Virus record (IMG/VR): IMGVR_UViG_3300003324_000363
Span: 17,571 to 81,570 of that record
Reading direction: 5' to 3' (one strand)
DNA: 64,000 nucleotides
DNA from: a virus
Taxonomy: Duplodnaviria; Heunggongvirae; Uroviricota; Caudoviricetes
The notes beneath the pieces are model-generated. The model saw nothing but the letters and a program-made list of their open reading frames with translations, searched no databases and had not been told where the DNA came from. Below are positions 1 to 64,000 of this stretch, one piece after another (positions within the stretch are counted from its first letter, which is position 1; the number at the start of each line of letters is the position of its first letter). A program made the translations under genes and the position numbers.

Positions 1-1234
1 GTCTTTGCAATCTTGATGAGCCTTCTTCTAAATCACGTATTATGCCAGACTGTGAGCCGTCAACTCTACATACATGATAGCCACCTTGCTTGAATATTGT
101 TGCCACATGTGCAGTCATTGCTTCTGGTGAAGCTCTTGCTATCTGCTGTGCATATTTTATGTAAATGATCCCATCAATCATTTCTGCTCCTACAATTGCA
201 AACTTTGATGAACCATCTGCATTACCATAACCCGGATCGACAGCAAGTACTTTTTCACCATCTTGCATTCGTAAGTCATATGCATCTTGTGTTATGTCAT
301 CTAATGCTGCTCCTTCAAACATGTTGCCACTGCCATAGCCATACTTTAAATTATATTCTTGCTCAAAGCTGCGTAATTTCATAGCTTCAGCAAGCTCTTC
401 TTTTGTGTATATCAATCCTTCACCACGTGTGTATGGCAATATTATTTTGTGATAAGGCGATGTCACATCTCTTTCTATTGTTTCATAAAAGCCACCGGGC
501 ATGTGTGGTGTTGAAACCATAACAATGTATGGATTTGACTTTGCAGTATAACCTTCTGACACTGAAACCACTTCTCTAACCTCATTTGGATTGAAAAAGT
601 CAGCTTCATCAAGAAATATAAATTTCATATTTTCAGGTGAACGTAATGCTTCTGTGTGGTTAGATGGATAAGCTTCTATCTCACAACCATTTAGTATAAT
701 CTGATTTGCTTTGTATTCTTCCGTTAATACATTTGCAAGAATAGTTTTCATTCTATTGACAAGCTTGACCCCAAGCTCCATCTTAGGGCCAACAACAATT
801 GCCATCTGTGCACCAAAATATTCTCTATCACGTAGACACAACCATGCCATATAACGTAAGATAAATTCAGTAACACCAAGTCCACGAGCTTTCTTTACCC
901 ATATTCTTCTGTGTACTTGCATGGCATCATACATTTCTTTTTCATATTCAAACATGCCATGTTCAACACCATTCTTTACAGGCAATCCAATCATGTGATT
1001 GAAGCAACATTTTCTGGTAAGCTTTAGCTGTTCTGGACTTATACGTTTAAGATAATCTTCTTTCTTTTCTATATCGCCAATACCAGGATAGCAGAGTCTC
1101 CGATGTTCTAATTTGTTCCACAGCCAGAAGGCTTTGCCGTAGAACGAATCAAAATTCTGTCTCGGTAAACTCTGACTCTTGCCGTATATCTCCTTGTTGG
1201 CTTCCTTGACTGGTGTTGTTGGTTGGGATGACAT
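1..1234 (-). CDS. terL: Terminase large subunit, N-terminal ~410 aa. The C-terminus runs off the window edge.
   Basis: Reverse-complement translation from the ATG at 1232-1234 is open to position 1. It contains Walker-A-like KKARGLGVTEF, Walker-B IFLDEADFF and a nuclease-domain acidic block VDPGYGNADGSSKFAIV. The ORF track omits it because there is no stop in the window. Confidence 0.85.
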   Translation of the reverse strand, partial: MSSQPTTPVKEANKEIYGKSQSLPRQNFDSFYGKAFWLWNKLEHRRLCYPGIGDIEKKEDYLKRISPEQLKLTRKCCFNHMIGLPVKNGVEHGMFEYEKEMYDAMQVHRRIWVKKARGLGVTEFILRYMAWLCLRDREYFGAQMAIVVGPKMELGVKLVNRMKTILANVLTEEYKANQIILNGCEIEAYPSNHTEALRSPENMKFIFLDEADFFNPNEVREVVSVSEGYTAKSNPYIVMVSTPHMPGGFYETIERDVTSPYHKIILPYTRGEGLIYTKEELAEAMKLRSFEQEYNLKYGYGSGNMFEGAALDDITQDAYDLRMQDGEKVLAVDPGYGNADGSSKFAIVGAEMIDGIIYIKYAQQIARASPEAMTAHVATIFKQGGYHVCRVDGSQSGIIRDLEEGSSRLQR

Positions 1235-1802
1235 ATGTATCTTCACCTGATTTCTTTACCATGTTTATGGCATGTGGCGATGCACTGCCAGACAATACTT
1301 TCTTGGCTGCATCAACATCTGCCTTTATTCTTGCAATAACAAAACTGCCTAACTGATATGTATGGACATTATCATTCAGCTGCATTACTAATTTACGTAA
1401 CTCCATGATTGTATCAATGTCTCGTTCTTCTTTGTTTTTGGTTTCTTCCAAAAGCAAGTCACGTTGAGTATTTTCTAACAGTCTTTCAGCTGTATCTTTT
1501 CTTTCTCTAAAGTCAGTAACAAACCCAAATCTAGCTTGTTCTGACATCCATACATCAGCTGCTTCCTGTGAACGTACAAATTTTAAAATTCTACCATACT
1601 TTGCTTCAGAAACATGTTTGCCAAGCTTGCTTCGTACATAAACCAATGCTGCTTGTATTGGCAAATCAGCACGTTTTGCATCTTTTACAAGTTGGATTAG
1701 ACGAATATTATCAGCCGGCGTATAACGAACAGGTTCTTTACCTTCTTTTGCTGGCTTTATGTCAGCAGGCATAGTAATGCCGGCATCATCAACATTAGAC
1801 AT
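1149..1802 (-). CDS. Putative terminase small subunit or DNA-binding protein immediately upstream of terL. Overlaps the terL start by 86 nt.
   Basis: 217-aa ORF whose position relative to terL matches a small terminase. It has an HTH-like N-terminal region and a coiled-coil middle. I saw no diagnostic motif. Confidence 0.3.
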   Translation of the reverse strand: MSNVDDAGITMPADIKPAKEGKEPVRYTPADNIRLIQLVKDAKRADLPIQAALVYVRSKLGKHVSEAKYGRILKFVRSQEAADVWMSEQARFGFVTDFRERKDTAERLLENTQRDLLLEETKNKEERDIDTIMELRKLVMQLNDNVHTYQLGSFVIARIKADVDAAKKVLSGSASPHAINMVKKSGEDTYVIPTNNTSQGSQQGDIRQESEFTETEF

Positions 1803-1840
1803 CTGTGAAAGAAATGGGAAGTATTAGCTATAAAATAAGT

Positions 1841-2056
1841 TTATGTTGATGGCTTTTGGTGTCCCCAATCATCTTTTCTATCTATTTGCCATGCAACATT
1901 TGTTATATCTTGAGCATCAAGAATAAGTCGTATCATTGCTAATCTTTTTTCAGCCTGTGCTAAGTTAGTAGTGATAAATGACACAGTGACCTTTCTTGAA
2001 TCTCTATTACCTTTAGCCACTGAATTTCTGTTTGGGTTGCTATAGTTTATCACCAT
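1841..2056 (-). CDS. Hypothetical protein, 71 aa
   Basis: ORF packed between neighbouring genes on the same strand. Confidence 0.35.
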   Translation of the reverse strand: MVINYSNPNRNSVAKGNRDSRKVTVSFITTNLAQAEKRLAMIRLILDAQDITNVAWQIDRKDDWGHQKPST

Positions 2057-3171
2057 TAATCTACTCCCCTCTCTTTCAAGTATCTGTCACTCATGTTGCT
2101 TGAATTTAGCTCAAACATGTTTAGCTTGTGTCCCAACAAATCAGGGTCAAAGTGCAATTCATCTTGCTTGTGAATCTTCCAATTGGTGCATACAAAATCC
2201 CATGTGCCTTTTGGGTACATCTTTGTTTGAAGATATGTTGTTATTGGCTTGCCATCTACGTTGTGCTTTCTACATTCTGGGCACTTTATGTCTATGCAGT
2301 TCCATTTCCATGCATCCTGTCTGGTTAATGATAGCAATTCTGTCTTGCTGTTTTCTGACTTTAGAAACTGGGTGCATTTTTTAGTTGTTATATCTGGAAG
2401 ATATTTTATCTTTACAAAGTACTTGGTGCTGAAATGTTTGATTGTAGTCAATGATGTTTTAGCAACAAATGGAAACAGCATAAATGGTAGAATAGCTTGC
2501 CTGCCATCCATGCACTTTTCTGCTGTTTTGTTGATGTTGTAAAACATATCACCTAAAGCTTTGTAATAATCTTGCATATCTTTGTGGTCTTCAAACAATT
2601 CTCCCCAGTTTATTTCAGCATCTTCAGTTTCTCCATTGTCTTTTTCAACTAATTGCTTGTCTTGTTCTAAAACATCACGACATCTTTTTGAAATTTCAAT
2701 AATGTCTGTAAAAAATCTCCAGTATGGATAACGAATGTTATAATACGGTGCGTCTGTTCTGTCCTTGAAGGTATTTAAAGAAACGGAACTATCTAAATCA
2801 CTCTTTTGGAGTGATTTGTCATTTAGTTCTGTTTCAGATGACTCTTCTATAGAACTGTCACTATTATAAACATTGCTATCACCATATGCTCTAGTCCAGC
2901 CATGTTTGGTTGCTACCTTTCTAATCCAACTATCAGCTACAGCCCCAGTTCCTGCATAACCAATTGTTGATGTGAGCTTGACAGCTATTTCTCGTTTTGG
3001 CACACCATCACGTTCAAAAACATCTCCCATAAGCTCAATGAGCTTGACCTTATTTGAAACAGTATCATTCTCCATATCAATTAACTGCTCAAATAGATGT
3101 TGTGCTTCTTGCTTGTTGTCAGCAGACTTTAGAAATCCAAAGTCTGCTTCAATTGCTGTGCTTTCCACCAC
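2056..3171 (-). CDS. Hypothetical protein, 371 aa, with a C-terminal Cys cluster (CPECRKH ... C)
   Basis: Long ORF on the coding strand with a CxxC zinc-finger-like cluster. No recognisable catalytic motif. Confidence 0.55.
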   Translation of the reverse strand: MVESTAIEADFGFLKSADNKQEAQHLFEQLIDMENDTVSNKVKLIELMGDVFERDGVPKREIAVKLTSTIGYAGTGAVADSWIRKVATKHGWTRAYGDSNVYNSDSSIEESSETELNDKSLQKSDLDSSVSLNTFKDRTDAPYYNIRYPYWRFFTDIIEISKRCRDVLEQDKQLVEKDNGETEDAEINWGELFEDHKDMQDYYKALGDMFYNINKTAEKCMDGRQAILPFMLFPFVAKTSLTTIKHFSTKYFVKIKYLPDITTKKCTQFLKSENSKTELLSLTRQDAWKWNCIDIKCPECRKHNVDGKPITTYLQTKMYPKGTWDFVCTNWKIHKQDELHFDPDLLGHKLNMFELNSSNMSDRYLKERGVD

Positions 3172-3221
3172 AATTATTCGGAATCTTTGTTACAGAAGAG
3201 TGAATATAAGCATGTTCCTTT

Positions 3222-3470
3222 TTACAATTCCACGTTTGTTGTATTCCATGTAAGTGTTACTGGAGTGCCGTTGTAATAAGTTTGTAATACCGGCTCCCTA
3301 GGATGCAGCATTTGATCCATAAAGTGAAATATTTTATCAATTGGTTCTTCTGGTTCAGGTGGTGGATATGAAATTGTCGTATAATGAATCCATTGATTAT
3401 ACAAAATTGAATTTGCAGAACTTGTATCGATCCATGTGTTAGTTGCAGCAGAAGTTGTTGAATAAGACAA
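3222..3470 (-). CDS. Hypothetical protein, 82 aa
   Basis: ORF on the coding strand. Confidence 0.35.
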   Translation of the reverse strand: MSYSTTSAATNTWIDTSSANSILYNQWIHYTTISYPPPEPEEPIDKIFHFMDQMLHPREPVLQTYYNGTPVTLTWNTTNVEL

Positions 3471-3506
3471 TGCCTGATAAACAGGCAGGAGAGAATAAAA
3501 ATATTG

Positions 3507-4058
3507 TCATTTCAAGTCATCAATATTGCCAAAATCTTTCATGTTTTGTGGCTCTAGTTGAGCTTCTTCAATAGGTTTAGGGCAACTTGGTTTAAGTTCA
3601 GCAAGAAGTCTTTTCATAAGCCACTCATGCCTGAATTGTACTTTTAATACAGGCAAATTTTTAACATAAGACCACTCAATACGATGTTGTAAATCATGTG
3701 GAATGTTTGCACGAATCCAATCGGCTACATTGACATAAATATTTGGGGATACTTGAATTATAAATGGGTCTAATGGTTCTGGTTCCTCATATCTGACTTC
3801 AGCCTTAGTAGTAAAATCATATGCCGTTAAGCCATAGTCCCAATATTTGTTGTTTGCACGATAATATCTAGTAATGCTACAATAACGGTTTATTGGCGTT
3901 GTTAAAAATTGATGGTATCTTTGCCATGCAACAAACATTGAATCTTCTGTGCCATCATGTACTATAATTTTAGTAGCTCTGTCTATCATTTGATTAGCCC
4001 ATTCATCCAAAGCAGGCGTGCTGCTTGATTTTTTATACGAATTGATTGACATGCCCAA
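3507..4058 (-). CDS. Hypothetical protein, 183 aa
   Basis: ORF on the coding strand with tight spacing. Confidence 0.5.
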   Translation of the reverse strand: MGMSINSYKKSSSTPALDEWANQMIDRATKIIVHDGTEDSMFVAWQRYHQFLTTPINRYCSITRYYRANNKYWDYGLTAYDFTTKAEVRYEEPEPLDPFIIQVSPNIYVNVADWIRANIPHDLQHRIEWSYVKNLPVLKVQFRHEWLMKRLLAELKPSCPKPIEEAQLEPQNMKDFGNIDDLK

Positions 4059-4073
4059 AAAGAAGGGGAGGGA

Positions 4074-5144
4074 TTAGTCAAATCCCATGTTTCGTGAAAT
4101 GCTAGGCTGTATTCCATCTTTTGTTTCCAGTCCTCTACCTCTCTGTCCTGTTAGAATCAGTGCGTGTCCTGATGGAATTGTTTGTACTACTTGCCCATGC
4201 TCTGGATGCTGCAATGTTATTGTACCTTTGCCCTTGTCTGCTGGAATTGCAAGCACATACTGATCTTTCAGAACAGCAAAGTAGCCATCTGTGCCCAGCT
4301 GGTGGTTGCCTAGCTTGATTGTCTTGAACAATCCTTTTTCATAGCTGCTTTCACGAGTGTCTCTAATGAGCTCTGAACTTTGTCCATCACCAAATGGCTT
4401 TTGCAAGTCACGAATGTATAGCTGTGCTCTAGTTGTTGTTTCATCTTCACCAACAACATACTCTGACTTTGAGCCACTCAGTGTCTGTCTCCTACTGCCT
4501 TCATTGACATAATCAATGCGTGCAGTAAAGCCACTTACAGCCTGTCCTAGTATGTCACCCTGCCATCTTGTAGCAAATCCTTCATCTGCTCTGTTTGCCC
4601 AATGCAGAATCTCTTCCATCGTTTTGGTTTTCTCAATTGGCAGTCCTTCAAGCTTGTGGACAAAATACATGCCTTCATCGTTTATGCCGGCTAAGTAGAA
4701 AACACGTGTCAGTTCTTCATACGGCACATCTTTCATGGCTTTCTGTTCTTCAAAATATGGCACTGGCTCAACCTTTGTGTTGGCAATGACTTCAACCTGT
4801 TCATTGCTTGGTCTTTTAGCATCTTTTGAGTTTTCTTTTGTAAAAATGTACTTCCAGTATTCCAGTTGTGTCACTTCTTCTACCTTTCTTGTGCCCTTTC
4901 TCACTTCATATTTCAGCAGCAAAGCATGTTCCCCATCTTCCATGACAACTTCATGATTGGAGTTTGTTATGTCATACTTTGTGCCGTCAGGCAAATCTGT
5001 GCCGTAAAACTTGGGCAGTTCTTCACTTACCTCAAAAAACTTGGTCAGTTCTGCTCCTGTTTCACCTGATACTTTGCCACGTAGCTCGTTTAGCAATTCT
5101 GTGTCCTTCATACCTTTCTTCAGTGCGTATGAAACCTGTTTCAT
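4074..5144 (-). CDS. Hypothetical protein, 356 aa
   Basis: Long ORF. The start codon sits 25 nt downstream of the TATA-like motif at 5169-5187, which suggests a leaderless transcript. Confidence 0.6.
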   Translation of the reverse strand: MKQVSYALKKGMKDTELLNELRGKVSGETGAELTKFFEVSEELPKFYGTDLPDGTKYDITNSNHEVVMEDGEHALLLKYEVRKGTRKVEEVTQLEYWKYIFTKENSKDAKRPSNEQVEVIANTKVEPVPYFEEQKAMKDVPYEELTRVFYLAGINDEGMYFVHKLEGLPIEKTKTMEEILHWANRADEGFATRWQGDILGQAVSGFTARIDYVNEGSRRQTLSGSKSEYVVGEDETTTRAQLYIRDLQKPFGDGQSSELIRDTRESSYEKGLFKTIKLGNHQLGTDGYFAVLKDQYVLAIPADKGKGTITLQHPEHGQVVQTIPSGHALILTGQRGRGLETKDGIQPSISRNMGFD

Positions 5145-5168
5145 TACCTAACAAACGTAAAGTTTAAC

Positions 5169-5187
5169 TATATAAATATATTTAACT
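5169..5187 (-). promoter_or_regulatory. Archaeal-type BRE/TATA promoter motif (TATATAAATATATTTAACT). Copy 1 of seven exact or near-exact copies.
   Basis: On the minus strand the motif contains TTTATATA centred about 26 nt upstream of the ATG at 5144. Exact 19-mers also lie at 23024-23042, 27342-27360, 30195-30213 and 32986-33004. Near-exact copies lie at 18416-18434 and 39721-39740. Confidence 0.5.
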
Positions 5188-5192
5188 ATAGT

Positions 5193-5303
5193 ATGAAGCC
5201 TGAACTATGTAAGCACTGTGAAATGGAGTTTACAACATCGTTCTGTAAAACGTGCAAAAAACCAGTATGCCAAACATGTGCTGTTATTGATTGTGAACTT
5301 TAA
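5193..5303 (+). CDS. Small zinc-ribbon protein, 36 aa (MKPELCKHCEMEFTTSFCKTCKKPVCQTCAVIDCEL). Only candidate on the plus strand.
   Basis: Read directly from the sequence. It has four CxxC pairs and the ATG lies 6 nt after the near-palindromic TATA motif. It may be a shadow of the neighbouring minus-strand gene. Confidence 0.25.
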   Translation: MKPELCKHCEMEFTTSFCKTCKKPVCQTCAVIDCEL

Positions 5304-5413
5304 AACAAATCACTGCAATCACAAAGTGCACCACATTCTTTGCACTTTAGCTCACATGCTTGGACATTTTCCATGATAGCACCACAACGCAGGCATTCAA
5401 ACTTTTCAGCCAT
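5300..5413 (-). CDS. Small zinc-ribbon protein, 37 aa (MAEKFECLRCGAIMENVQACELKCKECGALCDCSDLF)
   Basis: Read from the sequence. CxxC x2. TAATG overlap with the upstream mini-ORF. Confidence 0.4.
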   Translation of the reverse strand: MAEKFECLRCGAIMENVQACELKCKECGALCDCSDLF

Positions 5414-5532
5414 TAGGCACTATCATCTCTATAGCCACATATATTGCAGACACCATCTTCAAAACTGTTGTCTGCATTACATCTTGGGCATGACAGAAGT
5501 ATTTCTTCCATGTGTAATAAATAATATTTCAT
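5413..5532 (-). CDS. Small zinc-ribbon protein, 39 aa (MKYYLLHMEEILLSCPRCNADNSFEDGVCNICGY...)
   Basis: Read from the sequence. CPRC...CNIC pairs. Confidence 0.4.
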   Translation of the reverse strand: MKYYLLHMEEILLSCPRCNADNSFEDGVCNICGYRDDSA

Positions 5533-5548
5533 TGCTTATAAATATTAT

Positions 5549-6658
5549 TTAGCTTACTGTGAAACTGACATTTGGTGTAAATGTCAATGATGTTACTGTT
5601 GAATTCCCTACTTTGTCTGTAGCTTTAACAGTTACAGTATGATTAGCTGTAGATATTGTGGTTGTGAATGTCCACGATGTTGTTCCATTAGCAAGTACAT
5701 ATTGCCCTCCATCTACAGATGCTTCAACTTTTGCCACTCCACTTTCACTGTCTGATGCTGTTCCTGCAAATGTAATTGTTGAACCTGATATGACCTGTCC
5801 TTTTGTTGGGGATGTGATTGTTAAAGTTGGTGCTGTTACATCTGTTGGTGCAGATGTTGTTATTTCTCTTACTGAAACATTCTTGAAGTCATAAGTAGAA
5901 TTGTCTGATCTAAATGATACATAATTGCCTCCCCATGTGATTATTTCATTTTGCTTCATTTCTGTGCCTTTATCACGATTGTATGGAATTGGTGGCTTGG
6001 TTGTGTATAGTCCTTTCAGTTTAGTCATAAATGCAGAAAAGCCACTTGATGCATTCCAGTTTCCTGTATCTGTGTATTCAATGACCTTCTTGAATGTGTT
6101 GTTGTTTGCTACATCAACCCATACTTCCAATTTTGTTTGTGTGTCATTGTTTATGTTGTAGCATATGAATTTCCAAGTTACCCATTTGTTAAGAATGTTG
6201 CCAAGTCCTGAAGCTGTATAGCCAACAGCACTTGCATAGCCAGAATTGTTTGATTCATGATAAAGCTCTTTAATGAAACCAAACGCACCATCAAATCTCA
6301 TTCTTGCTTTATTTGCAGTACCATGCCATGCTTCACTTAAGGTTGTAGAATGTTGCTCTCCACGACAATACATTTGTAAATAAGAGCCAGAGCCTGCATC
6401 AACAAGCTTCATTTGTGCAGTCATCTCAACATTACGCCATGGCTTTGCCCCAGATGGGGTAGTTATAACCCATCGTGGCGTTTCAGATTTGTATATTCTC
6501 CATGAACCATCTGAATTTCTTGTCGTGTTTGAAGGCATTCTGTCAACCATGCCTCCATCTTCTAATTGTGTAAGAGTTGTAGCAGCCATATTGATATAAT
6601 ATTCCCTGCCACCTGTAACAGTAGGATAAATCATTGCTATTCCAAATTTATCATTCAT
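5549..6658 (-). CDS. Putative secreted or structural carbohydrate-binding protein. N-terminal concanavalin-like beta-sandwich (my guess) plus a C-terminal Ig-like Thr/Ser-rich domain.
   Basis: 369 aa. The C-terminal ~90 aa are T/S/V-rich beta repeats (TAPTLTITSPTKGQVISGSTITFAGTASD...) of the kind seen in Big/Ig-like domains. I saw no catalytic motif. Confidence 0.45.
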   Translation of the reverse strand: MNDKFGIAMIYPTVTGGREYYINMAATTLTQLEDGGMVDRMPSNTTRNSDGSWRIYKSETPRWVITTPSGAKPWRNVEMTAQMKLVDAGSGSYLQMYCRGEQHSTTLSEAWHGTANKARMRFDGAFGFIKELYHESNNSGYASAVGYTASGLGNILNKWVTWKFICYNINNDTQTKLEVWVDVANNNTFKKVIEYTDTGNWNASSGFSAFMTKLKGLYTTKPPIPYNRDKGTEMKQNEIITWGGNYVSFRSDNSTYDFKNVSVREITTSAPTDVTAPTLTITSPTKGQVISGSTITFAGTASDSESGVAKVEASVDGGQYVLANGTTSWTFTTTISTANHTVTVKATDKVGNSTVTSLTFTPNVSFTVS

Positions 6659-6702
6659 TTTCTGTTCTTCTAGAACAGTCCCTGCTAAAAAAGGTGTCTA
6701 AA

Positions 6703-7320
6703 TTAGAAATCTATAACTTGAGGCACTATGGCTGCATTTACAAATGTTATGCCATCTTGTATGTGTCTACCTTTACTCTCATGGATATGACCAAATACAT
6801 GCAGTTTAGGCTTTATTCTATCAATAACTTCTACCAGTAATGATATTGAGCCACACTTTTCACCAAAATGGTTTACATCTAAAATATTCATTGGTGGGCT
6901 ATGCGTTATGAGCACATCTGTATTTTTTGGTATCTGCTGCCAATATTTTTGTAATTCCTTCTCAAACCTGATATTGAATGCCATGCCACCAAACATTGGT
7001 TGCCATGGCGTTCCATAGAATTTTATGCCGTCTATTTCACAGCTAGAATCACGTAGATAGTGCACATGTGGGTACTTGTCTAAGATTTCTTTAAGTTCAT
7101 CAAATCTGTTTTGAAAAGCAAAATCATGGTTGCCAGCTATGAATGCAACCTCTTTGTAATATTGCTGATGCCCAGCCCAGTGTATAAAGTCAGCACATTC
7201 TCCAAATCCACCTGTTGCACTTACATCGCCAGCATGAACAAGTATCTTGCCTTCCGGCCAATATGTTTCCCTATATCTATGGCTACTGTGGGTATCAGAA
7301 GCTAAAACTAACCTCGTCAA
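6703..7320 (-). CDS. Calcineurin-like metallophosphoesterase
   Basis: The ordered motifs LVLASDTH, GDV, GNHD and GHIH are all present. Confidence 0.8.
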   Translation of the reverse strand: MTRLVLASDTHSSHRYRETYWPEGKILVHAGDVSATGGFGECADFIHWAGHQQYYKEVAFIAGNHDFAFQNRFDELKEILDKYPHVHYLRDSSCEIDGIKFYGTPWQPMFGGMAFNIRFEKELQKYWQQIPKNTDVLITHSPPMNILDVNHFGEKCGSISLLVEVIDRIKPKLHVFGHIHESKGRHIQDGITFVNAAIVPQVIDF

Positions 7321-7601
7321 TTAGTGAATATCTTTTCCTTTGTTGCACTGTTCAGGTAATATATGTTGTGTTGCTTTGCCATATGGCTCACATTAGATGA
7401 TTCTTCATATCCTGTATCTTGGTTGCAAAGCTTGCAAATGCTTGTTCCAAATAGCCATGCATACATTTCATATGTCCAATTTGCAGCAATACGTGGCTCA
7501 CAATTGCCACAATTTACAAGAACCTCATCCATCTTTAACGGCCACACTATAAACAATCCCCCACATGTTTTACAAAACTTCATTGGAAGTCTAAATGTCA
7601 T
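7317..7601 (-). CDS. Zinc-finger protein, 94 aa
   Basis: CKTCGG...CGNC...CKLC clusters. Confidence 0.5.
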   Translation of the reverse strand: MTFRLPMKFCKTCGGLFIVWPLKMDEVLVNCGNCEPRIAANWTYEMYAWLFGTSICKLCNQDTGYEESSNVSHMAKQHNIYYLNSATKEKIFTN

Positions 7602-7709
7602 TATTGTCTTGCCTCATTATTCTATCGTATAGATCAACACAAGAACGACAGAGTTGCATATTTCCTCTATTGTTGAGATATTTTGCATGTGCCCCACAAT
7701 TAGTGCATT

Positions 7710-8015
7710 TCATAGCTTGCCCGTCCTTTTAGCACGTAATATCTCTTCACGCATTCTACGAAAGTTAGCTTTCAATGCCGGCTTTGGATTTCTACAAGCA
7801 ACTTTTGGAGCTTGTAATTTCAATGGCTGAATGTGCTCAACAATGCCGTGACATTTTGGGCATTTACCTTTTCGTATTAACTCAAAACAACCTGTTTCCT
7901 CAAGCATGTTTACTGCCACTTCAGTTTTGGATAGCTTTGTGTATGTATTGCAATGTGGGCATCCTGTTACTGTTTGTATGTTCATTGCATATAACATTTC
8001 ATATAGTGTTGTCAT
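7710..8015 (-). CDS. Zinc-ribbon protein, 101 aa
   Basis: CPHC...CPKCHG pairs. Basic C-terminus. Confidence 0.5.
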   Translation of the reverse strand: MTTLYEMLYAMNIQTVTGCPHCNTYTKLSKTEVAVNMLEETGCFELIRKGKCPKCHGIVEHIQPLKLQAPKVACRNPKPALKANFRRMREEILRAKRTGKL

Positions 8016-8016
8016 T

Positions 8017-8151
8017 TTAATCTCTTGCCAACATTTCCCATAGCTCTGGATTTTCTGCTCTAATCTGTTTCATATGACATCTGAAACACAAATGCACCCA
8101 TTGGTTATATTCAATGATTTTTTGACAGTCACGGCATACATCAAGACTCAT
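8017..8151 (-). CDS. Small zinc-ribbon protein, 44 aa (MSLDVCRDCQKIIEYNQWVHLCFRCH...)
   Basis: Read from the sequence. ATGA overlap with the upstream ORF. Confidence 0.35.
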   Translation of the reverse strand: MSLDVCRDCQKIIEYNQWVHLCFRCHMKQIRAENPELWEMLARD

Positions 8152-8309
8152 TGTTTTTCACCTGATTGTTTCAAGTATTCTTGTTTCAATTGTTCCAAAT
8201 CAGCAACCATTTCTATATCTTGTGGCTTGAATCTATCATCATGTGATTTTAAGTAGCCTTTGTAATATTTTATTTTAAATTCTAATAACTCTAGAAATTT
8301 ATCAGTCAT
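8148..8309 (-). CDS. Small hypothetical protein, 53 aa
   Basis: Read from the sequence. ATGA overlaps on both sides. Confidence 0.3.
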   Translation of the reverse strand: MTDKFLELLEFKIKYYKGYLKSHDDRFKPQDIEMVADLEQLKQEYLKQSGEKQ

Positions 8310-8458
8310 GCCCCACACATCTCCTTTTGATATTCTGCTATTGATTCTTTAACGACCTCTACGGAATTGCCCATCTTTACAAGCTGGGATTCTATTTCGT
8401 CATAATCATAGCCTTTTGAACGTTGTCTGTTTATTAGTTCAACTAAAGCTTTGGTCAT
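8306..8458 (-). CDS. Small hypothetical protein, 50 aa
   Basis: Read from the sequence. ATGA overlap. Confidence 0.3.
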   Translation of the reverse strand: MTKALVELINRQRSKGYDYDEIESQLVKMGNSVEVVKESIAEYQKEMCGA

Positions 8459-8464
8459 AGCTTC

Positions 8465-8599
8465 TCATTCTCCATAATGATCTTTGCAAGACCATTGTGC
8501 TCCTTTATCCAATCTTAGCAAATCTATGAATGAAAAGTTAGAATAGCCCAACAGCTCACCACATTTATGACAATACATAGGGTGTGTTGTGTCACTCAT
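8465..8599 (-). CDS. Small zinc-ribbon protein, 44 aa (MSDTTHPMYCHKCGELLGY...WSCKDH)
   Basis: Read from the sequence. ATGA overlap with the 8596..8871 stop. Confidence 0.35.
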   Translation of the reverse strand: MSDTTHPMYCHKCGELLGYSNFSFIDLLRLDKGAQWSCKDHYGE

Positions 8600-8871
8600 G
8601 TTACCCACTTTTCACTTTTTACACATTCATTACAAAACTCTACCTTTTCCCAGTATTGCATCTTTTCACTCCATAGATAGCCAATTAGTGTTGGCAATTT
8701 ATCTTCTACTTTGGTTTTGTAGGTAAACATACGATTACAGCCTTTACAGAGATAGCCGGCATGTTCCTTGTCGTTGATGTCATGTAAAAATGGAACTCGA
8801 TACTCTTTGCCGTCTTTATCAGTTGTTAGTATTGTGTGAATTAGCTTGGTCATATTATCCACTTTTGCCAA
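8596..8871 (-). CDS. Zinc-finger protein, 91 aa
   Basis: CKGCNRMF...CNEC. Confidence 0.5.
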   Translation of the reverse strand: MAKVDNMTKLIHTILTTDKDGKEYRVPFLHDINDKEHAGYLCKGCNRMFTYKTKVEDKLPTLIGYLWSEKMQYWEKVEFCNECVKSEKWVT

Positions 8872-9013
8872 AGTTGTCTTTTCTTATGTAAATAGGAAAA
8901 CAGGGAATCAAACATATGAATGCCTCATTGTATGCTCTGTTCTTTTTCCAATACACGCCTATCCAACAATCACGCTTTTCAAATTTAATGCTGACTTGAA
9001 TCATAATATCCAC

Positions 9014-9145
9014 TTATGCCCCGTTTGGTATGAAGTCGATAATCGTCCAGTTTTCACACTCAAGACAGTAAGCATTATTGCCTTCAATTTTATGTAAAGG
9101 GTAAGCATTGCAATTATAGCAGTATAGCATTTTTAGTTTGGTCAT
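9014..9145 (-). CDS. Small zinc-ribbon protein, 43 aa (MTKLKMLYCYNCNAY...CLECENW)
   Basis: Read from the sequence. Confidence 0.35.
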   Translation of the reverse strand: MTKLKMLYCYNCNAYPLHKIEGNNAYCLECENWTIIDFIPNGA

Positions 9146-9270
9146 ACTGTCACCTTTTGACGTGTTTTATGCTTAATTCCTAGTGCCTGTTCCATCGTTA
9201 GCAGTATTACATTAGCAGCACAGTCTGCACAATAGCCTGTGAAAATATCACATGGTTTATGTTTTGTCAT
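9142..9270 (-). CDS. Small Cys-containing protein, 42 aa
   Basis: Read from the sequence. ATGA overlaps. Confidence 0.3.
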   Translation of the reverse strand: MTKHKPCDIFTGYCADCAANVILLTMEQALGIKHKTRQKVTV

Positions 9271-9410
9271 GTTTGCCTTCTGCTCCTTATGTCTATCATA
9301 TTATTTGCATAGCTCAATGGATTGCTTGAACAATATCGTTTGTGTTTGGCAAATTCAGTTTCTCCATATATTGATTCATCACAAAATGGACATGTGAAGC
9401 TTGTTTTCAT
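9267..9410 (-). CDS. Small C2H2-like zinc-finger protein, 47 aa (MKTSFTCPFCDESIYGETEFAKHKRYC)
   Basis: Read from the sequence. TAATG overlap with the 9410..9592 stop. Confidence 0.35.
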   Translation of the reverse strand: MKTSFTCPFCDESIYGETEFAKHKRYCSSNPLSYANNMIDIRSRRQT

Positions 9411-9592
9411 TATGCACACCATCTTGAAAATTCAATGTCTAGCACTTCCAGTACTTTTTTAGCTTCTGGAGTGTCTAATGACCTTATGAAATCTTCAAAC
9501 AAGTCATCTTGCTCTGAATGTGCTCTTTCATCGTCACTTGCTACAGCTTTTATTTCTGCCAATCTTTTCTCTATCTGCTCTATTGTCATCAT
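9410..9592 (-). CDS. Hypothetical acidic protein, 60 aa
   Basis: ORF on the coding strand. Confidence 0.4.
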   Translation of the reverse strand: MMTIEQIEKRLAEIKAVASDDERAHSEQDDLFEDFIRSLDTPEAKKVLEVLDIEFSRWCA

Positions 9593-9595
9593 ATT

Positions 9596-9967
9596 TCAAT
9601 ACCCCAATGCCTTCAGGTATGCACCTACGTCATAAAATGTATAGTGATGAGAATCGTTCAGATGCACCAACATATTGGGCAATTCATCAAACACACGTTC
9701 ACATTCTGGACACGCCAATGAAATGCATATGTCTTTATGTGATAAACCATATTCTTCTAAAACATCTATTGTTGAAGGCAGCATGTATGGATTTTTAAAC
9801 ATAGATTTTACACAGCCAAGTCTACCTACAACACAATAAGCTGACTTATTTGTGTTGTAATATGCTCCAAAGTGCTGTTTTATTTTTGGTGGTGTGTCTA
9901 TCAACACTTGGCTTGGCTTTATTTTTTTAGTCTTCATATGGGTCACACCTATATTGACTAACTTCAA
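9596..9967 (-). CDS. Cys-rich protein. Distant member of the paralog family found at 20901-22999.
   Basis: It shares C(V/A)VGRLGC and a C-terminal CPEC...LNDSHH block with 21769..22131 and 30698..31198. Confidence 0.5.
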   Translation of the reverse strand: MKLVNIGVTHMKTKKIKPSQVLIDTPPKIKQHFGAYYNTNKSAYCVVGRLGCVKSMFKNPYMLPSTIDVLEEYGLSHKDICISLACPECERVFDELPNMLVHLNDSHHYTFYDVGAYLKALGY

Positions 9968-10205
9968 TTTCCTTTGTGTTTGGAATATTAATAAACAGAT
10001 AGTCTTCTGTAGCTTCTATACGCATACCTTTGACCGGTGTTACTGGGAACTTACTCAAAAACTGGTCTATTCTCTTTAGTGCATCTGTAATTTTATTGCT
10101 CACTTCTCGGTTTTTGATCTTTTCTGCCATAGCATATTCCTGCACAAGCTGGTTTTTAACATCCTGCAACACTCTTTGTGGTGGAATTGATATTGTTATT
10201 TTCAT
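9927..10205 (-). CDS. Hypothetical protein, 92 aa
   Basis: ORF on the coding strand. Confidence 0.45.
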   Translation of the reverse strand: MKITISIPPQRVLQDVKNQLVQEYAMAEKIKNREVSNKITDALKRIDQFLSKFPVTPVKGMRIEATEDYLFINIPNTKEIEVSQYRCDPYED

Positions 10206-10352
10206 TTTTTATTCACCTTCTTCATGAACAGCTTGTTTTCTTTCGTCCATATGCCCAACCAGTCGCCAGCTTTTATTCCTAGTTCACTACGTATCTTCTT
10301 TGGAACAGTTATTCTGCCGTTTGTTCCTAAACTCATTTTGTATTCTTTCATA

Positions 10353-10754
10353 CTATGATGCGTGCTCCTTCATCCATTTTTGAACCATGGCGTTCAATAT
10401 GCCAAGCTGATCTAGCTTACGTTGTATATATTCACGGTAATTGGTTATAGTAGCACATGAACCAGATTCAGGTACAGATAATCCTACAGCCTCCCCCACT
10501 GTTTTTGTACTGTATCTGGCACGAAAATGCGTGTCTAATTGCAATCTGTTAGTATAAACAGATGCTATGTAAATGAAACAGCCGGCTACAGTGCGTGGAT
10601 TCATGTTTGTAGTCCAATACTCACCACGTGTATTTTCATACATGTAATCAGCAAAGAACATGGTTGTATCGTCAATCTGTAGCTTGCCATAAGCTTCTAG
10701 CATTAGCTGATGTATTCGATCAGCTATACATTTTCTTACAAATTGTTCACTCAT
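10353..10754 (-). CDS. Cyclin-fold protein resembling the C-terminal core repeat of TFB/TFIIB
   Basis: The segment RTVAGCFIYIASVYTN followed by TKTVGEAVGLSVPESGSCATITNYREY parallels the TFB cyclin repeat (AAC[L/V]YIACR ... LDEIA..VS.KEIGR.YR). The N-terminal zinc ribbon and B-reader are absent. Confidence 0.35.
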   Translation of the reverse strand: MSEQFVRKCIADRIHQLMLEAYGKLQIDDTTMFFADYMYENTRGEYWTTNMNPRTVAGCFIYIASVYTNRLQLDTHFRARYSTKTVGEAVGLSVPESGSCATITNYREYIQRKLDQLGILNAMVQKWMKEHAS

Positions 10755-11095
10755 GTTGATTTCTCACTTGGCTTTGGTCGTTTCTTCTGTCGTTCTACTT
10801 TCTTGAATAGTTGGAATATCTCTTTTTCAGCTTCTCTTTTTGTATAAGTACGTCTAACATCAGATAATAGCCCACCACCACAATATTCGTACAAGTCAAC
10901 CCCATCCATAAAGTAATCTGGAAGATATACCAAACTTACACGTATGTTATCCCAAGTATAGATATTCCACTCTTTCCCAATAATTGGCTTTTCATTGTGT
11001 GGAAATCCCGGCATCTTGCCTTTAATGAAACGTTCCCATTCAGCATAAACAGGATGCACACGTTTTTGATGCTTAATGTCCCTGAATCTTACCAT
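10751..11095 (-). CDS. Hypothetical protein, 114 aa
   Basis: ORF. Basic C-terminus. Confidence 0.45.
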   Translation of the reverse strand: MVRFRDIKHQKRVHPVYAEWERFIKGKMPGFPHNEKPIIGKEWNIYTWDNIRVSLVYLPDYFMDGVDLYEYCGGGLLSDVRRTYTKREAEKEIFQLFKKVERQKKRPKPSEKST

Positions 11096-11370
11096 TACTC
11101 TTCCAACTCCCTTTCATCAACAGAAATATATTTGTCAACAGTGTTTATCCCATGCTGGTCACAAAAACTTTTGAATGCTTTCCACGCCTCTTCTTCTGTG
11201 TTGCCGTCTTTTTCAAATGCTTCAGACCATGCTTTGTTTAAAATGCTTTTATTTTTCATTACTTCTTTCATTTCAATCTCCCATTGCTCTGCTTTTGATT
11301 TTGAAAGATATATGTGATGTATTGTTGAACCTTCTTCATGCCCTGTGTAGCACAAGTAAACTTTAGTCAT
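11095..11370 (-). CDS. Hypothetical protein, 91 aa
   Basis: ORF. Confidence 0.45.
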   Translation of the reverse strand: MTKVYLCYTGHEEGSTIHHIYLSKSKAEQWEIEMKEVMKNKSILNKAWSEAFEKDGNTEEEAWKAFKSFCDQHGINTVDKYISVDERELEE

Positions 11371-11497
11371 TTCTTTGTTACCTCTGTTAAACAGCTCTTT
11401 CCATGACCATCACAAACACTGCAATGTTCCATCCCATCTTTTGCATAATGGCATGTTATAGAATGCAAGCATTTTTTGCATATTTGATAGTTGTTAG

Positions 11498-11722
11498 TCA
11501 TTCTTTACTATCCCCCAATAGTTTTGCTTTATGACATTCAAAATAAGTTTTTGATTGTGGAGTAAGATCAAGTTTTTCTATTTCTGATTTCAATTCTTGC
11601 TTTAGTTTATAAGTTATTTCATGTAGCATCCTTTGTAATTGTTTATCACTGTTGAATGGATGTGCAATAGATATTGTTTGGGTTTCCCATTGCTCAAATA
11701 CTTTATCAATTATTCCATTCAT
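11498..11722 (-). CDS. Hypothetical protein, 74 aa
   Basis: ORF. Confidence 0.4.
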   Translation of the reverse strand: MNGIIDKVFEQWETQTISIAHPFNSDKQLQRMLHEITYKLKQELKSEIEKLDLTPQSKTYFECHKAKLLGDSKE

Positions 11723-11943
11723 TTTTCATTTTTCACCAACTGGATTGATACTGTGACTTTAGATTTCTTGCCTTCCAAGAAGGCTGCATCATTAGCTAAT
11801 GCGTCCAACATCTGTTCTGTCATGTAGCTGATATTTATGTCTGGCACTGCATTGCGTACTTTATCAAGCACCAATGGGTCAATGCTCAAGCATATTGGTC
11901 GTTTTGGTTCACGTATTACACGTATCGTTATTTCTTCATTCAT
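11719..11943 (-). CDS. Small DNA-binding-like protein. Start adjusted to the internal ATG (MNEEITIRVIREP...).
   Basis: The track ORF 11719..12048 has a hydrophobic, odd N-terminus. The internal Met gives an RHH-like beta-strand start. Confidence 0.35.
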   Translation of the reverse strand: MNEEITIRVIREPKRPICLSIDPLVLDKVRNAVPDINISYMTEQMLDALANDAAFLEGKKSKVTVSIQLVKNEK

Positions 11944-12067
11944 GACTGTAAGCCTCCTAACACAAAGAAATGTGGGTGCATATTGGCTAGTTGATGACAA
12001 GCCAAGCAATGAACTCGTATGCACCCACATTCTCTGCCAGATAGCCATCCGTTATCGTAGCAGAGCA

Positions 12068-12217
12068 TTATTTGTTAGCAACTCCTAAATGTCCTTTCAC
12101 TACAGGAAATGGTTCTAGCTCTACAAGCTTTCTGCCTTCAACATATCTTACTTTAGCCACAAATATGTCGCCTTCTTCAATATCCTCTGCATTGTCGCCA
12201 AATACTCGAATTGTCAT
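12068..12217 (-). CDS. Small hypothetical protein, 49 aa
   Basis: Read from the sequence. Overlaps the 12214..12552 stop. Confidence 0.3.
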   Translation of the reverse strand: MTIRVFGDNAEDIEEGDIFVAKVRYVEGRKLVELEPFPVVKGHLGVANK

Positions 12218-12552
12218 TGTTTTTTCTCCTTAGATTGTTCAGTTTTACGAGGTTCGTTTAACCATGCCCTATGCTTTTGTGTTTCATCAAGAATCCTAAA
12301 CATCACATGCATTTGGTCTTCAAGTTCTGCTATTGTTTGAGCCAAGACACCGTTTTGAATCCCTATCCTAATATCATTTGGAATATCGACTAACAACTGT
12401 GTTGGCATGAACAAACGGATTCCACTTGAGCTATGGTAAATACAGGTATCTTGTTGTGACGGGTCAATTCTAACCATTTCCATAGTCTTTCGTTTAGGCT
12501 GCGTGAACATCGGATTCCTTTTAATTTTTGATACAATTTTGTCGTTGGTCAT
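12214..12552 (-). CDS. Hypothetical protein, 112 aa
   Basis: ORF. Confidence 0.45.
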   Translation of the reverse strand: MTNDKIVSKIKRNPMFTQPKRKTMEMVRIDPSQQDTCIYHSSSGIRLFMPTQLLVDIPNDIRIGIQNGVLAQTIAELEDQMHVMFRILDETQKHRAWLNEPRKTEQSKEKKQ

Positions 12553-12655
12553 TATTGATTCTGCTCCATTTTATCTGCACATGATTTGCATAGATACAGG
12601 TCATGTGTTCCTTTAACCCTGTGTACCACAGCTAGATCATTGCAAAATTCACACT

Positions 12656-12883
12656 TCATTGTTTCTTTTGCTCCACTTCCTCTTTACTGAGTAGTCTATG
12701 AGGCACTCTGCCTTCTTTTATAAAGAATAGTGCATTCTTTATTGCCAAGTTGGCAGGCAGTTCTGTCAAGCTATAACTGCCCCACTTGCCGGCAATCTGT
12801 TCTCTTACTATGATGCCATCTGCATATTTTGTAATATAGTCACACAATTCTTCTATTGTTTCTGGCAATTTGTCAGCAGACAT
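12656..12883 (-). CDS. Hypothetical protein, 75 aa
   Basis: ORF. Confidence 0.4.
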   Translation of the reverse strand: MSADKLPETIEELCDYITKYADGIIVREQIAGKWGSYSLTELPANLAIKNALFFIKEGRVPHRLLSKEEVEQKKQ

Positions 12884-13143
12884 TAAACTTCTACTCCTAT
12901 TGATTTATGGTATTCATCCACACATTCGTAGAACAATGTCTCATGCTCCTTTTTGATGTTGTAGCCAACAGCATTATCTTCAAACACTACGGCATCGGCA
13001 AAGGTGTTGCAAAGTGCCCATATCCATTCAACATTGCCAAACAACCAGAACTCACAGCTGGATTCAGTTGAAAGTTCCAAGCCAGCACCGTCAGGATTGT
13101 ATGGCCCTGTTGCTTCAAACACCTTTTGAATTATGGATTTCAT
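12883..13143 (-). CDS. Hypothetical protein, 86 aa
   Basis: ORF. Confidence 0.45.
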   Translation of the reverse strand: MKSIIQKVFEATGPYNPDGAGLELSTESSCEFWLFGNVEWIWALCNTFADAVVFEDNAVGYNIKKEHETLFYECVDEYHKSIGVEV

Positions 13144-13307
13144 AGTTCATCTACCACTTTTTGCACATCAGCATAGAACTTGGCACATTCTGCTTCATTC
13201 TCAAACTCAATTATCAGGTTCAGGCTTTTTCTAGTTGCCCTGAACATATCGGCTCGTTTGCCTTCAAGCTTGGGCAGGTTTTGCTTGTTTAGTGTTATAC
13301 TAACCAA
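13140..13307 (-). CDS. Small protein, 55 aa, with a TTG start preceded by GGAGG
   Basis: AGAGGAGGATAAAGTAAG-TTG gives a Shine-Dalgarno-like spacing of 8 nt. ATGA overlap with the downstream gene. Confidence 0.3.
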   Translation of the reverse strand: MVSITLNKQNLPKLEGKRADMFRATRKSLNLIIEFENEAECAKFYADVQKVVDEL

Positions 13308-13440
13308 CTTACTTTATCCTCCTCTTCTCATGCTGTCGTGAATAATCAACTCGTTTGCACTCCAAAAAAGGCATCCTGCTGATTATTGCATCTGTTTCGT
13401 TCATGCTTATCGTGCTTGTCATCACCCTACACTACAGTAA

Positions 13441-13497
13441 CCATATATATAAAATTATTTATGATATTACGTATGAGTATATAAGTGAATATATAAA
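13441..13497 (-). promoter_or_regulatory. Duplicated AT-rich promoter-like element CCATATATATAAAATTATTTATGAT... Second copy at 17815-17873.
   Basis: A 25-nt exact match plus a conserved tail. On the minus strand, TTTATATA sits about 26 nt upstream of an ATG in both copies. Confidence 0.4.
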
Positions 13498-13519
13498 GCC
13501 CGTAAAATACGGGCTTTTC
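13496..13519. terminator. GC stem-loop (AAGCCCG-taaaata-CGGGCTT) followed by TTT. Terminator-like.
   Basis: Seen directly in the sequence. It lies just 3' of the 13524..14207 stop. Confidence 0.35.
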
Positions 13520-13523
13520 AGTC

Positions 13524-14207
13524 CTAAATTGTGTTTGCCTGCTTTGCAAGTAGCTTTTCAACCACCTTTACAACTTCCTCTTTTGGTATGCCAAAATGTC
13601 CTGCCATTGCTGTAACTTTTTCTACTATTTCCTTATGTTCTTCTGGGTGATGGTCTTTGAAGTGCTGTAGAAAGTTTGTTGCCTTTACATCTGTTTTACA
13701 TATGGTGCATTTACCAGTAATTGTTTCATTCCTGTCTACACCGGGTAGCTTGGATGATTGAAAGTCTTTCATGTCTTTTATTTCTTCAAGTGCTTTTATT
13801 TTCTTATTTTTATCCCTGACTATGTTGAAGGTTTTCATTTTCTTATGTCCGTATATTGACCCACCAACCATAATGACAGCTTCATCTCTCATAGATTCTG
13901 GCAGTTGTGATACACGTAGTTCTCCAGCTTTTAGCTTTGCTAGCATTTCTTCAGAAACGTTATTTGACTTAGCCAGCCATGATTCTGCTGCAAAGAAATA
14001 CATCTGTGCACCAAATTTAGCAACAAGTGGTTTTAGTGAATCCATTGGTGATTTGCCTTCTGAAACTATGCCAACAATTGAAAGCTTGCCATCTTTAGAT
14101 AAAATACAAAATGGCATGTCTACGCCATGATGTAGTCTAGCTTCTTTATCTAGCTCTTCTGCTTTAGTGTAGAATTCCTCAAAGTCTTTGTCTGTTATTG
14201 TGCTCAT
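13524..14207 (-). CDS. Hypothetical protein, 227 aa, with a C-terminal CTICK...HFKDHH zinc-finger-like motif
   Basis: Long ORF. Confidence 0.55.
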   Translation of the reverse strand: MSTITDKDFEEFYTKAEELDKEARLHHGVDMPFCILSKDGKLSIVGIVSEGKSPMDSLKPLVAKFGAQMYFFAAESWLAKSNNVSEEMLAKLKAGELRVSQLPESMRDEAVIMVGGSIYGHKKMKTFNIVRDKNKKIKALEEIKDMKDFQSSKLPGVDRNETITGKCTICKTDVKATNFLQHFKDHHPEEHKEIVEKVTAMAGHFGIPKEEVVKVVEKLLAKQANTI

Positions 14208-14365
14208 AGCTTTATTCGCCTCACCTGTTTTGCTTTCTTGATGTAGCCTTGTCTTGTGATTGGGATTTGGAATGTTCCTTCACCTAACACCTGCTTATCA
14301 GAGCCGTAAACTTTAACGTGTATATCAATATTCATGCCCGGTTTCACTAGAATTTGTTCTTCCAT
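14204..14365 (-). CDS. Small hypothetical protein, 53 aa
   Basis: Read from the sequence. ATGA overlap with the 13524..14207 start. Confidence 0.3.
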   Translation of the reverse strand: MEEQILVKPGMNIDIHVKVYGSDKQVLGEGTFQIPITRQGYIKKAKQVRRIKL

Positions 14366-14366
14366 G

Positions 14367-14663
14367 TTAAGGCACCACCACAATGTCTTTGCTGCATTCT
14401 ATCACTAGCCTGACTTTAGCATTTATGTATGGAGTTACATACAGTTGTTTGTAGCCTAGCTTTTTCAATGCTTTTGTCATTGCAGGCAAGTAGAAGTTCA
14501 TGTTTAGTCCTAGTCGTTTGTTATGGTCATATGTGTACCAACGTTCAACACGTTCTATGTTTAGCTTGTTGTTGACTTTAACAAGTGCATTTTGCACTGC
14601 AAACTCATCCACAACCTGCACTCCTCTTTCCTGCATTCTGCCTTTAATTGCTAGATTTTTCAT
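14367..14663 (-). CDS. Hypothetical protein. Start adjusted to the internal Met (MKNLAIKGRMQ...).
   Basis: The track ORF 14367..14828 overlaps 14644..14970 by 185 nt. The internal Met removes that conflict. Confidence 0.4.
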   Translation of the reverse strand: MKNLAIKGRMQERGVQVVDEFAVQNALVKVNNKLNIERVERWYTYDHNKRLGLNMNFYLPAMTKALKKLGYKQLYVTPYINAKVRLVIECSKDIVVVP

Positions 14664-14970
14664 TAAGTATCCACACCTTTGCATTTTCATCAAACACTGG
14701 GTCTTGATGTGCTGATTCTCTTTTGTCTTCATACCATGGATATGTAAATACACTATCGCATTTATTGCATGTTTCTCTGACTGTTGAAAATGTAAAGTCT
14801 TCAATTGTCTTGTATGATTTATGTTCACATGGTTTTGTCAGATGTATCAATTTAGCCTCGACCACCTTTCCGTTTTTGACCTCTAAATCAAATGCAATTT
14901 CACCAATAGAAAACCCCATGCAGGTATCAGCTACTTTTATCATCTTCTCACCTTCAATTCTTACTTTCAT
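14644..14970 (-). CDS. Cys-containing hypothetical protein, 108 aa
   Basis: ORF. Confidence 0.45.
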   Translation of the reverse strand: MKVRIEGEKMIKVADTCMGFSIGEIAFDLEVKNGKVVEAKLIHLTKPCEHKSYKTIEDFTFSTVRETCNKCDSVFTYPWYEDKRESAHQDPVFDENAKVWILNEKSSN

Positions 14971-15136
14971 TTTTCCTATACCACCTAATTATTGGAGTGC
15001 TTTCTATTTCACGCAGTGTTTGTTTCAGCTCTCGGACTTCTTTCATTGTTAACGTTTCAGCATCTACCTGTTTTTGAATCTCTTCCAGTATCTCTATGGT
15101 TTCCGTTAGAATCTTGTTGACATCTTTTTCTATCAT
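14954..15136 (-). CDS. Hypothetical coiled-coil protein, 60 aa
   Basis: ORF. Confidence 0.35.
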   Translation of the reverse strand: MIEKDVNKILTETIEILEEIQKQVDAETLTMKEVRELKQTLREIESTPIIRWYRKNESKN

Positions 15137-15408
15137 TTTTTCAACTCCTGTATTATTTCATCAATTGTGTTGTTTCTCTCAGAGTCCATTTGACAGGCAG
15201 CACAATGGTTTACTCCACCTAGAACTTCTCTCTTCATGCTGACAAGCTTTGGCAAAAGCACCCATCTGTCATAATAGTTTTTTACAGCTTTATCTACCAG
15301 AATATTGCCTTCTTCTTCACCAAGTTCTCCTGCTTTGAATTTATCTCCTATATCTTGCAGCTCTATTCTAAGTGCAGCAAACGACATAAGCCAATCATAG
15401 TCACCCAA
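15133..15408 (-). CDS. Hypothetical protein, 91 aa
   Basis: ORF. Confidence 0.45.
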   Translation of the reverse strand: MGDYDWLMSFAALRIELQDIGDKFKAGELGEEEGNILVDKAVKNYYDRWVLLPKLVSMKREVLGGVNHCAACQMDSERNNTIDEIIQELKK

Positions 15409-15409
15409 T

Positions 15410-15646
15410 TTACTTCAAATCCTCCGGATTGAAGCTTGCTATTTCAGTTTCTGTTGTATTGTCAACAACTGATTTGCCATCAGTGTATTGATTCATCATG
15501 TCGTTCAATACCTTGTTGAGTATGTCAGATAGTGTGGTTGCTATGGCGAGCTGACTTAGACTGCCACGTTCTACATTGCCTTTTACTTCACTCTTTATGC
15601 CATGTGATGTTTTAATTATCTTTACTGAAAAGATTTCATGATCCAT
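15410..15646 (-). CDS. Hypothetical protein, 78 aa
   Basis: ORF. Confidence 0.4.
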   Translation of the reverse strand: MDHEIFSVKIIKTSHGIKSEVKGNVERGSLSQLAIATTLSDILNKVLNDMMNQYTDGKSVVDNTTETEIASFNPEDLK

Positions 15647-15862
15647 TTACAATCCATCCTCCTTGTATGTGGTGAGTGTGTTTATGATGTCATTTCTGAT
15701 TTCTTCATGTGTGTGCCGTAAGTATTCCAAGTCATGCAGCAGGTTGTTTGCAATCAAATCATTGCGTAGCTCCACTGACGGCACGATTTCTGCAAGTATT
15801 GCCTCACGAGTTTGAAGTGGAAGTAACTCCCACTTTGCACGTGCTATTTCAAATCTAGTCAT
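15647..15862 (-). CDS. Hypothetical protein, 71 aa
   Basis: ORF. Confidence 0.4.
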   Translation of the reverse strand: MTRFEIARAKWELLPLQTREAILAEIVPSVELRNDLIANNLLHDLEYLRHTHEEIRNDIINTLTTYKEDGL

Positions 15863-16004
15863 TATTTCACTACCTCATAATAGACATGCCTGACTACTTT
15901 TGGAAGCACATTCCCTTCAATGTGGTCTAGTTCATCATGTTGCCCATATTTCTTGCAGATGTAGCAATAATGGCTTATTGCCGTTCCTTCATAACAACCT
16001 GCCA

Positions 16005-16178
16005 TTATTCCTTCTCTCCTATATACCAGAGAAAGGCAACAAACTTGTCACCTTTCACACTAGCACCACGAGCTATCACAGAATGCTTGCTTTCTGCTAG
16101 CTTTTTGGACACATCGTTTACTTTACGTTCAAATACACGAAGGTCTTTCTCTGCCACCACTTTAATTTTTGCTGCCAT
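16005..16178 (-). CDS. Small basic protein. Start adjusted to MAAKIKVV...
   Basis: Internal ATG of the track ORF 16005..16208. Confidence 0.35.
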   Translation of the reverse strand: MAAKIKVVAEKDLRVFERKVNDVSKKLAESKHSVIARGASVKGDKFVAFLWYIGEKE

Positions 16179-16344
16179 TTGTTTTCCCCTCCAAGTTTTC
16201 AGTTGCACGTTGCAGTCCCAAGTCTAACAGCTTTCCAATTTCTGCTGTGTGGGTTACTACCCAGATAAAAAAAATGCCAGCTAAGATGACCAAAGCTAGC
16301 CATACAATAGATTCCCACATATTATTCAGCTCCTGCACCATCAA
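16162..16344 (-). CDS. Small membrane protein, 60 aa, with one transmembrane helix
   Basis: Hydrophobic stretch WLALVILAGIFFIWVV. Confidence 0.4.
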   Translation of the reverse strand: MMVQELNNMWESIVWLALVILAGIFFIWVVTHTAEIGKLLDLGLQRATENLEGKTNGSKN

Positions 16345-16939
16345 GTTTCATGGCAGGGTTAATGCCACGATTCTTGTAAGTGTTGCACGCACGGTAGAGT
16401 GTGTTAAGGTAGCTGTTGTCATGGCGAATTTCTGCTTCCAACTCATCAAAGTTGGTGTCTGGCTCATTCTTCTTTCTTGCAGCTAATGATTTTTCCATGT
16501 TACGAATCAAGTTTTCAACGGTCTTGATGCGTTGCATGATTTCATTAGCTTTGAATGGTCTGTCTGGCTTTTTGCCTTCTTTGTCAGTCCATAAGATTTC
16601 ACCAGCAAGTGCTTGGTCACACCACATCAGCTTTTTCTTTGCTTCGTGAAAGTCAGCTCGGAAGCCTTCTTCGTACTGCTGGCGCACCATTGCTGCTTGG
16701 TCAACTGGGTACTCTGGTGTAGTTATGTAGCATCTGATTCTTGGATGCTTGGCACAAATGCCCTGAATTCGTTCATACAATTCAGGGGTATATCTCACCA
16801 TATACACTGACATTGTTACCATTGCTGCACCGTTAGCTTTCAGTTCTGCCCTAAGTTCACCACCTTGTGGTGTGCCTTGAGGGATGTCATACTGCACCAT
16901 GATGAACTGTGGGTCAACCTGCTTGAATTCTGCACCCAT
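16322..16939 (-). CDS. Hypothetical protein, 205 aa
   Basis: Long ORF. Confidence 0.5.
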   Translation of the reverse strand: MGAEFKQVDPQFIMVQYDIPQGTPQGGELRAELKANGAAMVTMSVYMVRYTPELYERIQGICAKHPRIRCYITTPEYPVDQAAMVRQQYEEGFRADFHEAKKKLMWCDQALAGEILWTDKEGKKPDRPFKANEIMQRIKTVENLIRNMEKSLAARKKNEPDTNFDELEAEIRHDNSYLNTLYRACNTYKNRGINPAMKLDGAGAE

Positions 16940-17302
16940 TTAGCAACTCGCCTCCTGCTCTTTTTCTGCTGCACGTTGTGCTTCCTCATCTTCCCGTTTA
17001 AGTTCCTCTTCAAGTTGCTTTGCCTGTGCATCCCTTCCTTCCTGCTTCAAGTATCGGATGGTTGCAACTTTCTTTGCCCTTCGTGCACGGTAACGCTTCA
17101 ACACAGCATTGTTGAAGCTTTGGAATTCTGCATCTGACATCTTGCCAATTATGCCATCCACATCAGCATTGTGCCCATACTGCTCATGTATGATTTCGTC
17201 ACTTATCGGACACCATTCAAAAATGTTTTTCTTCTCTTCTTCTGGCAAGCTGTCCCAGATGTAGGTCGTGCGTCTTACCCGTTCCCTGTATCCAAGACTC
17301 AT
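16940..17302 (-). CDS. Hypothetical protein, 120 aa, with a charged coiled-coil C-terminus
   Basis: ORF. Confidence 0.45.
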   Translation of the reverse strand: MSLGYRERVRRTTYIWDSLPEEEKKNIFEWCPISDEIIHEQYGHNADVDGIIGKMSDAEFQSFNNAVLKRYRARRAKKVATIRYLKQEGRDAQAKQLEEELKREDEEAQRAAEKEQEASC

Positions 17303-17572
17303 TTAGCACGACCTCCCCATCATTGTGCCTAATGTGCCCGGATTTGTGCTGCGTAAGTCAGCTCTTATCAGCTCCAAGTAAAATGCTGGTAAACTTTCAA
17401 TCATGCTATTCATGCCAGTTTCTACCTGCTGCGGCTTTTGCCCAACTTCAATAACTGGGAACTTTATTCTGCTGTTGTATGCAACCTGTGCATACTGTGC
17501 CAGCTTTAACATCCTGCTGGTGATCTTTTGATCTTCACTGGAAAACTCGTTGTGCTTGAAAAGCTCACTCAA
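17303..17572 (-). CDS. Hypothetical protein, 89 aa
   Basis: ORF. Confidence 0.4.
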   Translation of the reverse strand: MSELFKHNEFSSEDQKITSRMLKLAQYAQVAYNSRIKFPVIEVGQKPQQVETGMNSMIESLPAFYLELIRADLRSTNPGTLGTMMGRSC

Positions 17573-17796
17573 ACTTGTTCCACTCCTTCTAATTCATTTA
17601 GTGCATTCACTACATTATTCAATTTGATGCCAATTTGCAAAACAACCATTTTTGTATCAAATTTTACTCCTTCGTCTGCCCTGCTGTAGATGCTCTTAAG
17701 TTCATCCCTGATGGCGGCTAGTTTTTCTAATTGCACACGTCTTGCTTCCACGTTGTCAGTGCTCACAACGTTTTTCTTGTTGACTTGACTTGTCAT
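17569..17796 (-). CDS. Hypothetical coiled-coil protein. The track start is TTG, so I adjusted to the ATG 2 codons in.
   Basis: A TATA-like element at 17815-17873 lies about 27 nt upstream, which suggests a leaderless transcript. Confidence 0.4.
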   Translation of the reverse strand: MTSQVNKKNVVSTDNVEARRVQLEKLAAIRDELKSIYSRADEGVKFDTKMVVLQIGIKLNNVVNALNELEGVEQV

Positions 17797-17891
17797 CAAC
17801 AACCAGTTGTTTTACCATATATATAAAATTATTTATGATTTTTGAATTTAGTATTTAAGTGAGTATATAAATACATTTTACTATATAAAGG

Positions 17892-18176
17892 TCATAGTCT
17901 ATTTTCAACAGGTGCATTTAGTAGCAAAAGCTGGTAAGCTATACGTGGCTCAATGTTGTCCATGTATTTGTTATCTAAAGCCCACTTTCGTTTTGTTTTG
18001 TAACATTGTGGTTTTCGCCTAAGTTTTTGAGAACAACATGGGCAGTTCACTGATATAGTATCAAAATATTTTCTACAGCCGGTGCAAAGCCCATATCCAT
18101 GTTTGTATGGCGATTGATGTCTGCCTAATCCACCTATACCTATTGCATAACAGATGTTTCTACAGGTAAAAGTCAT
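17892..18176 (-). CDS. Zinc-finger protein, 94 aa
   Basis: CTGCRKYF...CPCC clusters. Confidence 0.5.
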   Translation of the reverse strand: MTFTCRNICYAIGIGGLGRHQSPYKHGYGLCTGCRKYFDTISVNCPCCSQKLRRKPQCYKTKRKWALDNKYMDNIEPRIAYQLLLLNAPVENRL

Positions 18177-18388
18177 TTCAATATTTCCTCAATGAACTGT
18201 TTGTGGTTAATTGCCATTGTTAAAACACGTTCTAGCATTTCACGTGTTATACCTTTCTTTGCTAGCTTTTTGTGCATTGGCTTTAAACACTTTTGATGGC
18301 ACCTAAGTATCCCAATATGGTCGTGCTCCCCTATTGGCTTTTCACAGTAGTCACATGGAATGTAATTCCGTCCTTTAGTCTTTGACAA
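18173..18388 (-). CDS. Zinc-finger protein, 71 aa
   Basis: CDYCEK...H..H..C. A promoter motif lies 28 nt upstream. Confidence 0.45.
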   Translation of the reverse strand: MSKTKGRNYIPCDYCEKPIGEHDHIGILRCHQKCLKPMHKKLAKKGITREMLERVLTMAINHKQFIEEILK

Positions 18389-18432
18389 GCTACTATTATT
18401 TTGCCATAAATTTACTATATAAATATATTTAC

Positions 18433-18699
18433 TTATCCGATAAAGAACTCATCGCCACGGTACTTTTCCAGTATGCTGTCTATTGGGGCATTACCTGCAA
18501 ATGTGTTTTCTGTTAATGTTGCACATTTTTCACATGAAAATACAATACATTCTATTTCATTTGTCTTGCCTTGTCTAGCTATCAAAACATGGAATGCCTG
18601 TGTGACATCTTTCAAATGTGAACACATCATAACGTCTTTTACATCATCAATTGGTATTGTTCCTTTTAATTCTGTATCTTTAGTCAGGTCTTCTTCCAT
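18433..18699 (-). CDS. Hypothetical protein, 88 aa
   Basis: ORF. Confidence 0.4.
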   Translation of the reverse strand: MEEDLTKDTELKGTIPIDDVKDVMMCSHLKDVTQAFHVLIARQGKTNEIECIVFSCEKCATLTENTFAGNAPIDSILEKYRGDEFFIG

Positions 18700-18750
18700 T
18701 ATACAGTCCCATGGTATTATGAACAGGAATAAAAAGATGTTACTTGTTCA

Positions 18751-19128
18751 CTAAATAATATTTACTGCCTCTGCACAAGCACGATGATAGTGAACAACAC
18801 GGGTCGTGCCAGCATTGCTGCTTTTAGCACGTCTGCTAACAATAGCTTCCCCAACTTGCAATGATTTTTCACATTTTCTACAAATAATATCCATAGGTTC
18901 TAGCCTACTATGACGTGATTTTCTAAGCTCTTGCTTGGTTGTATTATCAAAATTACGTTTGAACTGCTGTGTTAAAATCAGTTTCCGTTTCTGTTCTGTT
19001 AAAACATATTGTCGTACCATTTGTAGAACCTCTATTAATTGCAGGTAGTTATAAGCATGTTTGTTCAAATGCTCCAACATTACATGCTGGGCAACGCCAA
19101 ATTTTGCCTTTTTCAATAATTGCAACAT
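18751..19128 (-). CDS. Hypothetical protein, 125 aa, with CRKCEK...H..C
   Basis: ORF. Confidence 0.45.
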   Translation of the reverse strand: MLQLLKKAKFGVAQHVMLEHLNKHAYNYLQLIEVLQMVRQYVLTEQKRKLILTQQFKRNFDNTTKQELRKSRHSRLEPMDIICRKCEKSLQVGEAIVSRRAKSSNAGTTRVVHYHRACAEAVNII

Positions 19129-19294
19129 TTAGCATAGCACCATGCTCAATACAAGAAACTGTAGGTAAAGCTAACGGATTTGTGCTTAGCTTGCCATAGA
19201 TTACTTTGCCTTCACTAACACTATTTGCACCATTTGGGACATCACTTATTGTGGATAAATCTAACAGTTTCATTTTGAAATGCCTGCTTGCCAA
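19049..19294 (-). CDS. Cys-containing protein, 81 aa
   Basis: ORF. WRCPACN. Confidence 0.35.
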   Translation of the reverse strand: MASRHFKMKLLDLSTISDVPNGANSVSEGKVIYGKLSTNPLALPTVSCIEHGAMLNVAIIEKGKIWRCPACNVGAFEQTCL

Positions 19295-19479
19295 TTTTCT
19301 ACAACTGAACTACACCCATCACTGGCGATATAGGATATGTTGTTCAAGTTTTCCAAATGTTCTATACAATCAATATGTTTTGATACAAAGATTTGATTAC
19401 ATGGCATAAAAGCTGGACTTGGAAGTATAACCACACCATTACAAATATTGCAATATAGAGTGTCCTTGTTTCTAATCAT
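19270..19479 (-). CDS. Cys-rich protein, 69 aa
   Basis: CNICNG...PCNQ...HIDCIEH. Confidence 0.4.
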   Translation of the reverse strand: MIRNKDTLYCNICNGVVILPSPAFMPCNQIFVSKHIDCIEHLENLNNISYIASDGCSSVVENWQAGISK

Positions 19480-19583
19480 ATTTCTCCACCGTCACAATCT
19501 AAACAATCCCATTCTCCACACTTTCTGCATACATAGCCATTGGTGCTACCACATTTGTCACATTTTGTTGGTTCTTCTTTCAT
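19476..19583 (-). CDS. Small zinc-ribbon protein, 35 aa (MKEEPTKCDKCGSTNGYVCRKCGEWDCLDCDGGEI)
   Basis: Read from the sequence. ATGA overlap. Confidence 0.4.
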   Translation of the reverse strand: MKEEPTKCDKCGSTNGYVCRKCGEWDCLDCDGGEI

Positions 19584-19728
19584 ATGCTTCTCCACTCCTT
19601 TGGACAGTTTTTACATCTTGTAAGGTAATAACATCCTAACATCATACCTAAAAAGTCACAAGAACAATTATTTTGATGTTGGATACCAAGATATTTTAAT
19701 TCATGCCTTCCAAAAAAGCATTTAATAT

Positions 19729-19830
19729 TCATTTTCTTCTACTACTCCATAATCCTAAGAATGTTATTACCAACATAGTTAGCATTCCTATTAATACACC
19801 CATTGGAAAGTCAAAAAATTGTTCAGTCAT
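19729..19830 (-). CDS. Small membrane peptide, 33 aa
   Basis: Read from the sequence. One hydrophobic helix. ATGA overlap with the 19827..20045 stop. Confidence 0.3.
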   Translation of the reverse strand: MTEQFFDFPMGVLIGMLTMLVITFLGLWSSRRK

Positions 19831-20045
19831 TGTTTTAGCCCTCCAAAAACTACTAATGAGTCAACATCTATTGCGCCAAATCCTTTTCCATCACAATAAC
19901 CACATGTTACGGTTTTATTATCATATACAACACGCCTAAAAAACAGAGTGTATTTATTTATCACTCTAGCTTTAGTATGATCAGGTATAGTTATAAATTG
20001 TTCTCCTTTGCATTGAGGACATAGTACAGCTTGTAAATTAGTCAT
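19827..20045 (-). CDS. Zinc-ribbon protein, 72 aa
   Basis: CPQCKG...CGYCDGKG. Confidence 0.45.
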   Translation of the reverse strand: MTNLQAVLCPQCKGEQFITIPDHTKARVINKYTLFFRRVVYDNKTVTCGYCDGKGFGAIDVDSLVVFGGLKQ

Positions 20046-20151
20046 TTTTTATTTCCCATCCGATAGCTAACATATTACCCATACATTGCCTTAATAATTC
20101 TTTCAATTCTTTATCATTGTTTATGTTTATTTTTGGTACCGGTAATCCCAT
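20038..20151 (-). CDS. Small hypothetical protein. Shortened from the track ORF 20038..20259 to start at MGLPVPK.
   Basis: This avoids the 106-nt overlap with 20154..20459. Confidence 0.25.
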   Translation of the reverse strand: MGLPVPKININNDKELKELLRQCMGNMLAIGWEIKND

Positions 20152-20153
20152 GT

Positions 20154-20459
20154 CTAACAAATCTCCCAATGAGCCGGCTTGGCAAGAATTGGAATTGGTG
20201 CAAGAGTAATTCCTACAGCTGCACTGCCACAATATTTGTATCCATGGTCTAATAGCCAAATTAATTCATGTTCAGAAGTATTACCATGTAGCACTATGGA
20301 AGTATCACCTTCAACACCAATATTGTCTTTAACCCAATCTGGCATCTGACTTTGGGCTGTTGCTTGAGGCTCTTGTCGGAGTGCAATTACCCATAAGCCT
20401 CCAACTAAAACTACAACTGCTGCTAACAAAATTATTAGAGTGACATTAGCTCCATTCAT
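20154..20459 (-). CDS. Membrane-anchored protein, 101 aa, with an N-terminal transmembrane helix
   Basis: LIILLAAVVVLVGGLWVIAL. Confidence 0.45.
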   Translation of the reverse strand: MNGANVTLIILLAAVVVLVGGLWVIALRQEPQATAQSQMPDWVKDNIGVEGDTSIVLHGNTSEHELIWLLDHGYKYCGSAAVGITLAPIPILAKPAHWEIC

Positions 20460-20704
20460 TCTCTAAAATCTCCACAGTTGCAGCCTTTTCTTCTACATGG
20501 AACACTTTTTGGGTTAAACATTGCCTCTCTTAATTGTTCCTTGCTTACCTGTATAGGCATTTCCAACACATGAATAGCATCAGAATGCCCACACTTTTTA
20601 CAAAAGGTTGGAGTTTCACCATGTATTTGGAACAAGTCAGCTATGTATGTTTCACGTTCTTGTGGTGTCATTATGTTTCCCATTCTCCAGATACTATACG
20701 CCAT
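20456..20704 (-). CDS. Zinc-finger protein, 82 aa
   Basis: CKKCGH...CRRKGCNCGDF. Confidence 0.45.
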   Translation of the reverse strand: MAYSIWRMGNIMTPQERETYIADLFQIHGETPTFCKKCGHSDAIHVLEMPIQVSKEQLREAMFNPKSVPCRRKGCNCGDFRE

Positions 20705-20901
20705 TTTAGAATATCTGCCAAATCTGTATCTATAACATGGTTGTTGCTTCCCGGAGCTACCAAAATGAGTGATGCCTTACTGCTTCCAAGATAGTGTATT
20801 TCTTGAATTCGTTCCACTTTTCCAAAGTAAATACTCTTACGGACATGAATCTCTAGGACATCGCCAAGCAATTGTTTTGCACGTTCTACCGTCATTGTCA
20901 T
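20671..20901 (-). CDS. Hypothetical protein, 76 aa
   Basis: ORF. Confidence 0.4.
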   Translation of the reverse strand: MTMTVERAKQLLGDVLEIHVRKSIYFGKVERIQEIHYLGSSKASLILVAPGSNNHVIDTDLADILKWRIVSGEWET

Positions 20902-21341
20902 TATGCTAGTCTCTCTGGATGCTTTTCTTCAACATGGTCTACAAATGCAATTATAGCTCTCTGCCAAGTTGCCTCACTTTTGCCATTGTAAAAACTAGGC
21001 TGGAGACAACTTCCCATGCCGAATCTATAGCATTGTGCACAATCGCCAAAACGTGAAGACCATTCGCCACTACCATGATTAAACTCGCCCAGAACACAAG
21101 CTGCTACGTTCTTCATGCTGCCCCAATTTTTGCTGACTTTATTAGTTTTGTATCTGATTGCCCATATAGGACAAAGCTTGTAAAATTTCATGAATGTTTC
21201 ATATGGTACGCCACGAATATCTGTTGATGCTGGTGGCTTGTTTTTACCGTCAATTGTTAATTGTTGCCATTGCCCTTCCAACACATCTTGTGGAATTTGC
21301 AATGGCTGGATTTCTTCTGGCTCTTGCTCTAGCTTGCTCAT
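20901..21341 (-). CDS. Cys-rich paralog family member 5
   Basis: Shares FMKFYKLCPIWAIRY and CVLGEF...C.QC with its neighbours. Confidence 0.55.
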   Translation of the reverse strand: MSKLEQEPEEIQPLQIPQDVLEGQWQQLTIDGKNKPPASTDIRGVPYETFMKFYKLCPIWAIRYKTNKVSKNWGSMKNVAACVLGEFNHGSGEWSSRFGDCAQCYRFGMGSCLQPSFYNGKSEATWQRAIIAFVDHVEEKHPERLA

Positions 21342-21793
21342 TTGTTAAAGACCTCTGGGTGTGATATTTCCAAATGCTTTATGAATTCTGGTATTGCTTT
21401 ATCCCAATCAGTATAAATGCCATTTTTTGAATAAAGAAATCCTGTCACTTTTTTCAGTCCTTCTTTTTTTCTAGCCGTGTTGATATATTTACTCGCAGTA
21501 GTGCCGACATAGTACCCAAACCCATAGCACAAATCACAGCTACGCCACTTATCATCATGATCAAATGTTTCGCCAAGAACACACCTTGAACTGTCTGTCA
21601 TTTCACTGGTATGTCTATCATAAGATAAGTCATTTTCTGCAAATCTCTTTGCCCATTTAGGAGCTACTTTGTAGAATTTGGCAAAAGTTGCTGCATCAAC
21701 TCCTCTTACTGATTCTTGCTCTTGCACTGGCTGTGATGCAACAATTTCTTCTTCATGAATGATTTTGCTCATGCTCCAATACTCTCCAGCCAT
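21338..21793 (-). CDS. Cys-rich paralog family member 4
   Basis: FAKFYKVAPKWAKRF. CVLGETFDHDDKWRSCDLC. Confidence 0.55.
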   Translation of the reverse strand: MAGEYWSMSKIIHEEEIVASQPVQEQESVRGVDAATFAKFYKVAPKWAKRFAENDLSYDRHTSEMTDSSRCVLGETFDHDDKWRSCDLCYGFGYYVGTTASKYINTARKKEGLKKVTGFLYSKNGIYTDWDKAIPEFIKHLEISHPEVFNK

Positions 21794-22131
21794 GCTCCAA
21801 TTTCTTTGAATGGTGCGCCATGTATATCGTTTAGATGTATGATCATATGTTCTATTCTACTGCAGGCATGGTCACATTTAGGACAATTCCTATACACAGA
21901 TCGCAAATCTAGACCTGTCCCCATCAGTGCTAGAGTTATGTTGCCGAAATCTCCGTTAGAATCAGTAACCAGTGCTCCTATGGCACATCTTTTGTTCCCT
22001 TCCCTCAAAGTGCCAAAACATTGTTCGATTTTTGTTGTTTTTAGTATTTCACTTGCCTTTAGCTTCTTTTGCTCTAGTTCACAGGTTATTTCTAACGGTT
22101 TGATTTCTTCATCGTGGATTAGCTTGCTCAT
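21769..22131 (-). CDS. Cys-rich paralog family member 3
   Basis: CAIGALV...CPKCDHACSRIEHMIIHLNDIHG. Confidence 0.55.
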   Translation of the reverse strand: MSKLIHDEEIKPLEITCELEQKKLKASEILKTTKIEQCFGTLREGNKRCAIGALVTDSNGDFGNITLALMGTGLDLRSVYRNCPKCDHACSRIEHMIIHLNDIHGAPFKEIGAWLESIGA

Positions 22132-22601
22132 AGTTTTCTCTCTCCCAAGTGAACTTCATTGTAGTGCTGTTCTAGCTGTGCCAACAATTCATCTACATTC
22201 AAAATGTCGCCATCAGACACGCCAGTGTATGCTGTTTCATAACTATAATCGCACTCCTCATCGTCATCACAATCACATTCATGTTCCCCATATGCTACTG
22301 CCTCCTTGTCTATCTCCCCTCCTGTTGCAAAATTTTCTTGATAATATGCCCATGCTCCAAACTTTTTAGATAGTGTGTCGCAAACTTCACAATCGCCACC
22401 ATCATGTCCAAGTCTAGCTTCCCCAACAACACATGCATGACAATCATGGGCTATTTTAGCAAGTTCTGTGTGTTTCATTAATCCTGCTTTTATTTTTGGA
22501 TACCAAGTTGGTATGATTTCTGCCAGTGATAGCTTTTTTTCTTGTTCCTCAATTGCCTTTCTGAACAGGTTAATGTCTTCATCGTATTTTAATTCACTCA
22601 T
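22128..22601 (-). CDS. Cys-rich paralog family member 2, with an acidic C-terminal tail
   Basis: CHACVVGEARLGHDGGDCEVC. Confidence 0.55.
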   Translation of the reverse strand: MSELKYDEDINLFRKAIEEQEKKLSLAEIIPTWYPKIKAGLMKHTELAKIAHDCHACVVGEARLGHDGGDCEVCDTLSKKFGAWAYYQENFATGGEIDKEAVAYGEHECDCDDDEECDYSYETAYTGVSDGDILNVDELLAQLEQHYNEVHLGERKL

Positions 22602-22999
22602 TTTGAATGCGCCTCATTCACATGTTCTACAGCACTGTTAATTAGAACGTCAAGATCAAGCAGGCCAGCATCATTGTGCGTTTTTACAGGTGTGTTAGCA
22701 TATATTCCCACTGGTACAGCTCTGTGTTGTTTCAGTGTCCCTTCATGTGCCCAGTAACCAAATGCCCTAGAAAGATCACAGCATGTTTCACATCTATCAG
22801 TATTTGTATAACCATCCCCGCCTCTGATCTCACCCATGATGCAAGATGCTGCTTCATTTTTCAATGTTCTTCTTTCTTCAGCTGTGATTTTTCCACGTTT
22901 CAACACTTTGCTCCATTTTGGTGCTAGCTCTTCAAACGTTTTGTAATTGCTTACAAAAGTTTTTACTTCTTCCTGTTGGCTTTCTAACACGGTTGCCAT
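22598..22999 (-). CDS. Cys-rich paralog family member 1
   Basis: FEELAPKWSKVL. CIMGEIRGGDGYTNTDRCETCC. An exact promoter 19-mer lies 25 nt upstream. Confidence 0.55.
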   Translation of the reverse strand: MATVLESQQEEVKTFVSNYKTFEELAPKWSKVLKRGKITAEERRTLKNEAASCIMGEIRGGDGYTNTDRCETCCDLSRAFGYWAHEGTLKQHRAVPVGIYANTPVKTHNDAGLLDLDVLINSAVEHVNEAHSK

Positions 23000-23042
23000 T
23001 ATACAAAGTATAACCCTGAATTGAGTATATAAATATATTTAA

Positions 23043-23234
23043 CTACTCTATTGTGTATGCCCGCCTTCTAAAATCCTGTCTGTGGGCAAATTTTATAATT
23101 TTGGTGTATTCCTCCCGTAAGGCAAGCAGTTCTTTACTAAGTTGTACTTTATTACCAATGCCGGCATCTATCTTTCCCTGTAGTATGGACATCCTATCTT
23201 GCAGGATGTCTAGCTTGTTAAGCTTCACTGTCAT
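23043..23234 (-). CDS. Hypothetical coiled-coil protein, 63 aa
   Basis: ORF. Confidence 0.4.
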   Translation of the reverse strand: MTVKLNKLDILQDRMSILQGKIDAGIGNKVQLSKELLALREEYTKIIKFAHRQDFRRRAYTIE

Positions 23235-23466
23235 AATATATGTCCGTTCTTATTGGATTTTGAAAATCAACAACAACTCTTTTGTGGCATCTATCACATC
23301 TCATGGTGTAGTATTTTACAGCTCTAAAAAATTCATTGACTTCTTTTTCTGTTTCAAACATGCCTGTAATATTAGCATAATGCTTGTTCAATATGTGACA
23401 TTTTATCCAGTTCTTAATTTGCATCAAATACAACCTCAACATCACGGAATAGATAAGTTTTACCAA
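23218..23466 (-). CDS. Zinc-finger protein, 82 aa
   Basis: CH...CDRCHK. Confidence 0.4.
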   Translation of the reverse strand: MVKLIYSVMLRLYLMQIKNWIKCHILNKHYANITGMFETEKEVNEFFRAVKYYTMRCDRCHKRVVVDFQNPIRTDIYYDSEA

Positions 23467-23806
23467 CAGGAGTGTGCCCTAAACATTTGTATATTACACT
23501 TTTTGAACCTGCACTGTTTCCATCCCAAAAGGCAATTACTTTATCAGCATCTGTTATTATTTGATCATTACGAGTATGGTATTTACTTACATCATAGCCA
23601 TCATTAAAGTTTGGAGTGTAGCTTTCTGCATCTGTTTGAAAGCCAAGTGATTTTGCAATTTTGATAGCTTCAGTATCAACACCACGTGCCCCACCTGAAA
23701 TGATTTTTACATTTTCAGCATTGTAGATCAATCTTATCTCTTCCAATTTCTCTCTAACTTTCTTTATATTTTTAAATTCTCTAGAGCCTATAAAAGCTAT
23801 TATCAT
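23414..23806 (-). CDS. SLOG/DprA-like Rossmann-fold protein. Start adjusted to MIIAFIGSREF.
   Basis: Gly-rich loop ISGGARGVDTEA, as in DprA/Smf GxARGID, plus VIAFWDGNSAGSKSVI. The adjusted start abuts the NadV stop. Confidence 0.5.
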   Translation of the reverse strand: MIIAFIGSREFKNIKKVREKLEEIRLIYNAENVKIISGGARGVDTEAIKIAKSLGFQTDAESYTPNFNDGYDVSKYHTRNDQIITDADKVIAFWDGNSAGSKSVIYKCLGHTPVGKTYLFRDVEVVFDAN

Positions 23807-25203
23807 GATAGCAACTCCTTTTTCATTACTTCTATCTTGGCTTTCAACCCATCTGTTATGACACATGCTTCTTGTTCCCCTGTTTGAGCACGAACTCTGT
23901 TGTAAATATCAAGATATGATTGCTCGTATGTTTCATAAGGAGCATAGCCATCGTAGTTGTAGATTGTTTGGTACAAACTTTCACCATCTCTAAAGCCCAT
24001 TTTGTTACGTTCTTCTGTAGTCATCATTGTCATGAACTTGCCAACCATTTGTAATCCAACAATGCCCGGTATGCTTGTTTTGTCTTCTGCTAGCTTTATT
24101 CTATCCTTATTGTTGCTATACACTGTTTTCATTGCCCAGCCTAGCTCATCACGGTGGAATCTTTTAAAGTAGCCAGAACCTACTCCATATGAAACTTTTT
24201 CTAATGGTACTCCGTAAGCCTTAAACAACGTGTCTGCTTCTTTTATCTTTTCAAAATCCATGCCGTCACCAATGATGAATGCCACATGAGGCATCAATTC
24301 TGGATATGGTTTTAGCTTTTCCCACATTTGTATTACTTGAGCCACTGTATCGCCAGAGTCAGGTCTGAAAACAATGATATGATTCCATAATTTTGCTTCT
24401 TCTGCAATATGGATAAAATAATCACTTATGAAACGTTGAGCATTGAATGTGTCAATTACCATAGAGTATGTTGTTTCGCCAGCTTCACGCATTGCTTGTA
24501 TCTGATGCATGTATGCATACAGTTCATTATCAAATTGTTGTGTAGTTTTATGAGCTGATGCCGGTATGCTGCCTTTTGGCACTTCTTTAGGAATAAAACC
24601 ATATGTTAAACAGTCATCTGCACCCGGTAAACTTAGGTGCCATGCTAGATTAGCCCATATTGCATCTTCTATGCTGCGTTGTGCACGCCAGCCAAAGCTA
24701 TGAATACGCCATTCTGATAGTTTTTGACTGTCCAAATACTTACGCATCAGAAATGCTTCTGTGGCACAATTTGATGGGAAATAGCAATGCATGAATGCAC
24801 CTTCAAACCAGCTGACTAGCTCACCAAAGCCTTCAACTGTGTTAGCAACACTTGCAAAAGCTGTGCCTTTAGGCACCCATGTGCCATCAGGTACTGCTTC
24901 GACAGATAATGGAATGTATGCCCCACATTCATCAATAACTCGATACCATAGATCAGCATTGAAACGTTTTGCACCAACCTTTTCTTCTGCCTCTCTTACC
25001 ATCTTGGTTGTTATTTTTCTATTGAGAATGTCTATAACAGTCCAGTTTAGACCAAACAGAATCATGGGTTGGTTACGATTGAACATGTTAGATATTTCCC
25101 AATCTGTGTTGATTTTTAATTTCTCATGCCCAAAGTTGTAGTAATCTGTAAGCAATAATGGGTTTATGCCAAATGCATCAATTGGTATTTGGTATCTATT
25201 CAT
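23803..25203 (-). CDS. nadV: Nicotinamide phosphoribosyltransferase (NAMPT/NadV-like). Start adjusted to MNRYQIP...
   Basis: N-terminal NPLLLTDYYNFGH resembles the NAMPT N-terminus. It carries the PRTase-family signature FRPDSGD, a GVGSG loop, and is ~470 aa. Confidence 0.65.
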   Translation of the reverse strand: MNRYQIPIDAFGINPLLLTDYYNFGHEKLKINTDWEISNMFNRNQPMILFGLNWTVIDILNRKITTKMVREAEEKVGAKRFNADLWYRVIDECGAYIPLSVEAVPDGTWVPKGTAFASVANTVEGFGELVSWFEGAFMHCYFPSNCATEAFLMRKYLDSQKLSEWRIHSFGWRAQRSIEDAIWANLAWHLSLPGADDCLTYGFIPKEVPKGSIPASAHKTTQQFDNELYAYMHQIQAMREAGETTYSMVIDTFNAQRFISDYFIHIAEEAKLWNHIIVFRPDSGDTVAQVIQMWEKLKPYPELMPHVAFIIGDGMDFEKIKEADTLFKAYGVPLEKVSYGVGSGYFKRFHRDELGWAMKTVYSNNKDRIKLAEDKTSIPGIVGLQMVGKFMTMMTTEERNKMGFRDGESLYQTIYNYDGYAPYETYEQSYLDIYNRVRAQTGEQEACVITDGLKAKIEVMKKELLS

Positions 25204-25403
25204 GCCCTTCCCCTCGATGAAAAGAATGACGGATTGTATTGGAAAGAAAACCAAATATGGCATACTGGATTTCTACACATTACATTCCCTGCCTTATTGC
25301 CATCTTTAAAATAATGCCGAATTCTTGGAGCAGAATTACATACTTCACAAAGTTCTCCTTCTACATCTTCTATACGTTCCAAGTTGGCTGGATAAATTGT
25401 CAT
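25200..25403 (-). CDS. Zinc-finger protein, 67 aa
   Basis: CEVC...CRNPVCH. Confidence 0.35.
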   Translation of the reverse strand: MTIYPANLERIEDVEGELCEVCNSAPRIRHYFKDGNKAGNVMCRNPVCHIWFSFQYNPSFFSSRGRA

Positions 25404-25903
25404 TTGTTACCATCCTGCCATTTTTCATCAACTGTATTCCACTCTACGTTTAAAACTGGGCAGTATTTACTTTTCTTTGCTTTCAAGTATTCTATCATAA
25501 GATTTGGCTCGTGAACTTTTAGCTTATGCTCTCTTCTACGCCTTTTCCCAATATGAATAGAATCTACTAACTTGAATAATCTTTTTCCTGCCAATAGAAA
25601 GACCGTCATTGCTACAATAAAGCCGGCTGAATACCAGTCTTGCCTAGAAACGTCCCACGTAAATAACGCAGCATAAATTACAAGAGCAATAAACGTTATT
25701 GTTTGACCTGAAATGCTTAAAGTAGGCTTGGGAAATGCTCTATACATTGCAACAAATGGTGCAGTAACAACTGCAAGTACTACTGACCAGAAATATGGAC
25801 AGAGGTTTATTTGCCTAAGTTTCCCATAGCTGAAGAAATAGTTAGCACCATACGTCCATGTTACTAGACGCATGTGCCAGTCTGTGCTTCTAATTGTTAT
25901 CAT
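25400..25903 (-). CDS. Integral membrane protein, 167 aa, with 3-4 transmembrane helices
   Basis: Several hydrophobic segments. Basic C-terminus. Confidence 0.5.
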   Translation of the reverse strand: MITIRSTDWHMRLVTWTYGANYFFSYGKLRQINLCPYFWSVVLAVVTAPFVAMYRAFPKPTLSISGQTITFIALVIYAALFTWDVSRQDWYSAGFIVAMTVFLLAGKRLFKLVDSIHIGKRRRREHKLKVHEPNLMIEYLKAKKSKYCPVLNVEWNTVDEKWQDGNK

Positions 25904-26864
25904 GTTTCACACGTGCTGTTTTGCTTGCAACACTAGCTCGTGATTCGTATTCTTCCTTGGTTATTGCTCTTACCATGTGGTGGCTATATCCTGTTGCTCT
26001 TGTGTCATCTTTGTGTCTGACTTTTTCATAATAGTACATCTTGCCGTCTTGTAAGTCCCTGTTTACTGTAAGCATTCCCTCTTTGTTGCATTTTGGACAA
26101 ACCATGGTTTTTGTTGCATTATTGTTTGCAACTGGTGCAGGTTTTGGTTCGTCTGGTTCCTGTTCAGACTGTTTCTGTTCTAGCCTTTGTTTCCAAGTTT
26201 GCTCATTGATCATATGCCTTGTAGACCTTCGTTCTTCAAATTCTTCTCTTGAAATTTCATTAATGGCATGGTATGATGCATTGCCGTTAGCTTTCCCGCC
26301 TTTATGTCTGATGGTCATAAAGTATTTTACTTGAGTGTTGCCGTTTTTGTGTGATGTTCTTTTCTGTGGCACTAAAACACCTTCTTGATGGCAATATTCA
26401 CAAGTGACGGTTTGAGCATTTTGTTGTCGTGCTAGAGCTGTTGATGGCTGTATTACAGGATTGTTCTGCTGCCCAAGTGTTCTAAGATAGTTAAGTTCTT
26501 GATTTAATGAATGTGAACGCATTTGCAGAGTATTCATGTACCAGTCTTGGCATTGTGGGGGAACACGATTGAGATTGTTTCGAATGTAGGTTGTCAAAAC
26601 ACTTTCAAATTCCATGCTGATGGCATTTAGTACTTCCTCTTCCGTTGCTGATTCTAGCCTAAGTTTACCATACCTAATGACATCGCCAATAGCCATGCCA
26701 ATTAGATTTAGCAACAGCACACTCTTTAGACCCATCATTATTGATCTGGATTTGAATTCTGGCAAGCTTGCTATCTGTGAGGCTATTTCTAAAGAATTCA
26801 TATAGCCATCAGCCACAGCACGCATGTTCTTTGCCAGTGTTGCTGAATTATATTGCACTATCAA
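25890..26864 (-). CDS. Hypothetical protein, 324 aa, with two internal zinc-ribbon-like repeats
   Basis: CEYCHQEG...KYFMTIRHK and CPKCNKEG...YYYEKVRHK are duplicated modules. Confidence 0.5.
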   Translation of the reverse strand: MIVQYNSATLAKNMRAVADGYMNSLEIASQIASLPEFKSRSIMMGLKSVLLLNLIGMAIGDVIRYGKLRLESATEEEVLNAISMEFESVLTTYIRNNLNRVPPQCQDWYMNTLQMRSHSLNQELNYLRTLGQQNNPVIQPSTALARQQNAQTVTCEYCHQEGVLVPQKRTSHKNGNTQVKYFMTIRHKGGKANGNASYHAINEISREEFEERRSTRHMINEQTWKQRLEQKQSEQEPDEPKPAPVANNNATKTMVCPKCNKEGMLTVNRDLQDGKMYYYEKVRHKDDTRATGYSHHMVRAITKEEYESRASVASKTARVKHDNN

Positions 26865-27292
26865 AAGCTAGTCCTTCCTTTTCTTGCACCAATCATGAAT
26901 CTCATTACTGGTGATTGATCTATGCCAGCACCATATTTTTGTCCTAGTTGTATGGCTCTTGTTGCTGCTGCTGGGCCGCCTACTGCAAACATTTGCCACA
27001 TCAGCATTTTGATGAACAGTGGCTTGTATGAGTCATTGTCTGATACAAAATGTCGTTGGCAAGATTTGTTTTTACAGATATAGCTTGGTTTTTCACCAGC
27101 TACTGGGTTTCTAACAGTTCTGACATATACCTCATTGCCACCGCAGGATGGACATTTTGGTATTTCTGCTTGCACTTGCTCCTTTACAATGTCTCGAATT
27201 TTGTTGACTTGGTTAAACAAGTCTTCATCAAACTCTCTTGCTGCTTTGCTAAAACGTGGTTTTCTGCGTCTAGTTGCTTGTTCTGTCATCAC
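26861..27292 (-). CDS. Zinc-ribbon DNA-binding-like protein, 143 aa. The first codon is GTG, then ATG.
   Basis: CPSCGGNEVYVRTV...YICKNKSCQRHF. Confidence 0.45.
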   Translation of the reverse strand: MMTEQATRRRKPRFSKAAREFDEDLFNQVNKIRDIVKEQVQAEIPKCPSCGGNEVYVRTVRNPVAGEKPSYICKNKSCQRHFVSDNDSYKPLFIKMLMWQMFAVGGPAAATRAIQLGQKYGAGIDQSPVMRFMIGARKGRTSF

Positions 27293-27358
27293 TCTTTGAT
27301 TGACCTTCCATTTGTCATAGTAAAAGTAACCAAATATTTAGTATATAAATATATTTAA

Positions 27359-27565
27359 CTATGTAGTTTTGATTAACCTAATGTGGGCTTCCAGCTTTTG
27401 TAAATCTGTCATTTCATGCTTATATGTTGCATACACATCTGAGGGCATACCCAAGTGCTGCATACGTTCTATTTGCTCTGCACACCATGATATTTTGAAT
27501 GTGATAAGATTCAATATCATAGCCTTATCTTGTTCAGATAGACCAGATGGCACTATTCCGTCCAT
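27359..27565 (-). CDS. Hypothetical protein, 68 aa
   Basis: ORF. Confidence 0.4.
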   Translation of the reverse strand: MDGIVPSGLSEQDKAMILNLITFKISWCAEQIERMQHLGMPSDVYATYKHEMTDLQKLEAHIRLIKTT

Positions 27566-27738
27566 TGTATTTCTCTAATCTTTTGAAAGCTCAAGCCACA
27601 ATACTTGCATCGTCTAGGAACAACTCGTTTGTGCTTATAATGTCTTGTCACAATTACCCATCCATCTGCACTACAATAACACTCAAACTTTGATATATTG
27701 TTACCTTCCCCTTCTGCGTAGCTTAGCTGAACTGTCAT
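27553..27738 (-). CDS. Zinc-finger protein, 61 aa
   Basis: CYCSADG...CKYCG. Confidence 0.4.
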   Translation of the reverse strand: MTVQLSYAEGEGNNISKFECYCSADGWVIVTRHYKHKRVVPRRCKYCGLSFQKIREIQWTE

Positions 27739-28004
27739 ACTATTAGCTCCTTCATGTCTCGTTTGAATATGTCAAATTCTGCCATGCCTTTTGCTGTGAT
27801 TCTATAAAATGTTGCCGGTGTTCTGCCTATGAATCTCTTTTGGTAGCTGATCATACCATTGCTTTCTAATGCTCTAAGATTGCTGGCAAGATTGCCATCC
27901 GTTAAGCTTGTTACTTGTTTCAAGTAACTAAATCTAGCTTGCTCACCATTACTCAACACACTCATTATTTGAATACGATACTTGTTTAGAAATACTGAAT
28001 TCAT
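27735..28004 (-). CDS. Winged-helix transcriptional regulator, 89 aa
   Basis: RIQIMSVLSNGEQARFSYLKQVTSLTDGNLASNLRALESNGMISY matches a helix-turn-helix plus wing pattern. Confidence 0.45.
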   Translation of the reverse strand: MNSVFLNKYRIQIMSVLSNGEQARFSYLKQVTSLTDGNLASNLRALESNGMISYQKRFIGRTPATFYRITAKGMAEFDIFKRDMKELIV

Positions 28005-28216
28005 TCGCCATCTACATCCTTGACTTGAATGTTATCCCTAGTTGCTACTTTCCATACCATGTAAAACATTGCACTAGCCAAGCCTAACAATATCATTGCT
28101 TTAATTGATGGGAATATACGTGGAATTAAAAATTCAGCCACCAGTATTATTGTGCATAATGTGATTGCACAGCCAACCACCAATATCCACATACCTTTAG
28201 TTGTGAATTCTGTCAT
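28001..28216 (-). CDS. Small membrane protein with two transmembrane helices
   Basis: Hydrophobic segments. Confidence 0.4.
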   Translation of the reverse strand: MTEFTTKGMWILVVGCAITLCTIILVAEFLIPRIFPSIKAMILLGLASAMFYMVWKVATRDNIQVKDVDGE

Positions 28217-28365
28217 GAAAATATCACTCCTTTACCAAAGCACGACCTGCATTGAGTTTCACTTGTACTTGCAGCAGTAGAATATCGATATTGATTTTGA
28301 CTATGATAAAATGTTGCCGGAACAAACCCTCTTCCAAGACAAACCGGACATTTATCAACTGTCAT
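28213..28365 (-). CDS. Small zinc-ribbon protein, 50 aa (MTVDKCPVCLGRGF...CRSCFGKG)
   Basis: Read from the sequence. ATGA overlap. Confidence 0.35.
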   Translation of the reverse strand: MTVDKCPVCLGRGFVPATFYHSQNQYRYSTAASTSETQCRSCFGKGVIFS

Positions 28366-28636
28366 TTTTCTTCTCCACCAACACTATGCCATCATGAGGC
28401 AATGTTATCTTTAGCTCATAGTCCTTGATGGTATCAATTAGCTCCTCATAGCCCATGTTGTTATGCTGACATGCACCCTGCAAGCTGTAGCCATTTTCAT
28501 TATGGTCTAGTATTACTTTTGCTAACTTTGTAGCAAGCTCCTTGCTTACAACAGCAGTTGGGTCACTCATTCCATTTCTTACTCCATAGTATTGCTTTTC
28601 TTCTGTCACTTTCTGTATGTATGTACCCACCAGCAT
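28355..28636 (-). CDS. Hypothetical protein, 93 aa
   Basis: ORF. Confidence 0.4.
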   Translation of the reverse strand: MLVGTYIQKVTEEKQYYGVRNGMSDPTAVVSKELATKLAKVILDHNENGYSLQGACQHNNMGYEELIDTIKDYELKITLPHDGIVLVEKKNDS

Positions 28637-28844
28637 GTTGCAGTATTGCTTGATAGTGATTCATACACTCGTAACAATCAGCCACATGTGCCCAGAACTT
28701 TGCCTTGTACTTAGCTTGTCCAATATCACATTCATAATCAATTACATCATCCTCGTTTTCAGTAATCTTTCTGTTCTTAGCAGCATCAGCAAGTTTTTTC
28801 ATACCTTGCAAATGTGTACCGCACTTTTCTATTTTATCAGTCAT
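28563..28844 (-). CDS. Cys/His-containing protein, 93 aa
   Basis: ORF. The 74-nt overlap with the previous ORF makes one of the two starts doubtful. Confidence 0.35.
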   Translation of the reverse strand: MTDKIEKCGTHLQGMKKLADAAKNRKITENEDDVIDYECDIGQAKYKAKFWAHVADCYECMNHYQAILQHAGGYIHTESDRRKAILWSKKWNE

Positions 28845-29092
28845 CTTGAAATTCCACCAGTGTCTCTATTCAACATTTCCATAAATTTTGTCTTGGTGTT
28901 TTTTAGTAATTCTTCAAGCTGCATTGCTTCCTCGTTGTTGACATAATCTATATCTAGCACATTGCAAAATTTACGCATTATGAAATCTATATCTTCAGCT
29001 TTCATGTTAGTCTTGAGCAATTCATTCATGGCAGTTAGTGCTCCGAATCCATACCCAATCATAAATCCACGTTCTAAGGTGTTTTCAGTCAT
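28841..29092 (-). CDS. Hypothetical protein, 83 aa
   Basis: ORF. Confidence 0.4.
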   Translation of the reverse strand: MTENTLERGFMIGYGFGALTAMNELLKTNMKAEDIDFIMRKFCNVLDIDYVNNEEAMQLEELLKNTKTKFMEMLNRDTGGISR

Positions 29093-30185
29093 CGTCTTTC
29101 TTTTCCTCTCCTATTCCACCTTTGCCAATTGAAATCTTGACATCAGAGTATGGATGGTTTGGTGAGTCAACTATTTTTATAACCCGGTTTATTCCTGCCT
29201 TTCGTATGTAGATTCTATATGTGCTTGAATGTGCAACCACGTTGCCGCCAGTTGGCTTTATTGGATCGCCAAACATTACATCAGGACTTGCCATTACTTG
29301 ATTTGTAAATAGCACAAGTACGCCATATACATGGGCAATGTTTGTTAGGTGGTGCAGCAGCTTTTCCAGTCTATTCTGTCTGTCATACAATGTGCCACGA
29401 CCTGAAAACTCGGCTCTGTGTGCTGCAATTATACTATCAATAATCAGCATCTTTGTACCATATTCTGATACCCATTTGCCTAGCTGTTTTACTGTAAGCT
29501 CTAGATTGCTTGCATTAAGTATTCTATTGACGTATATCTTTCCTAGTGTTTCTTTTGCATCCATCCCATTTGCTTCTGCAATTTCAACAATTCTCTCTGG
29601 TCTAAATGTACCTTCTGTGTCTAGAAAGATTACAGAATTGCTACCTAGACCGCCTTGCTCTACTGGCTTTAGTGCACGTACTGCCAAACTATGTGCAACT
29701 TGTGATTTGCCAGAGCCAAATTCGCCATATATTTCATAGGTAGAACCTACTTCAAACCCACCTTGCAGCAAAGTATCAAACTTTTCTGAACCAGTTTTCA
29801 GCCTAAGTAAGCTGTTCCTTCTTTCATATTCTGCTGTAGCTGGCACAAATGACTTGCCAATGATTTCTTTTTCTCTAAGCCAGTCTTGTGCTTGCAGAAT
29901 TAACTGCCCGGCTGCTTCACGTTTCAAGTTAACATTATTTATCAAGTCTTCTGGATTGATAACAGCAAGATCAGGAATAGTTTCAACACCCATTACTTTT
30001 AGCTTCTTTACTACAGTTGGTGATATTTCAGGCAATGCCTTTACACTCAATTCTTTCAAATCTGTAGCTGTAGCTTCTATCCTTTCCTCTTCTACCTTTA
30101 CCTGTTCAACTTCTTTCTCTTCAACAACGGCACGTTTTGTATATTTTCGTTTTACTCTACCTTTAGGCAACGGAACATACAACAA
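29085..30185 (-). CDS. radA: RadA/Rad51-type recombinase. N-terminal helix-hairpin-helix domain plus RecA core.
   Basis: Walker A GEFGSGKSQ, then DTEGTFRPER, Walker-B LIIDSI and an N-terminal LKVMGVETIPDLAV HhH region. There is no in-frame ATG near the N-terminus. The listed start is TTG. Confidence 0.8.
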   Translation of the reverse strand: MLYVPLPKGRVKRKYTKRAVVEEKEVEQVKVEEERIEATATDLKELSVKALPEISPTVVKKLKVMGVETIPDLAVINPEDLINNVNLKREAAGQLILQAQDWLREKEIIGKSFVPATAEYERRNSLLRLKTGSEKFDTLLQGGFEVGSTYEIYGEFGSGKSQVAHSLAVRALKPVEQGGLGSNSVIFLDTEGTFRPERIVEIAEANGMDAKETLGKIYVNRILNASNLELTVKQLGKWVSEYGTKMLIIDSIIAAHRAEFSGRGTLYDRQNRLEKLLHHLTNIAHVYGVLVLFTNQVMASPDVMFGDPIKPTGGNVVAHSSTYRIYIRKAGINRVIKIVDSPNHPYSDVKISIGKGGIGEEKKDDD

Positions 30186-30226
30186 TGTTTTAGTATATAA
30201 ATATATTTAACTTTATAGTTAGAAGA

Positions 30227-30568
30227 TTACTTGTTGCATTTACAGTGATAGAATCCACATTCCCAACAAGCTGTGATTTTCTTCTGGCAATCATCACAAT
30301 ATGTTGTACAACGTGCCAATGCCTGCTCCATTGCATTTGGATTATGCTTTGTTAAACTATCTTCTAGCTTTTTTGAGAATCTTATAATTTGTGGAATTAT
30401 AGTAAATTCTTCAGGCTTGTCTAATTCTGCTATTCCTATAGTAGTCATAACTTTACCTAACCTAGCTTTGTGTTGATATGCTTCCAAGTTAGCTAGAGTA
30501 GAAAAAACACCATGAATTGCCCAAGCACCTTCATGGTTTTCATCACAGAGAAGGTATAGTTTTGTCAT
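30227..30568 (-). CDS. Cys-rich protein with a C-terminal CDDCQKKITACWECGFYHCKC cluster. The track start is GTG, so I adjusted to the ATG.
   Basis: ORF. ATGA overlap with the upstream mini-ORF. Confidence 0.45.
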   Translation of the reverse strand: MTKLYLLCDENHEGAWAIHGVFSTLANLEAYQHKARLGKVMTTIGIAELDKPEEFTIIPQIIRFSKKLEDSLTKHNPNAMEQALARCTTYCDDCQKKITACWECGFYHCKCNK

Positions 30569-30693
30569 TTTTTGCACTTACCACATATTTGTTCTCTTGG
30601 CATTTCACACCATGTAAACCATGGATTAGTCCATTCTCTTTTACAAGATGGGCAAAAATGATATAATGTGTTACCTTCATAGTCTTCACACAT
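30565..30693 (-). CDS. Small zinc-ribbon protein, 42 aa (MCEDYEGNTLYHFCPSCKREW...CGKCKK)
   Basis: Read from the sequence. Confidence 0.35.
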   Translation of the reverse strand: MCEDYEGNTLYHFCPSCKREWTNPWFTWCEMPREQICGKCKK

Positions 30694-30697
30694 ATTT

Positions 30698-31198
30698 CTA
30701 TACCTTTTCCCATTTATCCTCGATTTCTTTACGCACCCACAGGTTTTTCTTCAACTGTTTGCCAATTTCATAAATAGACATGTCCTCTTCATTATCATTT
30801 AGATTCCAAATTAGTTCATCTATTTGAAATCCTACATCATAAGCAAATGGCTTCTCAGTTAGCAACGGAGAGCTGAACATATACCTCATCTCTTTATCTG
30901 TAAAGCCATACTGTCTTACAACGTCATCTTCATCTATGTTGTCTGCTTCATGTTGGGTAAGTCCTGCAAACATGTTTTTTCTGCATCCAAGCCAGCCGAC
31001 AGCACAATATCCTAATACATTGCGCTTGTCGTCAGCCACCGTAGCAGCAACCTTATCCAATTTAATTAATTGGTGTGTTATTTTATTTACTTTGGCTTTC
31101 TTTGATTCCATTAAAGCATCTGTCACTATGTTTATTTTCTTACGCAGTGAGTGTTTTTGTTTCAATGTTAGCTTGCTCATTTTTATGCCACCACACAC
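30698..31198 (-). CDS. Cys-rich protein. Distant member of the 20901-22999 paralog family.
   Basis: CAVGWLGCRKNMFAG, like CVVGRLGC in 9596..9967. Confidence 0.5.
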   Translation of the reverse strand: MCGGIKMSKLTLKQKHSLRKKINIVTDALMESKKAKVNKITHQLIKLDKVAATVADDKRNVLGYCAVGWLGCRKNMFAGLTQHEADNIDEDDVVRQYGFTDKEMRYMFSSPLLTEKPFAYDVGFQIDELIWNLNDNEEDMSIYEIGKQLKKNLWVRKEIEDKWEKV

Positions 31199-31617
31199 TG
31201 ATAGTAGTCGTATGTTGATAGATTCTCGTATCCTACACAGCTAAATGTATAGACTTTTCCAGTTTGTATCTTGCTAAACTCAATGTCGATGTTTGTGTTT
31301 AGAAAGTGTGTTTCACGCAATTGTATTACTCTATCATTGTGAGTGATAATATCTTTGCCAGACACCAAGTAGTATGTCACCTTGTTTTCTGGGTCAACCC
31401 ATGTCTTTGTCACATTCATCTTGATGGTAGTTGGCTTTATGTCTGTGCTTACCCAATGTGTTAGTGCCCAATAGATGCCAAATGCTATTGCAGCAACTAT
31501 ACCTATGGCGATTATTTTTCCTATCAATTTGGTATCTGTGCTCCTTCTTGTAAGCTTTTCAAGTCTAGTAAGAATGGTGCGTTTCCACTCATAACAACAG
31601 GCAACTTCCCGTCCCAA
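31183..31617 (-). CDS. NfeD-like membrane protein (one transmembrane helix plus a C-terminal beta domain), partner of the SPFH protein. The start is uncertain and probably lies downstream of 31524.
   Basis: A transmembrane helix IIAIGIVAAIAFGIYWAL is followed by a ~90-aa beta-rich domain. It sits immediately after the SPFH gene. The first 31 codons overlap the SPFH C-terminus. Confidence 0.4.
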   Translation of the reverse strand: MGREVACCYEWKRTILTRLEKLTRRSTDTKLIGKIIAIGIVAAIAFGIYWALTHWVSTDIKPTTIKMNVTKTWVDPENKVTYYLVSGKDIITHNDRVIQLRETHFLNTNIDIEFSKIQTGKVYTFSCVGYENLSTYDYYQCVVA

Positions 31618-32435
31618 CGCTGCACTTCTAGGTAATGGACGTATTCTGGACTTTGCTTTAATTGTTCGTTGATCAACTTGATTGACTCTGCCTGTCCCTG
31701 TGCTTGAGCTATTGATGCATCTCTTTGACCATTGGCTGTTGCTACGGCTTGCTGTGCTTCAAATTCTACCTGCTTTAACTTGTTTTGTGCTTGTAATGCA
31801 TTCTGCTCTGCTGTTACTTTAGCTTCAATAGCTTGATTGAATTGGTCACTAAAGTCAAAATGTGTGATAAGCACTGAATCAATTATGATGCCTCTATATG
31901 ACAAATCATTAGTCAGGGTGCTTTGTATTGCATCTTTTACTTGCTCTCTTTTTGTAATAAGTTCATCTGCATTGAACTTGGCAGTATTTTGTTTTGTAGC
32001 TTCCTGTATTGCAGGAGCAATAAGCACTGATTCATAGCCTGTTCCTACATCATGGTGTAACTTTGGTGCTTGACTTCCATCAATATGATAGTTGATTGTA
32101 ATTTCTGTTTGAACTGTCTGCAAGTCATTGCTAGCTGATGATGAATTAGCAGATATTTTTTGTACTTTTGTGTTATAGATGTGAACTTCATCTTGAATTG
32201 GTGTTACCTGATGAATTCCACTTCCTAATGGCTGACAATAAATAGGTTCATTTGTCTTATCGTCTTTGCCACAAATTGGAACATTGCCCCATTGAGTAAC
32301 AACTCCAACTTCACCTGTACCTACACTTCTAATTGTTGAAAATGACACAGCTACAATGGCGATTACTACCACCACAGCAATGCCTAAAATTACAAATTTG
32401 GGAATATGAAAACTGCCAGAATCCCTTTTACTCAC
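31524..32435 (-). CDS. SPFH/band-7 (stomatin/prohibitin/HflC-like) membrane protein
   Basis: N-terminal transmembrane helix, then GEVGVVTQWGNV, AKFNADELITKREQV and the Ala/Gln-rich coiled coil AIEAKVTAEQNALQAQNKLKQVEFEAQQAV typical of SPFH domains. Confidence 0.7.
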   Translation of the reverse strand: MSKRDSGSFHIPKFVILGIAVVVVIAIVAVSFSTIRSVGTGEVGVVTQWGNVPICGKDDKTNEPIYCQPLGSGIHQVTPIQDEVHIYNTKVQKISANSSSASNDLQTVQTEITINYHIDGSQAPKLHHDVGTGYESVLIAPAIQEATKQNTAKFNADELITKREQVKDAIQSTLTNDLSYRGIIIDSVLITHFDFSDQFNQAIEAKVTAEQNALQAQNKLKQVEFEAQQAVATANGQRDASIAQAQGQAESIKLINEQLKQSPEYVHYLEVQRWDGKLPVVMSGNAPFLLDLKSLQEGAQIPN

Positions 32436-32755
32436 TTCTGTTGCTGCTCCATTGCTTTTGTGGGATTGTATTCGTCAACTCTTGTTGTAATTTTGTACCA
32501 GTGATCGTTGTGTTTGTACACAAATGCACTTGTCTTTTTGTTGCTTGCAGAGCCATAGCCGCCAACTCTTTCACCTAGTCTGCTTCTAAGCTTGTCTGTT
32601 TGATATTGAGCAATCATTAGATTTCCAATGATGTTTTCTAGTTCTAAGTCACGATCATCCATATCTGCTAGAAAACTTTTGTCAACACCCATTTTCACAA
32701 TATCGTCTTGGGAAAGCTCCTCTGGTTGTCTTTTTGCTGTTACTTTTGTTGGCAT
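32432..32755 (-). CDS. Hypothetical protein, 107 aa
   Basis: ORF. Confidence 0.45.
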   Translation of the reverse strand: MPTKVTAKRQPEELSQDDIVKMGVDKSFLADMDDRDLELENIIGNLMIAQYQTDKLRSRLGERVGGYGSASNKKTSAFVYKHNDHWYKITTRVDEYNPTKAMEQQQK

Positions 32756-32961
32756 TATGGAAGACCTGTCCTTGGTGATACATCATGTGGTGCGTTTTCT
32801 ATGTACCGTTTGCCAGCAATGTCGTAATGAATTTCGTCAATGTAGTATGCTGTATCAGTTACAACACTACACATATTTGCCCCACAAACAGGAACGCCAC
32901 CCATACCATCTTCAGTTACCATATCTGTTTCTTGGTTTTGAACGAACATTTGTTTGCTCAT
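32755..32961 (-). CDS. Hypothetical protein, 68 aa
   Basis: ORF. An exact promoter 19-mer lies 25 nt upstream. Confidence 0.4.
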   Translation of the reverse strand: MSKQMFVQNQETDMVTEDGMGGVPVCGANMCSVVTDTAYYIDEIHYDIAGKRYIENAPHDVSPRTGLP

Positions 32962-33152
32962 TATGATTGTTAACTTAGTATTTACTATATAAATATATTT
33001 AACTATCCTATACCATTTTTTGAATAAGTAATTCTGTATATTTCTTTGTTTTTACCATACGTGCAGCACAATGAACACAAACCTGCTCACGTTTATTTTT
33101 AGCTAGGCTTATGACGTGTGTAGCTACATACTTGCAGTGTTTACATTTTTCA

Positions 33153-33659
33153 TCAGCTTTCAAAAGGCATCCTCACTCTTGTTTTAGTAACAATGTGTTT
33201 GTCAACATCGTTGTAGGCATATAATTCTCCATTGTATGTGCATTTATAGTTGTAGCCTTTTGGTAATCCTGTAACATCATGGTAGAATTCACGTTGTTCA
33301 CGTTTAATGTAAACATTTTCTAGCTTGCCATCCAAGTTTTTTACCCTATCCCTAGTCTTGCCCATAAACCAAAATGCAAGAATTGAACGTCTAACAATAT
33401 ACCCACCTGCAAAGAATTCACAAACATCATTGCATCTTTCTACCTGTTCGGCAGGAACATGAGCTTCAGTTGATTGTGTACTTTTACATTCTATTGACAT
33501 CAATACTCTTACTGTATTATTTACAGCAACCAAATCTGGGAAATCCGTACCACTGCTACCAAGTCTTTTACAAGCATAGCCTTTTGTTTCATTGAATCGT
33601 TTTCTTAATTTGTATTCCCACGCATAGCCACGTTGCCTTCTGATATGCCCAACTCCCAT
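33153..33659 (-). CDS. hjc: Holliday-junction resolvase Hjc-like PD-(D/E)xK nuclease
   Basis: GYAWEYKLRKRF...RLGSSGTDFPDLVAVNN...IECKST matches the Hjc pattern (G.A.E..L...G..SG..PDLV, then E.K). Confidence 0.6.
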   Translation of the reverse strand: MGVGHIRRQRGYAWEYKLRKRFNETKGYACKRLGSSGTDFPDLVAVNNTVRVLMSIECKSTQSTEAHVPAEQVERCNDVCEFFAGGYIVRRSILAFWFMGKTRDRVKNLDGKLENVYIKREQREFYHDVTGLPKGYNYKCTYNGELYAYNDVDKHIVTKTRVRMPFES

Positions 33660-33665
33660 TATTTA

Positions 33666-33884
33666 TTACACTCTTACCAACTTTAGTAGCTTGACTGCAC
33701 GTTGTCTGCATCTTTTGTTTCTACCACGTGTTCGTAAGCTGAAATGGCAACATGGACAGTTTCTACCATCCCATGCCAAGAATATTTGGCAGACAGTGCA
33801 TCTTTTGTAGCCATCGGCATAATATCCAGTATGATAGCCTAGCTTTTTTGCTTTGTATCTAACACACAGCCCATTGCATGTCAT
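33666..33884 (-). CDS. Zinc-finger protein, 72 aa
   Basis: CNGLC...CTVC...CPCCH. Confidence 0.45.
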   Translation of the reverse strand: MTCNGLCVRYKAKKLGYHTGYYADGYKRCTVCQIFLAWDGRNCPCCHFSLRTRGRNKRCRQRAVKLLKLVRV

Positions 33885-35317
33885 GCCGTATCTCTCCTTT
33901 TGCTTAGAAATGGTGCTAGACGGTTCTTTGCAATTTGTATATAGTCTTTGTTTAGCTCTATTCCTACAAAATCTCTACCTAGCTTTGATGCAACTAAGCC
34001 AGCTGTACCTGCCCCAAAGAATGGGTCTAGCACAATTCCGGGCTTTGTATTTGCATTTTCACAATCACAATCTGGATAGTATTCTCCTACCTTTCTTATG
34101 ATTGTCTGTCTGAATTTTGACAAGTCTGAATTATGCAATCCTTTATTTGGATCGTCATCTGTACCACTCTTCATTGTTCCTGTATTCTTACCGGGTCTTG
34201 TGTTAACACGTTTTTCTTCCATGTTTCTTATCCATGGCTTGTTACATATTGTGCAAATTTTTATTGGACAGGTTGCCAGAATTGGTGTTACACATAATGC
34301 TTCTGGGAATACTGCCGTATGTTCCATGTGAAATGATTGTGTTGTTATATCCCACACGCATCTTTTGATCCGTCCAAACAGCACCGGTGCCCATGGCTTT
34401 CCAGAGTATGTTGGGTTTCCATACAATGCTGCTTTGTTTCCTCCAAACTTTGGCATTTTCTTTGCGTATGTTCCGTCAATACGCATTCTGTGTGGGTTGT
34501 TTTGTCTGTGTGGCTCTTTACTGTTTGCACCAGTGTTTGCCAATATTGATTTAATGATATTCCTTTTAGCATCTGATGGATTTTGTGCATTTGCTGATTT
34601 GTAATCTTTTGTTGCCTGTCCTTTGTAAGCTTTTTTTATTTCTTCTAATGTTATGGAACTGTATGGCTCATACTGTGTTTCAAAATAATAATCATCGTCC
34701 TTTACAAACCATAAGATGTATTCCCAATCACGTGTAAAGCCACGTTTATCACTCTGAGGCATTGAATTTGGCTTCTTCCAAATTATCTCACGTTTCAGCT
34801 TCCAACCACTAGCTTTCATTCTGAACCCAAGTGCTGCTGGGATTTGTTGCAAATCACCATCTATCATTTTATCACCCATGTTCACCCAGAAACTGCCTGA
34901 CTTTTTCAGCACTCTTCTGATTTCATCAAATATTTGCATCAAATGGTCAAGATACAAACATACTGTTGGTTCTTGCCCTAATTCGCCATACCAACCACCA
35001 CAGTCTAAGCAAGTGCTATATGAAATTTCAGTATCTGGAACTGGTTCTTGTTCACTATATTTCCCACTCTTTTGTGCATCACCACGACCAGAATGCAATT
35101 TTGTTATTTTCTTTGCTTGTGCAATGTGTGGACAATCTTCAAATTCATCCCACCATTGCAAATCTGTATGATAACTACGCATCCTGTAATAAGGCGGACT
35201 TGTTATGCACATGTCTATGGATTCAGATGGCAACTGCTTCAGGATAGCTAAAGAATGTCCTTGATAGATATGATTTCTAATTAAATCTTGATTGCTCTGT
35301 TGTATTTCTTTTTGCAT
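33881..35317 (-). CDS. DNA amino-methyltransferase (beta-class, N4-cytosine or N6-adenine) with a large Cys-containing insertion
   Basis: Motif IV CITSPPYY is N-terminal and motif I LDPFFGAGTAGLVASKLGRDFVGIELNKDY is C-terminal. That is the beta order. SPPY is most typical of N4C MTases. Confidence 0.75.
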   Translation of the reverse strand: MQKEIQQSNQDLIRNHIYQGHSLAILKQLPSESIDMCITSPPYYRMRSYHTDLQWWDEFEDCPHIAQAKKITKLHSGRGDAQKSGKYSEQEPVPDTEISYSTCLDCGGWYGELGQEPTVCLYLDHLMQIFDEIRRVLKKSGSFWVNMGDKMIDGDLQQIPAALGFRMKASGWKLKREIIWKKPNSMPQSDKRGFTRDWEYILWFVKDDDYYFETQYEPYSSITLEEIKKAYKGQATKDYKSANAQNPSDAKRNIIKSILANTGANSKEPHRQNNPHRMRIDGTYAKKMPKFGGNKAALYGNPTYSGKPWAPVLFGRIKRCVWDITTQSFHMEHTAVFPEALCVTPILATCPIKICTICNKPWIRNMEEKRVNTRPGKNTGTMKSGTDDDPNKGLHNSDLSKFRQTIIRKVGEYYPDCDCENANTKPGIVLDPFFGAGTAGLVASKLGRDFVGIELNKDYIQIAKNRLAPFLSKRRDTA

Positions 35318-35709
35318 TGAAATTCAATCTCCTCAATCACACCTTCATCGTCAGAAGCAGTCTCTTGTTTTGCTGATTTGTTAACGAGCCATTCTGTTGG
35401 TAGTCTTCCTGTCATAAGTCCATATTTTTCCCATAGTTGTGAATCACGAAAATCATCTTGTGCCTTAGCTTGTGTTGTTGTATGCCCTACATTGCCATCA
35501 ACTTCTAGCACTAATGTGCTATCAGCTTTCACTGCCAGCACATCAGCAATATATTCAATTTTTTGTACCGTTGGAAAAACATCAGGTACTTCAATTGCCG
35601 GCAGTTTGAATTCTAAAGATACAGACCAGCCTTTTTGCTCTAGAATATTTTTCAGTCGTAGTTTTCCAGTTAAGTGTTGGACACTTTCGCCACCATTGCC
35701 TCCTGCCAT
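35281..35709 (-). CDS. DUF559/Vsr-like PD-(D/E)xK endonuclease-domain protein
   Basis: IADVLAVKADSTLVLEVDGNVGHTT...DDFRD matches the DUF559 core (DF...LVIEVDG..H...D..R). Confidence 0.45.
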   Translation of the reverse strand: MAGGNGGESVQHLTGKLRLKNILEQKGWSVSLEFKLPAIEVPDVFPTVQKIEYIADVLAVKADSTLVLEVDGNVGHTTTQAKAQDDFRDSQLWEKYGLMTGRLPTEWLVNKSAKQETASDDEGVIEEIEFQCKKKYNRAIKI

Positions 35710-35761
35710 CCCACCGTCTTTCAGGAGAAAGCCAAGCTATAAATGTTACTATAGATTTTTA

Positions 35762-36025
35762 CTATACAGTTTTTGTATTAGCATCACTATATGAAACTAT
35801 AAAGCCATCACGTATTACAAGTTTGATCTTGTCTGTCTTTCTTGATAGCAAAAACAATTGTATGAAAGGTGTCAACTTGTTATCGAGAATAGCTTCATTT
35901 GTGGTTGTTGATAGATTGCTTGCAGCCACTGGCTTTAGCAAATCTTGCTTTTCAATAATTTCTTTAAGTTCGGCAATCTCTTCTAACAAGTCTTGACGAC
36001 TTCTCACATCATACGTTTCTGCCAT
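35762..36025 (-). CDS. Hypothetical protein. The track start is GTG, so I adjusted to the ATG (MAETYDV...).
   Basis: ORF. A 23-nt AT motif lies upstream. Confidence 0.35.
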   Translation of the reverse strand: MAETYDVRSRQDLLEEIAELKEIIEKQDLLKPVAASNLSTTTNEAILDNKLTPFIQLFLLSRKTDKIKLVIRDGFIVSYSDANTKTV

Positions 36026-36213
36026 AGATAGACCAATCCAGCTGGCAACTAATATACCCACTGTTACCCTAAAATTTTATATAAAATATCTTATATAAAA
36101 AATTATATATAGGATATTTGCATTGGTCTTTAGGAATAGTAATGAAGAAGCACATTGCCATTCCTGACATCCCAACCAGAGGTGTGGGATATTACTCCTG
36201 CACCTTTGGGTCT

Positions 36214-37026
36214 TTATCTCACGTTTAGCAGAATTTCATTCTCTCTACGTTTGTTGATACGGATTGCACTGCCCCACTTGCTTTGCAATCGTTTTATGCT
36301 TTCCTGCTCAATTTTAGCTGTTCTGTATTGCACAACTCCACCTTTGTTTGTATAATGTGCAAATTCAGCAAAAATATCATTGTTTCGTAATACTCCACCA
36401 TATTTTTGGATATGCTGTAGTGTATAATCATAGTCTTCCTTTGTCTTAAATTCTTCATCAAAGTAAAGTTCATTTGGCAACACCATTATGAAACTAGCTA
36501 TTATGAAGCTGGCAGTGTTGATTAGCTTTTTTGGATCAAAATAAAACAAATTTGTTGTAGGTGCAACACCTGCTAGCTTTATCATATTTTTCGTGTCTTT
36601 CAAACGAGTTCTCATCAATTCTACTGTAGATGCAAATGTTATGTCACATGTTGATTTTGTCAGTGTTTGTCCTTTTCCTAATGCTTCTGATGGTGCATCA
36701 AGCACTGTTGCAAGCTTTAGCTTTTTCAAGTCATCGTCAAGCATAACACATGGTATGTTTAATTTCCAAGCATCCTTTAATGCTTCATTTCTGCTATGGC
36801 ATAGCCCACTTGCAATCTTTATTTCTACATTTTCCAAATCATGCTTTGTGACTTCTGTTGTATAATCTCGAAGGTCTTGCTCATCAGCTACATACCATGT
36901 TGCACCACCATCTATTTTTTCATACATGTCTGCAACATTTTGAGGTCTTCTGTGGCTGACAATTGCTACAAAAGCATCTACATCTTTTCTATGCGTCATC
37001 TTCCTTTTCCTTTGTTCTGTCCTCAA
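36214..37026 (-). CDS. GT-A-fold glycosyltransferase-like protein, a candidate DNA glycosyltransferase
   Basis: An N-terminal beta-strand FVAIVSHRRPQN and a DxD motif CVMLDDD about 95 aa in. This layout is typical of GT2/GT-A enzymes. It sits next to a 2OG-Fe(II) dioxygenase. Confidence 0.45.
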   Translation of the reverse strand: MRTEQRKRKMTHRKDVDAFVAIVSHRRPQNVADMYEKIDGGATWYVADEQDLRDYTTEVTKHDLENVEIKIASGLCHSRNEALKDAWKLNIPCVMLDDDLKKLKLATVLDAPSEALGKGQTLTKSTCDITFASTVELMRTRLKDTKNMIKLAGVAPTTNLFYFDPKKLINTASFIIASFIMVLPNELYFDEEFKTKEDYDYTLQHIQKYGGVLRNNDIFAEFAHYTNKGGVVQYRTAKIEQESIKRLQSKWGSAIRINKRRENEILLNVR

Positions 37027-37969
37027 CTACTTCTTGGTTTATGGCACTTTCATATGGTATAACTTCACCTGCATCTAATCTACGTTTGACATTTTCCCCA
37101 ACTTTTCCAAACATTTTCATGACTTCTGGATTGTGTATGCCTCCCATTTTTGTAAGCTGCAATCTACGTTGTTCACGTTCTGTCTTTCGTTTTCTTATAC
37201 GTATGATTTCTTCATTGACTGTTTGGCATTTCCACATTTGTTTCAATGTATAGTAAACTATGGTGAATCTATAACCTTCTTTGCTAACTATTTTGAAAGG
37301 TGTGACACCATGCAGTATCTTTTGCCCATCAAAAAATAGCAAGCTGTGGTCAGCTATTTCCAATCCTATGTCATATGATGGTATAGAAAGATGCCCTCCC
37401 TTGCAATCTTTCTTGAATGCTACCATGTTGCTGTAAACATCATCAAAATTGCCAGCATCAAAGTGATACTTTAATGGGTTGTTCTTGTTAATGATTCCAG
37501 AAGTAAATGGTGTGCCTTCTATCACCCAATCTTTCTTTACTTTTTCATTTACAATGTCTTCATGTACTTTGAATATTTCTGGAGCATGAACCTTATACAA
37601 CTCTGTGCAAACCTTGCCAAATTCACATACTTCTGTATGAGTTTTTGGGTCTTCTCTTGCCAAGCTTACTGCACTGCAATAGTCTTTACGAATTGTTTCT
37701 CTAGGCATATAACCAAATATTCTGCTTGTTGTCCTAAGTCCCTGTGTTCTAAAATTGTAGCTGTATTTTATTTTAGCAATGTCTTCAACAAGTTCATGAT
37801 GGCTATCTGGCAAATTCAGATAGATTGCAATAAGTCTATCACCATCATAGATTTTGCATGGATAGTCTATGAATTGATGGTAGTCCTCATCAAGTGCCGT
37901 CCGTTTCTTATATTTAGCTAAATCTATTTCTCTATCTGTTACCCGTACTGTTTCAACCGTGTTGCTCAT
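36989..37969 (-). CDS. 2OG-Fe(II) dioxygenase-superfamily protein, possibly TET/JBP-like nucleic-acid base oxygenase
   Basis: HxD at KYHFDAGNF, a second His in ILHGVTP about 50 aa later, and an Arg in GYRFTIVYY about 10 aa after that. This is the spacing of the double-stranded beta-helix iron site. The DNA-modification context fits. Confidence 0.5.
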   Translation of the reverse strand: MSNTVETVRVTDREIDLAKYKKRTALDEDYHQFIDYPCKIYDGDRLIAIYLNLPDSHHELVEDIAKIKYSYNFRTQGLRTTSRIFGYMPRETIRKDYCSAVSLAREDPKTHTEVCEFGKVCTELYKVHAPEIFKVHEDIVNEKVKKDWVIEGTPFTSGIINKNNPLKYHFDAGNFDDVYSNMVAFKKDCKGGHLSIPSYDIGLEIADHSLLFFDGQKILHGVTPFKIVSKEGYRFTIVYYTLKQMWKCQTVNEEIIRIRKRKTEREQRRLQLTKMGGIHNPEVMKMFGKVGENVKRRLDAGEVIPYESAINQEVVEDRTKEKEDDA

Positions 37970-38591
37970 ATTTGTTCATCAGAAACAATACAGCATCTGT
38001 ATTTGACTCTAGTTTATTTTCTGCCATTATCTTTTCAAACTTTGTAAGCACTTCTTCATATTGCTCTGGCGTAAAATATAGGGTTATCTGTCTAACTGTC
38101 CCATGCAGATATGTATTCAATCTTGATTCTAATGGCGATGGATCTTTTGTAATCAGATTAGGAGAATCGGCATTGCCCATAAGAGCACGCATTGTTTCAA
38201 GTTCTGATTCATTTATACCAAGCAATGATTCCAATCTTGCAGCATCATTTTGCATGATAAGCTCCAACTCAGCAACATCCTTGTCAAGCTGGTGCTCACC
38301 ACGTAGCTTATTCATAGCCTGTCTTATGATTCTACGTTCAATATCATTTTGCACTTCGACTCTAACAACAGGTATGTTAGTTTCACCTTGTGCTTTCATA
38401 ATTAAAAATCTATGCTCACCATCAACAATAACATCATTCTGGTCAATAATTACTGGTTGTAAATAACCAAACTGTCTAATTGATTCTGCCAGTCCAGACA
38501 TCTGCTTGTCATTAAGCTGGTTTGGGTTGTCAGGGTCTAACTTTATGGTATTAACATCAACAATGTCAGTTTTATGGAATTTTATAGCCAT
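37953..38591 (-). CDS. ParB-like nuclease (ParB N-terminal/sulfiredoxin-fold) domain protein
   Basis: LQPVIIDQNDVIVDGEHRF matches the ParB box (L.P..V....ILIDGHHR). Confidence 0.55.
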   Translation of the reverse strand: MAIKFHKTDIVDVNTIKLDPDNPNQLNDKQMSGLAESIRQFGYLQPVIIDQNDVIVDGEHRFLIMKAQGETNIPVVRVEVQNDIERRIIRQAMNKLRGEHQLDKDVAELELIMQNDAARLESLLGINESELETMRALMGNADSPNLITKDPSPLESRLNTYLHGTVRQITLYFTPEQYEEVLTKFEKIMAENKLESNTDAVLFLMNKYEQHG

Positions 38592-38621
38592 CTGCTGATG
38601 GATGCTACAGAGAAGCTGTTA

Positions 38622-38924
38622 TTAAGGCTTGTGAAATACAGTTTCTTGCTCTGCAATTGAATTCAATGTTTCAATTGCCTCTACACCATAGTCTGTTATT
38701 CTCCAGACACCATCAACACATGTAGCCATTTTTTGAGATTTAGCATATTTCAAATATTCTTTGATTTGAGGATGACTTAAACGGGCAGCAAACATGATGT
38801 TTGTCATAAGTATGCCGTTAGCTCCAGAGTTTTTGATATGTTGCAGTACATCACGTAATATTACGTGTCTGCTTCTATATTTTTTCCCCTTATTATTTCT
38901 ACCAATAGATTTAGCATCTGCCAC
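38622..38924 (-). CDS. Winged-helix DNA-binding protein, 100 aa
   Basis: Basic N-terminus, then a recognition-helix-like segment and a wing. Confidence 0.4.
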   Translation of the reverse strand: MADAKSIGRNNKGKKYRSRHVILRDVLQHIKNSGANGILMTNIMFAARLSHPQIKEYLKYAKSQKMATCVDGVWRITDYGVEAIETLNSIAEQETVFHKP

Positions 38925-38981
38925 ATGTTTCCCTACTTTAAAAGTCAGTTAACAAGTAATTAAATATATTTATATAAAATA

Positions 38982-39016
38982 GCTTGTCCGTTATTGCTTC
39001 TAACTAACGGACAAGC
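38982..39016. promoter_or_regulatory. Perfect 12-bp inverted repeat GCTTGTCCGTTA-(11 nt)-TAACGGACAAGC. Candidate operator or terminator between two winged-helix genes.
   Basis: Seen directly. A TATA-like TTTATATAAAATA lies at 38969-38981. Confidence 0.45.
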
Positions 39017-39102
39017 TACACATCACGTCAACAGGTCAGACTGAGAGCCGTGCGTTCCACCGCCAAGAAGCAATAGATAAACTGATTCACTAAAATAAAA
39101 AG

Positions 39103-39381
39103 TTATGGGGACAAATGTATGTTAATTTTTGCCTTCCCATGTGATGTTAGTATGTAAACTGCCTTTATTCTTTCATCTTTGCCTCTTGATGTTACATTTC
39201 TTGGTGGTGGAGCTGCCATGACAGCATTTTCATTGATTAGCTGTTCCAATACTTGTTTTGCTTTTGGCTCGCCAAGTCTAGCTTTCAACATTATGTGGTT
39301 CATATTTACTGCGTCATAGCCTATTGCCGATAAAACAGCAGACACGATTGTTTCAGAATCACGCTTCTTGACCTTTGACAT
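39103..39381 (-). CDS. Winged-helix DNA-binding protein, 92 aa
   Basis: Helix-turn-helix-like ETIVSAVLSAIGYDAVNMNHIMLKARLG. Confidence 0.4.
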   Translation of the reverse strand: MSKVKKRDSETIVSAVLSAIGYDAVNMNHIMLKARLGEPKAKQVLEQLINENAVMAAPPPRNVTSRGKDERIKAVYILTSHGKAKINIHLSP

Positions 39382-39682
39382 CCCTGTGCTCCCTCTGCAT
39401 AATCAAACTTTGTACCATGCCTTGTATTCTGTCCATGACTCCTTCCTCATACATGATTGCTGCTAGAATGTGTTTGCATCTGTAGCCTTCCTTCATTGCC
39501 CGGTACACAAAATCAGGACATGTGCACCCAGCTTTAAACTTGTCCTTGCCATCAACCATTACATCGTAGCCACGTATTTTGTAAAAGCCAGTTATTTTCT
39601 CGTTTGGAAAAACTGCACCCTGATAGTACAGTTCGTTTGCTTTTTCTAGTCTATCCCCTCGTTCTTCCCATGCAACTTGCAT
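39359..39682 (-). CDS. SWIM zinc-finger protein
   Basis: CTCPDF...YRCKHILAA is the SWIM CxCxnCxH signature. Confidence 0.55.
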   Translation of the reverse strand: MQVAWEERGDRLEKANELYYQGAVFPNEKITGFYKIRGYDVMVDGKDKFKAGCTCPDFVYRAMKEGYRCKHILAAIMYEEGVMDRIQGMVQSLIMQREHRDVKGQEA

Positions 39683-39771
39683 TTTGACATCCCATATCCA
39701 TTTTTCAGTAGTAAGAGTATTATATAAATATATTTTAGTTAATTCATATTAAGTTTTATATAAAATAGTTT

Positions 39772-41589
39772 TTAGCTCCAGAAATTGAGTGTAAGTTGAC
39801 CACGTGTTATGGCTCGTATATCCTTTCCCAGCAACTGGAGAATATCGCCAAATGCAGATTCAAATGTCTTCTCATACTCTTTTTTGTCCAAGTCATTAAA
39901 GCTGTTTACTTTAATTGCTACACCATTGTGGGTTTTCCAGTAATATACAACATCACCGGCACTGGCGTTTGCCATCTGCCCTAGCTTTTTGTTTTGGTTC
40001 TCACTTTCATAATCTTCCCAATTTCTTGTAAGCTTGGTTGAATAGAATAGCTGGTTCAAGCTTACATTTCCTGCTCTAAATTCATCGTATGTTGCCTGTA
40101 ACAGTGTTGATGGGTCTAAGCCATTTGCATAGTCACGTGTAAATTGAGCAAATGCTTCATTAATCCATTTTGGTCTATCGTTCTTTTCTGCCTCTATGCC
40201 AGCTACAACAATATCACCATCTTCTTTCACCCCTATGTAGTGTTTTTTGCCTGTAATCATAAATCTTGCATAAGTTTTGTCATGCTCCAATTCCAAGCCT
40301 AGTTTTGCCTTTACATCTTCGATTATCTTACGTGCAGTTTCAGCATCAGAATTAGGGAACATGATAGAATCAGTGTCGCCATATATTACAGTGCAGCCAT
40401 GTGTTTTTGCTATTTCAATAATCTGCATGATATAGTGGCGTTCAAATGCTATTATACTGTCATAACATCTTACATCTGAATATTCATAGTATGGATTGTT
40501 GAATAAACCTGTTTTTGCATTCATTACAATTTTCAAACCATCTGCCATGACTTTATTGCCATTCCTTTTATGCACCATTCTTTCCTCACGCATTTCTGTA
40601 AACTTGGTAGTTACTGCACCTTTCTTCTGTTTGCATGACCATAGCAATGGTTTGTTTGGTACTTTTGAAGATTCTAAATCCCTGCAACATTCACAGCACA
40701 TTGCATCTGGGCTTATGTTATGCTTTATGATTATTGATGGATACAAGCTTGCAACGTCAAGCACTACAACATTTCTATAGTCACCAACAACTGGCTCTAG
40801 CACTATCGGCCCTTGTCGTTTCTTACGTTTTCCATGAGCTGCATCATTTGGCATTTCTGGTCTAAATTCAATAGGTGTTTCTGGCATTTTCATGTCACGC
40901 AGTATCTTTCGCCAGATTGAAGACATGCCAAAGTTACATATGGTTTGAATTGGAAGTCCTGTTTTATCTGCTAAAGCATACATTAATTTCATTAACCCAT
41001 AGTCACGTTTTGGCATCTTTGTTTTCTTGTCTATATCGCCAACCTGTGCCAGCTTGAATGTTAGTCTAGCATCGTTTAGACAGTATTCTTTCTGCTTTTC
41101 AACGGTCATTGATTCGGCAGTTGAACCTGTAATGCCTTCTGTCTTACCTTCACCTAGCAATGCTTTAGCTACACTTTGCAGTTTTTGATCTTTGTATCTC
41201 TTTTTGAAAATATAGTTTCTTACTACACCTTTATCAAATATCATAAACAGGTCAATATGTGTTCTTCCATGTACTGGCTCTGGAAGCATACGTTGTATCT
41301 TTCTAGGATTCACTATTGAACTTAGGTGATATTTTTGACACCTTTGGTGTAGCACATCAAAGTCTGACCCTTCACCAGTTGTATAGTAGCCAATGGTTAA
41401 TGGGTACTTCATTATTTTCTTGTTTATCTTTTCTAATAGTTCCTCTTCATCTGGGAAATCATCTAGATGGTAAACATCTTCATTGCCCATGTCGTCAACA
41501 AAAGCAGCACAATACAACTCCCCTGTTTTCTTCCATTCAAAGTCGAAAGCTGCATAGTTTTCAAAATTGTTAAAGCTAGACATTATCAT
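39772..41589 (-). CDS. polB: Family-B DNA polymerase. Start adjusted to MIMSSF... (the track start is 41715).
   Basis: Exo I FDFEW, Exo II YYTTGEGSDFDVL, Exo III YCLNDARL, motif A LDVASLYPSII, motif B KIVMNAKTG and motif C YGDTDS are all present. Confidence 0.9.
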   Translation of the reverse strand: MIMSSFNNFENYAAFDFEWKKTGELYCAAFVDDMGNEDVYHLDDFPDEEELLEKINKKIMKYPLTIGYYTTGEGSDFDVLHQRCQKYHLSSIVNPRKIQRMLPEPVHGRTHIDLFMIFDKGVVRNYIFKKRYKDQKLQSVAKALLGEGKTEGITGSTAESMTVEKQKEYCLNDARLTFKLAQVGDIDKKTKMPKRDYGLMKLMYALADKTGLPIQTICNFGMSSIWRKILRDMKMPETPIEFRPEMPNDAAHGKRKKRQGPIVLEPVVGDYRNVVVLDVASLYPSIIIKHNISPDAMCCECCRDLESSKVPNKPLLWSCKQKKGAVTTKFTEMREERMVHKRNGNKVMADGLKIVMNAKTGLFNNPYYEYSDVRCYDSIIAFERHYIMQIIEIAKTHGCTVIYGDTDSIMFPNSDAETARKIIEDVKAKLGLELEHDKTYARFMITGKKHYIGVKEDGDIVVAGIEAEKNDRPKWINEAFAQFTRDYANGLDPSTLLQATYDEFRAGNVSLNQLFYSTKLTRNWEDYESENQNKKLGQMANASAGDVVYYWKTHNGVAIKVNSFNDLDKKEYEKTFESAFGDILQLLGKDIRAITRGQLTLNFWS

Positions 41590-42691
41590 GCTCCTCCTGT
41601 TGGGATTTTCTGCCATATGCCAATGGATTTCTGATGCCTGCACAACCACTGTCTTCAAAGCACCATCCCAAGTTCTTGAGCTTGTCACAATTATTTGGAC
41701 TGTAGCCTTTATCAACTATAAAGTTTACCTGATAGTTTGTAACTGATTCCTTGTAATCAGGTGCATTCTTGAACATGTCGGCTATTTCATCAGCCGGCTT
41801 GCCTAGTTTGTTCATGTAGCTAACAAACAATATTCTTGCTGTATGTGGCACATTTTCACCTTTGCTAAATAAGTCCAGCACATGTTGGATGCATGGAGGA
41901 TATTTTTGTGGTACAAAGCTAGCTGTGCTAAACTGTATATTGTATTGCTCACTCAATAATTCAGCAGATTCAATTATTTGAAATGGCATCTTATTCATGG
42001 GCAATTGTAAGGAAGCAATACGGTTTACAAGCAGTTCTTCAATTTCATCTCTTGCAAAACGGATCAGCTCCTTTTCTGATAGTGAAACATAACCACCATG
42101 GACAACCTGATTTACTAGCTTCCAGTCCTTGCTATGGAATTTTACTGACCTTTTCAAGTATTCTGGAACACGTAGCAGGTATGCTAGTTTTGGCTGCCAT
42201 TCTTCACCATGTCTCAGTGCATTTTTCTTTTCAAATTCAATGATGTTTTTACAGTTCTCACAGTCATCAAAAATAGGTCGATGCTCTACTGCCATCTTTA
42301 AATCACGTCTTAGAATTTGTAATACAAACTCATGCATTGCTTTATCTCTAAGTTTAATGTGCTCTGTCAAGCTATCCAGTAAAAACTGCTCTGTTCGTTT
42401 GGCTATTGAAAGTGCAATCTTATGATAGAGTTTTGGATTGTTTGTTAATTTGCAAATTGATAGGATTATAATGTAAAGTTGCGCCTCTGTTTTTACATTT
42501 TCCAAGTTAGTATTGAATTCACTCTTTAGAGCAATATTGATTCGTGACATGGCTTTCTCTACCAGTGTTTCAATATTGGCAGCCTGCATTGTTTCCTCAA
42601 AAAATGAGTTTGGACTAGCAGGTTTTGCATCAGCTAGCCATGGGTATTTGGCTAGATCGTTTCCACCTGCTTCTATTATGCCAGTTTCCAT
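41576..42691 (-). CDS. priL: Archaeo-eukaryotic primase large subunit (PriL) with a C-terminal 4Fe-4S domain
   Basis: The C-terminal block YPPCIQHVL...KGYSPNNCDKL...WCFEDSGCAG parallels the eukaryotic/archaeal PriL FPPCM...KGYSY...C.K...GC iron-sulfur domain. Confidence 0.6.
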   Translation of the reverse strand: METGIIEAGGNDLAKYPWLADAKPASPNSFFEETMQAANIETLVEKAMSRINIALKSEFNTNLENVKTEAQLYIIILSICKLTNNPKLYHKIALSIAKRTEQFLLDSLTEHIKLRDKAMHEFVLQILRRDLKMAVEHRPIFDDCENCKNIIEFEKKNALRHGEEWQPKLAYLLRVPEYLKRSVKFHSKDWKLVNQVVHGGYVSLSEKELIRFARDEIEELLVNRIASLQLPMNKMPFQIIESAELLSEQYNIQFSTASFVPQKYPPCIQHVLDLFSKGENVPHTARILFVSYMNKLGKPADEIADMFKNAPDYKESVTNYQVNFIVDKGYSPNNCDKLKNLGWCFEDSGCAGIRNPLAYGRKSQQEEHDNV

Positions 42692-44766
42692 CCTTCCTCA
42701 CCTTCATAAGTGCCCCAATACATGAAATCGCCATCTTTTTTGTACTTTGCAAGAACTGATCTGGCATCTTCTTCTGTCCACCCATGATTTTCCATCAATC
42801 TTTGTCTTAGTTCTTTAGGAGTTGCAAAATATTCAGTACGTAATGTTCCGTCTTTTAGTGACTTGAATGCTGATCGTAAAATGTCTTCAGTAGATTGCTT
42901 TATCTTTACTTCTCTGGTTGGCATATCGCCATTGGCTATTGCTGGGTCTAGCTTTTGAGTTAGTGGGTCAAATGCTGTTATACGCATTGATGTGTCTAGC
43001 AGTTTTACAGCAACATCAACATCGACCATTTCAACTTCTGGCTTTTGTAAGTATCTAGCATGAGCTAATGCAAATCTAACTGCACTGTTGATGTATCTCG
43101 GAGTAATCAAGCCTTTCAGGTCTTCAACTTGCCTTTTCTTTTGATAGTATTCAACAATGCGTTGATAGATTTCAGGTGTTAGTTTTGGAATTGGCACATG
43201 TTTTGCTACATACATGATGTACTTTTTCATGGTTTTGAAGCCAAATCTTTCTTGTGTGTCATTCATGTATTCTTGCCAGTATTTGTCACTAAAGTTTTCA
43301 AGTACTCTTCGAGCCACCAATGCGTCAGTTTCTGGATTTGGTCTATCTAGTACAACAAAGATAGAGTCAAATCTTGTTATGAAACTAGGTGGCATGAATT
43401 TCAAATTCTTTTGTATGTCTTTTTGCTCATCCCAATATGGGAATACACTGTTGCAGGCAAATAGCCATGCACAATCTGATGGCAGTGTACCTTTCTCTGT
43501 TCCTCTTGCATATGAACAGGTTTTGTTTGACCCTATTTCATGCAGTCTTTGAAATATTTCTGGTGTGCTTTTATCAAACTCATCGCCAGCACTTATGCCT
43601 CTGTGACAGCTTGGGAAAAAACCGGGTGTTATCATAAATTGATTTGTATCTTTGTCTTTACTTGCTATAACTGTCAAACCTGATGGCGTACTTGTTGCAA
43701 ATGATGTGTAGGCTGAATTTGGTGCATATGATGCTGTTCTTAACAGCAAAGCTGTCTTGCCTGTTCCCGGTGTTCCTGCCAAAAGCAGGTTTATGCTAGT
43801 TGCATCAGAATGTGATGGGCTTTTGTTTAATGATTCTGAAAGCAAGTTTATGCTTGCACATTGTAAGATTAATGCTTCTTTTACATCTTCCATGCCAATT
43901 ACTTCTGGAGCAAATGATTTGACAGACTTCTCCCAAAAGTCAGGTTCTTTCGACATGCCGTTGCTGAATTTAGCTACATCGTCTGGTGTTAATTCATACT
44001 CTTCATTTTCATTTCCTGTATCTTCGATGTTGTTAGCCCATAGAACGTATGATGGTTGCTGCTTTTCTGTTGTTGGCATTTCAATTGTAAGATAGCCAAA
44101 TATGTCAATGCTTCTACCTGCATTTATTATTCTGTCACACAGGTCTTTGCCTTTTACCCATACTTTCAAATTCATTGGAGCTGTTGATGCTTTTACTGGC
44201 ATCAAAATTATTGTTCTGGTGTCTTCAACTTCCTGTTCAATTATTGCTGGGAACTTGTCTTTGCAGTTTATGCATTCTTTTGCAGGTCTAGCTTGCTCAA
44301 CATGTGATTGTGAAACTGTTATGCCGTCAAACCCACAGCCCATGCAGTGGTATGTCATTTTTCTTATCCATGGTGTGTTGCTTGTTATGGCACCTACTCT
44401 GCCATTTATTGTAACTAGCTTGCCGTTGTAAAACCCACCAATGTCTTTTAGCCCAATTCTACTGCCTGATATGTTGTGGAATCTTACTATTGGCTCGATA
44501 GCTGAATTGCCATAAATTTCGATTAGAATTAGTCTTACTGCATCAGTGAATGCTTTGTGTGCCAATGGAAAATTGTTTATGATCAAATTCAGTATTTTCT
44601 TGCCATTTTCACTTTCCATTAGATGTTTTCCATCAACAAACACAGTTCTGCTTTCTTGTGTCAGTCCTGATATTATATCTGAGTATATTTTGAAGGTATC
44701 TAGCTCATAACTATCAAGCCATTGCCTGATAGTTTCTACTGTCTTTCCTATTGTTGCTGTTGACAT
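42676..44766 (-). CDS. mcm: MCM replicative helicase
   Basis: N-terminal C4 zinc finger CMGCGFD...CINCKD. P-loop LLAGTPGTGKT. MCM Walker-B DEFDKS. MCM arginine-finger motif TRFDSIFVVLD. Confidence 0.85.
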   Translation of the reverse strand: MSTATIGKTVETIRQWLDSYELDTFKIYSDIISGLTQESRTVFVDGKHLMESENGKKILNLIINNFPLAHKAFTDAVRLILIEIYGNSAIEPIVRFHNISGSRIGLKDIGGFYNGKLVTINGRVGAITSNTPWIRKMTYHCMGCGFDGITVSQSHVEQARPAKECINCKDKFPAIIEQEVEDTRTIILMPVKASTAPMNLKVWVKGKDLCDRIINAGRSIDIFGYLTIEMPTTEKQQPSYVLWANNIEDTGNENEEYELTPDDVAKFSNGMSKEPDFWEKSVKSFAPEVIGMEDVKEALILQCASINLLSESLNKSPSHSDATSINLLLAGTPGTGKTALLLRTASYAPNSAYTSFATSTPSGLTVIASKDKDTNQFMITPGFFPSCHRGISAGDEFDKSTPEIFQRLHEIGSNKTCSYARGTEKGTLPSDCAWLFACNSVFPYWDEQKDIQKNLKFMPPSFITRFDSIFVVLDRPNPETDALVARRVLENFSDKYWQEYMNDTQERFGFKTMKKYIMYVAKHVPIPKLTPEIYQRIVEYYQKKRQVEDLKGLITPRYINSAVRFALAHARYLQKPEVEMVDVDVAVKLLDTSMRITAFDPLTQKLDPAIANGDMPTREVKIKQSTEDILRSAFKSLKDGTLRTEYFATPKELRQRLMENHGWTEEDARSVLAKYKKDGDFMYWGTYEGEEGWKLA

Positions 44767-45146
44767 TATTCATCCCTGTTTATGTCGGCTATCTGCTCGA
44801 CTGTAAATGATACATCAAAGGCATTCTCCATAAAACCTATGAATAATCCAAACTCCCATTCTTTGTTGCATTTGAAACAGAGTGCTTGGTATTTTGAATA
44901 ATTAAACTCAGTGTTAATTTCATGCGTTATGTCTGGAAGTAAATTTTGTTTTGGGTCACAGGTTGTGAATCTGCTGCCACATTCCGGGCAGTATAGAATA
45001 TCATGCACTTTTAGGGTGAATAGGTGATATGATGGTCTTTCCTCGCCTGTGTACCTAGAAATTGTTGTATCTAGTTTAGTTTTTACTTTTGATTTTATTG
45101 TGCTCAAAGCTTCGTATTGTTTTTGATTTTTTGCCATTTCTATCAC
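44766..45146 (-). CDS. Zinc-ribbon protein, 126 aa
   Basis: CPECGSRF...CFKCNKEW. Confidence 0.45.
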   Translation of the reverse strand: MIEMAKNQKQYEALSTIKSKVKTKLDTTISRYTGEERPSYHLFTLKVHDILYCPECGSRFTTCDPKQNLLPDITHEINTEFNYSKYQALCFKCNKEWEFGLFIGFMENAFDVSFTVEQIADINRDE

Positions 45147-45508
45147 TCTTCATTATGCTCTAGCCTTTCTTCCCAATTTGCAATCTCACGTGCGTGGCTT
45201 CTTATACATACTTGAAGCTCTGCCATTTCTTTTTTTGAAACTAACCCTGTTCGGCACATCCACAAGTATGGTCTTGGTGGCTCATTTATTCTCGGCCATA
45301 CCTTGCCATTCTCTGCTCCATTCATTTGAGCATCCCAATACATCATTGCCACACAAATCTCATTTGAAACATTCCTTCCCTCATTCTTCCATCTATTTTT
45401 GATTTCTAAAATTGTTTTTGCGTAGCTTGGTTTCAAGCTGAATGATATTATGTTGCTTGGTAATCTTTTTGCTTCTTCAATCGTTTCTGTTTCAGACATC
45501 CCAATCAT
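45143..45508 (-). CDS. Hypothetical protein, 121 aa
   Basis: ORF. Confidence 0.45.
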   Translation of the reverse strand: MIGMSETETIEEAKRLPSNIISFSLKPSYAKTILEIKNRWKNEGRNVSNEICVAMMYWDAQMNGAENGKVWPRINEPPRPYLWMCRTGLVSKKEMAELQVCIRSHAREIANWEERLEHNEE

Positions 45509-46001
45509 TACACAAACTATAAACCGGTATTATAAAAATCTACTTTAAGATTTTATATAAAATATCTTATATAGAATTTTTTATATAAAATTCTTTTTCA
45601 TTTTACATTACATTACATTACATTACAAGTACATAGTATAAGTACAGCTAGTAAGTAGTAGAAGTAGTAGTAGAAATGATGGTAGTGTTGTACTTGGAAA
45701 CTGAAATTAAATGTTTATAATTATTAATTAAATGTTAAATAAATAAATCAGAATTGAACGTAAAACAGGTGTTTTAAATTTATTAAACTTTTAATTGTAG
45801 TTTTCAAATTTTCTTTCCAACCCATTTTTTCAAAAGCTCAACAGGAAAACTTAGGCAATTAACGTATTAGAAATCACCGGTAGCAGTGACATGATAGGCA
45901 ATCGTTTTCTGCCACCGGTGATTGATGAGTCACGAAGGGTTGGGTCTATACAGAGGATGTCAGCGTGATAGTAGAAAATACGTTGTCATATAAAAATATA
46001 T
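45509..46001. other. ~490-bp AT-rich non-coding region. Candidate replication origin and/or structured non-coding RNA.
   Basis: No ORF of 60 aa or more on either strand. It contains (ACATT)4 at 45605-45624, an AGT-rich tract at about 45654-45675, and a 10-bp perfect inverted repeat AATCACCGGT / ACCGGTGATT (45872-45881 and 45914-45923) nested inside CCAACCC / GGGTTGG pairing (~45823-45829 and ~45934-45940). It lies next to the replication genes. Confidence 0.45.
45605..45624. repeat. Pentanucleotide microsatellite (ACATT)x4
   Basis: Seen directly. Confidence 0.8.
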
Positions 46002-46265
46002 TTACTTAAGATTGCCTCTACAATATTGGATTACGGTTATAGTATCTAGAACACAGCCATAACAGTAATCGCCATTCAAAGAAATTGGAGCATGGTTGAA
46101 TTTAGGATCGCCAGCCATGCCTACAAATTGAAATACAAAATCAAAATCACGTTTGTCTATTCCTTCTCTATTTAGCATATCTTCCAAGCTTTCTGAAAAA
46201 ATAACAGGATTGCCGTCCTCTTCTGTTCTGTAAATATGATGGACGGCACGTATGTCGTCACTCAC
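46002..46265 (-). CDS. Hypothetical protein, 87 aa
   Basis: ORF. Confidence 0.45.
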   Translation of the reverse strand: MSDDIRAVHHIYRTEEDGNPVIFSESLEDMLNREGIDKRDFDFVFQFVGMAGDPKFNHAPISLNGDYCYGCVLDTITVIQYCRGNLK

Positions 46266-46747
46266 TGCCCAAATTCTACCTTCTTTCTCTTCACCAGCTT
46301 GTAAACTACAACTACAGTATTCTCTACTGCATTGAAGTAGTACTCACGGAAGTGCTCGCCGGTACTTGTTCCTGCTGGCTTCCATCCTTGTTCTAGAAGT
46401 TCCTTAACATTTGGCGATGAATAGCTTGCTCCACCATTCAAGATAGAAATGGTTTCAACAATTGTCTTTTCATCTTCTAGCACATAGAATGCTTTATTGT
46501 AGCCACTTTTGAATCCACCTTGTTCCCCAGAAGCTTGCTGTGTTTTTTGTTCTCCTTTATGTTGATGTACAGTGCCATCAGGATTTACAACTCGGTATCC
46601 TTTTGGTTGGCTTACATCATTGATAAAGCCCATCAGCTCGTTTGGGAATCCTCTTTCTTGGCAGATACGGCATTCTTTTGTTGTCTTTGGTTTTGTGAGA
46701 TTGGATTGTCCAGCCGTCCCACTCTGCTGGTTCAATGTCTGTGACAT
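46262..46747 (-). CDS. Hypothetical protein, 161 aa, with an N-terminal CRICQERG zinc knuckle
   Basis: ORF. Confidence 0.5.
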   Translation of the reverse strand: MSQTLNQQSGTAGQSNLTKPKTTKECRICQERGFPNELMGFINDVSQPKGYRVVNPDGTVHQHKGEQKTQQASGEQGGFKSGYNKAFYVLEDEKTIVETISILNGGASYSSPNVKELLEQGWKPAGTSTGEHFREYYFNAVENTVVVVYKLVKRKKVEFGQ

Positions 46748-47061
46748 TGGTGCTGTATGGTTAGAGGTTCTTAATATACCCTGTTGTTGTCTCTCTTAAC
46801 ATGTATTCAATTGCAATTATTGGGAACGCCAACAATACACAAATTCCAAGTGCCAATGATATTATATTGCTTTTTCTATATTTCAATGCCATGGCATCAA
46901 ATCTATCAAGAGTTGGTGTGCTTGTTATCATCACTTCTCTAAATCTTTGTCAATTTGATGACCTATTTGCTCACAAACTTCAAAAATAGTGCCTTCAAAT
47001 GTTTTATTGGCTTTAATCATGTGAACACGTATAAAATCAGCCAAAGATAATCACAAAAAAG

Positions 47062-47400
47062 TTAGGCTGTTTGAGCAGCCTGAAACAGCCCACCTTTTAT
47101 CAGATACTTTTTAGCAATTGAACCTATGCTTTCACCTGTATTTTCATGTATGGCTCGTATTGCATTAGCACATTCTATTGGTATTGCAATTACCGGTGAG
47201 CCACGTGCTTTTTCACTATTTGCAGTTGTTATTCTTTTGTTAGTACGTGGTTTGCTCCATCTTGCAGAATGACAACTTGGACAAGTGCTAGGAGATTTCT
47301 TCCAGCCTTTCCACGTATAACCACAACGTTTGCATGTGTTAGTAATGGTGTATTTTTCTTCACGCCATGCTAAACGTGAATTGTCGGTAGTTTCTGACAC
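47062..47400 (-). CDS. Zinc-ribbon protein, 112 aa
   Basis: CKRCGY...CPSCHS. The C-terminal third is helical and basic. Confidence 0.5.
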   Translation of the reverse strand: MSETTDNSRLAWREEKYTITNTCKRCGYTWKGWKKSPSTCPSCHSARWSKPRTNKRITTANSEKARGSPVIAIPIECANAIRAIHENTGESIGSIAKKYLIKGGLFQAAQTA

Positions 47401-47614
47401 TATTTAACCTGACAGATAAAGCTTAACACAGCTATAAATATATTTGTTGAATGTGCAAAAAATAGAGTTTTCACACTGTTTTTAATTCCCAGCTACAATG
47501 TGAAGGAGAGCTGATCGGTACGGCACGTGATCGCACCAAGTAAAACAACGATGGGATATTTATGTATATTTAATAAAGTTGGGAGAGCAGGTTAGTATAA
47601 AGTTCCTGCTTTGT

Positions 47615-47890
47615 TTATTCGTGAGCTTTGGAAACTACGGCAGTTGCTCCTGCACCTGCCAACGCCATGGTGATAAACAATGCCACATTCCCACCTGCTG
47701 ATTGTGGGTCAAGTGACAGGAAATTTATCACAGCAAGTGCTGGGATTATAGATGCAGTGAGGCCACCAAACAACTTTTTGAAACTGAATTTCTCAGTATC
47801 TGGTGCCTGTAGCCAAGCTCGTATGCTGTTAAGTCCTGCACCGGTTAGTGCACCACCAACAGCCAAAAGAGCAATCGAATCTGCTACCAT
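47615..47890 (-). CDS. Small integral membrane protein, 91 aa, with 2-3 transmembrane helices. A holin-like role is possible but unproven.
   Basis: Ala/Gly-rich hydrophobic segments. It sits at the distal end of the tail module. Its GC content is noticeably higher than the window average. Confidence 0.45.
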   Translation of the reverse strand: MVADSIALLAVGGALTGAGLNSIRAWLQAPDTEKFSFKKLFGGLTASIIPALAVINFLSLDPQSAGGNVALFITMALAGAGATAVVSKAHE

Positions 47891-47925
47891 CGTAAAAGCC
47901 GGTATATGTTTTTGATACTAAGGAA

Positions 47926-48351
47926 CTATCCTTTGTCTATTTTCTTGTTTATAATATCAAATTGCTTCACATCATCATCTGCATGTGCCTTTACAGTACT
48001 TTCAAGTTTGGTAATTTCTTCACCAACATTTTCCAGCTTCAGCAACACGGTTTCAAAAAATGGTGTTCTACTGGCTAAGGAATTCAATATTTCTTTAATA
48101 TCTAAAGCTGATCTGTCGATGTTTTCTTTGTAGGTTTTCAATACAGCAACATCAGCAGACATCTGTTGTACTTTATCAACAATAGGTTCTGTTGTTTCAA
48201 GATGTTCATTGAGTTTAGTTTCTAATCTATCAATACATTGGAGCTTTATGCTAACTCTTATGACAAAAGCAATCATGATGCCGCCAATAGTTATTATTGT
48301 GCCAAGAATGGCAAGAAGCAAGTTTGGGTCTATTTCAAAGGATGCTGACAT
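47926..48351 (-). CDS. Membrane-anchored coiled-coil protein, 141 aa
   Basis: N-terminal transmembrane helix LLAILGTIITIGGIMIAFVI, then a heptad-rich stretch. Confidence 0.45.
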   Translation of the reverse strand: MSASFEIDPNLLLAILGTIITIGGIMIAFVIRVSIKLQCIDRLETKLNEHLETTEPIVDKVQQMSADVAVLKTYKENIDRSALDIKEILNSLASRTPFFETVLLKLENVGEEITKLESTVKAHADDDVKQFDIINKKIDKG

Positions 48352-48425
48352 AGGATGACACTCCTTATCTTTTGAAGCTTATTATTAGAAATACTTTATA
48401 CCAATATTTGGGAACTCACGATATG

Positions 48426-49223
48426 TTAAACATTTTTGTATATCTGTGTGCCGTCCAGTCTAACTGTAGAAGATACTGCGTTCAAACTGCCATCAGTACC
48501 ATGTTGGTTATAAAATCCAATGTCACAATCACTATTGGCTGCAATCATTGAGGCATCTAAAAATCCATCCCCATTTAACTTTGCAAAACCATTTCCATCC
48601 TGCTTATCATACTCAACCCTTATAGTTAATCCAGCACCTGATTCTATCCAAGTAACCCTATATTTCCACCAAGCTCCTCCCGTTGCTGGCTCACTGGAAG
48701 TACCTACGGTCAATGCTTGTAGAGTTGTGGTAACAGTGTCACCTACATCCCTTTTTGACAATAAAAATCTATGAGTGGCCCCAGAAGCTTCACGTTCTAA
48801 TGTAAGAGCATATCCCACCCATGTATTTGTGCTTCCAGTTAGCCCGGAATTCGTTGATGCCGGAGGTCTAGCATTAAGCCGAAAATAGAACCCATGTACT
48901 AAGTTAGTTGTTGTTGTCTTGTACCAAGTCTCCATCTTACCTGTTTTGAAACCTAAAATATTCCTTCCATTTATCGTTCCAGCAGTTGGGAACCATTTTA
49001 TAACATCAGTGGTGCCACTAGCCACTTCTAAGCATGGTGATGACTGACCTGAAGGGTTGTCTACTTGTTGGGATATGCTCCCACCATGAGTGTTATAGAA
49101 AAAAGTCCAATCAGCAAGTGTCATTAATCCCAGTCCTCTTCTGAAGCTAAAGAGAATGTTGGGTCTGGAGAATTGCCCCAGCCTTCTTCTGTAACAAACT
49201 CTGTGCCAAATATCAATTCCCAT
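48426..49223 (-). CDS. Fiber/receptor-binding family protein. This is the body of a split gene, in a different frame from its N-terminal anchor ORF.
   Basis: Shares the G..G.METW/EVW/EMW beta-sandwich motif family with 49348..50082, 50079..50993, 50999..51646 and 58070..59104. Confidence 0.5.
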   Translation of the reverse strand: MGIDIWHRVCYRRRLGQFSRPNILFSFRRGLGLMTLADWTFFYNTHGGSISQQVDNPSGQSSPCLEVASGTTDVIKWFPTAGTINGRNILGFKTGKMETWYKTTTTNLVHGFYFRLNARPPASTNSGLTGSTNTWVGYALTLEREASGATHRFLLSKRDVGDTVTTTLQALTVGTSSEPATGGAWWKYRVTWIESGAGLTIRVEYDKQDGNGFAKLNGDGFLDASMIAANSDCDIGFYNQHGTDGSLNAVSSTVRLDGTQIYKNV

Positions 49224-49351
49224 CCTTCCTGTGCAACTCCAGTAAATAAGGGATTATCGTTAGAAACAATGCCGCCTACTGTTCTAAACGGCCAGTACTC
49301 TGGGTCTTTGAATCTTTGTGTTGTATTTATATTACGTTTATCTTTTATCAT
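49124..49351 (-). CDS. Conserved N-terminal anchor module of the fiber family (MIKDKRNINTTQRFKDPEYWPFR...). It ends at a stop and overlaps the body ORF by 100 nt.
   Basis: Near-identical N-terminus to 50079..50993 and to the TTG-initiated ORF at 51647-51823. Confidence 0.45.
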   Translation of the reverse strand: MIKDKRNINTTQRFKDPEYWPFRTVGGIVSNDNPLFTGVAQEGWELIFGTEFVTEEGWGNSPDPTFSLASEEDWD

Positions 49352-50082
49352 AGTGGTGGATCGGGAACAGTAGTCATCTTGATATTGTCAAAATATGCAT
49401 ATCTGTCGAGACTGTTATCAAAAGAGCCGCCACTATCACCAAACATGAAGAGTTGCTCAGGATTATCTTGCACAGGAACAGCCGGCACCCATTTATTGTT
49501 ATAGATTTCTGTAGTACCAAAAAGAGGGTCGCCTATCAAGTTGAACCATCCGGTATCAACACTTGAACCGATGCCTCTGCCCCAGCATTTCATTTCAAAT
49601 TTATTAGCAGTTCTGTCAGTCCATCTGAATTGAATCCTGAATCCACACCATTGGTTTGTTACAAAATTGTCAGGCAAAGGCGTGTCTGCAAATCCTCCAC
49701 TGCCGGGAGTATTGGGATAAACTGACGTAAGACTAATTCTATGGTTCAACAAATCCCAGTTGATAGCATAATATTGAGTAGAACTAACGATAGGGTATCG
49801 TTTCAAATATACATATGGGCCATTTGTTACAAATCCAGCATTTCCTTGCTTTGTCAAATCCCACATTTCAAACACGCCATCTGTTATGCCTTTTACATTT
49901 GCACCATTTACAGTTCCAAAAGCAGGATAGAATAGTCTTTTTGTAGAAAAACCACCACCAATTGTCCATGGTAGTGAGCCGACTGTCAATGCTGGAGTAA
50001 TGGTGTTATCTTCAACTACTATTGTTGGTGTATTTTGAGGCACTACATTGTCGTCATATATACGCCAGTCGAGCCACGTCAT
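49348..50082 (-). CDS. Fiber/receptor-binding family protein with no anchor module
   Basis: Paralog of the other fiber bodies (GITDGVFEMWDL). Confidence 0.55.
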   Translation of the reverse strand: MTWLDWRIYDDNVVPQNTPTIVVEDNTITPALTVGSLPWTIGGGFSTKRLFYPAFGTVNGANVKGITDGVFEMWDLTKQGNAGFVTNGPYVYLKRYPIVSSTQYYAINWDLLNHRISLTSVYPNTPGSGGFADTPLPDNFVTNQWCGFRIQFRWTDRTANKFEMKCWGRGIGSSVDTGWFNLIGDPLFGTTEIYNNKWVPAVPVQDNPEQLFMFGDSGGSFDNSLDRYAYFDNIKMTTVPDPPL

Positions 50083-50993
50083 GGTACTAAGTAACTCACC
50101 TGTGTGTGTTTTGTGAATTTTACAGAATCTAACAGAACAAAGTGGCTGCCAGCTTGGCCATGGGTAAATGAAAAAATAATTCTACATGTTGGTGCATCTT
50201 GTGCAAGTACATATCCTCCTGATTGTACGGGATATACACCCGGCACCAAATCGTCAATGTCGGCAAACCATGCATTCTTTGAATGTCTAGCAGCATTAAA
50301 ACCTACATTACCATTTTTCAGTAACACACCATCAAGTTCGTAAGTAGTAAAGAACAAGTTGAAAAATTTTGGATGTGCTATTGAGTACCAGTTTATTTTA
50401 TGATGATGCCATGTATTTGCCGTATGTGTCATTGTTGTAGCTCCTAGATTGGCAGTTGCATTTCCTCCACTGTCCAATCTGTCAAGCCTAAATTGGCTAC
50501 CACTCTGAAGATAACGATAACTTGTATCTGCTGGAGATGTGCTTCTTGTCACCAAGCTAAACTTTGGTTTTAATCCAGTAGAGCTCACAGATACATCTGA
50601 ATACATATAGAAATCCAACTCACCAGAGTATATGCCTTGCAAGTTGCCAGTAGTTCCGTTGATCGTTTCTGCATAGAATATTGGATTTTGTGAGCTTGTG
50701 AACAATACTTTTTTCACAGTTCCATGAGGCGCACCACCACTTGGGTCAGTTACATAGCTATAAGTTCCAGTGCCACCGTCAACCCATGAAGCTGATGCTC
50801 CACCTTCAAATGTGTCAGTTCCAATTACTGTTGAAGCACTTGCAGTTGGCAAAATATAATCCCATGTTTCAAGAAAATATGTTTGATACTGACGATAGTT
50901 AGAAACAACTTCACCTGAAAGTGTTCTAAACGGCCAATATTCTGGCTTTTTAAATCTTGAAAATGAGTTAATTTCACGTTTGTCTTTAATCAT
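50079..50993 (-). CDS. Fiber/receptor-binding family protein, full-length (anchor plus body in one frame)
   Basis: The N-terminal MIKDKREINSFSRFKKPEYWPFR anchor is fused to the body. Confidence 0.6.
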   Translation of the reverse strand: MIKDKREINSFSRFKKPEYWPFRTLSGEVVSNYRQYQTYFLETWDYILPTASASTVIGTDTFEGGASASWVDGGTGTYSYVTDPSGGAPHGTVKKVLFTSSQNPIFYAETINGTTGNLQGIYSGELDFYMYSDVSVSSTGLKPKFSLVTRSTSPADTSYRYLQSGSQFRLDRLDSGGNATANLGATTMTHTANTWHHHKINWYSIAHPKFFNLFFTTYELDGVLLKNGNVGFNAARHSKNAWFADIDDLVPGVYPVQSGGYVLAQDAPTCRIIFSFTHGQAGSHFVLLDSVKFTKHTQVSYLVP

Positions 50994-50998
50994 TTATC

Positions 50999-51646
50999 TC
51001 ACGTTTTTGTAAACAATCTAAATCCATCAAATTTCACATATGTTGCATTTGTAGTGCCATTTACGAGATAGCCTAGCCCAGCTTCTGTATTAACATCATC
51101 ACTGTTAGGATTTGTATCTGCAAAATCATTGAATGCAAACTGCCAGCCATTCCCATCAGCTAAATTGTAAAGCACTCTAATGTAGAGGCTATTGCTTGGG
51201 CTGCTTTTCCACCAATACGCACGTAATCCTCGCCATACATTTGGGTCTGTAAATCCAGTTATTGTTCCTGATGTAACAAGTGTGTTTGGGGAACTGTTAG
51301 TTCCTCTTACGACTCTTATTGCAGATGTACTGGCAGCATAAACATGATATGCGTTAGAATTGCTCCATGAAACAGTAGGATTAGCTCTAAATGTTAGTTG
51401 CCAATTAACAGTACTTAGAGTAGAAGTGCTTCTTATTCCCCATACTTCCATGCTGCCTTCTGTAAACCCCTTTGTGGTTTTTCCTTCAACAGTGCCATTT
51501 GTTGGATAAAACCCTTGCATATCAGTCAACGCACTTGTATGCCAGATTTTTACAACTGGGGAAGCTTCACCAACAGGCGGGGTTGTTGTTGTATCACTTT
51601 CAATTACTGCAAAATTATTACTTACACTCCATTCATTTTGTGCCAT
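50999..51646 (-). CDS. Fiber/receptor-binding family protein body (MAQNEW...GFTEGSMEVWGI)
   Basis: Paralog. It is preceded by a separate anchor ORF in another frame. Confidence 0.55.
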   Translation of the reverse strand: MAQNEWSVSNNFAVIESDTTTTPPVGEASPVVKIWHTSALTDMQGFYPTNGTVEGKTTKGFTEGSMEVWGIRSTSTLSTVNWQLTFRANPTVSWSNSNAYHVYAASTSAIRVVRGTNSSPNTLVTSGTITGFTDPNVWRGLRAYWWKSSPSNSLYIRVLYNLADGNGWQFAFNDFADTNPNSDDVNTEAGLGYLVNGTTNATYVKFDGFRLFTKT

Positions 51647-51823
51647 TAATTAAACGCCTCATGTACCAATTCTGTAAATGTTGGAAACGCCAAGTTAAAA
51701 GGCTCATAAACAGCAGATGAACCTAGCTGATTTGTAACTTGTTCTCCAGAAAGTGCACGAAACGGCCAATATTCCGGCCACTTGAATCGTTGTCCACGAT
51801 TTATGTGACGTTTGTCACTTGAC
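51647..51823 (-). CDS. Anchor-module ORF (LSSDKRHINRGQRFKWPEYWPFR...EAFN*) with a TTG start. It ends 1 nt into the ATG of 50999..51646 in the -1 frame.
   Basis: Read from the sequence. Homologous to the N-termini of 50079..50993 and 49124..49351. Confidence 0.4.
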
Positions 51824-51825
51824 AA

Positions 51826-53919
51826 TTACTTTCTCATCATCCTTCTGTTTGGTGTATAATTCTTCTTATCACCGGTGTATGTTGGTCTAGTATAGCCATT
51901 TCTGCTTACAGATTGTGGTGCTTTTGTTGATGTAGTGTTTTTGCTTACTGCATCTTGGCTAGCTTTTAGCAAATCTTTTCTAAGTGCATAAATATCTTCA
52001 ACTGATGTTGTGTTAAATGTGCCAAATCCTATTTGTGCAATCCAATAATTGTTTACAACACTGTTTGCAACATGGTCAACCCGTCTATCTATGCTGTTTA
52101 ATCCGTAATATGGTAAAGTTAATGTGATGTTATTACCGGGTCTTACGTACATGAAATTGTTACTTGAGTATGCCGTATTGCCTGCTCCAGCATATACAAA
52201 AGCTGGGTCAACAGCCACACTTCCTGTAAGTGTTGTATTTTGCACTCTCAACAATTCAGCTGCTGCCATTGTTTGTGCATCTGTTTTGGAAGTTATTGTT
52301 CTATCAAGCAATACAAGCTGTCTTGGAACAGGTCTTGGTGATGTTTTAGATTGGGTGTTCTTTGGTGTGCCATCAATATGGAGATAGCTAATCAATGTCG
52401 GCTTTGAAATGTCAAATGTGATATTGCTAGTATTTCCATTTGTAGCTTGCATTATGAATTGAATTTCATCAATGGTTCTTGGCACTGTTGTGTCTGTACG
52501 TAAGTCAACGTCAGATGCCCAGAAGCTTGTATCAACTTCATCAGGATGTGCAGCTGCATAGCTAGGTAATCTTATCGTCCATTCTTTATGCATTCCTTTT
52601 GACGGCACCCAACTTGGGTCATTAACCAAGTTATTTGTAAGCCAATATCCTTTATAGCCATTCAAGCCGGTACTTAGTTGTATTTTAAATGTTGACAGGT
52701 CAAAATTGTTTTGTAATCCAAAATGCAATGTATCCCAGTCAGCTTCAACATAACCAAGCCCAGTCCATGCTCCACCGGCAAAAGGCGTGCCTTGAACAGT
52801 TGTTGATTGAGTGTCAGTTGTAGGAATAGCAGGAGAACGCAGTGTTACACAAACATCAGAATAGTATGTGCCATTGTTTTGGTATGGTCGCCATCCCAGC
52901 AAACAGCCACTGAAGCAGCCAGAAACAACTGTGCCTGCTTCTAAGAATCCTTGATATACATCAGTTCCGGGCAGTCCACCCGGTAAGCTTCTAACTTCCC
53001 AATACTTGTTATTGGTGCAATATGAATCACCTGTAGGTGTTGCAATTGTCGGCCCTGTAAATGGAGCAGATGCACTTACAATTACAGTATCATAGTGATA
53101 TTCTTCATCACTCCATTTGAATTTAGGATTGCCAATAATGTAAGATTCTGTAAGTGGATTTGTTGCCGGATAACCAGCATAGCCTACAGGAATAATCTTG
53201 ACAAGCTTGTTTGCCATAACTTGGAATTCCATGTTGCACATTGTCATTATTTCTTGGAGTGCTTTACCACAGTATGAGCCAATGAATTCCTTTCCAACAA
53301 ATGGATTGTTTAGTGTAGGATCGCCTAGTGATTCAAACAGTGCTTTCATTCCAGCAGCATCAAGAAATGAAAAATACTTTGCAGCTTTAGTAAGAATATC
53401 ATAAACAACCTGACTTGCCTGTGGTGCTGTAGTTCTATAATCACGTTCAAATGCACGTCCATATAGCCAGAAATCACCATAGCTTACTCCAGAAATATGC
53501 AAAACACGTTCTCTATCTTCACCTACAAGTGGCTCAACTTCTAAAACTACACCATTGTAAACACTGCAATAAACAACATCAGAGTCTGACTTGCATCTAA
53601 TTTCAATTTCATCCCCACCACGTATAACCCAACCATTGTTAGTTGTATATACTCTATCACTTGAATCTAGCAATGTTCTAAATGTGAATCTAGAATCCAC
53701 ACTGCCAGAACTGTCATCAAAGACTGGCAATACAACAGAAAATGGTGATTGCTTGCCACCACTTGCATAATGCCATTCCAAGCCGCCATAGTCTTTGTCT
53801 GTAATTACTGGATAGTCATAATAATACTTGGTTGACCCATCAGTATGTGTGAATGATGTATAGCCACTTAATGCTGTATCAATAATATGTCTGAGCTGAA
53901 AGGTTGCCTGTACTGTCAT
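51826..53919 (-). CDS. Large tail or baseplate structural protein in the Dit/Tal-like position, downstream of the tape measure. 697 aa.
   Basis: Assigned by position after the tape-measure protein and before the fibers. No motif-level support. Confidence 0.5.
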   Translation of the reverse strand: MTVQATFQLRHIIDTALSGYTSFTHTDGSTKYYYDYPVITDKDYGGLEWHYASGGKQSPFSVVLPVFDDSSGSVDSRFTFRTLLDSSDRVYTTNNGWVIRGGDEIEIRCKSDSDVVYCSVYNGVVLEVEPLVGEDRERVLHISGVSYGDFWLYGRAFERDYRTTAPQASQVVYDILTKAAKYFSFLDAAGMKALFESLGDPTLNNPFVGKEFIGSYCGKALQEIMTMCNMEFQVMANKLVKIIPVGYAGYPATNPLTESYIIGNPKFKWSDEEYHYDTVIVSASAPFTGPTIATPTGDSYCTNNKYWEVRSLPGGLPGTDVYQGFLEAGTVVSGCFSGCLLGWRPYQNNGTYYSDVCVTLRSPAIPTTDTQSTTVQGTPFAGGAWTGLGYVEADWDTLHFGLQNNFDLSTFKIQLSTGLNGYKGYWLTNNLVNDPSWVPSKGMHKEWTIRLPSYAAAHPDEVDTSFWASDVDLRTDTTVPRTIDEIQFIMQATNGNTSNITFDISKPTLISYLHIDGTPKNTQSKTSPRPVPRQLVLLDRTITSKTDAQTMAAAELLRVQNTTLTGSVAVDPAFVYAGAGNTAYSSNNFMYVRPGNNITLTLPYYGLNSIDRRVDHVANSVVNNYWIAQIGFGTFNTTSVEDIYALRKDLLKASQDAVSKNTTSTKAPQSVSRNGYTRPTYTGDKKNYTPNRRMMRK

Positions 53920-53921
53920 TT

Positions 53922-55010
53922 CTAACCCACTGCCCCAGCTATTACGTGGTATTGTGACATGTCAGCTTCAGCTTTCAATCCTTCATCTGCACTAACGTTT
54001 ACATTGACATCTATGTGAGCATCTTTGTTGCTAAGAAATCCACGTCCAGCAAATAGATTAGCAAATTCTTCATGGTAGTTTGTAGCCAAACCAGCAATCA
54101 AGCTAAGCCCACCACCTATTGCTGCTCCTATTGGCCCACCCATCATAAAGCCACCCAATGCTCCACTGCCTATGCCACCAAGCAAACCTACAGCTTTTGT
54201 TGTTGGGTCTTCTGAACCTGCTGTCAAGCCAAGTGCTAAAGCTGTTCCACCAATCCCAATTCCCAAGCCAGCCAGACCACGCATTCCACCTAATCTACCA
54301 AGTATTCCACTGGATGAACCTAGAGACGCACTTGTGTTTCTGCCAAATATTGGCAGCCCACCCAATTCGCCAGCTGATGTAGATACAGCACTTGTTCCAA
54401 TGAAACCTTTAATCATATTTGCAATTCCACCTTTTCTAGCTACAGTTGCTTGTAACATTCTCAAGTCTAGTGCTGTTTTACCAATGTCGCCAGCAAATCC
54501 TAGAGCAGACATTCCTAAGCCAAGATACATGCCCGGCAATTGCATTGCCAGTTGCTGTTGTGCTTCCATGGCTTTATTCAATTCTTTTTGAGCATCTGTA
54601 GCTTCTTTTGAACCTGCCCCATATTGTGCCATAGCAGCTGCCACCCGATCTTTAGCATCAGCTACACGTTCATCAGCCTGAGCTTGTCTAATTTGAATAG
54701 CATTATACGATAGAAATATGCTGTTTAGCCTCATGCCTGCATGACCTATGCCAGACATCAATCTGGTAGTTTCATAGAATGTTTGATGCCCAAGCATGAA
54801 TTCACGTCTAATGAAACGTTGTTCACGATAAGCTAAGTTAACTGCCTTAGATTGCTGCAACCATGAATCTTGGTTTGCTTGCAACAATGTGTTATTTTCA
54901 TTAATATCTTGACGAACACCCTGAAATGAGCCACTAATGCTGCTTATGGCTTGACTGGTCTGGTCATTAACACTAATATCAATTTCAACACTTCCGGCAG
55001 AAACAGACAT
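53922..55010 (-). CDS. Tail tape-measure protein (short, 362 aa)
   Basis: Coiled-coil N-terminal half followed by Gly-rich hydrophobic repeats (GLGMSALGFAGDIG...GLAGLGIGIGGTALALG). Located right after the chaperone frameshift pair. Confidence 0.6.
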   Translation of the reverse strand: MSVSAGSVEIDISVNDQTSQAISSISGSFQGVRQDINENNTLLQANQDSWLQQSKAVNLAYREQRFIRREFMLGHQTFYETTRLMSGIGHAGMRLNSIFLSYNAIQIRQAQADERVADAKDRVAAAMAQYGAGSKEATDAQKELNKAMEAQQQLAMQLPGMYLGLGMSALGFAGDIGKTALDLRMLQATVARKGGIANMIKGFIGTSAVSTSAGELGGLPIFGRNTSASLGSSSGILGRLGGMRGLAGLGIGIGGTALALGLTAGSEDPTTKAVGLLGGIGSGALGGFMMGGPIGAAIGGGLSLIAGLATNYHEEFANLFAGRGFLSNKDAHIDVNVNVSADEGLKAEADMSQYHVIAGAVG

Positions 55011-55198
55011 GGTTTATTTTTACCTACGAGTGCCTCTATAGGAACTATTGCCATCAGCATTTTCAAGTGTCTTTTTGAACTGTTTGTCTTTCTCTAGCCA
55101 TATGTGTATCATGTTTTCAACAACATATGCTGGCTCTGCCAAGTATTCTTCCCATGTAAAACCAGCTGGGAAATACTTCATTTCATAAACCAATATAG

Positions 55199-55534
55199 CT
55201 ACATGCTCGCCTGTGAGCTTGGCTCTTTTGAGTTGCCCTGCTGCGAGGTATCCGATGTTTCTAAAAAAGCAGGGTCAATAGAATTCATCTTAAGCACTGC
55301 ATTACGTAAAACATAGCCATCAGTTGGGTCTAATTCATAATATTTTTGTGCAGTTATTGCTCCACTTGTGCTTCTTTCAGCTAACAATGCGTGCAATGTT
55401 CGCCAATCTATCTTGCCAGTAATTTGATTTGTGCATTTATCATCCAGTTCTAAACGTTCTCCCCATGGAATTCTGTGTATTTCAAATGTTTCCTTAGATA
55501 CAGGTAATTCCACAGTCTTAGTATTGGCAGACAT
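55199..55534 (-). CDS. Tail assembly chaperone, G-like product, with a -1 frameshift extension (GT-like) to about 55023
   Basis: Assigned by position between the major tail protein and the tape-measure protein. A slippery heptamer TTTTTTA sits in the zero frame at 55262-55268. The -1 frame stays open for ~57 codons and ends 13 nt before the tape-measure ATG. Confidence 0.55.
   Translation of the reverse strand: MSANTKTVELPVSKETFEIHRIPWGERLELDDKCTNQITGKIDWRTLHALLAERSTSGAITAQKYYELDPTDGYVLRNAVLKMNSIDPAFLETSDTSQQGNSKEPSSQASM
55262..55268 (-). other. Putative -1 programmed ribosomal frameshift slippery site (U UUU UUA)
   Basis: Seen in the sequence. Aligned to the zero frame of the chaperone ORF (GCT TTT TTA). 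Confidence 0.45.
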
Positions 55535-55561
55535 TGAGCATCATTCTACAATAGCTGTATT

Positions 55562-56440
55562 TTAGGATGTGCCAAATGTCAAACTTGAACCCATGTAAGT
55601 CATTTGTTTTGAAACAATGTCTTCTGGCTTCATTGGGTCTAGAGACAAACCTGATGTTTTTGCACTGTTTATTGTTACAGACCATGATGCAGAATTGTCA
55701 ACATTGGTAAGCTTTAGCTTCATTGTTCTTGTTGTGTCATTTGCAATGTCTGAATATTCGTCAAGTGCAGTGCCAGAATCCATATCACGTGTTACCATAA
55801 GATGATGGTCACGTGCTACAGTTTCAAGTGCTCTTGTAGCTCCTGTTGATGGTGTCAATCTACGGATAAAGTTCTTGTTGACTTCAAATTCAACATCCGT
55901 CCAGTCTGTTAATGCTGAACCATCCTTTGAAACTGTTACATATCTGTAATAAATTGGGTCAACATCAGTGCCTGATGGGTCAGCAGCATAACTTCCAGAG
56001 CCAAGTGTTGGAGCTGTAACATCAGTTGTCATTCCAACCAAATCCAAGTCAACTTTAACTTGGTCTTCAATAGCACATCTTACACGTGCTCTATCAATGT
56101 ATGCTCCAAGCAATCTGATATACAGTGAATCTGTTGCATCACGCAATACCAGTGAAAATGGCGTACCCCATGGTGAAGCATTAGCACTTAGCAATGTTGT
56201 AAGAAATGAAACTTTGTTTGGAATAAGTGAAAGCTTGGCTTCCGGCTTTACTGACATGCGTTGATTAATGTAAAAGTCAGGACTCCCAGATGCACGTACT
56301 TGTTTATAGTTTGGATTTGGAGTTGGTGTTCCACTGTCAACATAACCCATGAATACAAAACTTGGATTAGACGGAGTTGTACCTGCTACAGATTCTTGTA
56401 CCCAATATGCCTTCCAACTTGACGGAAGAATTAATGTCAT
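55562..56440 (-). CDS. Putative major tail (tube) protein. Paralog of 59148..60233.
   Basis: Sits immediately upstream of the chaperone and tape-measure genes. Shares SWKAYW...NPSFVF...LRGAY...TRAL blocks with 59148..60233. Confidence 0.5.
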   Translation of the reverse strand: MTLILPSSWKAYWVQESVAGTTPSNPSFVFMGYVDSGTPTPNPNYKQVRASGSPDFYINQRMSVKPEAKLSLIPNKVSFLTTLLSANASPWGTPFSLVLRDATDSLYIRLLGAYIDRARVRCAIEDQVKVDLDLVGMTTDVTAPTLGSGSYAADPSGTDVDPIYYRYVTVSKDGSALTDWTDVEFEVNKNFIRRLTPSTGATRALETVARDHHLMVTRDMDSGTALDEYSDIANDTTRTMKLKLTNVDNSASWSVTINSAKTSGLSLDPMKPEDIVSKQMTYMGSSLTFGTS

Positions 56441-56486
56441 ATAATCAGACAGCTAATCGTAATTCAATCCATAAAAGTAAGAACTA

Positions 56487-56882
56487 TCACACATCATCAC
56501 TTGGTGGCTCTACCTGCAATGAGATATTTGCCATATACTCTTCCATGAATGCTCCAGTTTGAACAATGTCAACTATGTATTCTTTCCCACCAGTCATGTA
56601 GAATTTACCCGGTATGAATCCATCACGATAGTGTTGAAATCCAAATTCTTGGAATATGCTATAGAAAGCATGGGCAATTACTTTGTACCGTGCTTCTTGT
56701 ATTTTCTCCCAGTATATGTTATCACGTAAGTAGCCTGTTTTTACAGGTGCTAAATCTTTAGCTCTATCTTGTGCCTCATCTGCTAAGAATTGAGCAAGAA
56801 CATCATTTCTTTGCTCTGCTGTATTTGCAATGTTGTCTAGTGTTCTTATTAATGAGTCAAAGCCACGTGTTGTTATTGGCAT
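56487..56882 (-). CDS. HK97 gp10-like head-tail connector protein
   Basis: APVKTGYLRDNI resembles the gp10-family PVDTGNLR(R/N)S motif. 131 aa, in the neck-gene position. Confidence 0.5.
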   Translation of the reverse strand: MPITTRGFDSLIRTLDNIANTAEQRNDVLAQFLADEAQDRAKDLAPVKTGYLRDNIYWEKIQEARYKVIAHAFYSIFQEFGFQHYRDGFIPGKFYMTGGKEYIVDIVQTGAFMEEYMANISLQVEPPSDDV

Positions 56883-56883
56883 T

Positions 56884-57411
56884 CTAGTTAGCTTGTTGTG
56901 TTTCAGCTTCTAATCGAACTATCTGCACCCACCATCCAGTAGGCTGTCCTTGGTCATCAAACTCTTTTCTAGGTGGTGAGTCAGCCATGCCAATTGGAAT
57001 AATCTTACGTAATGTGCTCATTATGCCATTTGGTGCAGCACTGATATACTTTTTAATTCCATTTCTATCTGTTGATATAAACAGAGCATTCCATATGCCA
57101 TCAGCCATCTTTTCACACACTTTTGGATTTTTAGAATAACAGCTCATTGTTATGCCCATTCTTGCACGTAATGAAATCAATCCTGAAGATGTTTCTATGC
57201 CACGAATAATATTAGTTTGAACAACAATGCATGGGTCTTGGACTCCTTTTCTATTGCCAACTTCACTCCATTCAAACACAGTTGGTATTACCGGGTCATT
57301 GTTATTTCTAACATTTGCACGCCAATTGTAGCCTGTTTGCCCTGTGCTATCATAGCTAAGCAATGCTTTAATATCCCTGAATGTGCCAGCTCTTGGGTTA
57401 GTGATAGGCAT
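56884..57411 (-). CDS. Head-tail connector or tail-completion protein, 175 aa
   Basis: Assigned by position only. Confidence 0.4.
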   Translation of the reverse strand: MPITNPRAGTFRDIKALLSYDSTGQTGYNWRANVRNNNDPVIPTVFEWSEVGNRKGVQDPCIVVQTNIIRGIETSSGLISLRARMGITMSCYSKNPKVCEKMADGIWNALFISTDRNGIKKYISAAPNGIMSTLRKIIPIGMADSPPRKEFDDQGQPTGWWVQIVRLEAETQQAN

Positions 57412-57414
57412 TGT

Positions 57415-58068
57415 TTACCACCACCAGCTTGTGAAGGTGTTAGAGTTGCCTGAAGCATTCTTACGTCCTTTGTCCCACTTGCCACCTGTCTGGATATTGT
57501 CATTAAATTCATTTGTCAGTATCTTGTCAAATTCTTCTTGGAATCTAGCCAAGTATTCATTTGCTTTCTCACGACTGTTTGGCATACTTTGGAAGATATA
57601 ATATGCAGCAAGCAGTGTTTCTAAATGTCTGATAAGGTCAGCTGAATACTTGTAGCTTACATAGATTTCATAATTTTGTGGAGGAATGCCAGTACTTTTG
57701 AAAAATACTAATCCGTCTTTGCCATGAATCAAGTAATCTGTTGATGCAACCGTATCGTATGTTTCTTGTGTGCCCGGTGCTGTAGTTGTTACAACAATCT
57801 TGGAAGCATCATTTGTCGGCACACCACCAGCTTCTTCTACCTTATCAAGAATTGGATAAAATCTTACACGATATTTGTACTGAACACCATCAGAAGTGCC
57901 AATCCATTCTTTCTCACGAATACCGTCTAAGGTTTCCCCTGCTTTTGCTCTAAGCTCACGCCAAGCATACTCTATTGCAGCTGCAATATCTCGATCTTGC
58001 TTCTCACTTTGCTGTATTCCTGTTATAGCACGAACATGGACAACTGAGGTATAAGGTGGTGGACTCAT
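57415..58068 (-). CDS. Head-tail connector or adaptor protein, 217 aa
   Basis: Assigned by position only. Confidence 0.4.
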   Translation of the reverse strand: MSPPPYTSVVHVRAITGIQQSEKQDRDIAAAIEYAWRELRAKAGETLDGIREKEWIGTSDGVQYKYRVRFYPILDKVEEAGGVPTNDASKIVVTTTAPGTQETYDTVASTDYLIHGKDGLVFFKSTGIPPQNYEIYVSYKYSADLIRHLETLLAAYYIFQSMPNSREKANEYLARFQEEFDKILTNEFNDNIQTGGKWDKGRKNASGNSNTFTSWWW

Positions 58069-58069
58069 T

Positions 58070-59104
58070 TTAGACCACCGTGAATGACAATGTTGATTCT
58101 GTGCTTACATTGTTACCAAAGTCTGTAACTCTGACATATGCAGTATGAGCACCAAGTGAAATGCCTGTATATAATGCCTGCCAGTCAATTGTAATATCAT
58201 CATCTGTAGTTGCATTCACAGAAGTTAATGCCCCAATATTTATGCTAGAATCAGTAAGTGCCATCCAACTTCCACTGTCAACTTTTACCTCAACTGAACT
58301 ATCTGCATAGCTTCCACTATGAACAAATCCCAAGTCGTCTGTAGCAGTTCCATTTATTTTAAAGCCGCCAGATGGTATATCTGGGTCATCATTATTGTTT
58401 TGAATTTGGCTTATTGCAATTGTTGGTGTACCATCAGCAGGTATGCTAGAGGAAGCAGACAGTTTCACATCGTCAATTTTTCTAGATGTGTCTGCTCCTG
58501 TTAAATACAACCCAATTGTCATTTGGTTGGTTGCTGTTAGTGGCTGTGTGTCTATAGCTGCAATTGGACTATCTGGGTTTACAGAAATCAATCCTGCTCC
58601 ACCATTGTCATCAAATTCTATCTTGAAAGCAAGACTTGAAACTGTGTATTGCCACCATGTTAGCTTTAGTTTTTGCCATAACAGGTTGTTTTGAGTTGAA
58701 AAAGTAGGACTGAAATTAAATGTAGCCAATGTTGTTGCTGTGCCAGAAGTATATTTTATCAATTGAAAGCCATCAGTTACACTGGTTCCATAATTTATTG
58801 TTGCAACATAGCCAGAAAACCCACTTACTCCAGAAGATGGAATATTTTTGCCATAGCAGAAAAAGCCATAATTAGCATCAGTTGCTGTACCTTTTCTTAT
58901 CCATGCTTCTAATGTTCCTTCATTGATTCCTTTAGCTCTTTTACCATCAACTGCTCCTGTTATTGGGTACATGAACCTTCTCGTTGAAGCAGCACTATTA
59001 ACATCTAAACATGGAGCAGCCATACCTGATTCTAAAGGTGCAGTATCAGAACTGTCTGATGTTATTGTCCAGCCAGTTGGTTGAAACCAGTCAGAAAGAA
59101 CCAT
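58070..59104 (-). CDS. Fiber-family beta-sandwich protein with a C-terminal Ig-like domain
   Basis: GINEGTLEAWIRKG matches the fiber-family motif. C-terminal T/S/D-rich beta repeats. Confidence 0.5.
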   Translation of the reverse strand: MVLSDWFQPTGWTITSDSSDTAPLESGMAAPCLDVNSAASTRRFMYPITGAVDGKRAKGINEGTLEAWIRKGTATDANYGFFCYGKNIPSSGVSGFSGYVATINYGTSVTDGFQLIKYTSGTATTLATFNFSPTFSTQNNLLWQKLKLTWWQYTVSSLAFKIEFDDNGGAGLISVNPDSPIAAIDTQPLTATNQMTIGLYLTGADTSRKIDDVKLSASSSIPADGTPTIAISQIQNNNDDPDIPSGGFKINGTATDDLGFVHSGSYADSSVEVKVDSGSWMALTDSSINIGALTSVNATTDDDITIDWQALYTGISLGAHTAYVRVTDFGNNVSTESTLSFTVV

Positions 59105-59147
59105 TATTGCACACTTTGTTTGCTATGTAAATAGAAATGAAGTATTG

Positions 59148-60233
59148 CTACCAATCCTCTGTGAATATTGCAGTGTAGCTTGGTTCTGGGTTGCCTGCTC
59201 CTGAAGGTGGTTGCCCTACTATTGGTTCTGCCGGTGTGCCCCATTCTTCTGTAAACAATTCTGTCATTCCTGTTGGACTTGAAGTTACCGGAGCATCAGG
59301 TGGGCTTAGAATTGTTGATGCTACAGATGTGAAGGTTATGCCATTTGCTGAGTAAGTGTAACGTGCTTCACTGTCAGTTACTTCACCACTTGCAGTTGCT
59401 TGTTTTTGACCATCAACCATAATTGTGCCTGTTGGCTGTGCATTGGTAAGTGTGGCACCCCATGTTTCTGTTGATGTTGTTAATTCTAATTTCAAAGTAG
59501 ATGCTGTTCCTGCAATTATGGCTGAGTTTTGAGTTAATGCGTCACTGGCTAAAACTGCTCTATCTATTGAAAACTTGATTTCTGTTTTTACATGGGCTAA
59601 AGCTCTAGTTGAACCATCTGTTGGATTGATTCTACGAACAATTTTCTTTGCTACAACAAGTTCAAATTTTGACCATACCTCAATAACATCCCTGCCTGTT
59701 GCTGTATCTATAACACCAATATTTCTTATCTGAACATTTTGAACAGGTATGCTTGTTACAGCAAACTTTGGGTCATTTGCAAAGACACTTCCAACAGGGT
59801 CTGTATCTGTACTTTCAATACTTGTTGCTATAACGCCAAGCTCAATTATAACATACGCATCAGCTTTATTTGTTGCTTTTATTGCACATCGTTCAACATA
59901 TGCTCCACGTAGTATAACATTCAACTTTTCATCAGTATTTCTAAATATTAAAGTGAAGGGCTGAGTTGTATTTATAAAATCATTCAGTATATCTAAATCT
60001 GATATTTGTAACGTGATTGTGCAAGAAGGTTTTACTGCCATCAGTTGAGTAGAATATGGAAATAGATTGCCACTAGCCATCGTGTTTTTGTATTTTAGTT
60101 TAGGGTCAACATTGAATTGTGTAATGCTTGTTAGAAATACAAAAGATGGATTTGTTGGTGTTATGCCCGGCAATGTTTCTAGACAGTAGTAAGCTTTCCA
60201 ACTTGTTGATGTGACAGTTTGTACAGTGCTCAT
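59148..60233 (-). CDS. Structural protein paralogous to the putative major tail protein, with an extended Thr/Pro-rich C-terminus
   Basis: Homology blocks with 55562..56440, seen by eye. Confidence 0.5.
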   Translation of the reverse strand: MSTVQTVTSTSWKAYYCLETLPGITPTNPSFVFLTSITQFNVDPKLKYKNTMASGNLFPYSTQLMAVKPSCTITLQISDLDILNDFINTTQPFTLIFRNTDEKLNVILRGAYVERCAIKATNKADAYVIIELGVIATSIESTDTDPVGSVFANDPKFAVTSIPVQNVQIRNIGVIDTATGRDVIEVWSKFELVVAKKIVRRINPTDGSTRALAHVKTEIKFSIDRAVLASDALTQNSAIIAGTASTLKLELTTSTETWGATLTNAQPTGTIMVDGQKQATASGEVTDSEARYTYSANGITFTSVASTILSPPDAPVTSSPTGMTELFTEEWGTPAEPIVGQPPSGAGNPEPSYTAIFTEDW

Positions 60234-60619
60234 TATGGCCAGCTTTCAAAACTTCTATCTGTTGTTGTGCTAAGTCTTGCATCTTTTATGATGAGTGGGA
60301 ACTCTTCATAAGGTTCACTGTATGTAGTTGAAGGACTTGCCGTGTTTTCAAGCCATAATTCAGCATCATAAAACCCAACAGCCGGCAATTCACTTGATAG
60401 AACTGTCCATTTCACTGTGCCTGTAGAAAGATTCACATTGGTTAACAGCTTGTTTAATGCTGTCTGTCTAGAAAATCTGTCAACAATGTATAGTCTCACT
60501 TGACCACTGTAACCATTGAGAGTTGTAATATTACGGGCAACTCCAGCCTCATTCAAAATCTGAAAAGTGTAATCTTTATTGTCAGCACCTTTCTTAATGA
60601 TTACTTCTGGTAAAACCAT
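60233..60619 (-). CDS. Structural protein, 128 aa
   Basis: ORF in the structural operon. Confidence 0.45.
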   Translation of the reverse strand: MVLPEVIIKKGADNKDYTFQILNEAGVARNITTLNGYSGQVRLYIVDRFSRQTALNKLLTNVNLSTGTVKWTVLSSELPAVGFYDAELWLENTASPSTTYSEPYEEFPLIIKDARLSTTTDRSFESWP

Positions 60620-60662
60620 GTTAGCTCACAAACACTGCCTAAGAAAATAAAATATGAACTAT

Positions 60663-61511
60663 CTAGCCATTTGGCTCTGCTTCGTACTCATCGTCTACTT
60701 GGTCTGGAGTTATGGGATTCTGCTTTGATGTTGGCTCAACACGTATTACGTCATCTTGCATTGAAGTTGGTGCCTGTATCTCAATAGGCACGCCAATATC
60801 GTATTTATGTACAAACGCTTTCACAACTCCTGTTAATTTATTGTATATATGTGTGAACGACTGGGATGTAACATCTGACAGATTGTTGTAGATATGTGTA
60901 AAGCTTGCATTGCTAGATATTGTGGTTAGGCTATCATAGATGTGGGTAAAGCTAGGCAATATTTGGGCAAGCATATTGTATTTGTGTGTATATGATTGTG
61001 AAACTTCTGTAAGTTTATCATATCTGTGTGTATAGCTTGCTGCTACAACATTGGCTATCTTATCATAAATGTGAGTAAATGTTACAGGAATGTACAATAA
61101 AGCTTTGTAGATATGCGTGAAGGATTGTATTACTAGAGAAAACAAATGATACTTTTGAGTAAACGACTGTGTTATCAGTGCAAGAAAATTATACTTGTGG
61201 GTGTATGAAGCATTTGAAGCAATTGTAACAAGAGCATGATAGAAATGCGTGTATGATGGCACAACTTGAGTGAGAAGTTTAGCAATATGAGTATAACTTG
61301 GGTTTACATAACTGAGAGCATGGTATTTGTGGGTGTAGGCAGCTGGTGTAATTGGTGATTTATAATATTTGTACCATGCATCTAGTTTTGTTGCATGTGG
61401 ATTGTGAACTGCAACATGCTCCATGCCATGAACTGCATTAGCATGATATGCAGCAGTTTCATTTAGGAATGCTGAATTGTTTACTGCTGCTATATAATCA
61501 GTAACAGACAA
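60663..61511 (-). CDS. Tandem-repeat structural protein with about 13 copies of a 14-aa unit (S-[YF]-T-H-[KI]-Y-x-x-L-x-x-[IV]-x-x)
   Basis: Repeats SYTHKYNFLALITQ, SFTQKYHLFSLVIQ, SFTHIYKALLYIPV and so on, read in the translation. This implies a 42-nt tandem repeat at the DNA level. Confidence 0.55.
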   Translation of the reverse strand: MSVTDYIAAVNNSAFLNETAAYHANAVHGMEHVAVHNPHATKLDAWYKYYKSPITPAAYTHKYHALSYVNPSYTHIAKLLTQVVPSYTHFYHALVTIASNASYTHKYNFLALITQSFTQKYHLFSLVIQSFTHIYKALLYIPVTFTHIYDKIANVVAASYTHRYDKLTEVSQSYTHKYNMLAQILPSFTHIYDSLTTISSNASFTHIYNNLSDVTSQSFTHIYNKLTGVVKAFVHKYDIGVPIEIQAPTSMQDDVIRVEPTSKQNPITPDQVDDEYEAEPNG

Positions 61512-61527
61512 TTCAGTTTACCTGCTT

Positions 61528-61992
61528 CTATTCCCGCCACTCCAGCCTACAGTTGACAACCTTTGAAGCTTGGTCACAGATTATATTAAGTCCAATAATC
61601 TGTGCAGTGTTTGACACAATCATGTCTTGGTCATCACGAGCCACCCAATCAAATCCAGCTCTACCGTTAAAGTTAGGACTCATTACCAAGTCAACTGCTG
61701 TGCCAGCTGCAAAAGCAGATGTACCGTTTTTAACCTGTGTAGTTGAAGCTGCTGTTGCTGACATAAGTGGGTCTTTCTTTACAATCGTGCCTGCAACAGA
61801 GCCTGTTCCTTGGGCAGACTTTCTGATTATCTTGATGTTGTATCTGCTATCATCAGAAGCTGTGTTTACAGTGACTGATATTCTAACAATTTTTACAATG
61901 CGCCCAGATGCTGGAGTAATATCAATAAAAGAGTCCTCCGTTCCTCCACTACTATTTGTTGTAGCAGAAACTAATGTAACATATTGCCCCAT
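61528..61992 (-). CDS. Structural protein, 154 aa
   Basis: ORF in the structural operon. Confidence 0.45.
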   Translation of the reverse strand: MGQYVTLVSATTNSSGGTEDSFIDITPASGRIVKIVRISVTVNTASDDSRYNIKIIRKSAQGTGSVAGTIVKKDPLMSATAASTTQVKNGTSAFAAGTAVDLVMSPNFNGRAGFDWVARDDQDMIVSNTAQIIGLNIICDQASKVVNCRLEWRE

Positions 61993-62002
61993 TCTATATC
62001 AC

Positions 62003-62509
62003 TCACTGGTTTGTGTCACAGCTGACTTTCAAGATGTATGTGTCATTATCTTGTGCTGTGCCGCCTGCTGTCACAATTCTTTTTATCCATACTGCTTTGT
62101 GTTGCCCAAATGGTAAATCACCAATTGAAAGTTCTGTTCCTACACCCGGCTGTGAAAATGTTACTCCAGTTGGTGCAGTACTTTCATTTGCAACAGTCTG
62201 CTCTGTTCCGTTAACTGCTGAAGTACCAAGTCCAAGATAAATTGCTGTATAACTTGAAGTTGTATCTGTATCTATCCAAATCTTTGAAGAATATGCAGTT
62301 AAACTACCGTGACCATTATGAATATAAACACATCTGTATTCAGTATCGCCTGCTGTAGATTCTGCACCACTTACATTGTCCCATAAATTATTCAAAGTGT
62401 TGTCAGTAACAGCCGTTGTGGATTTTGCTCCACCTAGTGAAGCATTTGGGTCTGTGTTGCCAGAACCACCACTCAATCTCATTACAATATCAGAAGCTAC
62501 AATCGCCAC
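62003..62509 (-). CDS. Structural protein, 168 aa
   Basis: ORF in the structural operon. Gly/Ser/Thr-rich. Confidence 0.45.
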   Translation of the reverse strand: MAIVASDIVMRLSGGSGNTDPNASLGGAKSTTAVTDNTLNNLWDNVSGAESTAGDTEYRCVYIHNGHGSLTAYSSKIWIDTDTTSSYTAIYLGLGTSAVNGTEQTVANESTAPTGVTFSQPGVGTELSIGDLPFGQHKAVWIKRIVTAGGTAQDNDTYILKVSCDTNQ

Positions 62510-62547
62510 AGCTAGTCAAAGCTTCAGTTTTTAAGCAAAAGAACTAA

Positions 62548-63273
62548 CTATACTGTGACTTTTATTGTGTATGTGCATGTTGCAGAGTTGCCGTTGGTTA
62601 TGGTTTGAGTAACCAAATCTCTTGCAATCATCCATGTTGAAGCTGCCGAGTTTGAAGCAGCTGTAGTATTTGCATACAGCCCAACTTCATTGACCGTTAT
62701 TGAGCCTCCAGAACTGTTTGTAAACTGTCTTGAAATCAGCATTGTTGTGTCTTGCCCAGAGGTCGTCATTTTCTGATTAGTCATGTTGCCATACTGCAAC
62801 GTCCCACTGGTTACTCCAGATTGAATCAGTGTGCCTAATGCACTCTGGGTTGGACTGGTATTTACACCAGAACCTGTCCCAACAACCAAACCTGCTGGAG
62901 CAGCCAACGTTCCCGGGTTTCCATGATTAATATAAAAGTTAGCACCAGCTGCTAAAGCTGTGGCTGTTCCTGAGATAACCTTTGTTGGAACTGTATCACC
63001 TGTAGCAGTGGCGTTATTTGCAGAGTTAACATAAAAGAACCCAATCATGTTTGAGACAAAGCTTCTAGAAGGCTGTGTTTTTTCAGCCATCACTATTGGG
63101 CATTTATACGCAGTGCCAAGATGGGTTGTCCATGTAACATAAGCTTCAAGTGGATGCCCATCAAGCTTATTTTTTAGTCTTGAAATTACATCTTCGTCAA
63201 TTCCATTACGTCTTAACGTTTCATATACTGCCTCTCTTTCATTATCAGACAGAGAGCCAAAGGTTGCAGACAT
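62548..63273 (-). CDS. Structural protein, 241 aa, Thr/Ser/Gly-rich
   Basis: ORF in the structural operon. Confidence 0.45.
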   Translation of the reverse strand: MSATFGSLSDNEREAVYETLRRNGIDEDVISRLKNKLDGHPLEAYVTWTTHLGTAYKCPIVMAEKTQPSRSFVSNMIGFFYVNSANNATATGDTVPTKVISGTATALAAGANFYINHGNPGTLAAPAGLVVGTGSGVNTSPTQSALGTLIQSGVTSGTLQYGNMTNQKMTTSGQDTTMLISRQFTNSSGGSITVNEVGLYANTTAASNSAASTWMIARDLVTQTITNGNSATCTYTIKVTV

Positions 63274-63310
63274 TCAAAAACATGAGCCTTCTACAATAGT
63301 AAAATGAAGT

Positions 63311-63631
63311 TTATGGTGTTGACCAAGCTGCCGTTGCCACAATGCTGGCGGCAGAAGGATTCATTTCCGTTGTTTCAATCACTGTTGTAGCAATCAGTGC
63401 AGCTGCCGATGGGTTCATCTCTGTGGTTTCTATAACAGCCGTAGCAACCATGGTACAAACAGGCTTTACTTCACAGCTTGTGCCACCTATAACATTCCAG
63501 TTAGCACCGTCAAATAACCATAGCTTCAACGTGTTTGTTTCGGCAAATACTGAATTTGTAGGAACATTTGTAGGCTTAGTGTCAGAAGAAACACCAGTCA
63601 AGAAATTAGAAGCTAAATATACAATTGTCAT
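63311..63631 (-). CDS. Small structural-module protein. Start adjusted to MTIVYLASN... with an ATGA overlap.
   Basis: Paralog of the upstream 50-aa ORF. Contains the internal duplication TAVIETTEMNPSAA / TTVIETTEMNPSAA. Confidence 0.4.
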   Translation of the reverse strand: MTIVYLASNFLTGVSSDTKPTNVPTNSVFAETNTLKLWLFDGANWNVIGGTSCEVKPVCTMVATAVIETTEMNPSAAALIATTVIETTEMNPSAASIVATAAWSTP

Positions 63632-63780
63632 GTTATTTGCAACACATTCCAAGAAGCTCCGTCAAACATCCATATACGAAGATTATCTGTTTCAATGAAC
63701 ATGAAATTAGTAGGCACAGAAGTTGGCTTAGTGTCACTACTTAATCCTGTTGCCCATAAAGCATAATATACAACGGTCAT
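63628..63780 (-). CDS. Small paralog, 50 aa (MTVVYYALWATGLSSDTKPTSVPTN...)
   Basis: Read from the sequence. Shares SSDTKPT.VPTN and W(M/L)FDGA(S/N)WNV with 63311..63631. Confidence 0.35.
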   Translation of the reverse strand: MTVVYYALWATGLSSDTKPTSVPTNFMFIETDNLRIWMFDGASWNVLQIT

Positions 63781-64000
63781 ACTATCTGAACCTCTGTAAA
63801 GCTTCCGTTTCTCTTCAGTAAAACAAAAAAGCCGTCATTATTTGCATCAATTTGTTTAACATAAAATCTGCCATCATTGGCTGCCGGATTGCCGGGTGCT
63901 GCTATTCTTGTTACATCAAAATAGTGTGCCCCAAATGTGTTGTCTTGTGCATTGTGAATTACCGTGCTGTCCCATGTTGGAGCTGCACTGATAGTCCCAT
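63778..64000 (-). CDS. Partial CDS (C-terminal part ...FYVKQIDANNDGFFVLLKRNGSFTEVQIV*). The N-terminus lies beyond the window end.
   Basis: Open to the window edge on the minus strand. ATGA overlap with the next gene. Confidence 0.35.

Follow-up and report, generated by a model that had tools for sequence, protein, structure and literature searches.

A repeated 19-nucleotide sequence as a probable virus-specific core promoter of leaderless or near-leaderless operons in a tailed-virus-like archaeal virus

Background

Repeated consensus promoters are already established in archaeal viruses. The intergenic repeats of halovirus HF2 have been studied experimentally, with reporter assays, primer extension and mutagenesis; all of them had promoter activity, and the class II repeats gave about half activity in the reverse orientation (PMC8707807), which is relevant to an inverted copy described below. 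The class I and class II repeats of HF2 and other Haloferacalesvirus members resemble the element that we describe here in being short intergenic repeats of a tailed archaeal virus with an AT-rich TATA box and a BRE, in occurring nowhere else in the genome, in heading long operons, and in being conserved in sequence and position among related viruses. They differ in being 29-58 bp long, with further conserved blocks beyond the TATA box that take in the site of initiation (our motif ends just after the TATA box), and in being proven experimentally, whereas the present 19-mer is a putative promoter; the two share no sequence similarity and belong to different virus lineages and, presumably, hosts.

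In several viruses of the Sulfolobales, rudiviruses among them (SIRV2, SIFV, SMV2 and others), early and anti-defence genes share a virus-specific strong BRE/TATA sequence, which also precedes the wHTH gene Aca8, and in SMV2 inverted repeats overlap the BRE (PMC11065993). The likeness to our case is a BRE plus TTTAWATA core, embedded in a virus-specific sequence, before many small unknown genes and a wHTH gene. Those viruses are, however, rod-shaped, filamentous or spindle-shaped, infect crenarchaea and use the sequence mostly before single genes, whereas the motif described here heads multi-gene operons in a large tailed-virus-like genome and also precedes RadA and a replication-region element; moreover, its copy at the wHTH gene is inverted, and that wHTH protein is of the HTH_45 type.

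Cellular archaeal promoters, as seen in the transcription start maps of T. onnurineus and Haloferax volcanii (PMC5316973, PMC4983044), likewise have an 8-bp A/T TATA box, centred about 27 nt upstream of the start, and an A-rich BRE, and serve first genes that are leaderless and start with ATG, with Shine-Dalgarno motifs elsewhere. Cellular promoters are degenerate, however, whereas the viral copies are identical over up to 19 consecutive bases, and two of the putative leaderless starts behind them are TTG. With the HF2 and Sulfolobales sequences the present element has in common its many intergenic copies, a strong TATA core, conservation that goes beyond this core, and synteny in a relative; its own are the sequence, the length, the virus lineage in which it is found, and the inverted copy at a regulator gene.

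Results

Gene content and relatives of the virus

The window (the whole stretch of 64,000 nucleotides that was analysed) comes from a 99.7-kb JGI contig and belongs to a previously undescribed, tailed-virus-like genome of about 100 kb with archaeal-type genes. All credible genes in the window lie on the minus strand, and many overlap their neighbours by 1-4 nt. They encode replication and recombination proteins (MCM, the primase large subunit PriL, a family-B DNA polymerase [PolB] and RadA/Rad51), two HTH_45 winged-helix proteins and a SWIM zinc-finger protein, as well as ParB-N, a TET/JBP dioxygenase and a TET-associated glycosyltransferase; there is also a weak match to a tail-tube protein. 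The MCM matches in GenBank phage and virus records are to archaeal viruses only (21-26% identity), and by its predicted genes the virus is most likely one that infects an archaeon. A comparison of RadA with species genomes, made with the host in mind, gave matches of only 36-37%. No TBP or TFB was seen among the window genes, nor would virus-encoded forms be expected, and a scan of the window against Rfam returned no family matches.

No nucleotide matches were found in GenBank phage records (megablast with 20 kb of the window), and neither an MCM-profile scan nor an exact 19-mer scan of IMG/VR found a relative; the latter scan returned 14 contigs with one copy apiece, which we take as chance matches in AT-rich DNA. 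Among JGI metagenome contigs the sole MCM match had 26% identity. Relatives were found only among Logan contigs, a handful in all, by way of protein look-ups: the closest, L015, which has tRNA-Leu genes, shows 51% (MCM) and 64% (PolB) protein identity, and L016 has 39% in MCM. The PolB relatives at a greater distance (L025-L030) have genes for PCNA, Hjc, MCM and Prim-Pol, and TrmB is also encoded, beside PCNA and Hjc, in this wider group.

Copies of the 19-mer and their location

The 19-mer reads AGTTAAATATATTTATATA on the gene strand and TATATAAATATATTTAACT on the plus strand. Five copies are exact and five more have one to three mismatches, one of these being inverted; together with two class-B variants, which have a 16-nt core (TAAATAWWTTTATATA) in common with the other copies, they form a family of 12 members (10 at three mismatches or fewer plus two of class B). 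The members are given here in plus-strand coordinates, with the features near the inverted copy:

5169 to 5187, minus strand: exact copy; 24-nt spacer to ATG 5144 of a 356-aa ORF
13446 to 13464, minus strand: class-B copy, TCATAAATAATTTTATATA; 23 nt to ATG 13422 of a 37-aa ORF
17820 to 17838, minus strand: class-B copy, TCATAAATAATTTTATATA; 23 nt to ATG 17796
17864 to 17882, minus strand: copy with two mismatches, in tandem, 25 nt upstream of the class-B copy; no start at leaderless distance
18416 to 18434, minus strand: copy with two mismatches, AAGTAAATATATTTATATA; 27 nt to TTG 18388; the upstream TAA abuts it
23026 to 23044, minus strand: exact copy; 26 nt to ATG 22999 of a 133-aa ORF, which opens a long overlapping operon; the TAG that ends the preceding ORF (23045-23043) reaches into the first two motif bases
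27342 to 27360, minus strand: exact copy, overlapped by the TAG stop of the upstream gene; 23 nt to ATG 27318 of a 9-codon mini-ORF (MTNGRSIKE), the TGA of which overlaps ATG 27289 of a 142-aa zinc-ribbon ORF
30194 to 30212, minus strand: exact copy upstream of RadA/Rad51; in-frame TTG 30170 at 23 nt
32986 to 33004, minus strand: exact copy; 24 nt to ATG 32961 of a 68-aa ORF, which heads an operon containing an SPFH/Band7 gene
38622 to 38924, minus strand: HTH_45 winged-helix gene, candidate regulator, preceded by the inverted copy
38958 to 38976, plus strand: inverted copy with one mismatch, between a terminator-like hairpin and the HTH_45 gene
38981 to 39017, no strand assigned: the terminator-like hairpin, directly upstream of the inverted copy; 13-bp stem (AGCTTGTCCGTTA / TAACGGACAAGCT), then ATTTTAT on the gene strand
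39103 to 39381, minus strand: second, weaker HTH_45-like gene, in the operon headed by the 39721 copy
39721 to 39739, minus strand: copy with two mismatches upstream of the SWIM zinc-finger gene; annotated ATG 39682 lies 38 nt away
45989 to 46007, minus strand: copy with three mismatches, at the upstream boundary of a repeat-rich, non-coding stretch of 493 nt that precedes the MCM operon; the upstream TAA stop lies inside the motif, and about 480 nt without an ORF follow

The ten copies with at most three mismatches compare with 0.10 expected (100 dinucleotide shuffles, maximum 1), and a PWM scan gave 12 matches, as against 0.1 in Markov simulations; no other sequence of at least 12 nt has at least five exact copies in the window. 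All copies are intergenic, and overlap with coding sequence is limited to 2-6 nt at the stop codon of the upstream gene, which falls inside or against the motif at four sites (18416, 23026, 27342 and 45989). All but one of the ten 19-mer copies, and the two class-B variants as well, point in the direction of the genes, and the intergenic spacers that carry the motif are only about 41-46 nt long, just the size of a promoter. Conservation is confined to the 19 nt and about five weaker 3' bases (19-24 nt in total), with unrelated sequence outside; beyond the core, conservation takes in AGTT on the 5' side and, more weakly, (C/G)T(A/C)AA on the 3' side.

An earlier note on this DNA had reported the repeat as five exact and two near-exact copies. 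Its exact copies at 5169-5187, 27342-27360 and 32986-33004 were recovered at those positions; those that it placed at 23024-23042 and 30195-30213 are real, with coordinates off by 2 nt and 1 nt, respectively. The near-exact copies at 18416-18434 and 39721-39739 were also found, each with two mismatches, and three copies of the 19-mer were missing from its list (17864-17882, 45989-46007 and the inverted 38958-38976). It had further placed all copies in intergenic DNA, and the motif search agrees, locating none inside genes.

A probable TATA box at the 3' end of the motif

The last eight bases of the motif, TTTATATA, match exactly the consensus TTTAWATA, which is described as the archaeal TATA consensus (PMC11065993). 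This octamer occurs 23 times on the two strands, and all 23 occurrences are non-coding, as against 42% for 8-mers composed only of A and T. Eleven of the 12 family members end in it on the 3' side, the exception being the 45989 copy, which has TTTTTATA. In the 6-7 nt of the BRE position the 19-mer has AAATATA and class B has AATAAT; in both, A is abundant but mixed with T, and the sequence upstream of the TATA box is A/T-rich and is not the textbook purine-rich BRE. The BRE/TATA reading proposed in the earlier note agrees with the evidence that the sequence gives; the flank that it took as A-rich and BRE-like is A/T-rich.

An alternative register, with GTTAAA as the BRE and TATATTTA as the TATA box, would place the transcription start about 6 nt upstream of the ATG. 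We prefer TTTATATA as the TATA box because class B alters the upstream part of the motif and keeps both TTTATATA and the 23-nt spacing.

Spacing, start codons and Shine-Dalgarno motifs

At eight of the 12 members, the distance from the 3' end of the motif to a start codon is 24, 26, 23, 23, 24, 27, 23 or 23 nt; a start at leaderless distance is absent at 17864, 39721 and 45989, and the 38958 copy is inverted. In the closest relative the corresponding spacers are 25, 24, 27, 28 and 32 nt. The archaeal TATA box has its centre about 27 nt before the transcription start (PMC5316973), and in HF2 it begins at -26 (PMC8707807); given these distances, a spacing of 23-27 nt predicts that transcription begins on the start codon or no more than about 3 nt away from it.

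Shine-Dalgarno motifs are absent from all eight promoter-proximal starts, whereas 32 of 63 operon-internal genes (51%) have one, as do 9.5% of random positions. Leaderless first genes followed by internal genes led by Shine-Dalgarno motifs are the classic archaeal arrangement, and the motif-headed first genes are most likely leaderless or near-leaderless. Six of the eight starts are ATG and two (18388 and 30170) are TTG; at most sites a purine, A or G, stands directly before the ATG, where a pyrimidine at -1 would be usual. TTG is unusual in leaderless translation, AUG making up 94.9% in T. onnurineus (PMC5316973). For RadA the candidate starts are TTG 30170, 30185 and 30182, none of which is fitted decisively by the N-terminal alignment, and the SWIM gene is not leaderless as annotated, its ATG 39682 lying 38 nt from the 39721 copy. 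Gene calls were crude, with starts partly misplaced, and the profile of TTTATATA matches averaged around predicted starts was too noisy. At the 27342 site, the overlap of the mini-ORF TGA with the ATG of the main ORF suggests coupling by termination and reinitiation.

The earlier note had given about 25-27 nt between TATA box and ATG at the starts 5144, 22999, 32961 and 18388. Measured from the motif end, the spacings there are 24, 26, 24 and 27 nt, and the last of these starts is a TTG, not an ATG. Its view that transcripts begin at or near the start codon thus finds support at eight of the 12 sites, with three copies (17864, 39721 and 45989) off-distance and two of the starts being TTG.

The plus-strand mini-ORF that the earlier note pointed to at 5193 does exist (36 aa, with three CxxC pairs) and is ambiguous as a gene. 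Only 5 nt separate its ATG from the motif, a distance too short for the motif to be its TATA box, and the proposed link between the two is therefore not upheld. Plus-strand ORFs that start just after other copies (23053 and 27369) were considered as divergent genes and rejected on their negative coding scores.

Conservation of the motif in relatives

The core TTAAATATATTTAYAT has five copies in the closest relative, as against 0.04 expected. Two of them are syntenic with copies in the window: one precedes the HTH_45 gene, and the other borders, on its upstream side, the non-coding region ahead of the MCM operon. In both genomes a family member also lies before the SWIM gene, namely the 39721 copy in the window and a class-B variant at 11462 in L015. 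No copies of the core were found in L016, L025, L027 or L028, and L029 and L030 have no comparably repeated 12-mer.

Other putative promoter classes

The 19-mer heads about 10 non-structural transcription units, which comprise small ORFs, RadA, the SWIM and wHTH genes, and the edge of the replication module. The structural genes (at 47-64 kb and 1-7 kb) are separated by gaps of 27-50 nt that carry TAGTTC, ATACTTC or AACTTC 37-46 nt before the start, with a weak T-rich box downstream of this element, 22-29 nt before the start; TAGTTC itself is found on the gene strand at 37-46 nt in 6 of 11 cases. The same element (TAGTTCT / ATACTTCT) recurs before late genes in four of the relatives (L016, L027, L028 and L030). 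A third element, TATATAAGATATTTTATATAAAAT, is present at about 36076-36100 and about 45552-45590. Because the 19-mer serves non-structural genes and the structural genes carry a different, weaker element, it would represent one temporal class, most likely early or middle.

Palindrome and inverted copy at the winged-helix gene

The core of the motif, TAAATATATTTA, is a perfect 12-nt palindrome, which bears out the earlier description of the motif as nearly palindromic. At a site with a 24-nt spacer it spans about -40 to -29, that is, the BRE and half of the TATA box. At 38958 the whole 19-mer is truly inverted, so that its strong TATA end faces away from the HTH_45 gene. The orthologous HTH_45 gene of L015 (40% identity) has hairpins and an inverted copy upstream, 28 nt before its ATG. 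This conserved arrangement of inverted copy and hairpin at the wHTH gene suggests regulation. Searches with the wHTH protein added little: it was its own sole match in the homologue search, nothing informative came from PDB sequence searches, and a single-sequence AlphaFold model (pLDDT 52) was too poor for a fold search.

Discussion

The account that fits these observations best, and one that we hold to be quite probable, is that the 19-mer is a virus-specific consensus core promoter of a tailed-virus-like archaeal virus with leaderless or near-leaderless operons. The host TBP, TFB and RNA polymerase would read the 19-mer as a core promoter, with TTTATATA as the TATA box and the A/T-rich TAAATAWW just upstream of it in the BRE position; initiation would fall some 23-27 nt past the box, at or near the start codon of the first gene of the operon, so that first genes would be translated from leaderless or near-leaderless mRNAs and the downstream genes of each operon would use Shine-Dalgarno sites. 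The repeat, its restriction to intergenic DNA, its spacing, the lack of Shine-Dalgarno motifs behind it, its conservation in a relative and the archaeal genes around it are seen directly. From them we infer that the motif acts as a promoter, where transcripts begin and to which temporal class they belong.

The strongest competing explanation gives the palindrome the main role: the 19-mer would be primarily an operator, with a dimeric virus regulator such as the HTH_45 wHTH protein binding TAAATATATTTA, and its likeness to a TATA box would be incidental or partial. The perfect palindrome, an identity over 19-24 nt that exceeds what a basal promoter needs, and the inverted copy that precedes the wHTH gene in the window and in L015 alike all speak for binding by a regulator, and there are precedents in Aca8 and in the inverted repeats over the BRE of SMV2, for both of which binding of a palindrome by a wHTH protein has been proposed (PMC11065993). 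An operator alone, however, leaves the 23-27-nt spacing and the exact TATA consensus unexplained, and the class-B variants, in which the palindrome is broken (TAAATAATTTTA), keep TTTATATA and the 23-nt spacing; we regard it as improbable in this pure form, although it is largely compatible with the preferred account if promoter and operator overlap. A motif that had no promoter function at all (a dispersed repeat or miniature mobile element, replication iterons, packaging sites or terminators) would accord with the exact identity of five copies, which could reflect recent copying or gene conversion, and with the position of the 45989 copy beside an origin-like repeat region. Conservation that ends within about 5 nt on either side nevertheless argues against a larger duplicated unit or terminal repeats, copies spread over 40 kb, just before genes and in the sense orientation, are a misfit for an origin or packaging site, and the motif contains no hairpin or T-run that would make it a terminator; the core is also kept at syntenic sites in L015 despite MCM and PolB identities of 51-64%. 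Such an explanation is very unlikely.

The least credible reading, in our estimation, is a promoter of the bacterial-phage type, either a sigma-70 -10 element or a T4-late-type TATAAATA. The octamer TATAAATA, the consensus of T4 late promoters, is indeed contained in the plus-strand form of the motif, and the internal genes have Shine-Dalgarno motifs as phage genes do. The octamer lies on the strand opposite every gene, however, and the genes are archaeal in type and not T4-like; the likeness is superficial. Sigma-70-like sites are not enriched (71 as against 67 expected), no -35/-10 pair lies at the copies, no sigma-70-like site coincides with them in the sense direction, Shine-Dalgarno motifs are missing at the starts behind the motif, and the replication and recombination genes are of the archaeal/eukaryal type, with MCM matching archaeal viruses only. 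On strand, lack of enrichment and gene content, we rejected both the sigma-70 and the T4-late readings.

Within the core-promoter account, the palindrome, together with an identity greater than a basal promoter requires, may reflect an overlapping operator for a virus-encoded dimeric regulator, for which the HTH_45 protein is the obvious candidate. We put this forward tentatively, as a possibility that falls short of even chances; a 12-nt palindrome arises in pure A/T sequence with a chance of about 1/64, and the idea therefore rests mainly on context. The inverted copy can also be read as a bidirectional promoter, as was measured for the HF2 class II repeats. A fuller and rather doubtful version is a promoter-operator switch, in which the HTH_45 protein would bind TAAATATATTTA and shut off or time about 10 promoters, with a convergent-promoter circuit at its own gene: from the strong TATA end of the inverted copy, antisense transcripts would run into the SWIM/wHTH operon, and a weak reverse TATA (TTTAATTA in the window, TTTAAGTA in L015) would drive the wHTH gene. 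If this were true, the temporal programme of a new lineage of archaeal viruses of about 100 kb would be under a convergent-promoter circuit.

The core-promoter account would supply a transcription map for an uncultivated virus of about 100 kb that has no close relatives, with about 12 operon starts and an early or middle class distinct from the late one. It points to a host in which translation of first genes begins without a leader and internal genes rely on Shine-Dalgarno sites. By the logic of the Sulfolobales viruses (PMC11065993), the small unknown genes behind the motif become candidates for host takeover or anti-defence, and the 19-mer might be put to use as a strong portable promoter when the host has been identified. 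The finding changes no concept; its use is in the annotation of this novel virus.

Repeated elements other than the probable 19-mer promoter

The late or structural genes of the window (47900-63300 and 1800-6700) have an upstream element unlike the 19-mer, the probable repeated promoter element of this virus. It reads TAGTTC (or ATACTTC or AACTTC) and lies 37-46 nt upstream of the start codon, with a weak T-rich box, TTTTAT, between the two at about 22-29 nt from the start codon; the stop codon of the preceding gene is often the TAG of the element itself. Six of the 11 gene-strand occurrences of TAGTTC lie at this distance (47928, 55047, 56486, 56921, 60661 and 62546). The element, as TAGTTCT(CT) or ATACTTCT, is also found upstream of late genes in four distant relatives (Logan contigs L016, L027, L028 and L030), there without an obvious TATA box. 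This virus group may thereby have in common a signal for late promoters or for the junctions between cistrons.

A third element is likewise repeated. It is A/T-rich, reads TATATAAGATATTTTATATAAAAT(T/C)TTA with two overlapping TTTATATA boxes, and occurs upstream of the methyltransferase-containing operon (36076-36100) and upstream of the MCM operon (45552-45590). Two paralogous promoter regions (13440-13500 and 17815-17890) each carry three tandem TATA-like boxes in the order CTTTATATA, TATTTATATACTCA, TCATAAATAATTTTATATATATGG, the last of which is 23 nt upstream of the ATG in both.

Non-coding region upstream of the MCM-PriL-PolB operon

Features of this region are as follows.
45509-46001, non-coding region of 493 nt
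45603-45627, (TTACA)x5 repeat
45873-45922, stable hairpin (z = -2.8), about 65 nt beyond 19-mer copy 45989

Because the region holds (TTACA)x5, 14-nt and 11-nt tandem repeats and AT-rich tracts, we consider it a candidate replication origin. Its upstream edge is occupied by copy 45989, and the closest relative (L015, 5621-6089) has a matching layout of motif, hairpin with T-run (z = -3.1) and GTAATAC repeats. Copy 45989 could be the source of a short non-coding RNA.

Small open reading frames

Small ORFs lie at two places in the window.
27289-27318, mini-ORF MTNGRSIKE (9 codons), starting exactly 23 nt past promoter copy 27342
5193-5303, plus strand, 36-aa ORF MKPELCKHCEMEFTTSFCKTCKKPVCQTCAVIDCEL with three CxxC pairs
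5310-5510, minus strand, two zinc-ribbon mini-ORFs (32 and 37 aa) adjoining the 36-aa ORF

The TGA of MTNGRSIKE overlaps the ATG of a 142-aa zinc-ribbon ORF (TGATG), an arrangement pointing to termination-reinitiation as the coupling between a leaderless upstream ORF and the zinc-ribbon gene. The 36-aa ORF, with an ambiguous codon-usage score, would be the sole plus-strand gene candidate within the window; the two zinc-ribbon mini-ORFs next to it fall in a stretch that the gene caller used had classed as non-coding.

DNA modification and lineage

The window also contains a DNA-modification module (33881-37969).
36989-37969, TET/JBP 2OG-Fe dioxygenase
36214-37026, TET-associated glycosyltransferase
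33881-35317, N6/N4 DNA methyltransferase

Taken together, these three genes point to an archaeal virus whose DNA bases are hypermodified (glycosylated hydroxymethyl). No tRNA gene is present in the 64-kb window; L015 carries four tRNA-Leu genes in a row (1579-1918; anticodons CAA, GAG, TAG and TAA). Relatives were absent from the IMG/VR and GenBank phage records and were limited to a few Logan contigs. The virus itself, whose contig of about 100 kb has a one-stranded gene layout and encodes MCM, PriL, PolB and RadA, appears to be a new lineage.

Follow-up and report, generated by a model that had tools for sequence, protein, structure and literature searches.

A nicotinamide phosphoribosyltransferase gene and a SLOG gene in an archaeal-type tailed virus

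The window, that is, the whole 64-kb stretch of DNA analysed here, derives from a source contig of 99,684 bp, of which ~36 kb lie outside it. By its gene content, which includes MCM, PolB, Rad51/RadA and Hjc, it is part of the genome of an archaeal-type tailed virus. GenBank matches of the MCM protein were to archaeal viruses only, every named top match of RadA came from Nitrososphaeraceae, and members of this family of soil ammonia-oxidising archaea are probably the host. Megablast of the locus against GenBank phages and tblastn with the likely capsid protein returned no match, and tRNA and tandem-repeat scans of the window found nothing relevant.

On the minus strand, positions 23803..25203 encode a 466-aa NadV protein of the NAMPT (nicotinamide phosphoribosyltransferase) family. 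As the first-pass annotation had anticipated for a search with NAMPT or NAPRTase models, the protein scores above the Pfam gathering threshold for NAPRTase (PF04095; 51 bits versus a cutoff of 20.8, E = 2e-13). It also matches PHROG 448 ('nicotinamide phosphoribosyl transferase'; E = 6e-54), NAMPT in the PDB (E = 1.8e-25, with the catalytic residues aligned) and 303 homologues of 455-475 aa, which cover 95-99% of the query and are up to 57% identical to it. Both motifs on which the initial description of a full-length NAMPT had relied are present: FRPDSGD (24349..24369, minus strand; aa 279-285), in which R280 and D282 correspond to human NAMPT R311 and D313, and the GVGSG loop (24172..24186, minus strand; aa 340-344), which aligns with the GSGGG phosphate-binding loop of the human enzyme. 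Further human residues with identical counterparts are D16/Y18 (D20/Y22 in NadV), F193/R196 (F170/R173), D219 (D196), H247 (H218), G353-D354 (G312-D313) and R392 (R351). The PRPP-site, nicotinamide-site and autophosphorylated-histidine positions thus all align, including the binding residues whose loss had been named as a reason to abandon the assignment, and the active-site positions checked are invariant in an alignment of 36 homologues. Together, these comparisons strongly indicate a genuine NAMPT-family homologue rather than a chance motif match.

NadV nevertheless belongs to a divergent clade. Its score against NCBIfam PRK09198 (E = 9e-47, 160 bits) is below the equivalog cutoff of 405, so that naming by equivalog is not justified, and NAMPT_N (PF18127) reaches 16.5 bits against a cutoff of 25. 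The alignment with human NAMPT begins at residue 13 and takes in D16/Y18, and PF18127 is carried by many NadV homologues that are 45% identical. When viral contigs were scanned, a single NadV sequence gave no match and an alignment was required as query. The start codon at 25203 is preceded by GAGGGG and agrees with the N termini of homologues; an alternative ATG lies further upstream, at 25263.

Immediately downstream, a minimal, stand-alone SLOG-fold protein of 130 aa (YAcAr/DUF2493, DprA-like) is encoded at 23414..23806 on the minus strand, in line with the ~130-aa DprA/SLOG-type protein described initially. Its start at 23806 is consistent with homologues that begin MKIAIIGSR, and its glycine-rich GGARGVD loop (23675..23695, minus strand; aa 38-44) is shared with the SGGAxGxD motif of DprA. 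Failure of this frame to fold as a Rossmann domain had been proposed as grounds for rejecting it; the protein is confidently predicted to fold as a SLOG Rossmannoid domain. Pfam YAcAr (PF10686) matches it above threshold (31.6 bits versus a cutoff of 28.2, E = 1.5e-7), and most of the 120 homologues listed carry the same domain. Residues G7, S8, R9, G38, G39, A40, G42 and D44 are invariant or nearly so across the family, which keeps the phosphate-binding GSR, GGARGVD and RN elements together with a family-specific invariant FWD. These features strongly argue for a real SLOG-family member, not a chance motif match. The search against the SLOG, DprA, LOG and DUF2493 families suggested earlier was divided in outcome: YAcAr/DUF2493 scored above its cutoff, DprA fell below its own and the LOG glutamate is absent. 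The motif FWDGxSxGT(K/R)xxI(D/x) has no conserved Glu at +2/+3 after GT, and because this LOG catalytic residue is absent, binding or sequestration of a ligand is likelier for the protein than LOG-type glycosidase activity. Assignment to the LOG phosphoribohydrolases, which could have provided ribose-5-phosphate for making PRPP, was rejected, as the catalytic Glu of PGGxGTxxE is missing.

The two genes meet in an ATGA overlap (23803..23806, minus strand), in which the NadV stop codon TGA (23805-23803) overlaps the SLOG ATG (23806-23804). With an SD-like AAGGAG ~10 nt upstream of the SLOG start, inside the 3' end of NadV, this arrangement points to co-transcription and possibly translational coupling. 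At least 17 other gene pairs in the window have ATGA junctions, however, and a 4-bp overlap is the normal junction style of this genome. Two upstream genes, each ATGA-chained, probably share the NadV transcription unit: one for a 67-aa Cys-rich protein (25200..25403, minus strand) and one for a 167-aa membrane protein (25400..25903, minus strand; PHROG 944). Pfam and PHROG searches detected no NAD-related function in either.

A third gene, located 16 kb from NadV (6703..7320, minus strand), encodes a 205-aa MPPED2-like metallophosphoesterase with matches to Pfam Metallophos (E = 7e-12), MPPED2 in the PDB (E = 1.3e-35) and, over its full length, the PADLOC defence-candidate model PDC-S10 (E = 9.8e-69). 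It thus resembles MPPED2, class III cyclic-nucleotide phosphodiesterase-like enzymes and PDC-S10, but is virus-encoded and distant from NadV. The proposal that it might be an accessory gains support from other genomes, in which its homologues lie directly downstream of NadV (the related archaeal-type viruses L020-22 and L028) or adjoin small SLOG genes (L003, L005-8, L068, L119 and L202). Of 11 pairs of SLOG and metallophosphoesterase genes lying no more than 10 kb from each other, 9 are separated by <3 kb. This enzyme is a possible dispersed third component beside NadV and the SLOG protein.

Distribution of the NadV-SLOG pairing

We investigated the pairing across loci from viral contigs, from genomes and from a metagenome scan, the last of which was a sample rather than a census and did not include the source contig among the loci recovered. 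Among the matches listed, 2 of 175 SLOG-anchored loci contained a NadV-family gene. The closest NadV relatives (L013-16, L020-22 and L028) have no SLOG gene within 8-10 kb, NadV is missing in turn from the closest SLOG relatives (L017-19), and 34 genomic NadV loci from Paenibacillaceae, Bacillaceae and Nitrososphaeraceae have no SLOG gene. A SLOG gene was found ≤10 kb from NadV in 7 of 30 NadV loci, corresponding to 5 of ~21 non-redundant loci; with the window itself left out, the distances were not significantly skewed towards proximity (4 of 7 <3 kb, p ~0.13). Since the nearest relatives are unpaired, few of the listed loci combine the two genes and ATGA junctions are routine here, we do not consider NadV and SLOG an obligate pair. 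The first-pass proposal of a NAD+ module is therefore only partly supported: both genes are real and adjacent, and SLOG genes do occur near NadV elsewhere, but the predicted co-occurrence is absent from the closest relatives. What remains is a neighbourhood of interest, not a demonstrated NAD+ module of two genes, with an adjacency that is specific to this genome and reflects at most a loose recurrent tendency.

Loci of several phages unrelated to one another illustrate that tendency. One (L102) has the order Nudix protein-SLOG-NAMPT; another (L052) has NrdA-SLOG-NrdB with NatV and NadV downstream; SLOG is next to Prs in L153, and a Macro gene lies 2 kb from SLOG in L006. When the gene orders of L031 or L102 were sought by blastn in named isolate phages, only fragmentary matches were obtained. 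Small SLOG genes recur near nucleotide, PRPP or NAD genes of large viruses, a loose link, and these independent recurrences could reflect a tighter functional connection than we allow here. The association fits a published prediction: viral SLOG domains of the YpsA-like type are assigned to the NAD+/ADP-ribose network by Iyer et al. 2022 (PMC9503650), and Iyer et al. 2021 likewise predict a role for SLOG in such systems. A SLOG partner for NadV is accordingly less unusual than it had first seemed. The window protein shares with these viral YpsA-like/YAcAr proteins (DUF2493, PF10686; Burroughs, Iyer and Aravind) the Pfam family, size class, stand-alone architecture and fold, as well as the predicted link to NAD+/ADP-ribose systems. 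In published work the family is fused to Macro, NADAR, Nudix and DUF4326 domains or is encoded close to them; NadV adjacency and occurrence in tailed archaeal viruses go unmentioned in the excerpts of Iyer et al. 2022 (PMC9503650).

Relation to NAD+ reconstitution pathways

The clade to which NadV belongs has a characteristic partner outside archaeal viruses. At 19 of 30 viral and ~20 genomic loci, the genes of its Firmicute and phage members are immediately followed by one for NMNAT, which identifies the arrangement as that of NARP2 rather than NARP1. As in NARP2 (KVP40 NadV/NatV), the window protein is a NAMPT-family enzyme with a conserved active site, and bacterial and phage members of its clade are directly upstream of NMNAT and Nudix genes. 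It differs in having an archaeal host, a SLOG gene downstream and no detectable Nmnat or Nudix gene in the 64 kb. According to a preprint (Osterman et al. 2024), 94% of Nampt phages encode Nmnat. Phmmer with five phage NMNAT/NadM queries found no match in the window at E ≤ 1, and none of the ORFs scanned with Pfam gave a CTP_transf_like or NUDIX match. The NMN adenylyltransferase named earlier as the canonical partner was thus not detected in the window, although a viral gene for it may lie in the other ~36 kb of the source contig. Neither an NMNAT nor a Nudix gene adjoins NadV in any other archaeal-side member (L013-16, L020-22, L028 and loci in Nitrososphaeraceae and Thermoproteota MAGs).

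Two ways of completing the pathway within the window were rejected. NARP1, with NadV acting as Namat alongside Adps, does not apply: a search of the window with the Prs-like protein of ICP1 found no ORF at E ≤ 10, and it is with NMNAT that the clade is associated. The SLOG protein is no substitute for NMNAT, given its different fold and lack of a HIGH-type motif.

Candidate roles of the two proteins

On balance, we favour a reading, drawn from sequence comparisons, in which NadV and SLOG are two co-transcribed accessory genes, one for a competent NAMPT and the other for a minimal protein with a nucleotide ligand, that do not form an obligate module. Judging from homology and residue conservation, NadV would convert nicotinamide and PRPP to NMN, and a host NMN adenylyltransferase would carry out the last step, from NMN to NAD+. 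NAD+ would thereby be raised or restored during infection, and we infer that this serves either as a metabolic boost or as an offset to NADase-type defences. The SLOG protein would bind or process an adenine-nucleotide or ADP-ribose-type ligand, more probably as a binder or sponge; we hold this assignment of its ligand only tentatively. The SLOG domain of ThsA, the 3'cADPR sensor of Thoeris, is only 14% identical to the window protein, and a role like that of the phage sponges of this signal is one that we infer.

A purely metabolic origin is a possibility to be taken seriously, if not our first choice: NadV would be an ordinary auxiliary metabolic gene acquired from a Nitrososphaeraceae host, serving NAD+-hungry replication instead of defence, and SLOG an unrelated moron. 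Stand-alone genes of the NadV clade are found in Nitrososphaeraceae and Thermoproteota MAGs, related viruses retain NadV while neighbouring genes change, and PADLOC returned no defence or anti-defence model for NadV. Against this, the MAG contigs include several short ones that may be viral themselves, and a preprint (Osterman et al. 2024) has shown for bacteria that Thoeris, DSR and SIR2-HerA are overcome by NARP2 enzymes belonging to the family of NadV. Metabolic and defence purposes are, moreover, not mutually exclusive.

The neighbours of SLOG genes and the residues that the family retains also suggest a role on DNA. The commonest neighbours in our sample encode an Arc-like RHH protein, a C5 methyltransferase and a ParB-methylase fusion. 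In L018, the nearest SLOG relative, the SLOG gene and a gene for a PD-(D/E)XK-like nuclease overlap, and 2 kb away lies a gene for a RadA that is 50% identical to the RadA of the window. HelB, an SF1B helicase of ICP1, carries a fused DUF2493, and several GenBank annotators label SLOG-family proteins as ssDNA-binding. A profile built from the family matches DprA structures (E = 9e-10), the window protein itself matches Pfam DprA (E = 4e-6) and, weakly, the PADLOC models PsyrA and ShosA, and the invariant R9 and R79 correspond to R52 and R143 of HpDprA and to R139 and R234 of ShosA, residues on which ssDNA binding and antitoxin function depend. Because of these DNA-centric neighbours and the two retained arginines, ssDNA binding is a serious alternative for the SLOG protein. 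The fuller version, a stripped-down DprA-like recombination mediator acting with RadA, Hjc and a nuclease and only incidentally adjacent to NadV, seems somewhat unlikely to us. The window protein has in common with DprA and ShosA a Rossmannoid core of the SLOG type, the arginines of GSR and RN and the SGGAxGxD loop, but is half their size and has no dimerisation or RecA-binding parts. At 110-130 aa, family members are about half as long as the 200+ aa DprA Rossmann domain, only the core of which is covered by the window protein, and the other domains of DprA are missing. The protein also falls below the cutoffs of both DprA models (PF02481, 26.5 bits versus 29.6; TIGR00732, 17.7 bits versus 191), its pI of 6.7 is close to neutral, R170, the third arginine of DprA, has no conserved equivalent and the invariant FWD is absent from DprA. 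Fusions likewise point away from DNA, with one family member (P0186) joined to DUF4326 and Macro, NADAR and Nudix fusions reported in the literature. In ShosTA, too, a phosphoribosyltransferase that uses PRPP is partnered by a DprA-like protein, although its toxin ShosT, a type I PRTase, bears no relation to NAMPT. A toxin-antitoxin pair of this type was rejected: NadV has no PADLOC match, and that of the SLOG protein to ShosA is weak (E = 0.003 over 56 residues).

We think it rather improbable that NadV and SLOG, perhaps with the metallophosphoesterase, form a true functional module in a NAD+/ADP-ribose conflict network directed against Thoeris-like or SIR2-like defences. In such a module, SLOG would sequester or cleave a molecule derived from ADP-ribose, for instance a breakdown product or an immune signal of the cADPR type; the MPPED2-like enzyme would open a phosphodiester or pyrophosphate bond of that molecule, and NadV would rebuild NAD+ from the released nicotinamide. 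Consistent with this idea are the 4-bp overlap and SD-like site, the direct-neighbour pairs of NadV and SLOG (the window and L102), of NadV and metallophosphoesterase and of SLOG and metallophosphoesterase, the last mostly close together, the Macro, Prs and Nudix genes near SLOG genes, the PDC-S10 match (1e-68) and the prediction of Iyer et al. 2022. The pairing is missing, however, from the nearest relatives of both proteins and rare among the listed SLOG loci, its distances are unremarkable and the metallophosphoesterase is far away in this genome. Some co-location is also expected, as both families are common in large phages; among medium and jumbo phages, the same study reports SLOG in 19-31% and NadV in 22-33%. 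Doubtful above all is a counter-defence toolkit of three dispersed parts, shared by viruses of archaea and bacteria, in which the YAcAr SLOG would capture or de-glycosylate ADP-ribose-derived immune signals, the MPPED2-like enzyme would open them and NadV would re-make the NAD+ precursor. If true, it would give the large DUF2493 family its first assigned function, and viruses of ammonia-oxidising archaea their first anti-defence system centred on NAD+.

Rebuilding of NAD+ against NAD+-depleting immunity has been established recently and was described for bacterial viruses with Nampt and Nmnat. That a stand-alone NadV is retained by a group of tailed viruses of archaeal type, which probably infect Nitrososphaeraceae, suggests that NAD+ supply is contested or limiting in infected soil nitrifiers too. 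For the small DUF2493/YAcAr SLOG family, which is very common in phages, the contexts include NadV, NMNAT-Nudix, Prs, RNR, Macro and metallophosphoesterase genes on the one side and DNA methylase, ParB and nuclease genes on the other. The question of what these proteins do may thus be narrowed to either ADP-ribose-type nucleotide binding or DprA-like ssDNA binding.

A divergent NAMPT gene in a virus of archaeal type

NadV (23803-25203, minus strand) encodes 466 aa from an ATG at 25203, with the motifs FRPDSGD (aa 279-285) and GVGSG (aa 340-344). The first-pass annotation had described a NAMPT gene next to a small SLOG gene, and both ORFs lie where it placed them, carry the motifs it quoted and match the corresponding Pfam and PHROG families. 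Its NAMPT/NAPRTase assignment for NadV held in profile searches against Pfam NAPRTase (51 bits; gathering score 20.8) and PHROG 448, 'nicotinamide phosphoribosyl transferase' (6e-54); the match to NCBIfam PRK09198 (9e-47) is far under the equivalog cutoff. The closest two of 303 homologs, 57% and 55% identical, are both on uncultivated contigs, followed by Paenibacillaceae and Nitrososphaeraceae proteins at 42-47% identity. NadV retains the PRPP- and nicotinamide-binding residues: when aligned with human NAMPT (PDB 6tac), it is identical at D16, Y18, F193, R196, D219, H247 (the autophosphorylated residue of the human enzyme), R311, D313, G353-D354 and R392, and these active-site positions are invariant across a 36-sequence NadV alignment. 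By sequence, NadV adds a divergent, archaeal-virus member to the known viral NAMPT family.

Osterman et al. distinguish Nampt (NARP2) and Namat (NARP1) branches of this enzyme family. Because no Prs/Adps-like protein was found among the window ORFs and the NadV clade is linked to NMNAT, we place NadV on the Nampt side. In the Firmicute and phage genes of that clade, an NMNAT (Pfam CTP_transf_like), usually followed by a Nudix gene, lies directly 3′ of NadV (19 of 30 viral and ~20 genomic loci). A rough neighbour-joining tree sets apart from this Firmicute/phage group the window gene with L013 and L014 (loci of its closest relatives), those of two related archaeal-type viruses (L020 and L028) and genes of Nitrososphaeraceae/Thermoproteota MAGs; all of these archaeal-side loci lack a neighbouring NMNAT or Nudix gene. 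Five phage NMNAT/NadM and four Nudix queries returned nothing at E <= 1 in the 64-kb window, and a Pfam scan of its larger ORFs gave no NMNAT or Nudix domain. Thus, unlike NARP2, which is defined by its Nmnat partner, NadV has no Nmnat in the 64 kb. The most economical reading of the 64 kb examined is that the virus would provide only the NMN-forming step, with a host adenylyltransferase doing the rest.

Every long ORF of the window lies on the minus strand, and the structural genes form a block. Pfam scans identified an archaeal-type replication and recombination set comprising a Rad51/RadA recombinase (29085-30185), Hjc resolvase (33153-33659), family-B DNA polymerase (39772-41715) and MCM helicase (42676-44766). 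Among 50,697 GenBank phage records, the MCM matched archaeal viruses only. The named organisms among the top RadA matches, at ~50% identity, are all Nitrososphaeraceae, including Candidatus Nitrosocosmicus and Candidatus Nitrosopolaris. From these similarities we infer that the window comes from a novel tailed virus infecting ammonia-oxidising archaea of soil, probably Nitrososphaeraceae. A nucleotide search of GenBank phages with the locus gave no match, and no close relative of the virus has been sequenced.

A DNA-modification cluster (33881-38591, minus strand) encodes an N6/N4 methylase, a CoiA-like nuclease domain, a TET-associated glycosyltransferase, a TET/JBP dioxygenase and a ParB-N protein, pointing to an archaeal virus whose cytosine may be hypermodified (glycosylated 5hmC). 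The early-type region includes an SPFH/Band-7 membrane protein (31524-32435) and a PHROG 944 membrane protein of the 'moron/host takeover' category (25400-25903), both on the minus strand. Short, intergenic, AT-rich 14-bp tandem repeats occur at 45531-45627 and 36071-36111; one array closely follows the MCM operon and may serve as a replication-origin or promoter element.

The SLOG neighbour and its co-occurrence with NadV

The SLOG protein (130 aa; 23414-23806, minus strand) carries GGARGVD at aa 38-44. Of the families proposed for it, YAcAr (PF10686, former DUF2493) scored above cutoff (31.6 against 28.2 bits), with a further match to PHROG 289 (1.4e-16), whereas Pfam DprA stayed slightly under. 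We rejected identification as DprA, given the sub-cutoff model scores and a length about half that of the DprA Rossmann domain. The anticipated Rossmann fold was recovered, with fold-comparison scores of 12.5 for YpsA, 12.1 for ShosA, 11.6 for both DprA and the Moco carrier protein, 10-11 for LOG enzymes and 10.4 for the ThsA SLOG domain with 3'cADPR. The protein has equivalents of HpDprA R52 and R143, two arginines that DprA and ShosA require to bind ssDNA, whereas R170 has no conserved counterpart. The catalytic Glu of the LOG PGGxGTxxE motif is missing. Among the homolog-search matches listed, an identical copy lies on one JGI contig (99,684 bp), and its nearest non-identical relative is 51% identical. 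Family members are stand-alone proteins of 110-130 aa with invariant G7, R9, G38, G39, A40, G42, D44, R79, N80, F93, W94, D95 and S98, and sequence comparison makes the SLOG protein one of this known, uncharacterised YAcAr SLOG family. ORF11 of a thaumarchaeal virus, the Nitrosopumilaceae spindle-shaped virus BK067783.1 (3971-4411), is a homolog with 41% identity over 88 aa; it lies among small ORFs, and the 30-kb genome has no NadV.

An ATGA overlap joins the NadV stop to the SLOG start, with AAGGAG ~10 nt upstream. This junction is not special, as at least 17 other gene pairs of the window have one. The two genes do lie side by side and are probably transcribed together. Immediately downstream lie five tandem paralogous genes (20901-22999, minus strand) encoding 120-157 aa, with 26-38% identity and an invariant CxxC...HxxxxH pattern; none matches a Pfam or PHROG family.

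The co-occurrence that the first-pass annotation proposed to look for was found in part. Seven of 30 NadV-anchored viral loci (5 of ~21 non-redundant) have a SLOG gene within 10 kb, in no case directly adjacent; it comes closest in L034 (510 bp, or one gene, away) and L031 (817 bp, or two genes). The SLOG-anchored sample comprised at least 175 loci (161 non-redundant; 2.17 Mb), and 2 of 175 contained a NadV-family gene: L052, 9 kb from SLOG, and L102, where a 345-aa Nudix-containing protein, SLOG and a bona fide NAMPT are contiguous. The pairing is, however, absent from the closest relatives. No SLOG gene was found within 8 kb of NadV in L013-L016, the four loci that represent the two closest NadV relatives and of which L014 has further genes in common with the window, in conserved order, or within 10 kb in the related archaeal-type viruses (L020-22, L028), which have RadA, a zinc-finger protein and the metallophosphoesterase in common with the window. 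Nor was SLOG near NadV in 34 cellular loci (Paenibacillaceae, Bacillaceae and Nitrososphaeraceae), NadV present in the closest SLOG relatives (L017-L019), or a NadV-SLOG fusion seen among the homologs listed. In the nearest of those SLOG relatives (L018, 2030-3042; 48% identical), the SLOG gene has a 4-bp overlap with a gene for a 218-aa PD-(D/E)XK-like nuclease carrying a C-terminal Cys cluster, 2 kb from a RadA gene whose product is 50% identical to that of the window.

Some co-location is expected, because published base rates are high: by figures in Iyer et al. (2022; PMC9503650), 19% of medium phages carry SLOG and 22% carry NadV, and among jumbo phages the shares are 31% and 33%. By a rough calculation, a 20-kb neighbourhood would give about 4%, which the 5 of ~21 loci exceed; these loci are, however, phylogenetically related, and the distance distribution is not significant with the window left out. 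NadV-SLOG is therefore not a conserved module, and the adjacency is specific to this genome. It fits, but does not prove, the published proposal that NAD+/ADP-ribose conflict systems include viral SLOG domains.

Possible ligands of the SLOG protein

The commonest SLOG neighbours (an Arc-like RHH protein, a C5 cytosine methyltransferase, a ParB-N6/N4 methylase fusion, DUF4314 and a GGACT-like protein) each occur in 9-27 of 161 loci, with a few lineages the probable source. Several independent contexts are nucleotide-centred. SLOG lies between NrdA and NrdB in a T4-like viral contig (L052, 7773-11364), with an NMNAT-Nudix-like gene (NatV) 5 kb and NadV 9 kb downstream; ~500 bp upstream of a ribose-phosphate pyrophosphokinase gene (Prs) in a 464-kb metagenomic contig (L153, 10001-11784); 2 kb from a Macro-domain gene (L006 group); between the Nudix protein and NAMPT (L102); and upstream of NadV-NMNAT-Nudix (L031, L034). 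Together with the prediction, set out in Iyer et al. (2021; 2022, PMC9503650), that YpsA-like SLOG domains of viruses are sensors or degraders of ADP-ribose derivatives, these contexts lead us to propose, tentatively, a nucleotide or ADP-ribose-type ligand. The ICP1 helicase HelB ends in a DUF2493 domain and some annotators label YAcAr/DUF2493 SLOG proteins as ssDNA-binding, so we retain DprA-like ssDNA binding as a second, rather doubtful mechanism.

The metallophosphoesterase and a looser network

The first-pass annotation had also named a metallophosphoesterase (6703-7320, minus strand) as a candidate accessory. It is MPPED2-like (1.3e-35 to mammalian MPPED2) and matches the PADLOC defence-candidate model PDC-S10 over its full length (9.8e-69). 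Homologs with 34-35% identity lie directly 3′ of NadV in L020-22 (L020, 11434-12099) and one small gene further in L028 (11598-12242). Small SLOG genes have a metallophosphoesterase gene of this or a second type 0-1 kb away in L003, L005-8, L068 (10369-10971), L119 and L202 (10894-11328), and at 2-2.5 kb in L081, L098 and L102. The SLOG-neighbouring homologs sit in unrelated phages. An accessory role is suggested by homologs that adjoin NadV or SLOG elsewhere, in an uncontrolled comparison. That the three genes act as a counter-defence toolkit seems improbable. With the NadV-SLOG loci included, each pairwise combination of NadV, SLOG and metallophosphoesterase is found as neighbours in some virus, and these pairwise neighbourhoods, suggestive rather than controlled, are the best argument that the three may belong to a looser functional network.

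Follow-up and report, generated by a model that had tools for sequence, protein, structure and literature searches.

A PriS-less MCM–PriL gene pair, coupled to PolB, in a tailed virus of probable Nitrososphaeria

The primase large subunit PriL is found almost exclusively in chromosomal primases (PMC5862659). A PriL-related helical Fe-S/PriCT module is also known from PolpTN2 (pTN2) and the PrimPol-PV1 supergroup, where it is fused to a catalytic AEP (PMC3973330; PMC5862659). Halorubrum virus BJ1, HSTV-1, HFTV1, TPV1 and an Altiarchaeum virus have recruited host-type MCM, and thaumarchaeal integrated elements, with or without PolB, likewise have a host-type MCM as helicase (PMC4889955; PMC6563490). 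In the literature we came across a viral PriL just once before: JdFR1000234, the complete, myovirus-like genome of an oceanic-basement archaeal virus, was reported to encode a divergent PolB and a protein with a PriL domain (Nigro et al. 2017, PMC5340873). Here we describe a viral locus in which a full-length PriL lies between MCM and PolB genes.

The stretch of DNA analysed, a 64-kb window, is an internal piece of a 99,684 bp JGI contig, and genes run off both of its ends. The minus strand carries 104 of the 139 ORFs, tightly packed, and no housekeeping genes were found in the window. At its very start (2..1234, minus strand) lie the N-terminal 411 aa of a terminase large subunit (TerL; phrog_2, E=3e-19) whose gene is truncated by the window boundary. 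The 1600 relatives of this protein, some with terminase annotation, include a chromosomal copy in Nitrososphaera viennensis and copies in Nitrososphaeraceae MAGs. Searches of the region 55562..56882 (minus strand) gave a weak match to a tail tube protein (21.6 bits, below the cut-off) and an HK97-gp10-like head-tail protein (29.5 bits). At 58-63 kb, candidate ORFs gave no Pfam or PHROGs match to an HK97-fold major capsid protein or a portal, and both may be encoded beyond the window, elsewhere on the contig. TerL, the below-threshold tail tube and the gp10-like protein bear out a preliminary description of this DNA as that of a tailed virus; in this head-tailed dsDNA virus, the span 29085-44766 forms the block for replication and recombination.

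The same description had proposed an AT-rich archaeal host. The composition is moderately AT-rich, and the host can now be narrowed down: the 80 best-matching genome loci with PriL relatives come without exception from Nitrososphaeria, and the cellular PriLs closest to the viral protein have the genomic context TopoIB-PriL-PriS-GINS. Together with the TerL relatives, these nearest cellular sequences point to a member of the Nitrososphaeria (Thaumarchaeota) as the most likely host. TATA-type promoters, also proposed earlier, are borne out by the motif AAATATATTTATA, present in 11 copies in the window (0.41 expected), 10 of which lie between genes and read along the coding strand. Zinc-ribbon mini-proteins are present too, although not in the abundance first suggested, as only 11 of 79 ORFs of up to 130 aa have at least two CxxC motifs.

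Five replication and recombination genes had been named in the span: an MCM with a zinc finger, DEFDKS and RFDSIF; a PriL with a PPC...KGYS...C..GC Fe-S domain; a PolB with all exonuclease and polymerase motifs; a RadA with an HhH N-domain; and an Hjc-type resolvase. Each identification was confirmed by the domain and motif analyses given below, and the affinities of these genes are, as proposed, archaeo-eukaryotic throughout.

The MCM gene (42676..44766, minus strand) encodes a 696-aa protein made up of an OB/zinc-finger region, an AAA+ core (PF00493, E=1.7e-42) and a lid domain (PF17855, E=1.6e-12). The N-terminal OB domain scores slightly below threshold (PF17207, 22.7 bits against a cut-off of 24.8), and alignment to archaeal and eukaryotic MCM structures begins at residue 30. 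A C4 zinc finger (CMGC141 and CINC165) is followed by Walker A (GTPGTGKT331), Walker B (DEFDKS395) and arginine finger (TRFDSIF464) motifs. From these domains and motifs the protein is predicted to be an SF6 AAA+ replicative helicase, and its matches in the phage database are archaeal viruses only.

The MCM gene belongs to a tightly packed unit with the order 121-aa protein, zinc-ribbon protein, MCM, PriL, PolB. The 121-aa protein (45143..45508, minus strand) opens the unit and has a counterpart of 40% identity at the same position in L092, one of the related loci described below; the 126-aa zinc-ribbon protein (44766..45146, minus strand), which abuts the MCM start, has a homologue (44%) in another, L093. 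The MCM stop and PriL start overlap by 16 nt and the PriL stop and PolB start by 14 nt, and MCM, PriL and PolB probably form one operon. Upstream is a non-coding, AT-rich gap of 493 nt (45509..46003, minus strand) with TATA-like elements at ~45530-45595, a copy of the consensus promoter motif at 45991-46003, and short tandem and inverted repeats. It is a possible promoter or origin region.

PriL, the non-catalytic large subunit of primase (41576..42691, minus strand; 371 aa; PF04104, E=5e-17), has the Fe-S domain motifs PPC265, KGYS328, C335, C344 and C350, and the four 4Fe-4S cysteines (C267, C335, C344 and C350) are invariant when compared with cellular PriLs. The protein is full length, residues 6-365 aligning with its cellular counterparts. 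The N-terminal-domain family PF26466 was not matched at E≤0.01; an AF2 model (pLDDT 69.5) gave PriL structures as its only fold matches, among them 2dla and 1zt2_B/D, the latter from a crystal of PriS bound to the PriL N-terminal domain (TM on the target 0.64-0.66). In this model, the viral protein has an N-terminal helical domain of the PriS-binding type. A set of 78 PriLs from Nitrososphaeria served to define positions with 90% conservation or more; of these, the viral protein keeps 20/31 in the N-terminal and 44/71 in the C-terminal domain, and thus both domains are retained about equally. Cellular PriLs average 59% identity with one another, but the viral protein reaches only 30-35% with any of them, and 11 of the 31 conserved N-terminal positions differ, so that compatibility with host PriS is not assured. 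A clade-specific insertion of 30 aa (~aa 139-168) contains a CxxC motif (C144, C147). The PriL tree is weakly resolved (bootstrap <50%), and a tblastn search of 50,697 sequenced virus records with the viral PriL returned zero matches.

The family B DNA polymerase is PolB1-like (39772..41589, minus strand, within an ORF spanning 39772-41715; PF00136, E=1.3e-25). Translation probably starts at an ATG at 41589 or 41583, behind GGAGG, giving a protein of ~603-605 aa. Exonuclease motifs ExoI (DFE58), ExoII (SDFD) and ExoIII (YCLND211) are all present, with an RNase_H_2 superfamily match, as are polymerase motifs A (DVASLYPS320), C (YGDTDS445) and KKHY490; motif B is a variant, KIVMNAKTG. The nearest relatives are the Sulfolobus and Thermococcus enzymes, the best solved structure being Sulfolobus PolB1 (1s5j, E=1.9e-42). 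The alignment begins at residue 250 of Sulfolobus PolB1 and residue 174 of Thermococcus PolB, and the viral protein, which starts ~15 residues before Exo I, has no counterpart of the first ~250 residues of the Sulfolobus enzyme.

RadA and Hjc are each encoded in a transcription unit of their own, apart from the MCM operon. The RadA/Rad51 recombinase (29085..30185, minus strand; Rad51 PF08423, E=1.8e-73) has the Walker A motif GEFGSGKS154, and its alignment with P. furiosus RadA (1pzn, E=1.6e-67) spans the whole protein. The alignment thus takes in the N-terminal domain, of the HhH type that separates RadA/Rad51 from RecA and RadB; residues 46-120 match this domain in 1pzn, 2bke and human RAD51. 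A consensus promoter motif (30196..30208, minus strand) lies just 11 nt ahead of the annotated TTG, so the true start is probably further downstream. The Hjc-type Holliday-junction resolvase (33153..33659, minus strand; 168 aa; PF01870, 37 bits, gathering threshold 21.1) has catalytic residues E15, D42 and E57-x-K59, aligning with PDIIAL/IEMKS of Sulfolobus Hjc (4tkd), and ~80 additional C-terminal residues.

The span also holds genes of other kinds. After PolB, a copy of AAATATATTTATA (39723..39735, minus strand) opens a transcription unit with genes for a SWIM zinc-finger protein (39359..39682), a 92-aa wHTH-like protein (39103..39381; weak HTH_45 match, conserved in L092 and L096) and a winged-helix HTH_45 protein (38622..38924), all on the minus strand; the first and last are syntenic in L092. 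Further minus-strand genes encode a CoiA-like nuclease-domain protein (35281..35709), an N4-C/N6-A class DNA methyltransferase of 478 aa with an SPPY motif (33881..35317; 46% identity in L093, 33% in L096) and an SPFH/Band 7 protein (31524..32435), the last probably not a replication gene.

A putative ParB-TET/JBP-glycosyltransferase DNA-modification cassette, of a kind earlier reported from bacteriophages, also lies in this span. It comprises a ParB_N-domain protein of 212 aa (37953..38591, minus strand), a TET/JBP-family 2OG-Fe(II) dioxygenase of 326 aa (36989..37969, minus strand) and, with a sub-threshold Pfam score, a TET-associated glycosyltransferase-like protein (36214..37026, minus strand). 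The dioxygenase centre is intact (HxD with H169 and D171, H220, R234), and every relative found for this enzyme in the virus database belongs to a bacteriophage. The ParB_N-Tet_JBP pair is conserved in the related locus L101 (64% and 46% identity). In phage ParB-dependent 5-methylpyrimidine (thymine) dioxygenases, a short ParB without a DNA-binding domain adjoins a TET/JBP with a C-terminal extension (PMC13229309). The locus here has the ParB_N-Tet_JBP order, and ~75 C-terminal residues of its dioxygenase lie beyond the coverage of phage homologues; it may be such a system, and the ParB_N protein is a candidate activator of the adjoining dioxygenase.

No PriS gene adjoins PriL, as noted in the preliminary description, and the absence extends to the whole window. 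Neither phmmer nor a 59-sequence PriS profile detected PriS in the 64 kb; controls scored E=1e-125 to 1e-169. With PHROGs, neither PriS nor another catalytic domain of a primase was found in the window, PF01896/Prim-Pol had no match in ORFs of at least 45 aa (all scanned except ~15 of up to 113 aa), and a motif scan found AEP motifs I and II together in no ORF of at least 140 aa. In Nitrososphaeria genomes PriS follows PriL at 57/57 loci, which, with the near-restriction of PriL to chromosomal primases (PMC5862659), supports the earlier remark that a PriL without PriS would be unusual.

The arrangement recurs. Adjacent or overlapping MCM and PriL genes without PriS were found in seven more lineages of viruses or mobile elements (L092, L093-95, L096/97, L098, L099, L101 and L102; 84 kb covered), and PriL is thus paired with an encoded catalytic PriS in neither the window nor these loci. 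The loci are partial; no PriS occurs within 8-10 kb of the pair where the contig extends that far. L092 has the same order, MCM-PriL-PolB-SWIM-x-wHTH, with identities of 51% (MCM), 43% (PriL) and 62% (PolB). Four lineages (L093, L096, L098 and L099) lack PolB beside PriL and have there instead a conserved Cys-rich protein of ~200-240 aa, a family absent from the window and L092; a PolB hand-off is therefore not universal in the module. When the eight lineages are compared in pairs, MCM identity does not follow PriL identity (Mantel r=0.07, p=0.33), and inheritance as one unit is accordingly not demonstrated.

Recurrence of the PriS-less pair in seven lineages favours borrowing of the host subunit, and MCM-PriL viruses probably use the catalytic primase subunit of their host in this way. 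The fuller reading, a minimal viral replisome in which PriL holds the host's PriS to the virus's own helicase and polymerase, seems to us about as likely to be right as wrong. Viral MCM would unwind the viral DNA, while PriL, as a complete large subunit, would capture host PriS to form a chimeric primase tethered to MCM. Primers would then be handed to PolB, giving a PriL-PriS-PolB assembly functionally like a miniature Pol alpha-primase and bypassing the GINS bridge of cells. RadA and Hjc may allow replication to be initiated, and DNA repaired, through recombination, and may resolve branched concatemers ahead of terminase packaging. The contacts of PriL with host PriS, MCM and PolB, and these recombination roles, are inferred.

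An orphan PriL might be only apparent, with the virus's own PriS or another primase encoded in the 35.7 kb of contig that lie beyond the window's two ends, both of which cut genes. Large archaeal tailed viruses can have near-full replisomes (Aoguangviridae, PMC10768690), and HVTV-1 has an AEP primase (PMC4889955). We consider this unlikely, while allowing it an appreciable chance. The invariable adjacency of PriL and PriS in the donor lineage leads one to expect that a pair captured jointly would have stayed together; the entire replication, recombination and early-gene region lies inside the window; and the seven other lineages have no PriS in 84 kb. The outside part is bordered by TerL at one end and by virion genes at the other, so its content is probably head morphogenesis.

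Alternatively, PriL may not take part in priming at all, acting as a decoy that sequesters host PriS, which would shut down host chromosome replication, or as a DNA-binding Fe-S accessory of MCM, with RadA D-loops priming synthesis. Recombination-primed replication is established in phage T4; RadA and Hjc are present here, RadA is conserved in L093, and several lineages lack PolB next to PriL. This we regard as rather doubtful, because a pure decoy would not need the Fe-S domain and primer-initiation residues, which are as conserved as the N-terminal domain, and a primase would still be required for the lagging strand behind the helicase. Tight MCM-PriL-PolB coupling in two lineages also better fits a productive complex.

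There is a slim chance that a non-homologous or extremely divergent catalytic partner went unrecognised nearby, as a small operon protein or the Cys-rich family. Many of the ORFs could be placed in no family, MCM is preceded by two small proteins that are conserved, and the Cys-rich protein directly follows PriL in four lineages; but that family is missing from the window and L092 and is only zinc-finger-like, without an acidic catalytic triad, the conserved small proteins (121-161 aa) are below the size of any known AEP core, and the motif scan gave no AEP candidate of at least 140 aa. Cellular archaeal, eukaryotic large DNA virus or bacteriophage origin, which eukaryotic homologues of all five proteins and the phage relatives of the dioxygenase might suggest, is effectively refuted by the TerL, tail tube and gp10-like genes, dense one-strand packing without housekeeping genes, archaeal-virus matches of MCM, Nitrososphaeria relatives of PriL and TerL, and TATA-type promoters.

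Set against the PriL-PriS-GINS51 operon of Nitrososphaeria, its nearest kin, the viral PriL is a full-length homologue, but it has no PriS or GINS gene beside it, MCM preceding and PolB following instead, and the CxxC insertion is a feature of the viral protein. The MCMs of known archaeal viruses and proviruses are <27% identical to the viral MCM here, and no PriL match was found there. PolpTN2 and PrimPol-PV1 have the related module within a catalytic protein, whereas here a stand-alone, two-domain PriL of cellular type occurs without AEP.

In phage T4, the UvsX recombinase and gp49 resolvase serve recombination-dependent replication. Like T4, the virus described here is tailed, is expected to package from concatemers and encodes its own strand-exchange protein and junction resolvase; Hjc is, however, unrelated to the T4 resolvase and RadA only distantly related to its counterpart, and the recombination role here would be a parallel one. 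The eukaryotic Pol alpha-primase unites PriS and a family B polymerase in one primosome, bridged by PriL, and the PriL model also returned Pol alpha-primase complexes (8fok, 5exr, 4bpx) in the fold search. Coupling of the PriL and PolB genes suggests the same logic, but the viral set has neither B-subunit nor PriS, and its PolB has an intact proofreading exonuclease and no N-terminal domain; the likeness is an organisational analogy, not shared descent of the complex. The closest viral precedent, JdFR1000234, can be likened by description only: its PriL appears in one sentence, as a "putative primase", and the report does not treat PriS absence, MCM linkage or recurrence (PMC5340873). What is new here is that the PriS-less pairing of MCM with PriL recurs beyond a single virus.

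All five replication and recombination genes lie on the minus strand, and Pfam assigned each of them the identity claimed for it in the preliminary description; every motif quoted there was present in the translated sequences. MCM (42676-44766) matched PF00493 (E=1.7e-42) and the lid domain (E=1.6e-12), with the OB domain slightly below threshold, and contains a CMGC/CINC zinc finger, GTPGTGKT, DEFDKS and TRFDSIF. PriL, the large, non-catalytic primase subunit (41576-42691), matched PF04104 (E=5e-17) and carries PPC265, KGYS328, C335, C344 and C350. PolB (39772-41715 as an ORF) was recovered with E=1.3e-25, together with an RNase-H-like exonuclease match, and has Exo I-III, motifs A-C and KKHY. 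RadA (29085-30185) matched Rad51 (E=1.8e-73), with a Walker A motif in its translation, and Hjc (33153-33659) scored 37 bits against a Pfam cut-off of 21.1, with residues E15, D42 and E57-x-K59. Searches against solved structures returned archaeal and eukaryotic MCMs over the full length of MCM, Sulfolobus PriL for PriL, Sulfolobus PolB1 and Thermococcales PolB for PolB, P. furiosus RadA and human RAD51 for RadA (N-terminal domain covered), and Sulfolobus Hjc, with catalytic residues aligned, for Hjc. PolB most likely starts at an ATG at 41589 or 41583, with GGAGG ahead, which would yield a protein of ~605 amino acids. The annotated TTG start of RadA probably lies too far upstream, since only 11 nt separate it from the end of a promoter motif. 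Between Hjc and RadA (31183-32435, minus strand) lie a gene for an SPFH/Band 7 protein (303 amino acids, E=1.7e-29), a membrane-associated type that is odd for a replication-recombination block, and an overlapping 144-amino-acid ORF.

Following a 493-nt gap, genes for a 121-amino-acid protein, a 126-amino-acid zinc-ribbon protein, MCM, PriL and PolB abut or overlap in that order. MCM stop and PriL start overlap by 16 nt, PriL stop and PolB start by 14 nt. The first consensus promoter past the PolB stop is at 39723-39735, and RadA has its own promoter at 30196-30208. Both are copies of the 13-nt motif AAATATATTTATA, which occurs 11 times in the window against 0.41 expected (sites at 5171, 17866, 18418, 23028, 27344, 30196, 32988, 38962 on the plus strand, 39723, 45991 and 47433). 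Ten of the 11 sit on the coding strand, in intergenic gaps and typically ~32 nt ahead of a start codon, and the motif is often lengthened to GTTAAATATATTTATATA. It looks like a virus-specific promoter class of the TATA/BRE type, and fits archaeal promoters of the TATA type with short leaders. The gap itself (45509-46003) is non-coding, AT-rich and repeat-rich: TGTAA is repeated five times in tandem, and there are also repeats of the TACTAC type, several inverted repeats and multiple TATA-like elements. No ORF follows the consensus promoter copy at the far end of this gap, which is a candidate for an origin or a regulatory region.

Exact copies of the PriL, MCM and TerL proteins are on record on a single 99,684 bp JGI contig, of which the window is an internal 64 kb. 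The sequence is gene-dense and dominated by the minus strand (104 of 139 greedy ORFs), with a GC content of 35-42% and negative GC skew throughout. The low end of the window cuts the TerL gene (phrog_2, E=3e-19) and the high end also cuts through a gene. Tail-tube-like and HK97-gp10-like proteins are encoded; neither an MCP nor a portal was recognised in the window. The virion module also encodes a 282-amino-acid protein with ~15 degenerate S-[YF]-T-H-[KI]-Y-x-x-L repeats and no family match (60663-61511, minus strand). Elsewhere on the minus strand, jackhmmer linked four tandem paralogues of 133-157 amino acids (20901-22999), which have no family match; they have in common a motif C-[AVI]-[LMV]-G-E ... 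C-x-x-C ... FG and, at the C-terminus, H-x-x-E-x-H; looser look-alikes are found at 9596-9967, 21769-22131 and 30698-31198. A NAPRTase-family phosphoribosyltransferase (486 amino acids, E=2.4e-13) adjoins a SLOG/YspA-like protein at 23414-25263 (minus strand), a pair that may have an NAD-salvage auxiliary or anti-defence function.

Relatives were sparse. Among 50,697 phage and archaeal-virus records there was no DNA-level match to the window, the viral MCM matched archaeal viruses only, at <27% identity, and tblastn with the viral PriL or thaumarchaeal PriS found nothing. IMG/VR scans with MCM, a PriL alignment and a viral-MCM alignment gave zero relatives, and among metagenome contigs a degenerate 120-mer covering both window ends matched nothing, while a TerL scan returned only distant relatives (36-48% TerL identity) with almost no other genes in common. 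The cellular PriLs closest to the viral one (30-35% identity) are encoded in TopoIB-PriL-PriS-GINS51-PolD neighbourhoods. In a PriL scan the best 80 of 281 genome loci all belonged to Nitrososphaeria, with the caveat that the search patterns derived from such sequences. TerL relatives at 40-50% identity include one encoded on the 2.5 Mb chromosome of Nitrososphaera viennensis and several proteins from Nitrososphaeraceae MAGs. The nearest PriL contexts and the independent TerL relatives together point to a Nitrososphaeria host lineage; the window has no tRNA genes, hence no tRNA-based host inference. An archaeal host, TATA-type promoters and a small replisome complement had all been proposed from the sequence. 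The first agrees with the PriL neighbours, the TerL relatives and the archaeal TATA type of the promoter motif, the second is consistent with the position and excess of AAATATATTTATA, and the third holds for the window, whose ORFs gave no match to PCNA, RFC, ligase, Fen1, RNase H, GINS or SSB/RPA profiles.

Judged by alignment, conserved positions and predicted fold, the viral PriL is complete. Residues 6-365 align with cellular PriLs. Of the positions conserved at 90% or more among 78 Nitrososphaeria PriLs, the protein retains 20 of 31 in the N-terminal and 44 of 71 in the C-terminal part. Its AF2 model (pLDDT 69.5) matched essentially PriL structures only, among them 1zt2, in which the N-terminal domain was solved with PriS (TM 0.64-0.66 on target), and the Pyrococcus N-terminal domain. 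Mean identity between viral and cellular PriLs is 32.5%, against 58.7% among cellular PriLs. Residues ~139-168 form a ~30-residue insertion, (F/Y)D-x-C-x-x-C plus ~25 residues, common to the PriLs of the window, the cousin loci L092 and L093, and P0154, and absent from the cellular and other MCM-linked PriLs compared. As two cysteines alone cannot bind metal, a partner may supply the remaining ligands. This clade-specific insertion is a candidate surface for MCM contact.

The coupling of MCM to PriL recurs beyond the window. A search for homologues of MCM identified cousins that are 51%, 39%, 39% and 36% identical, and scanning exhaustively with HMMER, the viral PriL being the query, gave 1,202 relatives. 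One cousin locus (L092) keeps the order of the window, MCM-PriL-PolB-SWIM-x-wHTH, with 51, 43 and 62% identity for MCM, PriL and PolB. Other arrangements are tail genes-MCM-PriL-Cys-rich protein ... methylase ... RadA (L093-95), SF2 helicase-MCM-PriL-Cys-rich protein (L096/97), SF2 helicase-MCM-PriL-76 aa-Cys-rich protein (L099), MCM-PriL-Cys-rich protein (L098), SF2 helicase-MCM-150 aa-PriL (L101, a 100,740 bp contig) and MCM-PriL (L102). The two genes overlap or abut in 7 of 8 lineages. MCM and PriL identities, however compared, are not evidence of joint inheritance, since they showed no co-variation across lineages (Mantel r=0.07, p=0.33). Tail proteins, methylase and RadA are common to L093 and the window, so at least part of the group consists of related tailed viruses; a TerL 49% identical to that of the window lies on a contig equal in length to that of L101, probably the very same one. 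In a bootstrapped NJ tree the viral PriLs grouped with other MCM-linked PriLs beside Nitrososphaerales, with poor support and a resolution insufficient to place the clade exactly.

Accessory genes vary around this pair. In four lineages (L093 13227-13898; L096 9305-9910; L098 2669-3343; L099 5940-6665) the gene directly after PriL encodes the Cys-rich family (~200-240 amino acids, with a zinc-finger pattern of the B-box type). The window and L092 lack this family and have PolB in its position. It was considered as a cryptic PriS and rejected as unsupported, being zinc-finger-like, devoid of acidic catalytic motifs and missing from the window. An SF2 helicase (ResIII + Helicase_C_2) directly precedes MCM in three lineages (L096 3919-5781; L099 615-2411; L101 3366-5330), but not in the window or L092.

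In Nitrososphaeria genomes PriL is accompanied by the catalytic subunit: PriS follows PriL in 57 of 57 loci with sufficient downstream sequence. None was found in the window, which makes this PriL as unusual as the preliminary description had suggested. It is unlikely that PriS is encoded in the 35.7 kb of the contig beyond the window; the cousin MCM-PriL loci contain no PriS across 84 kb in total, while L100, a cellular control from the same match list (339 kb contig), has PriL-PriS amid housekeeping genes. We give a somewhat lower probability to PriL serving as a decoy or in a non-priming role. Least probable of the three is a catalytic partner that is present but unrecognised: the window gave no Pfam match to PF01896 or Prim-Pol (ORFs partly scanned as concatemers, with ~15 of ≤113 amino acids outside the scan), no phmmer match to two thaumarchaeal PriS, no match to a 59-sequence PriS HMM that scored cellular controls at E=1e-125 to 1e-169, no PHROGs primase match among its 20 larger ORFs, and no ORF of ≥140 amino acids with motifs I and II of the AEP catalytic fold together (regex).

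The best-supported reading is a minimal viral replisome, with protein contacts that we infer, in which the viral PriL would recruit host PriS onto the viral MCM; in lineages with PolB, primers would then be handed to the viral polymerase. In favour of it are the completeness of PriL, the equal conservation of both its domains, the repeated absence of a catalytic partner and the conserved translational coupling to MCM. Marinsek et al. reportedly found in 2006 that cells bridge primase and MCM through GINS. Because no GINS was found here, we infer a direct MCM-PriL contact. The C-terminal domain of PriS is related to GINS B-domains (PMC2861644). By analogy with T4, RadA and Hjc could plausibly act in recombination-dependent replication and in resolving branched concatemers before packaging. 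Somewhat short of an even chance, in our judgement, is the broader proposal that a group of Nitrososphaeria viruses and mobile elements evolved a new type of helicase-primase, in which MCM and the regulatory subunit alone are encoded by the element and co-translated from overlapping genes, and host PriS is taken to form a hybrid primase. If so, this would be the first virus known to encode the non-catalytic primase subunit alone, and a natural MCM-primase coupling without GINS; with PolB attached, the layout would resemble a proto-Pol alpha-primase.

Between the wHTH gene and Hjc (33881-38591, minus strand) lies a DNA-modification cassette not mentioned in the preliminary description. It comprises ParB_N (37953-38591), a TET/JBP dioxygenase with intact HxD/H/R catalytic residues and a C-terminal extension (36989-37969), a TAGT-like glycosyltransferase below the Pfam threshold (36214-37026), and, within the same interval, a CoiA-like nuclease and an SPPY-motif methyltransferase of the N4-C/N6-A class. 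No C5-methyltransferase is present as a source of 5mC, and thymine is therefore the likelier substrate. Downstream of its MCM-PriL, L101 encodes ParB_N-Tet_JBP twice and, after the second pair, an ADDT-like (amino-acid:DNA transferase) protein (12712-16944); one Tet_JBP is 64% and one ParB 46% identical to those of the window, so the modification system is a common trait of the virus group. The virus records with a TET/JBP homologue were bacteriophages in 109 of 109 cases. Recent work demonstrated that bacteriophages have thymine dioxygenases activated by ParB (PMC13229309), and the window cassette resembles those ParB-dependent systems. This suggests that archaeal viruses, too, hypermodify thymine after replication, or more broadly thymine or cytosine, via ParB-TET/JBP.

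There is good documentation that archaeal viruses and integrated elements have recruited MCM and PolB (PMC4889955; PMC6563490). For a viral PriL, we found no earlier report beyond a single sentence on an oceanic-basement virus genome (PMC5340873), and the literature on viruses of ammonia-oxidising archaea, as far as searchable, does not describe the MCM-PriL module. The group adds a sizeable unsampled virus clade, without IMG/VR or GenBank relatives, to an ecologically important ammonia-oxidising archaeal lineage. We rate the gene set as a viral replication module of host-type parts, whose novelty is the orphan regulatory primase subunit coupled to MCM. The module bears on primase-MCM coupling in archaea, on the contribution of PriL itself, and on the origin of a PolB-PriL-PriS assembly like eukaryotic Pol alpha-primase. 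Viruses usually either lack a primase or encode a complete one, in many cases as a fusion with a helicase; a conserved module with the regulatory subunit only, welded to the helicase gene, implies takeover of the host enzyme by replacement of its partner subunit.
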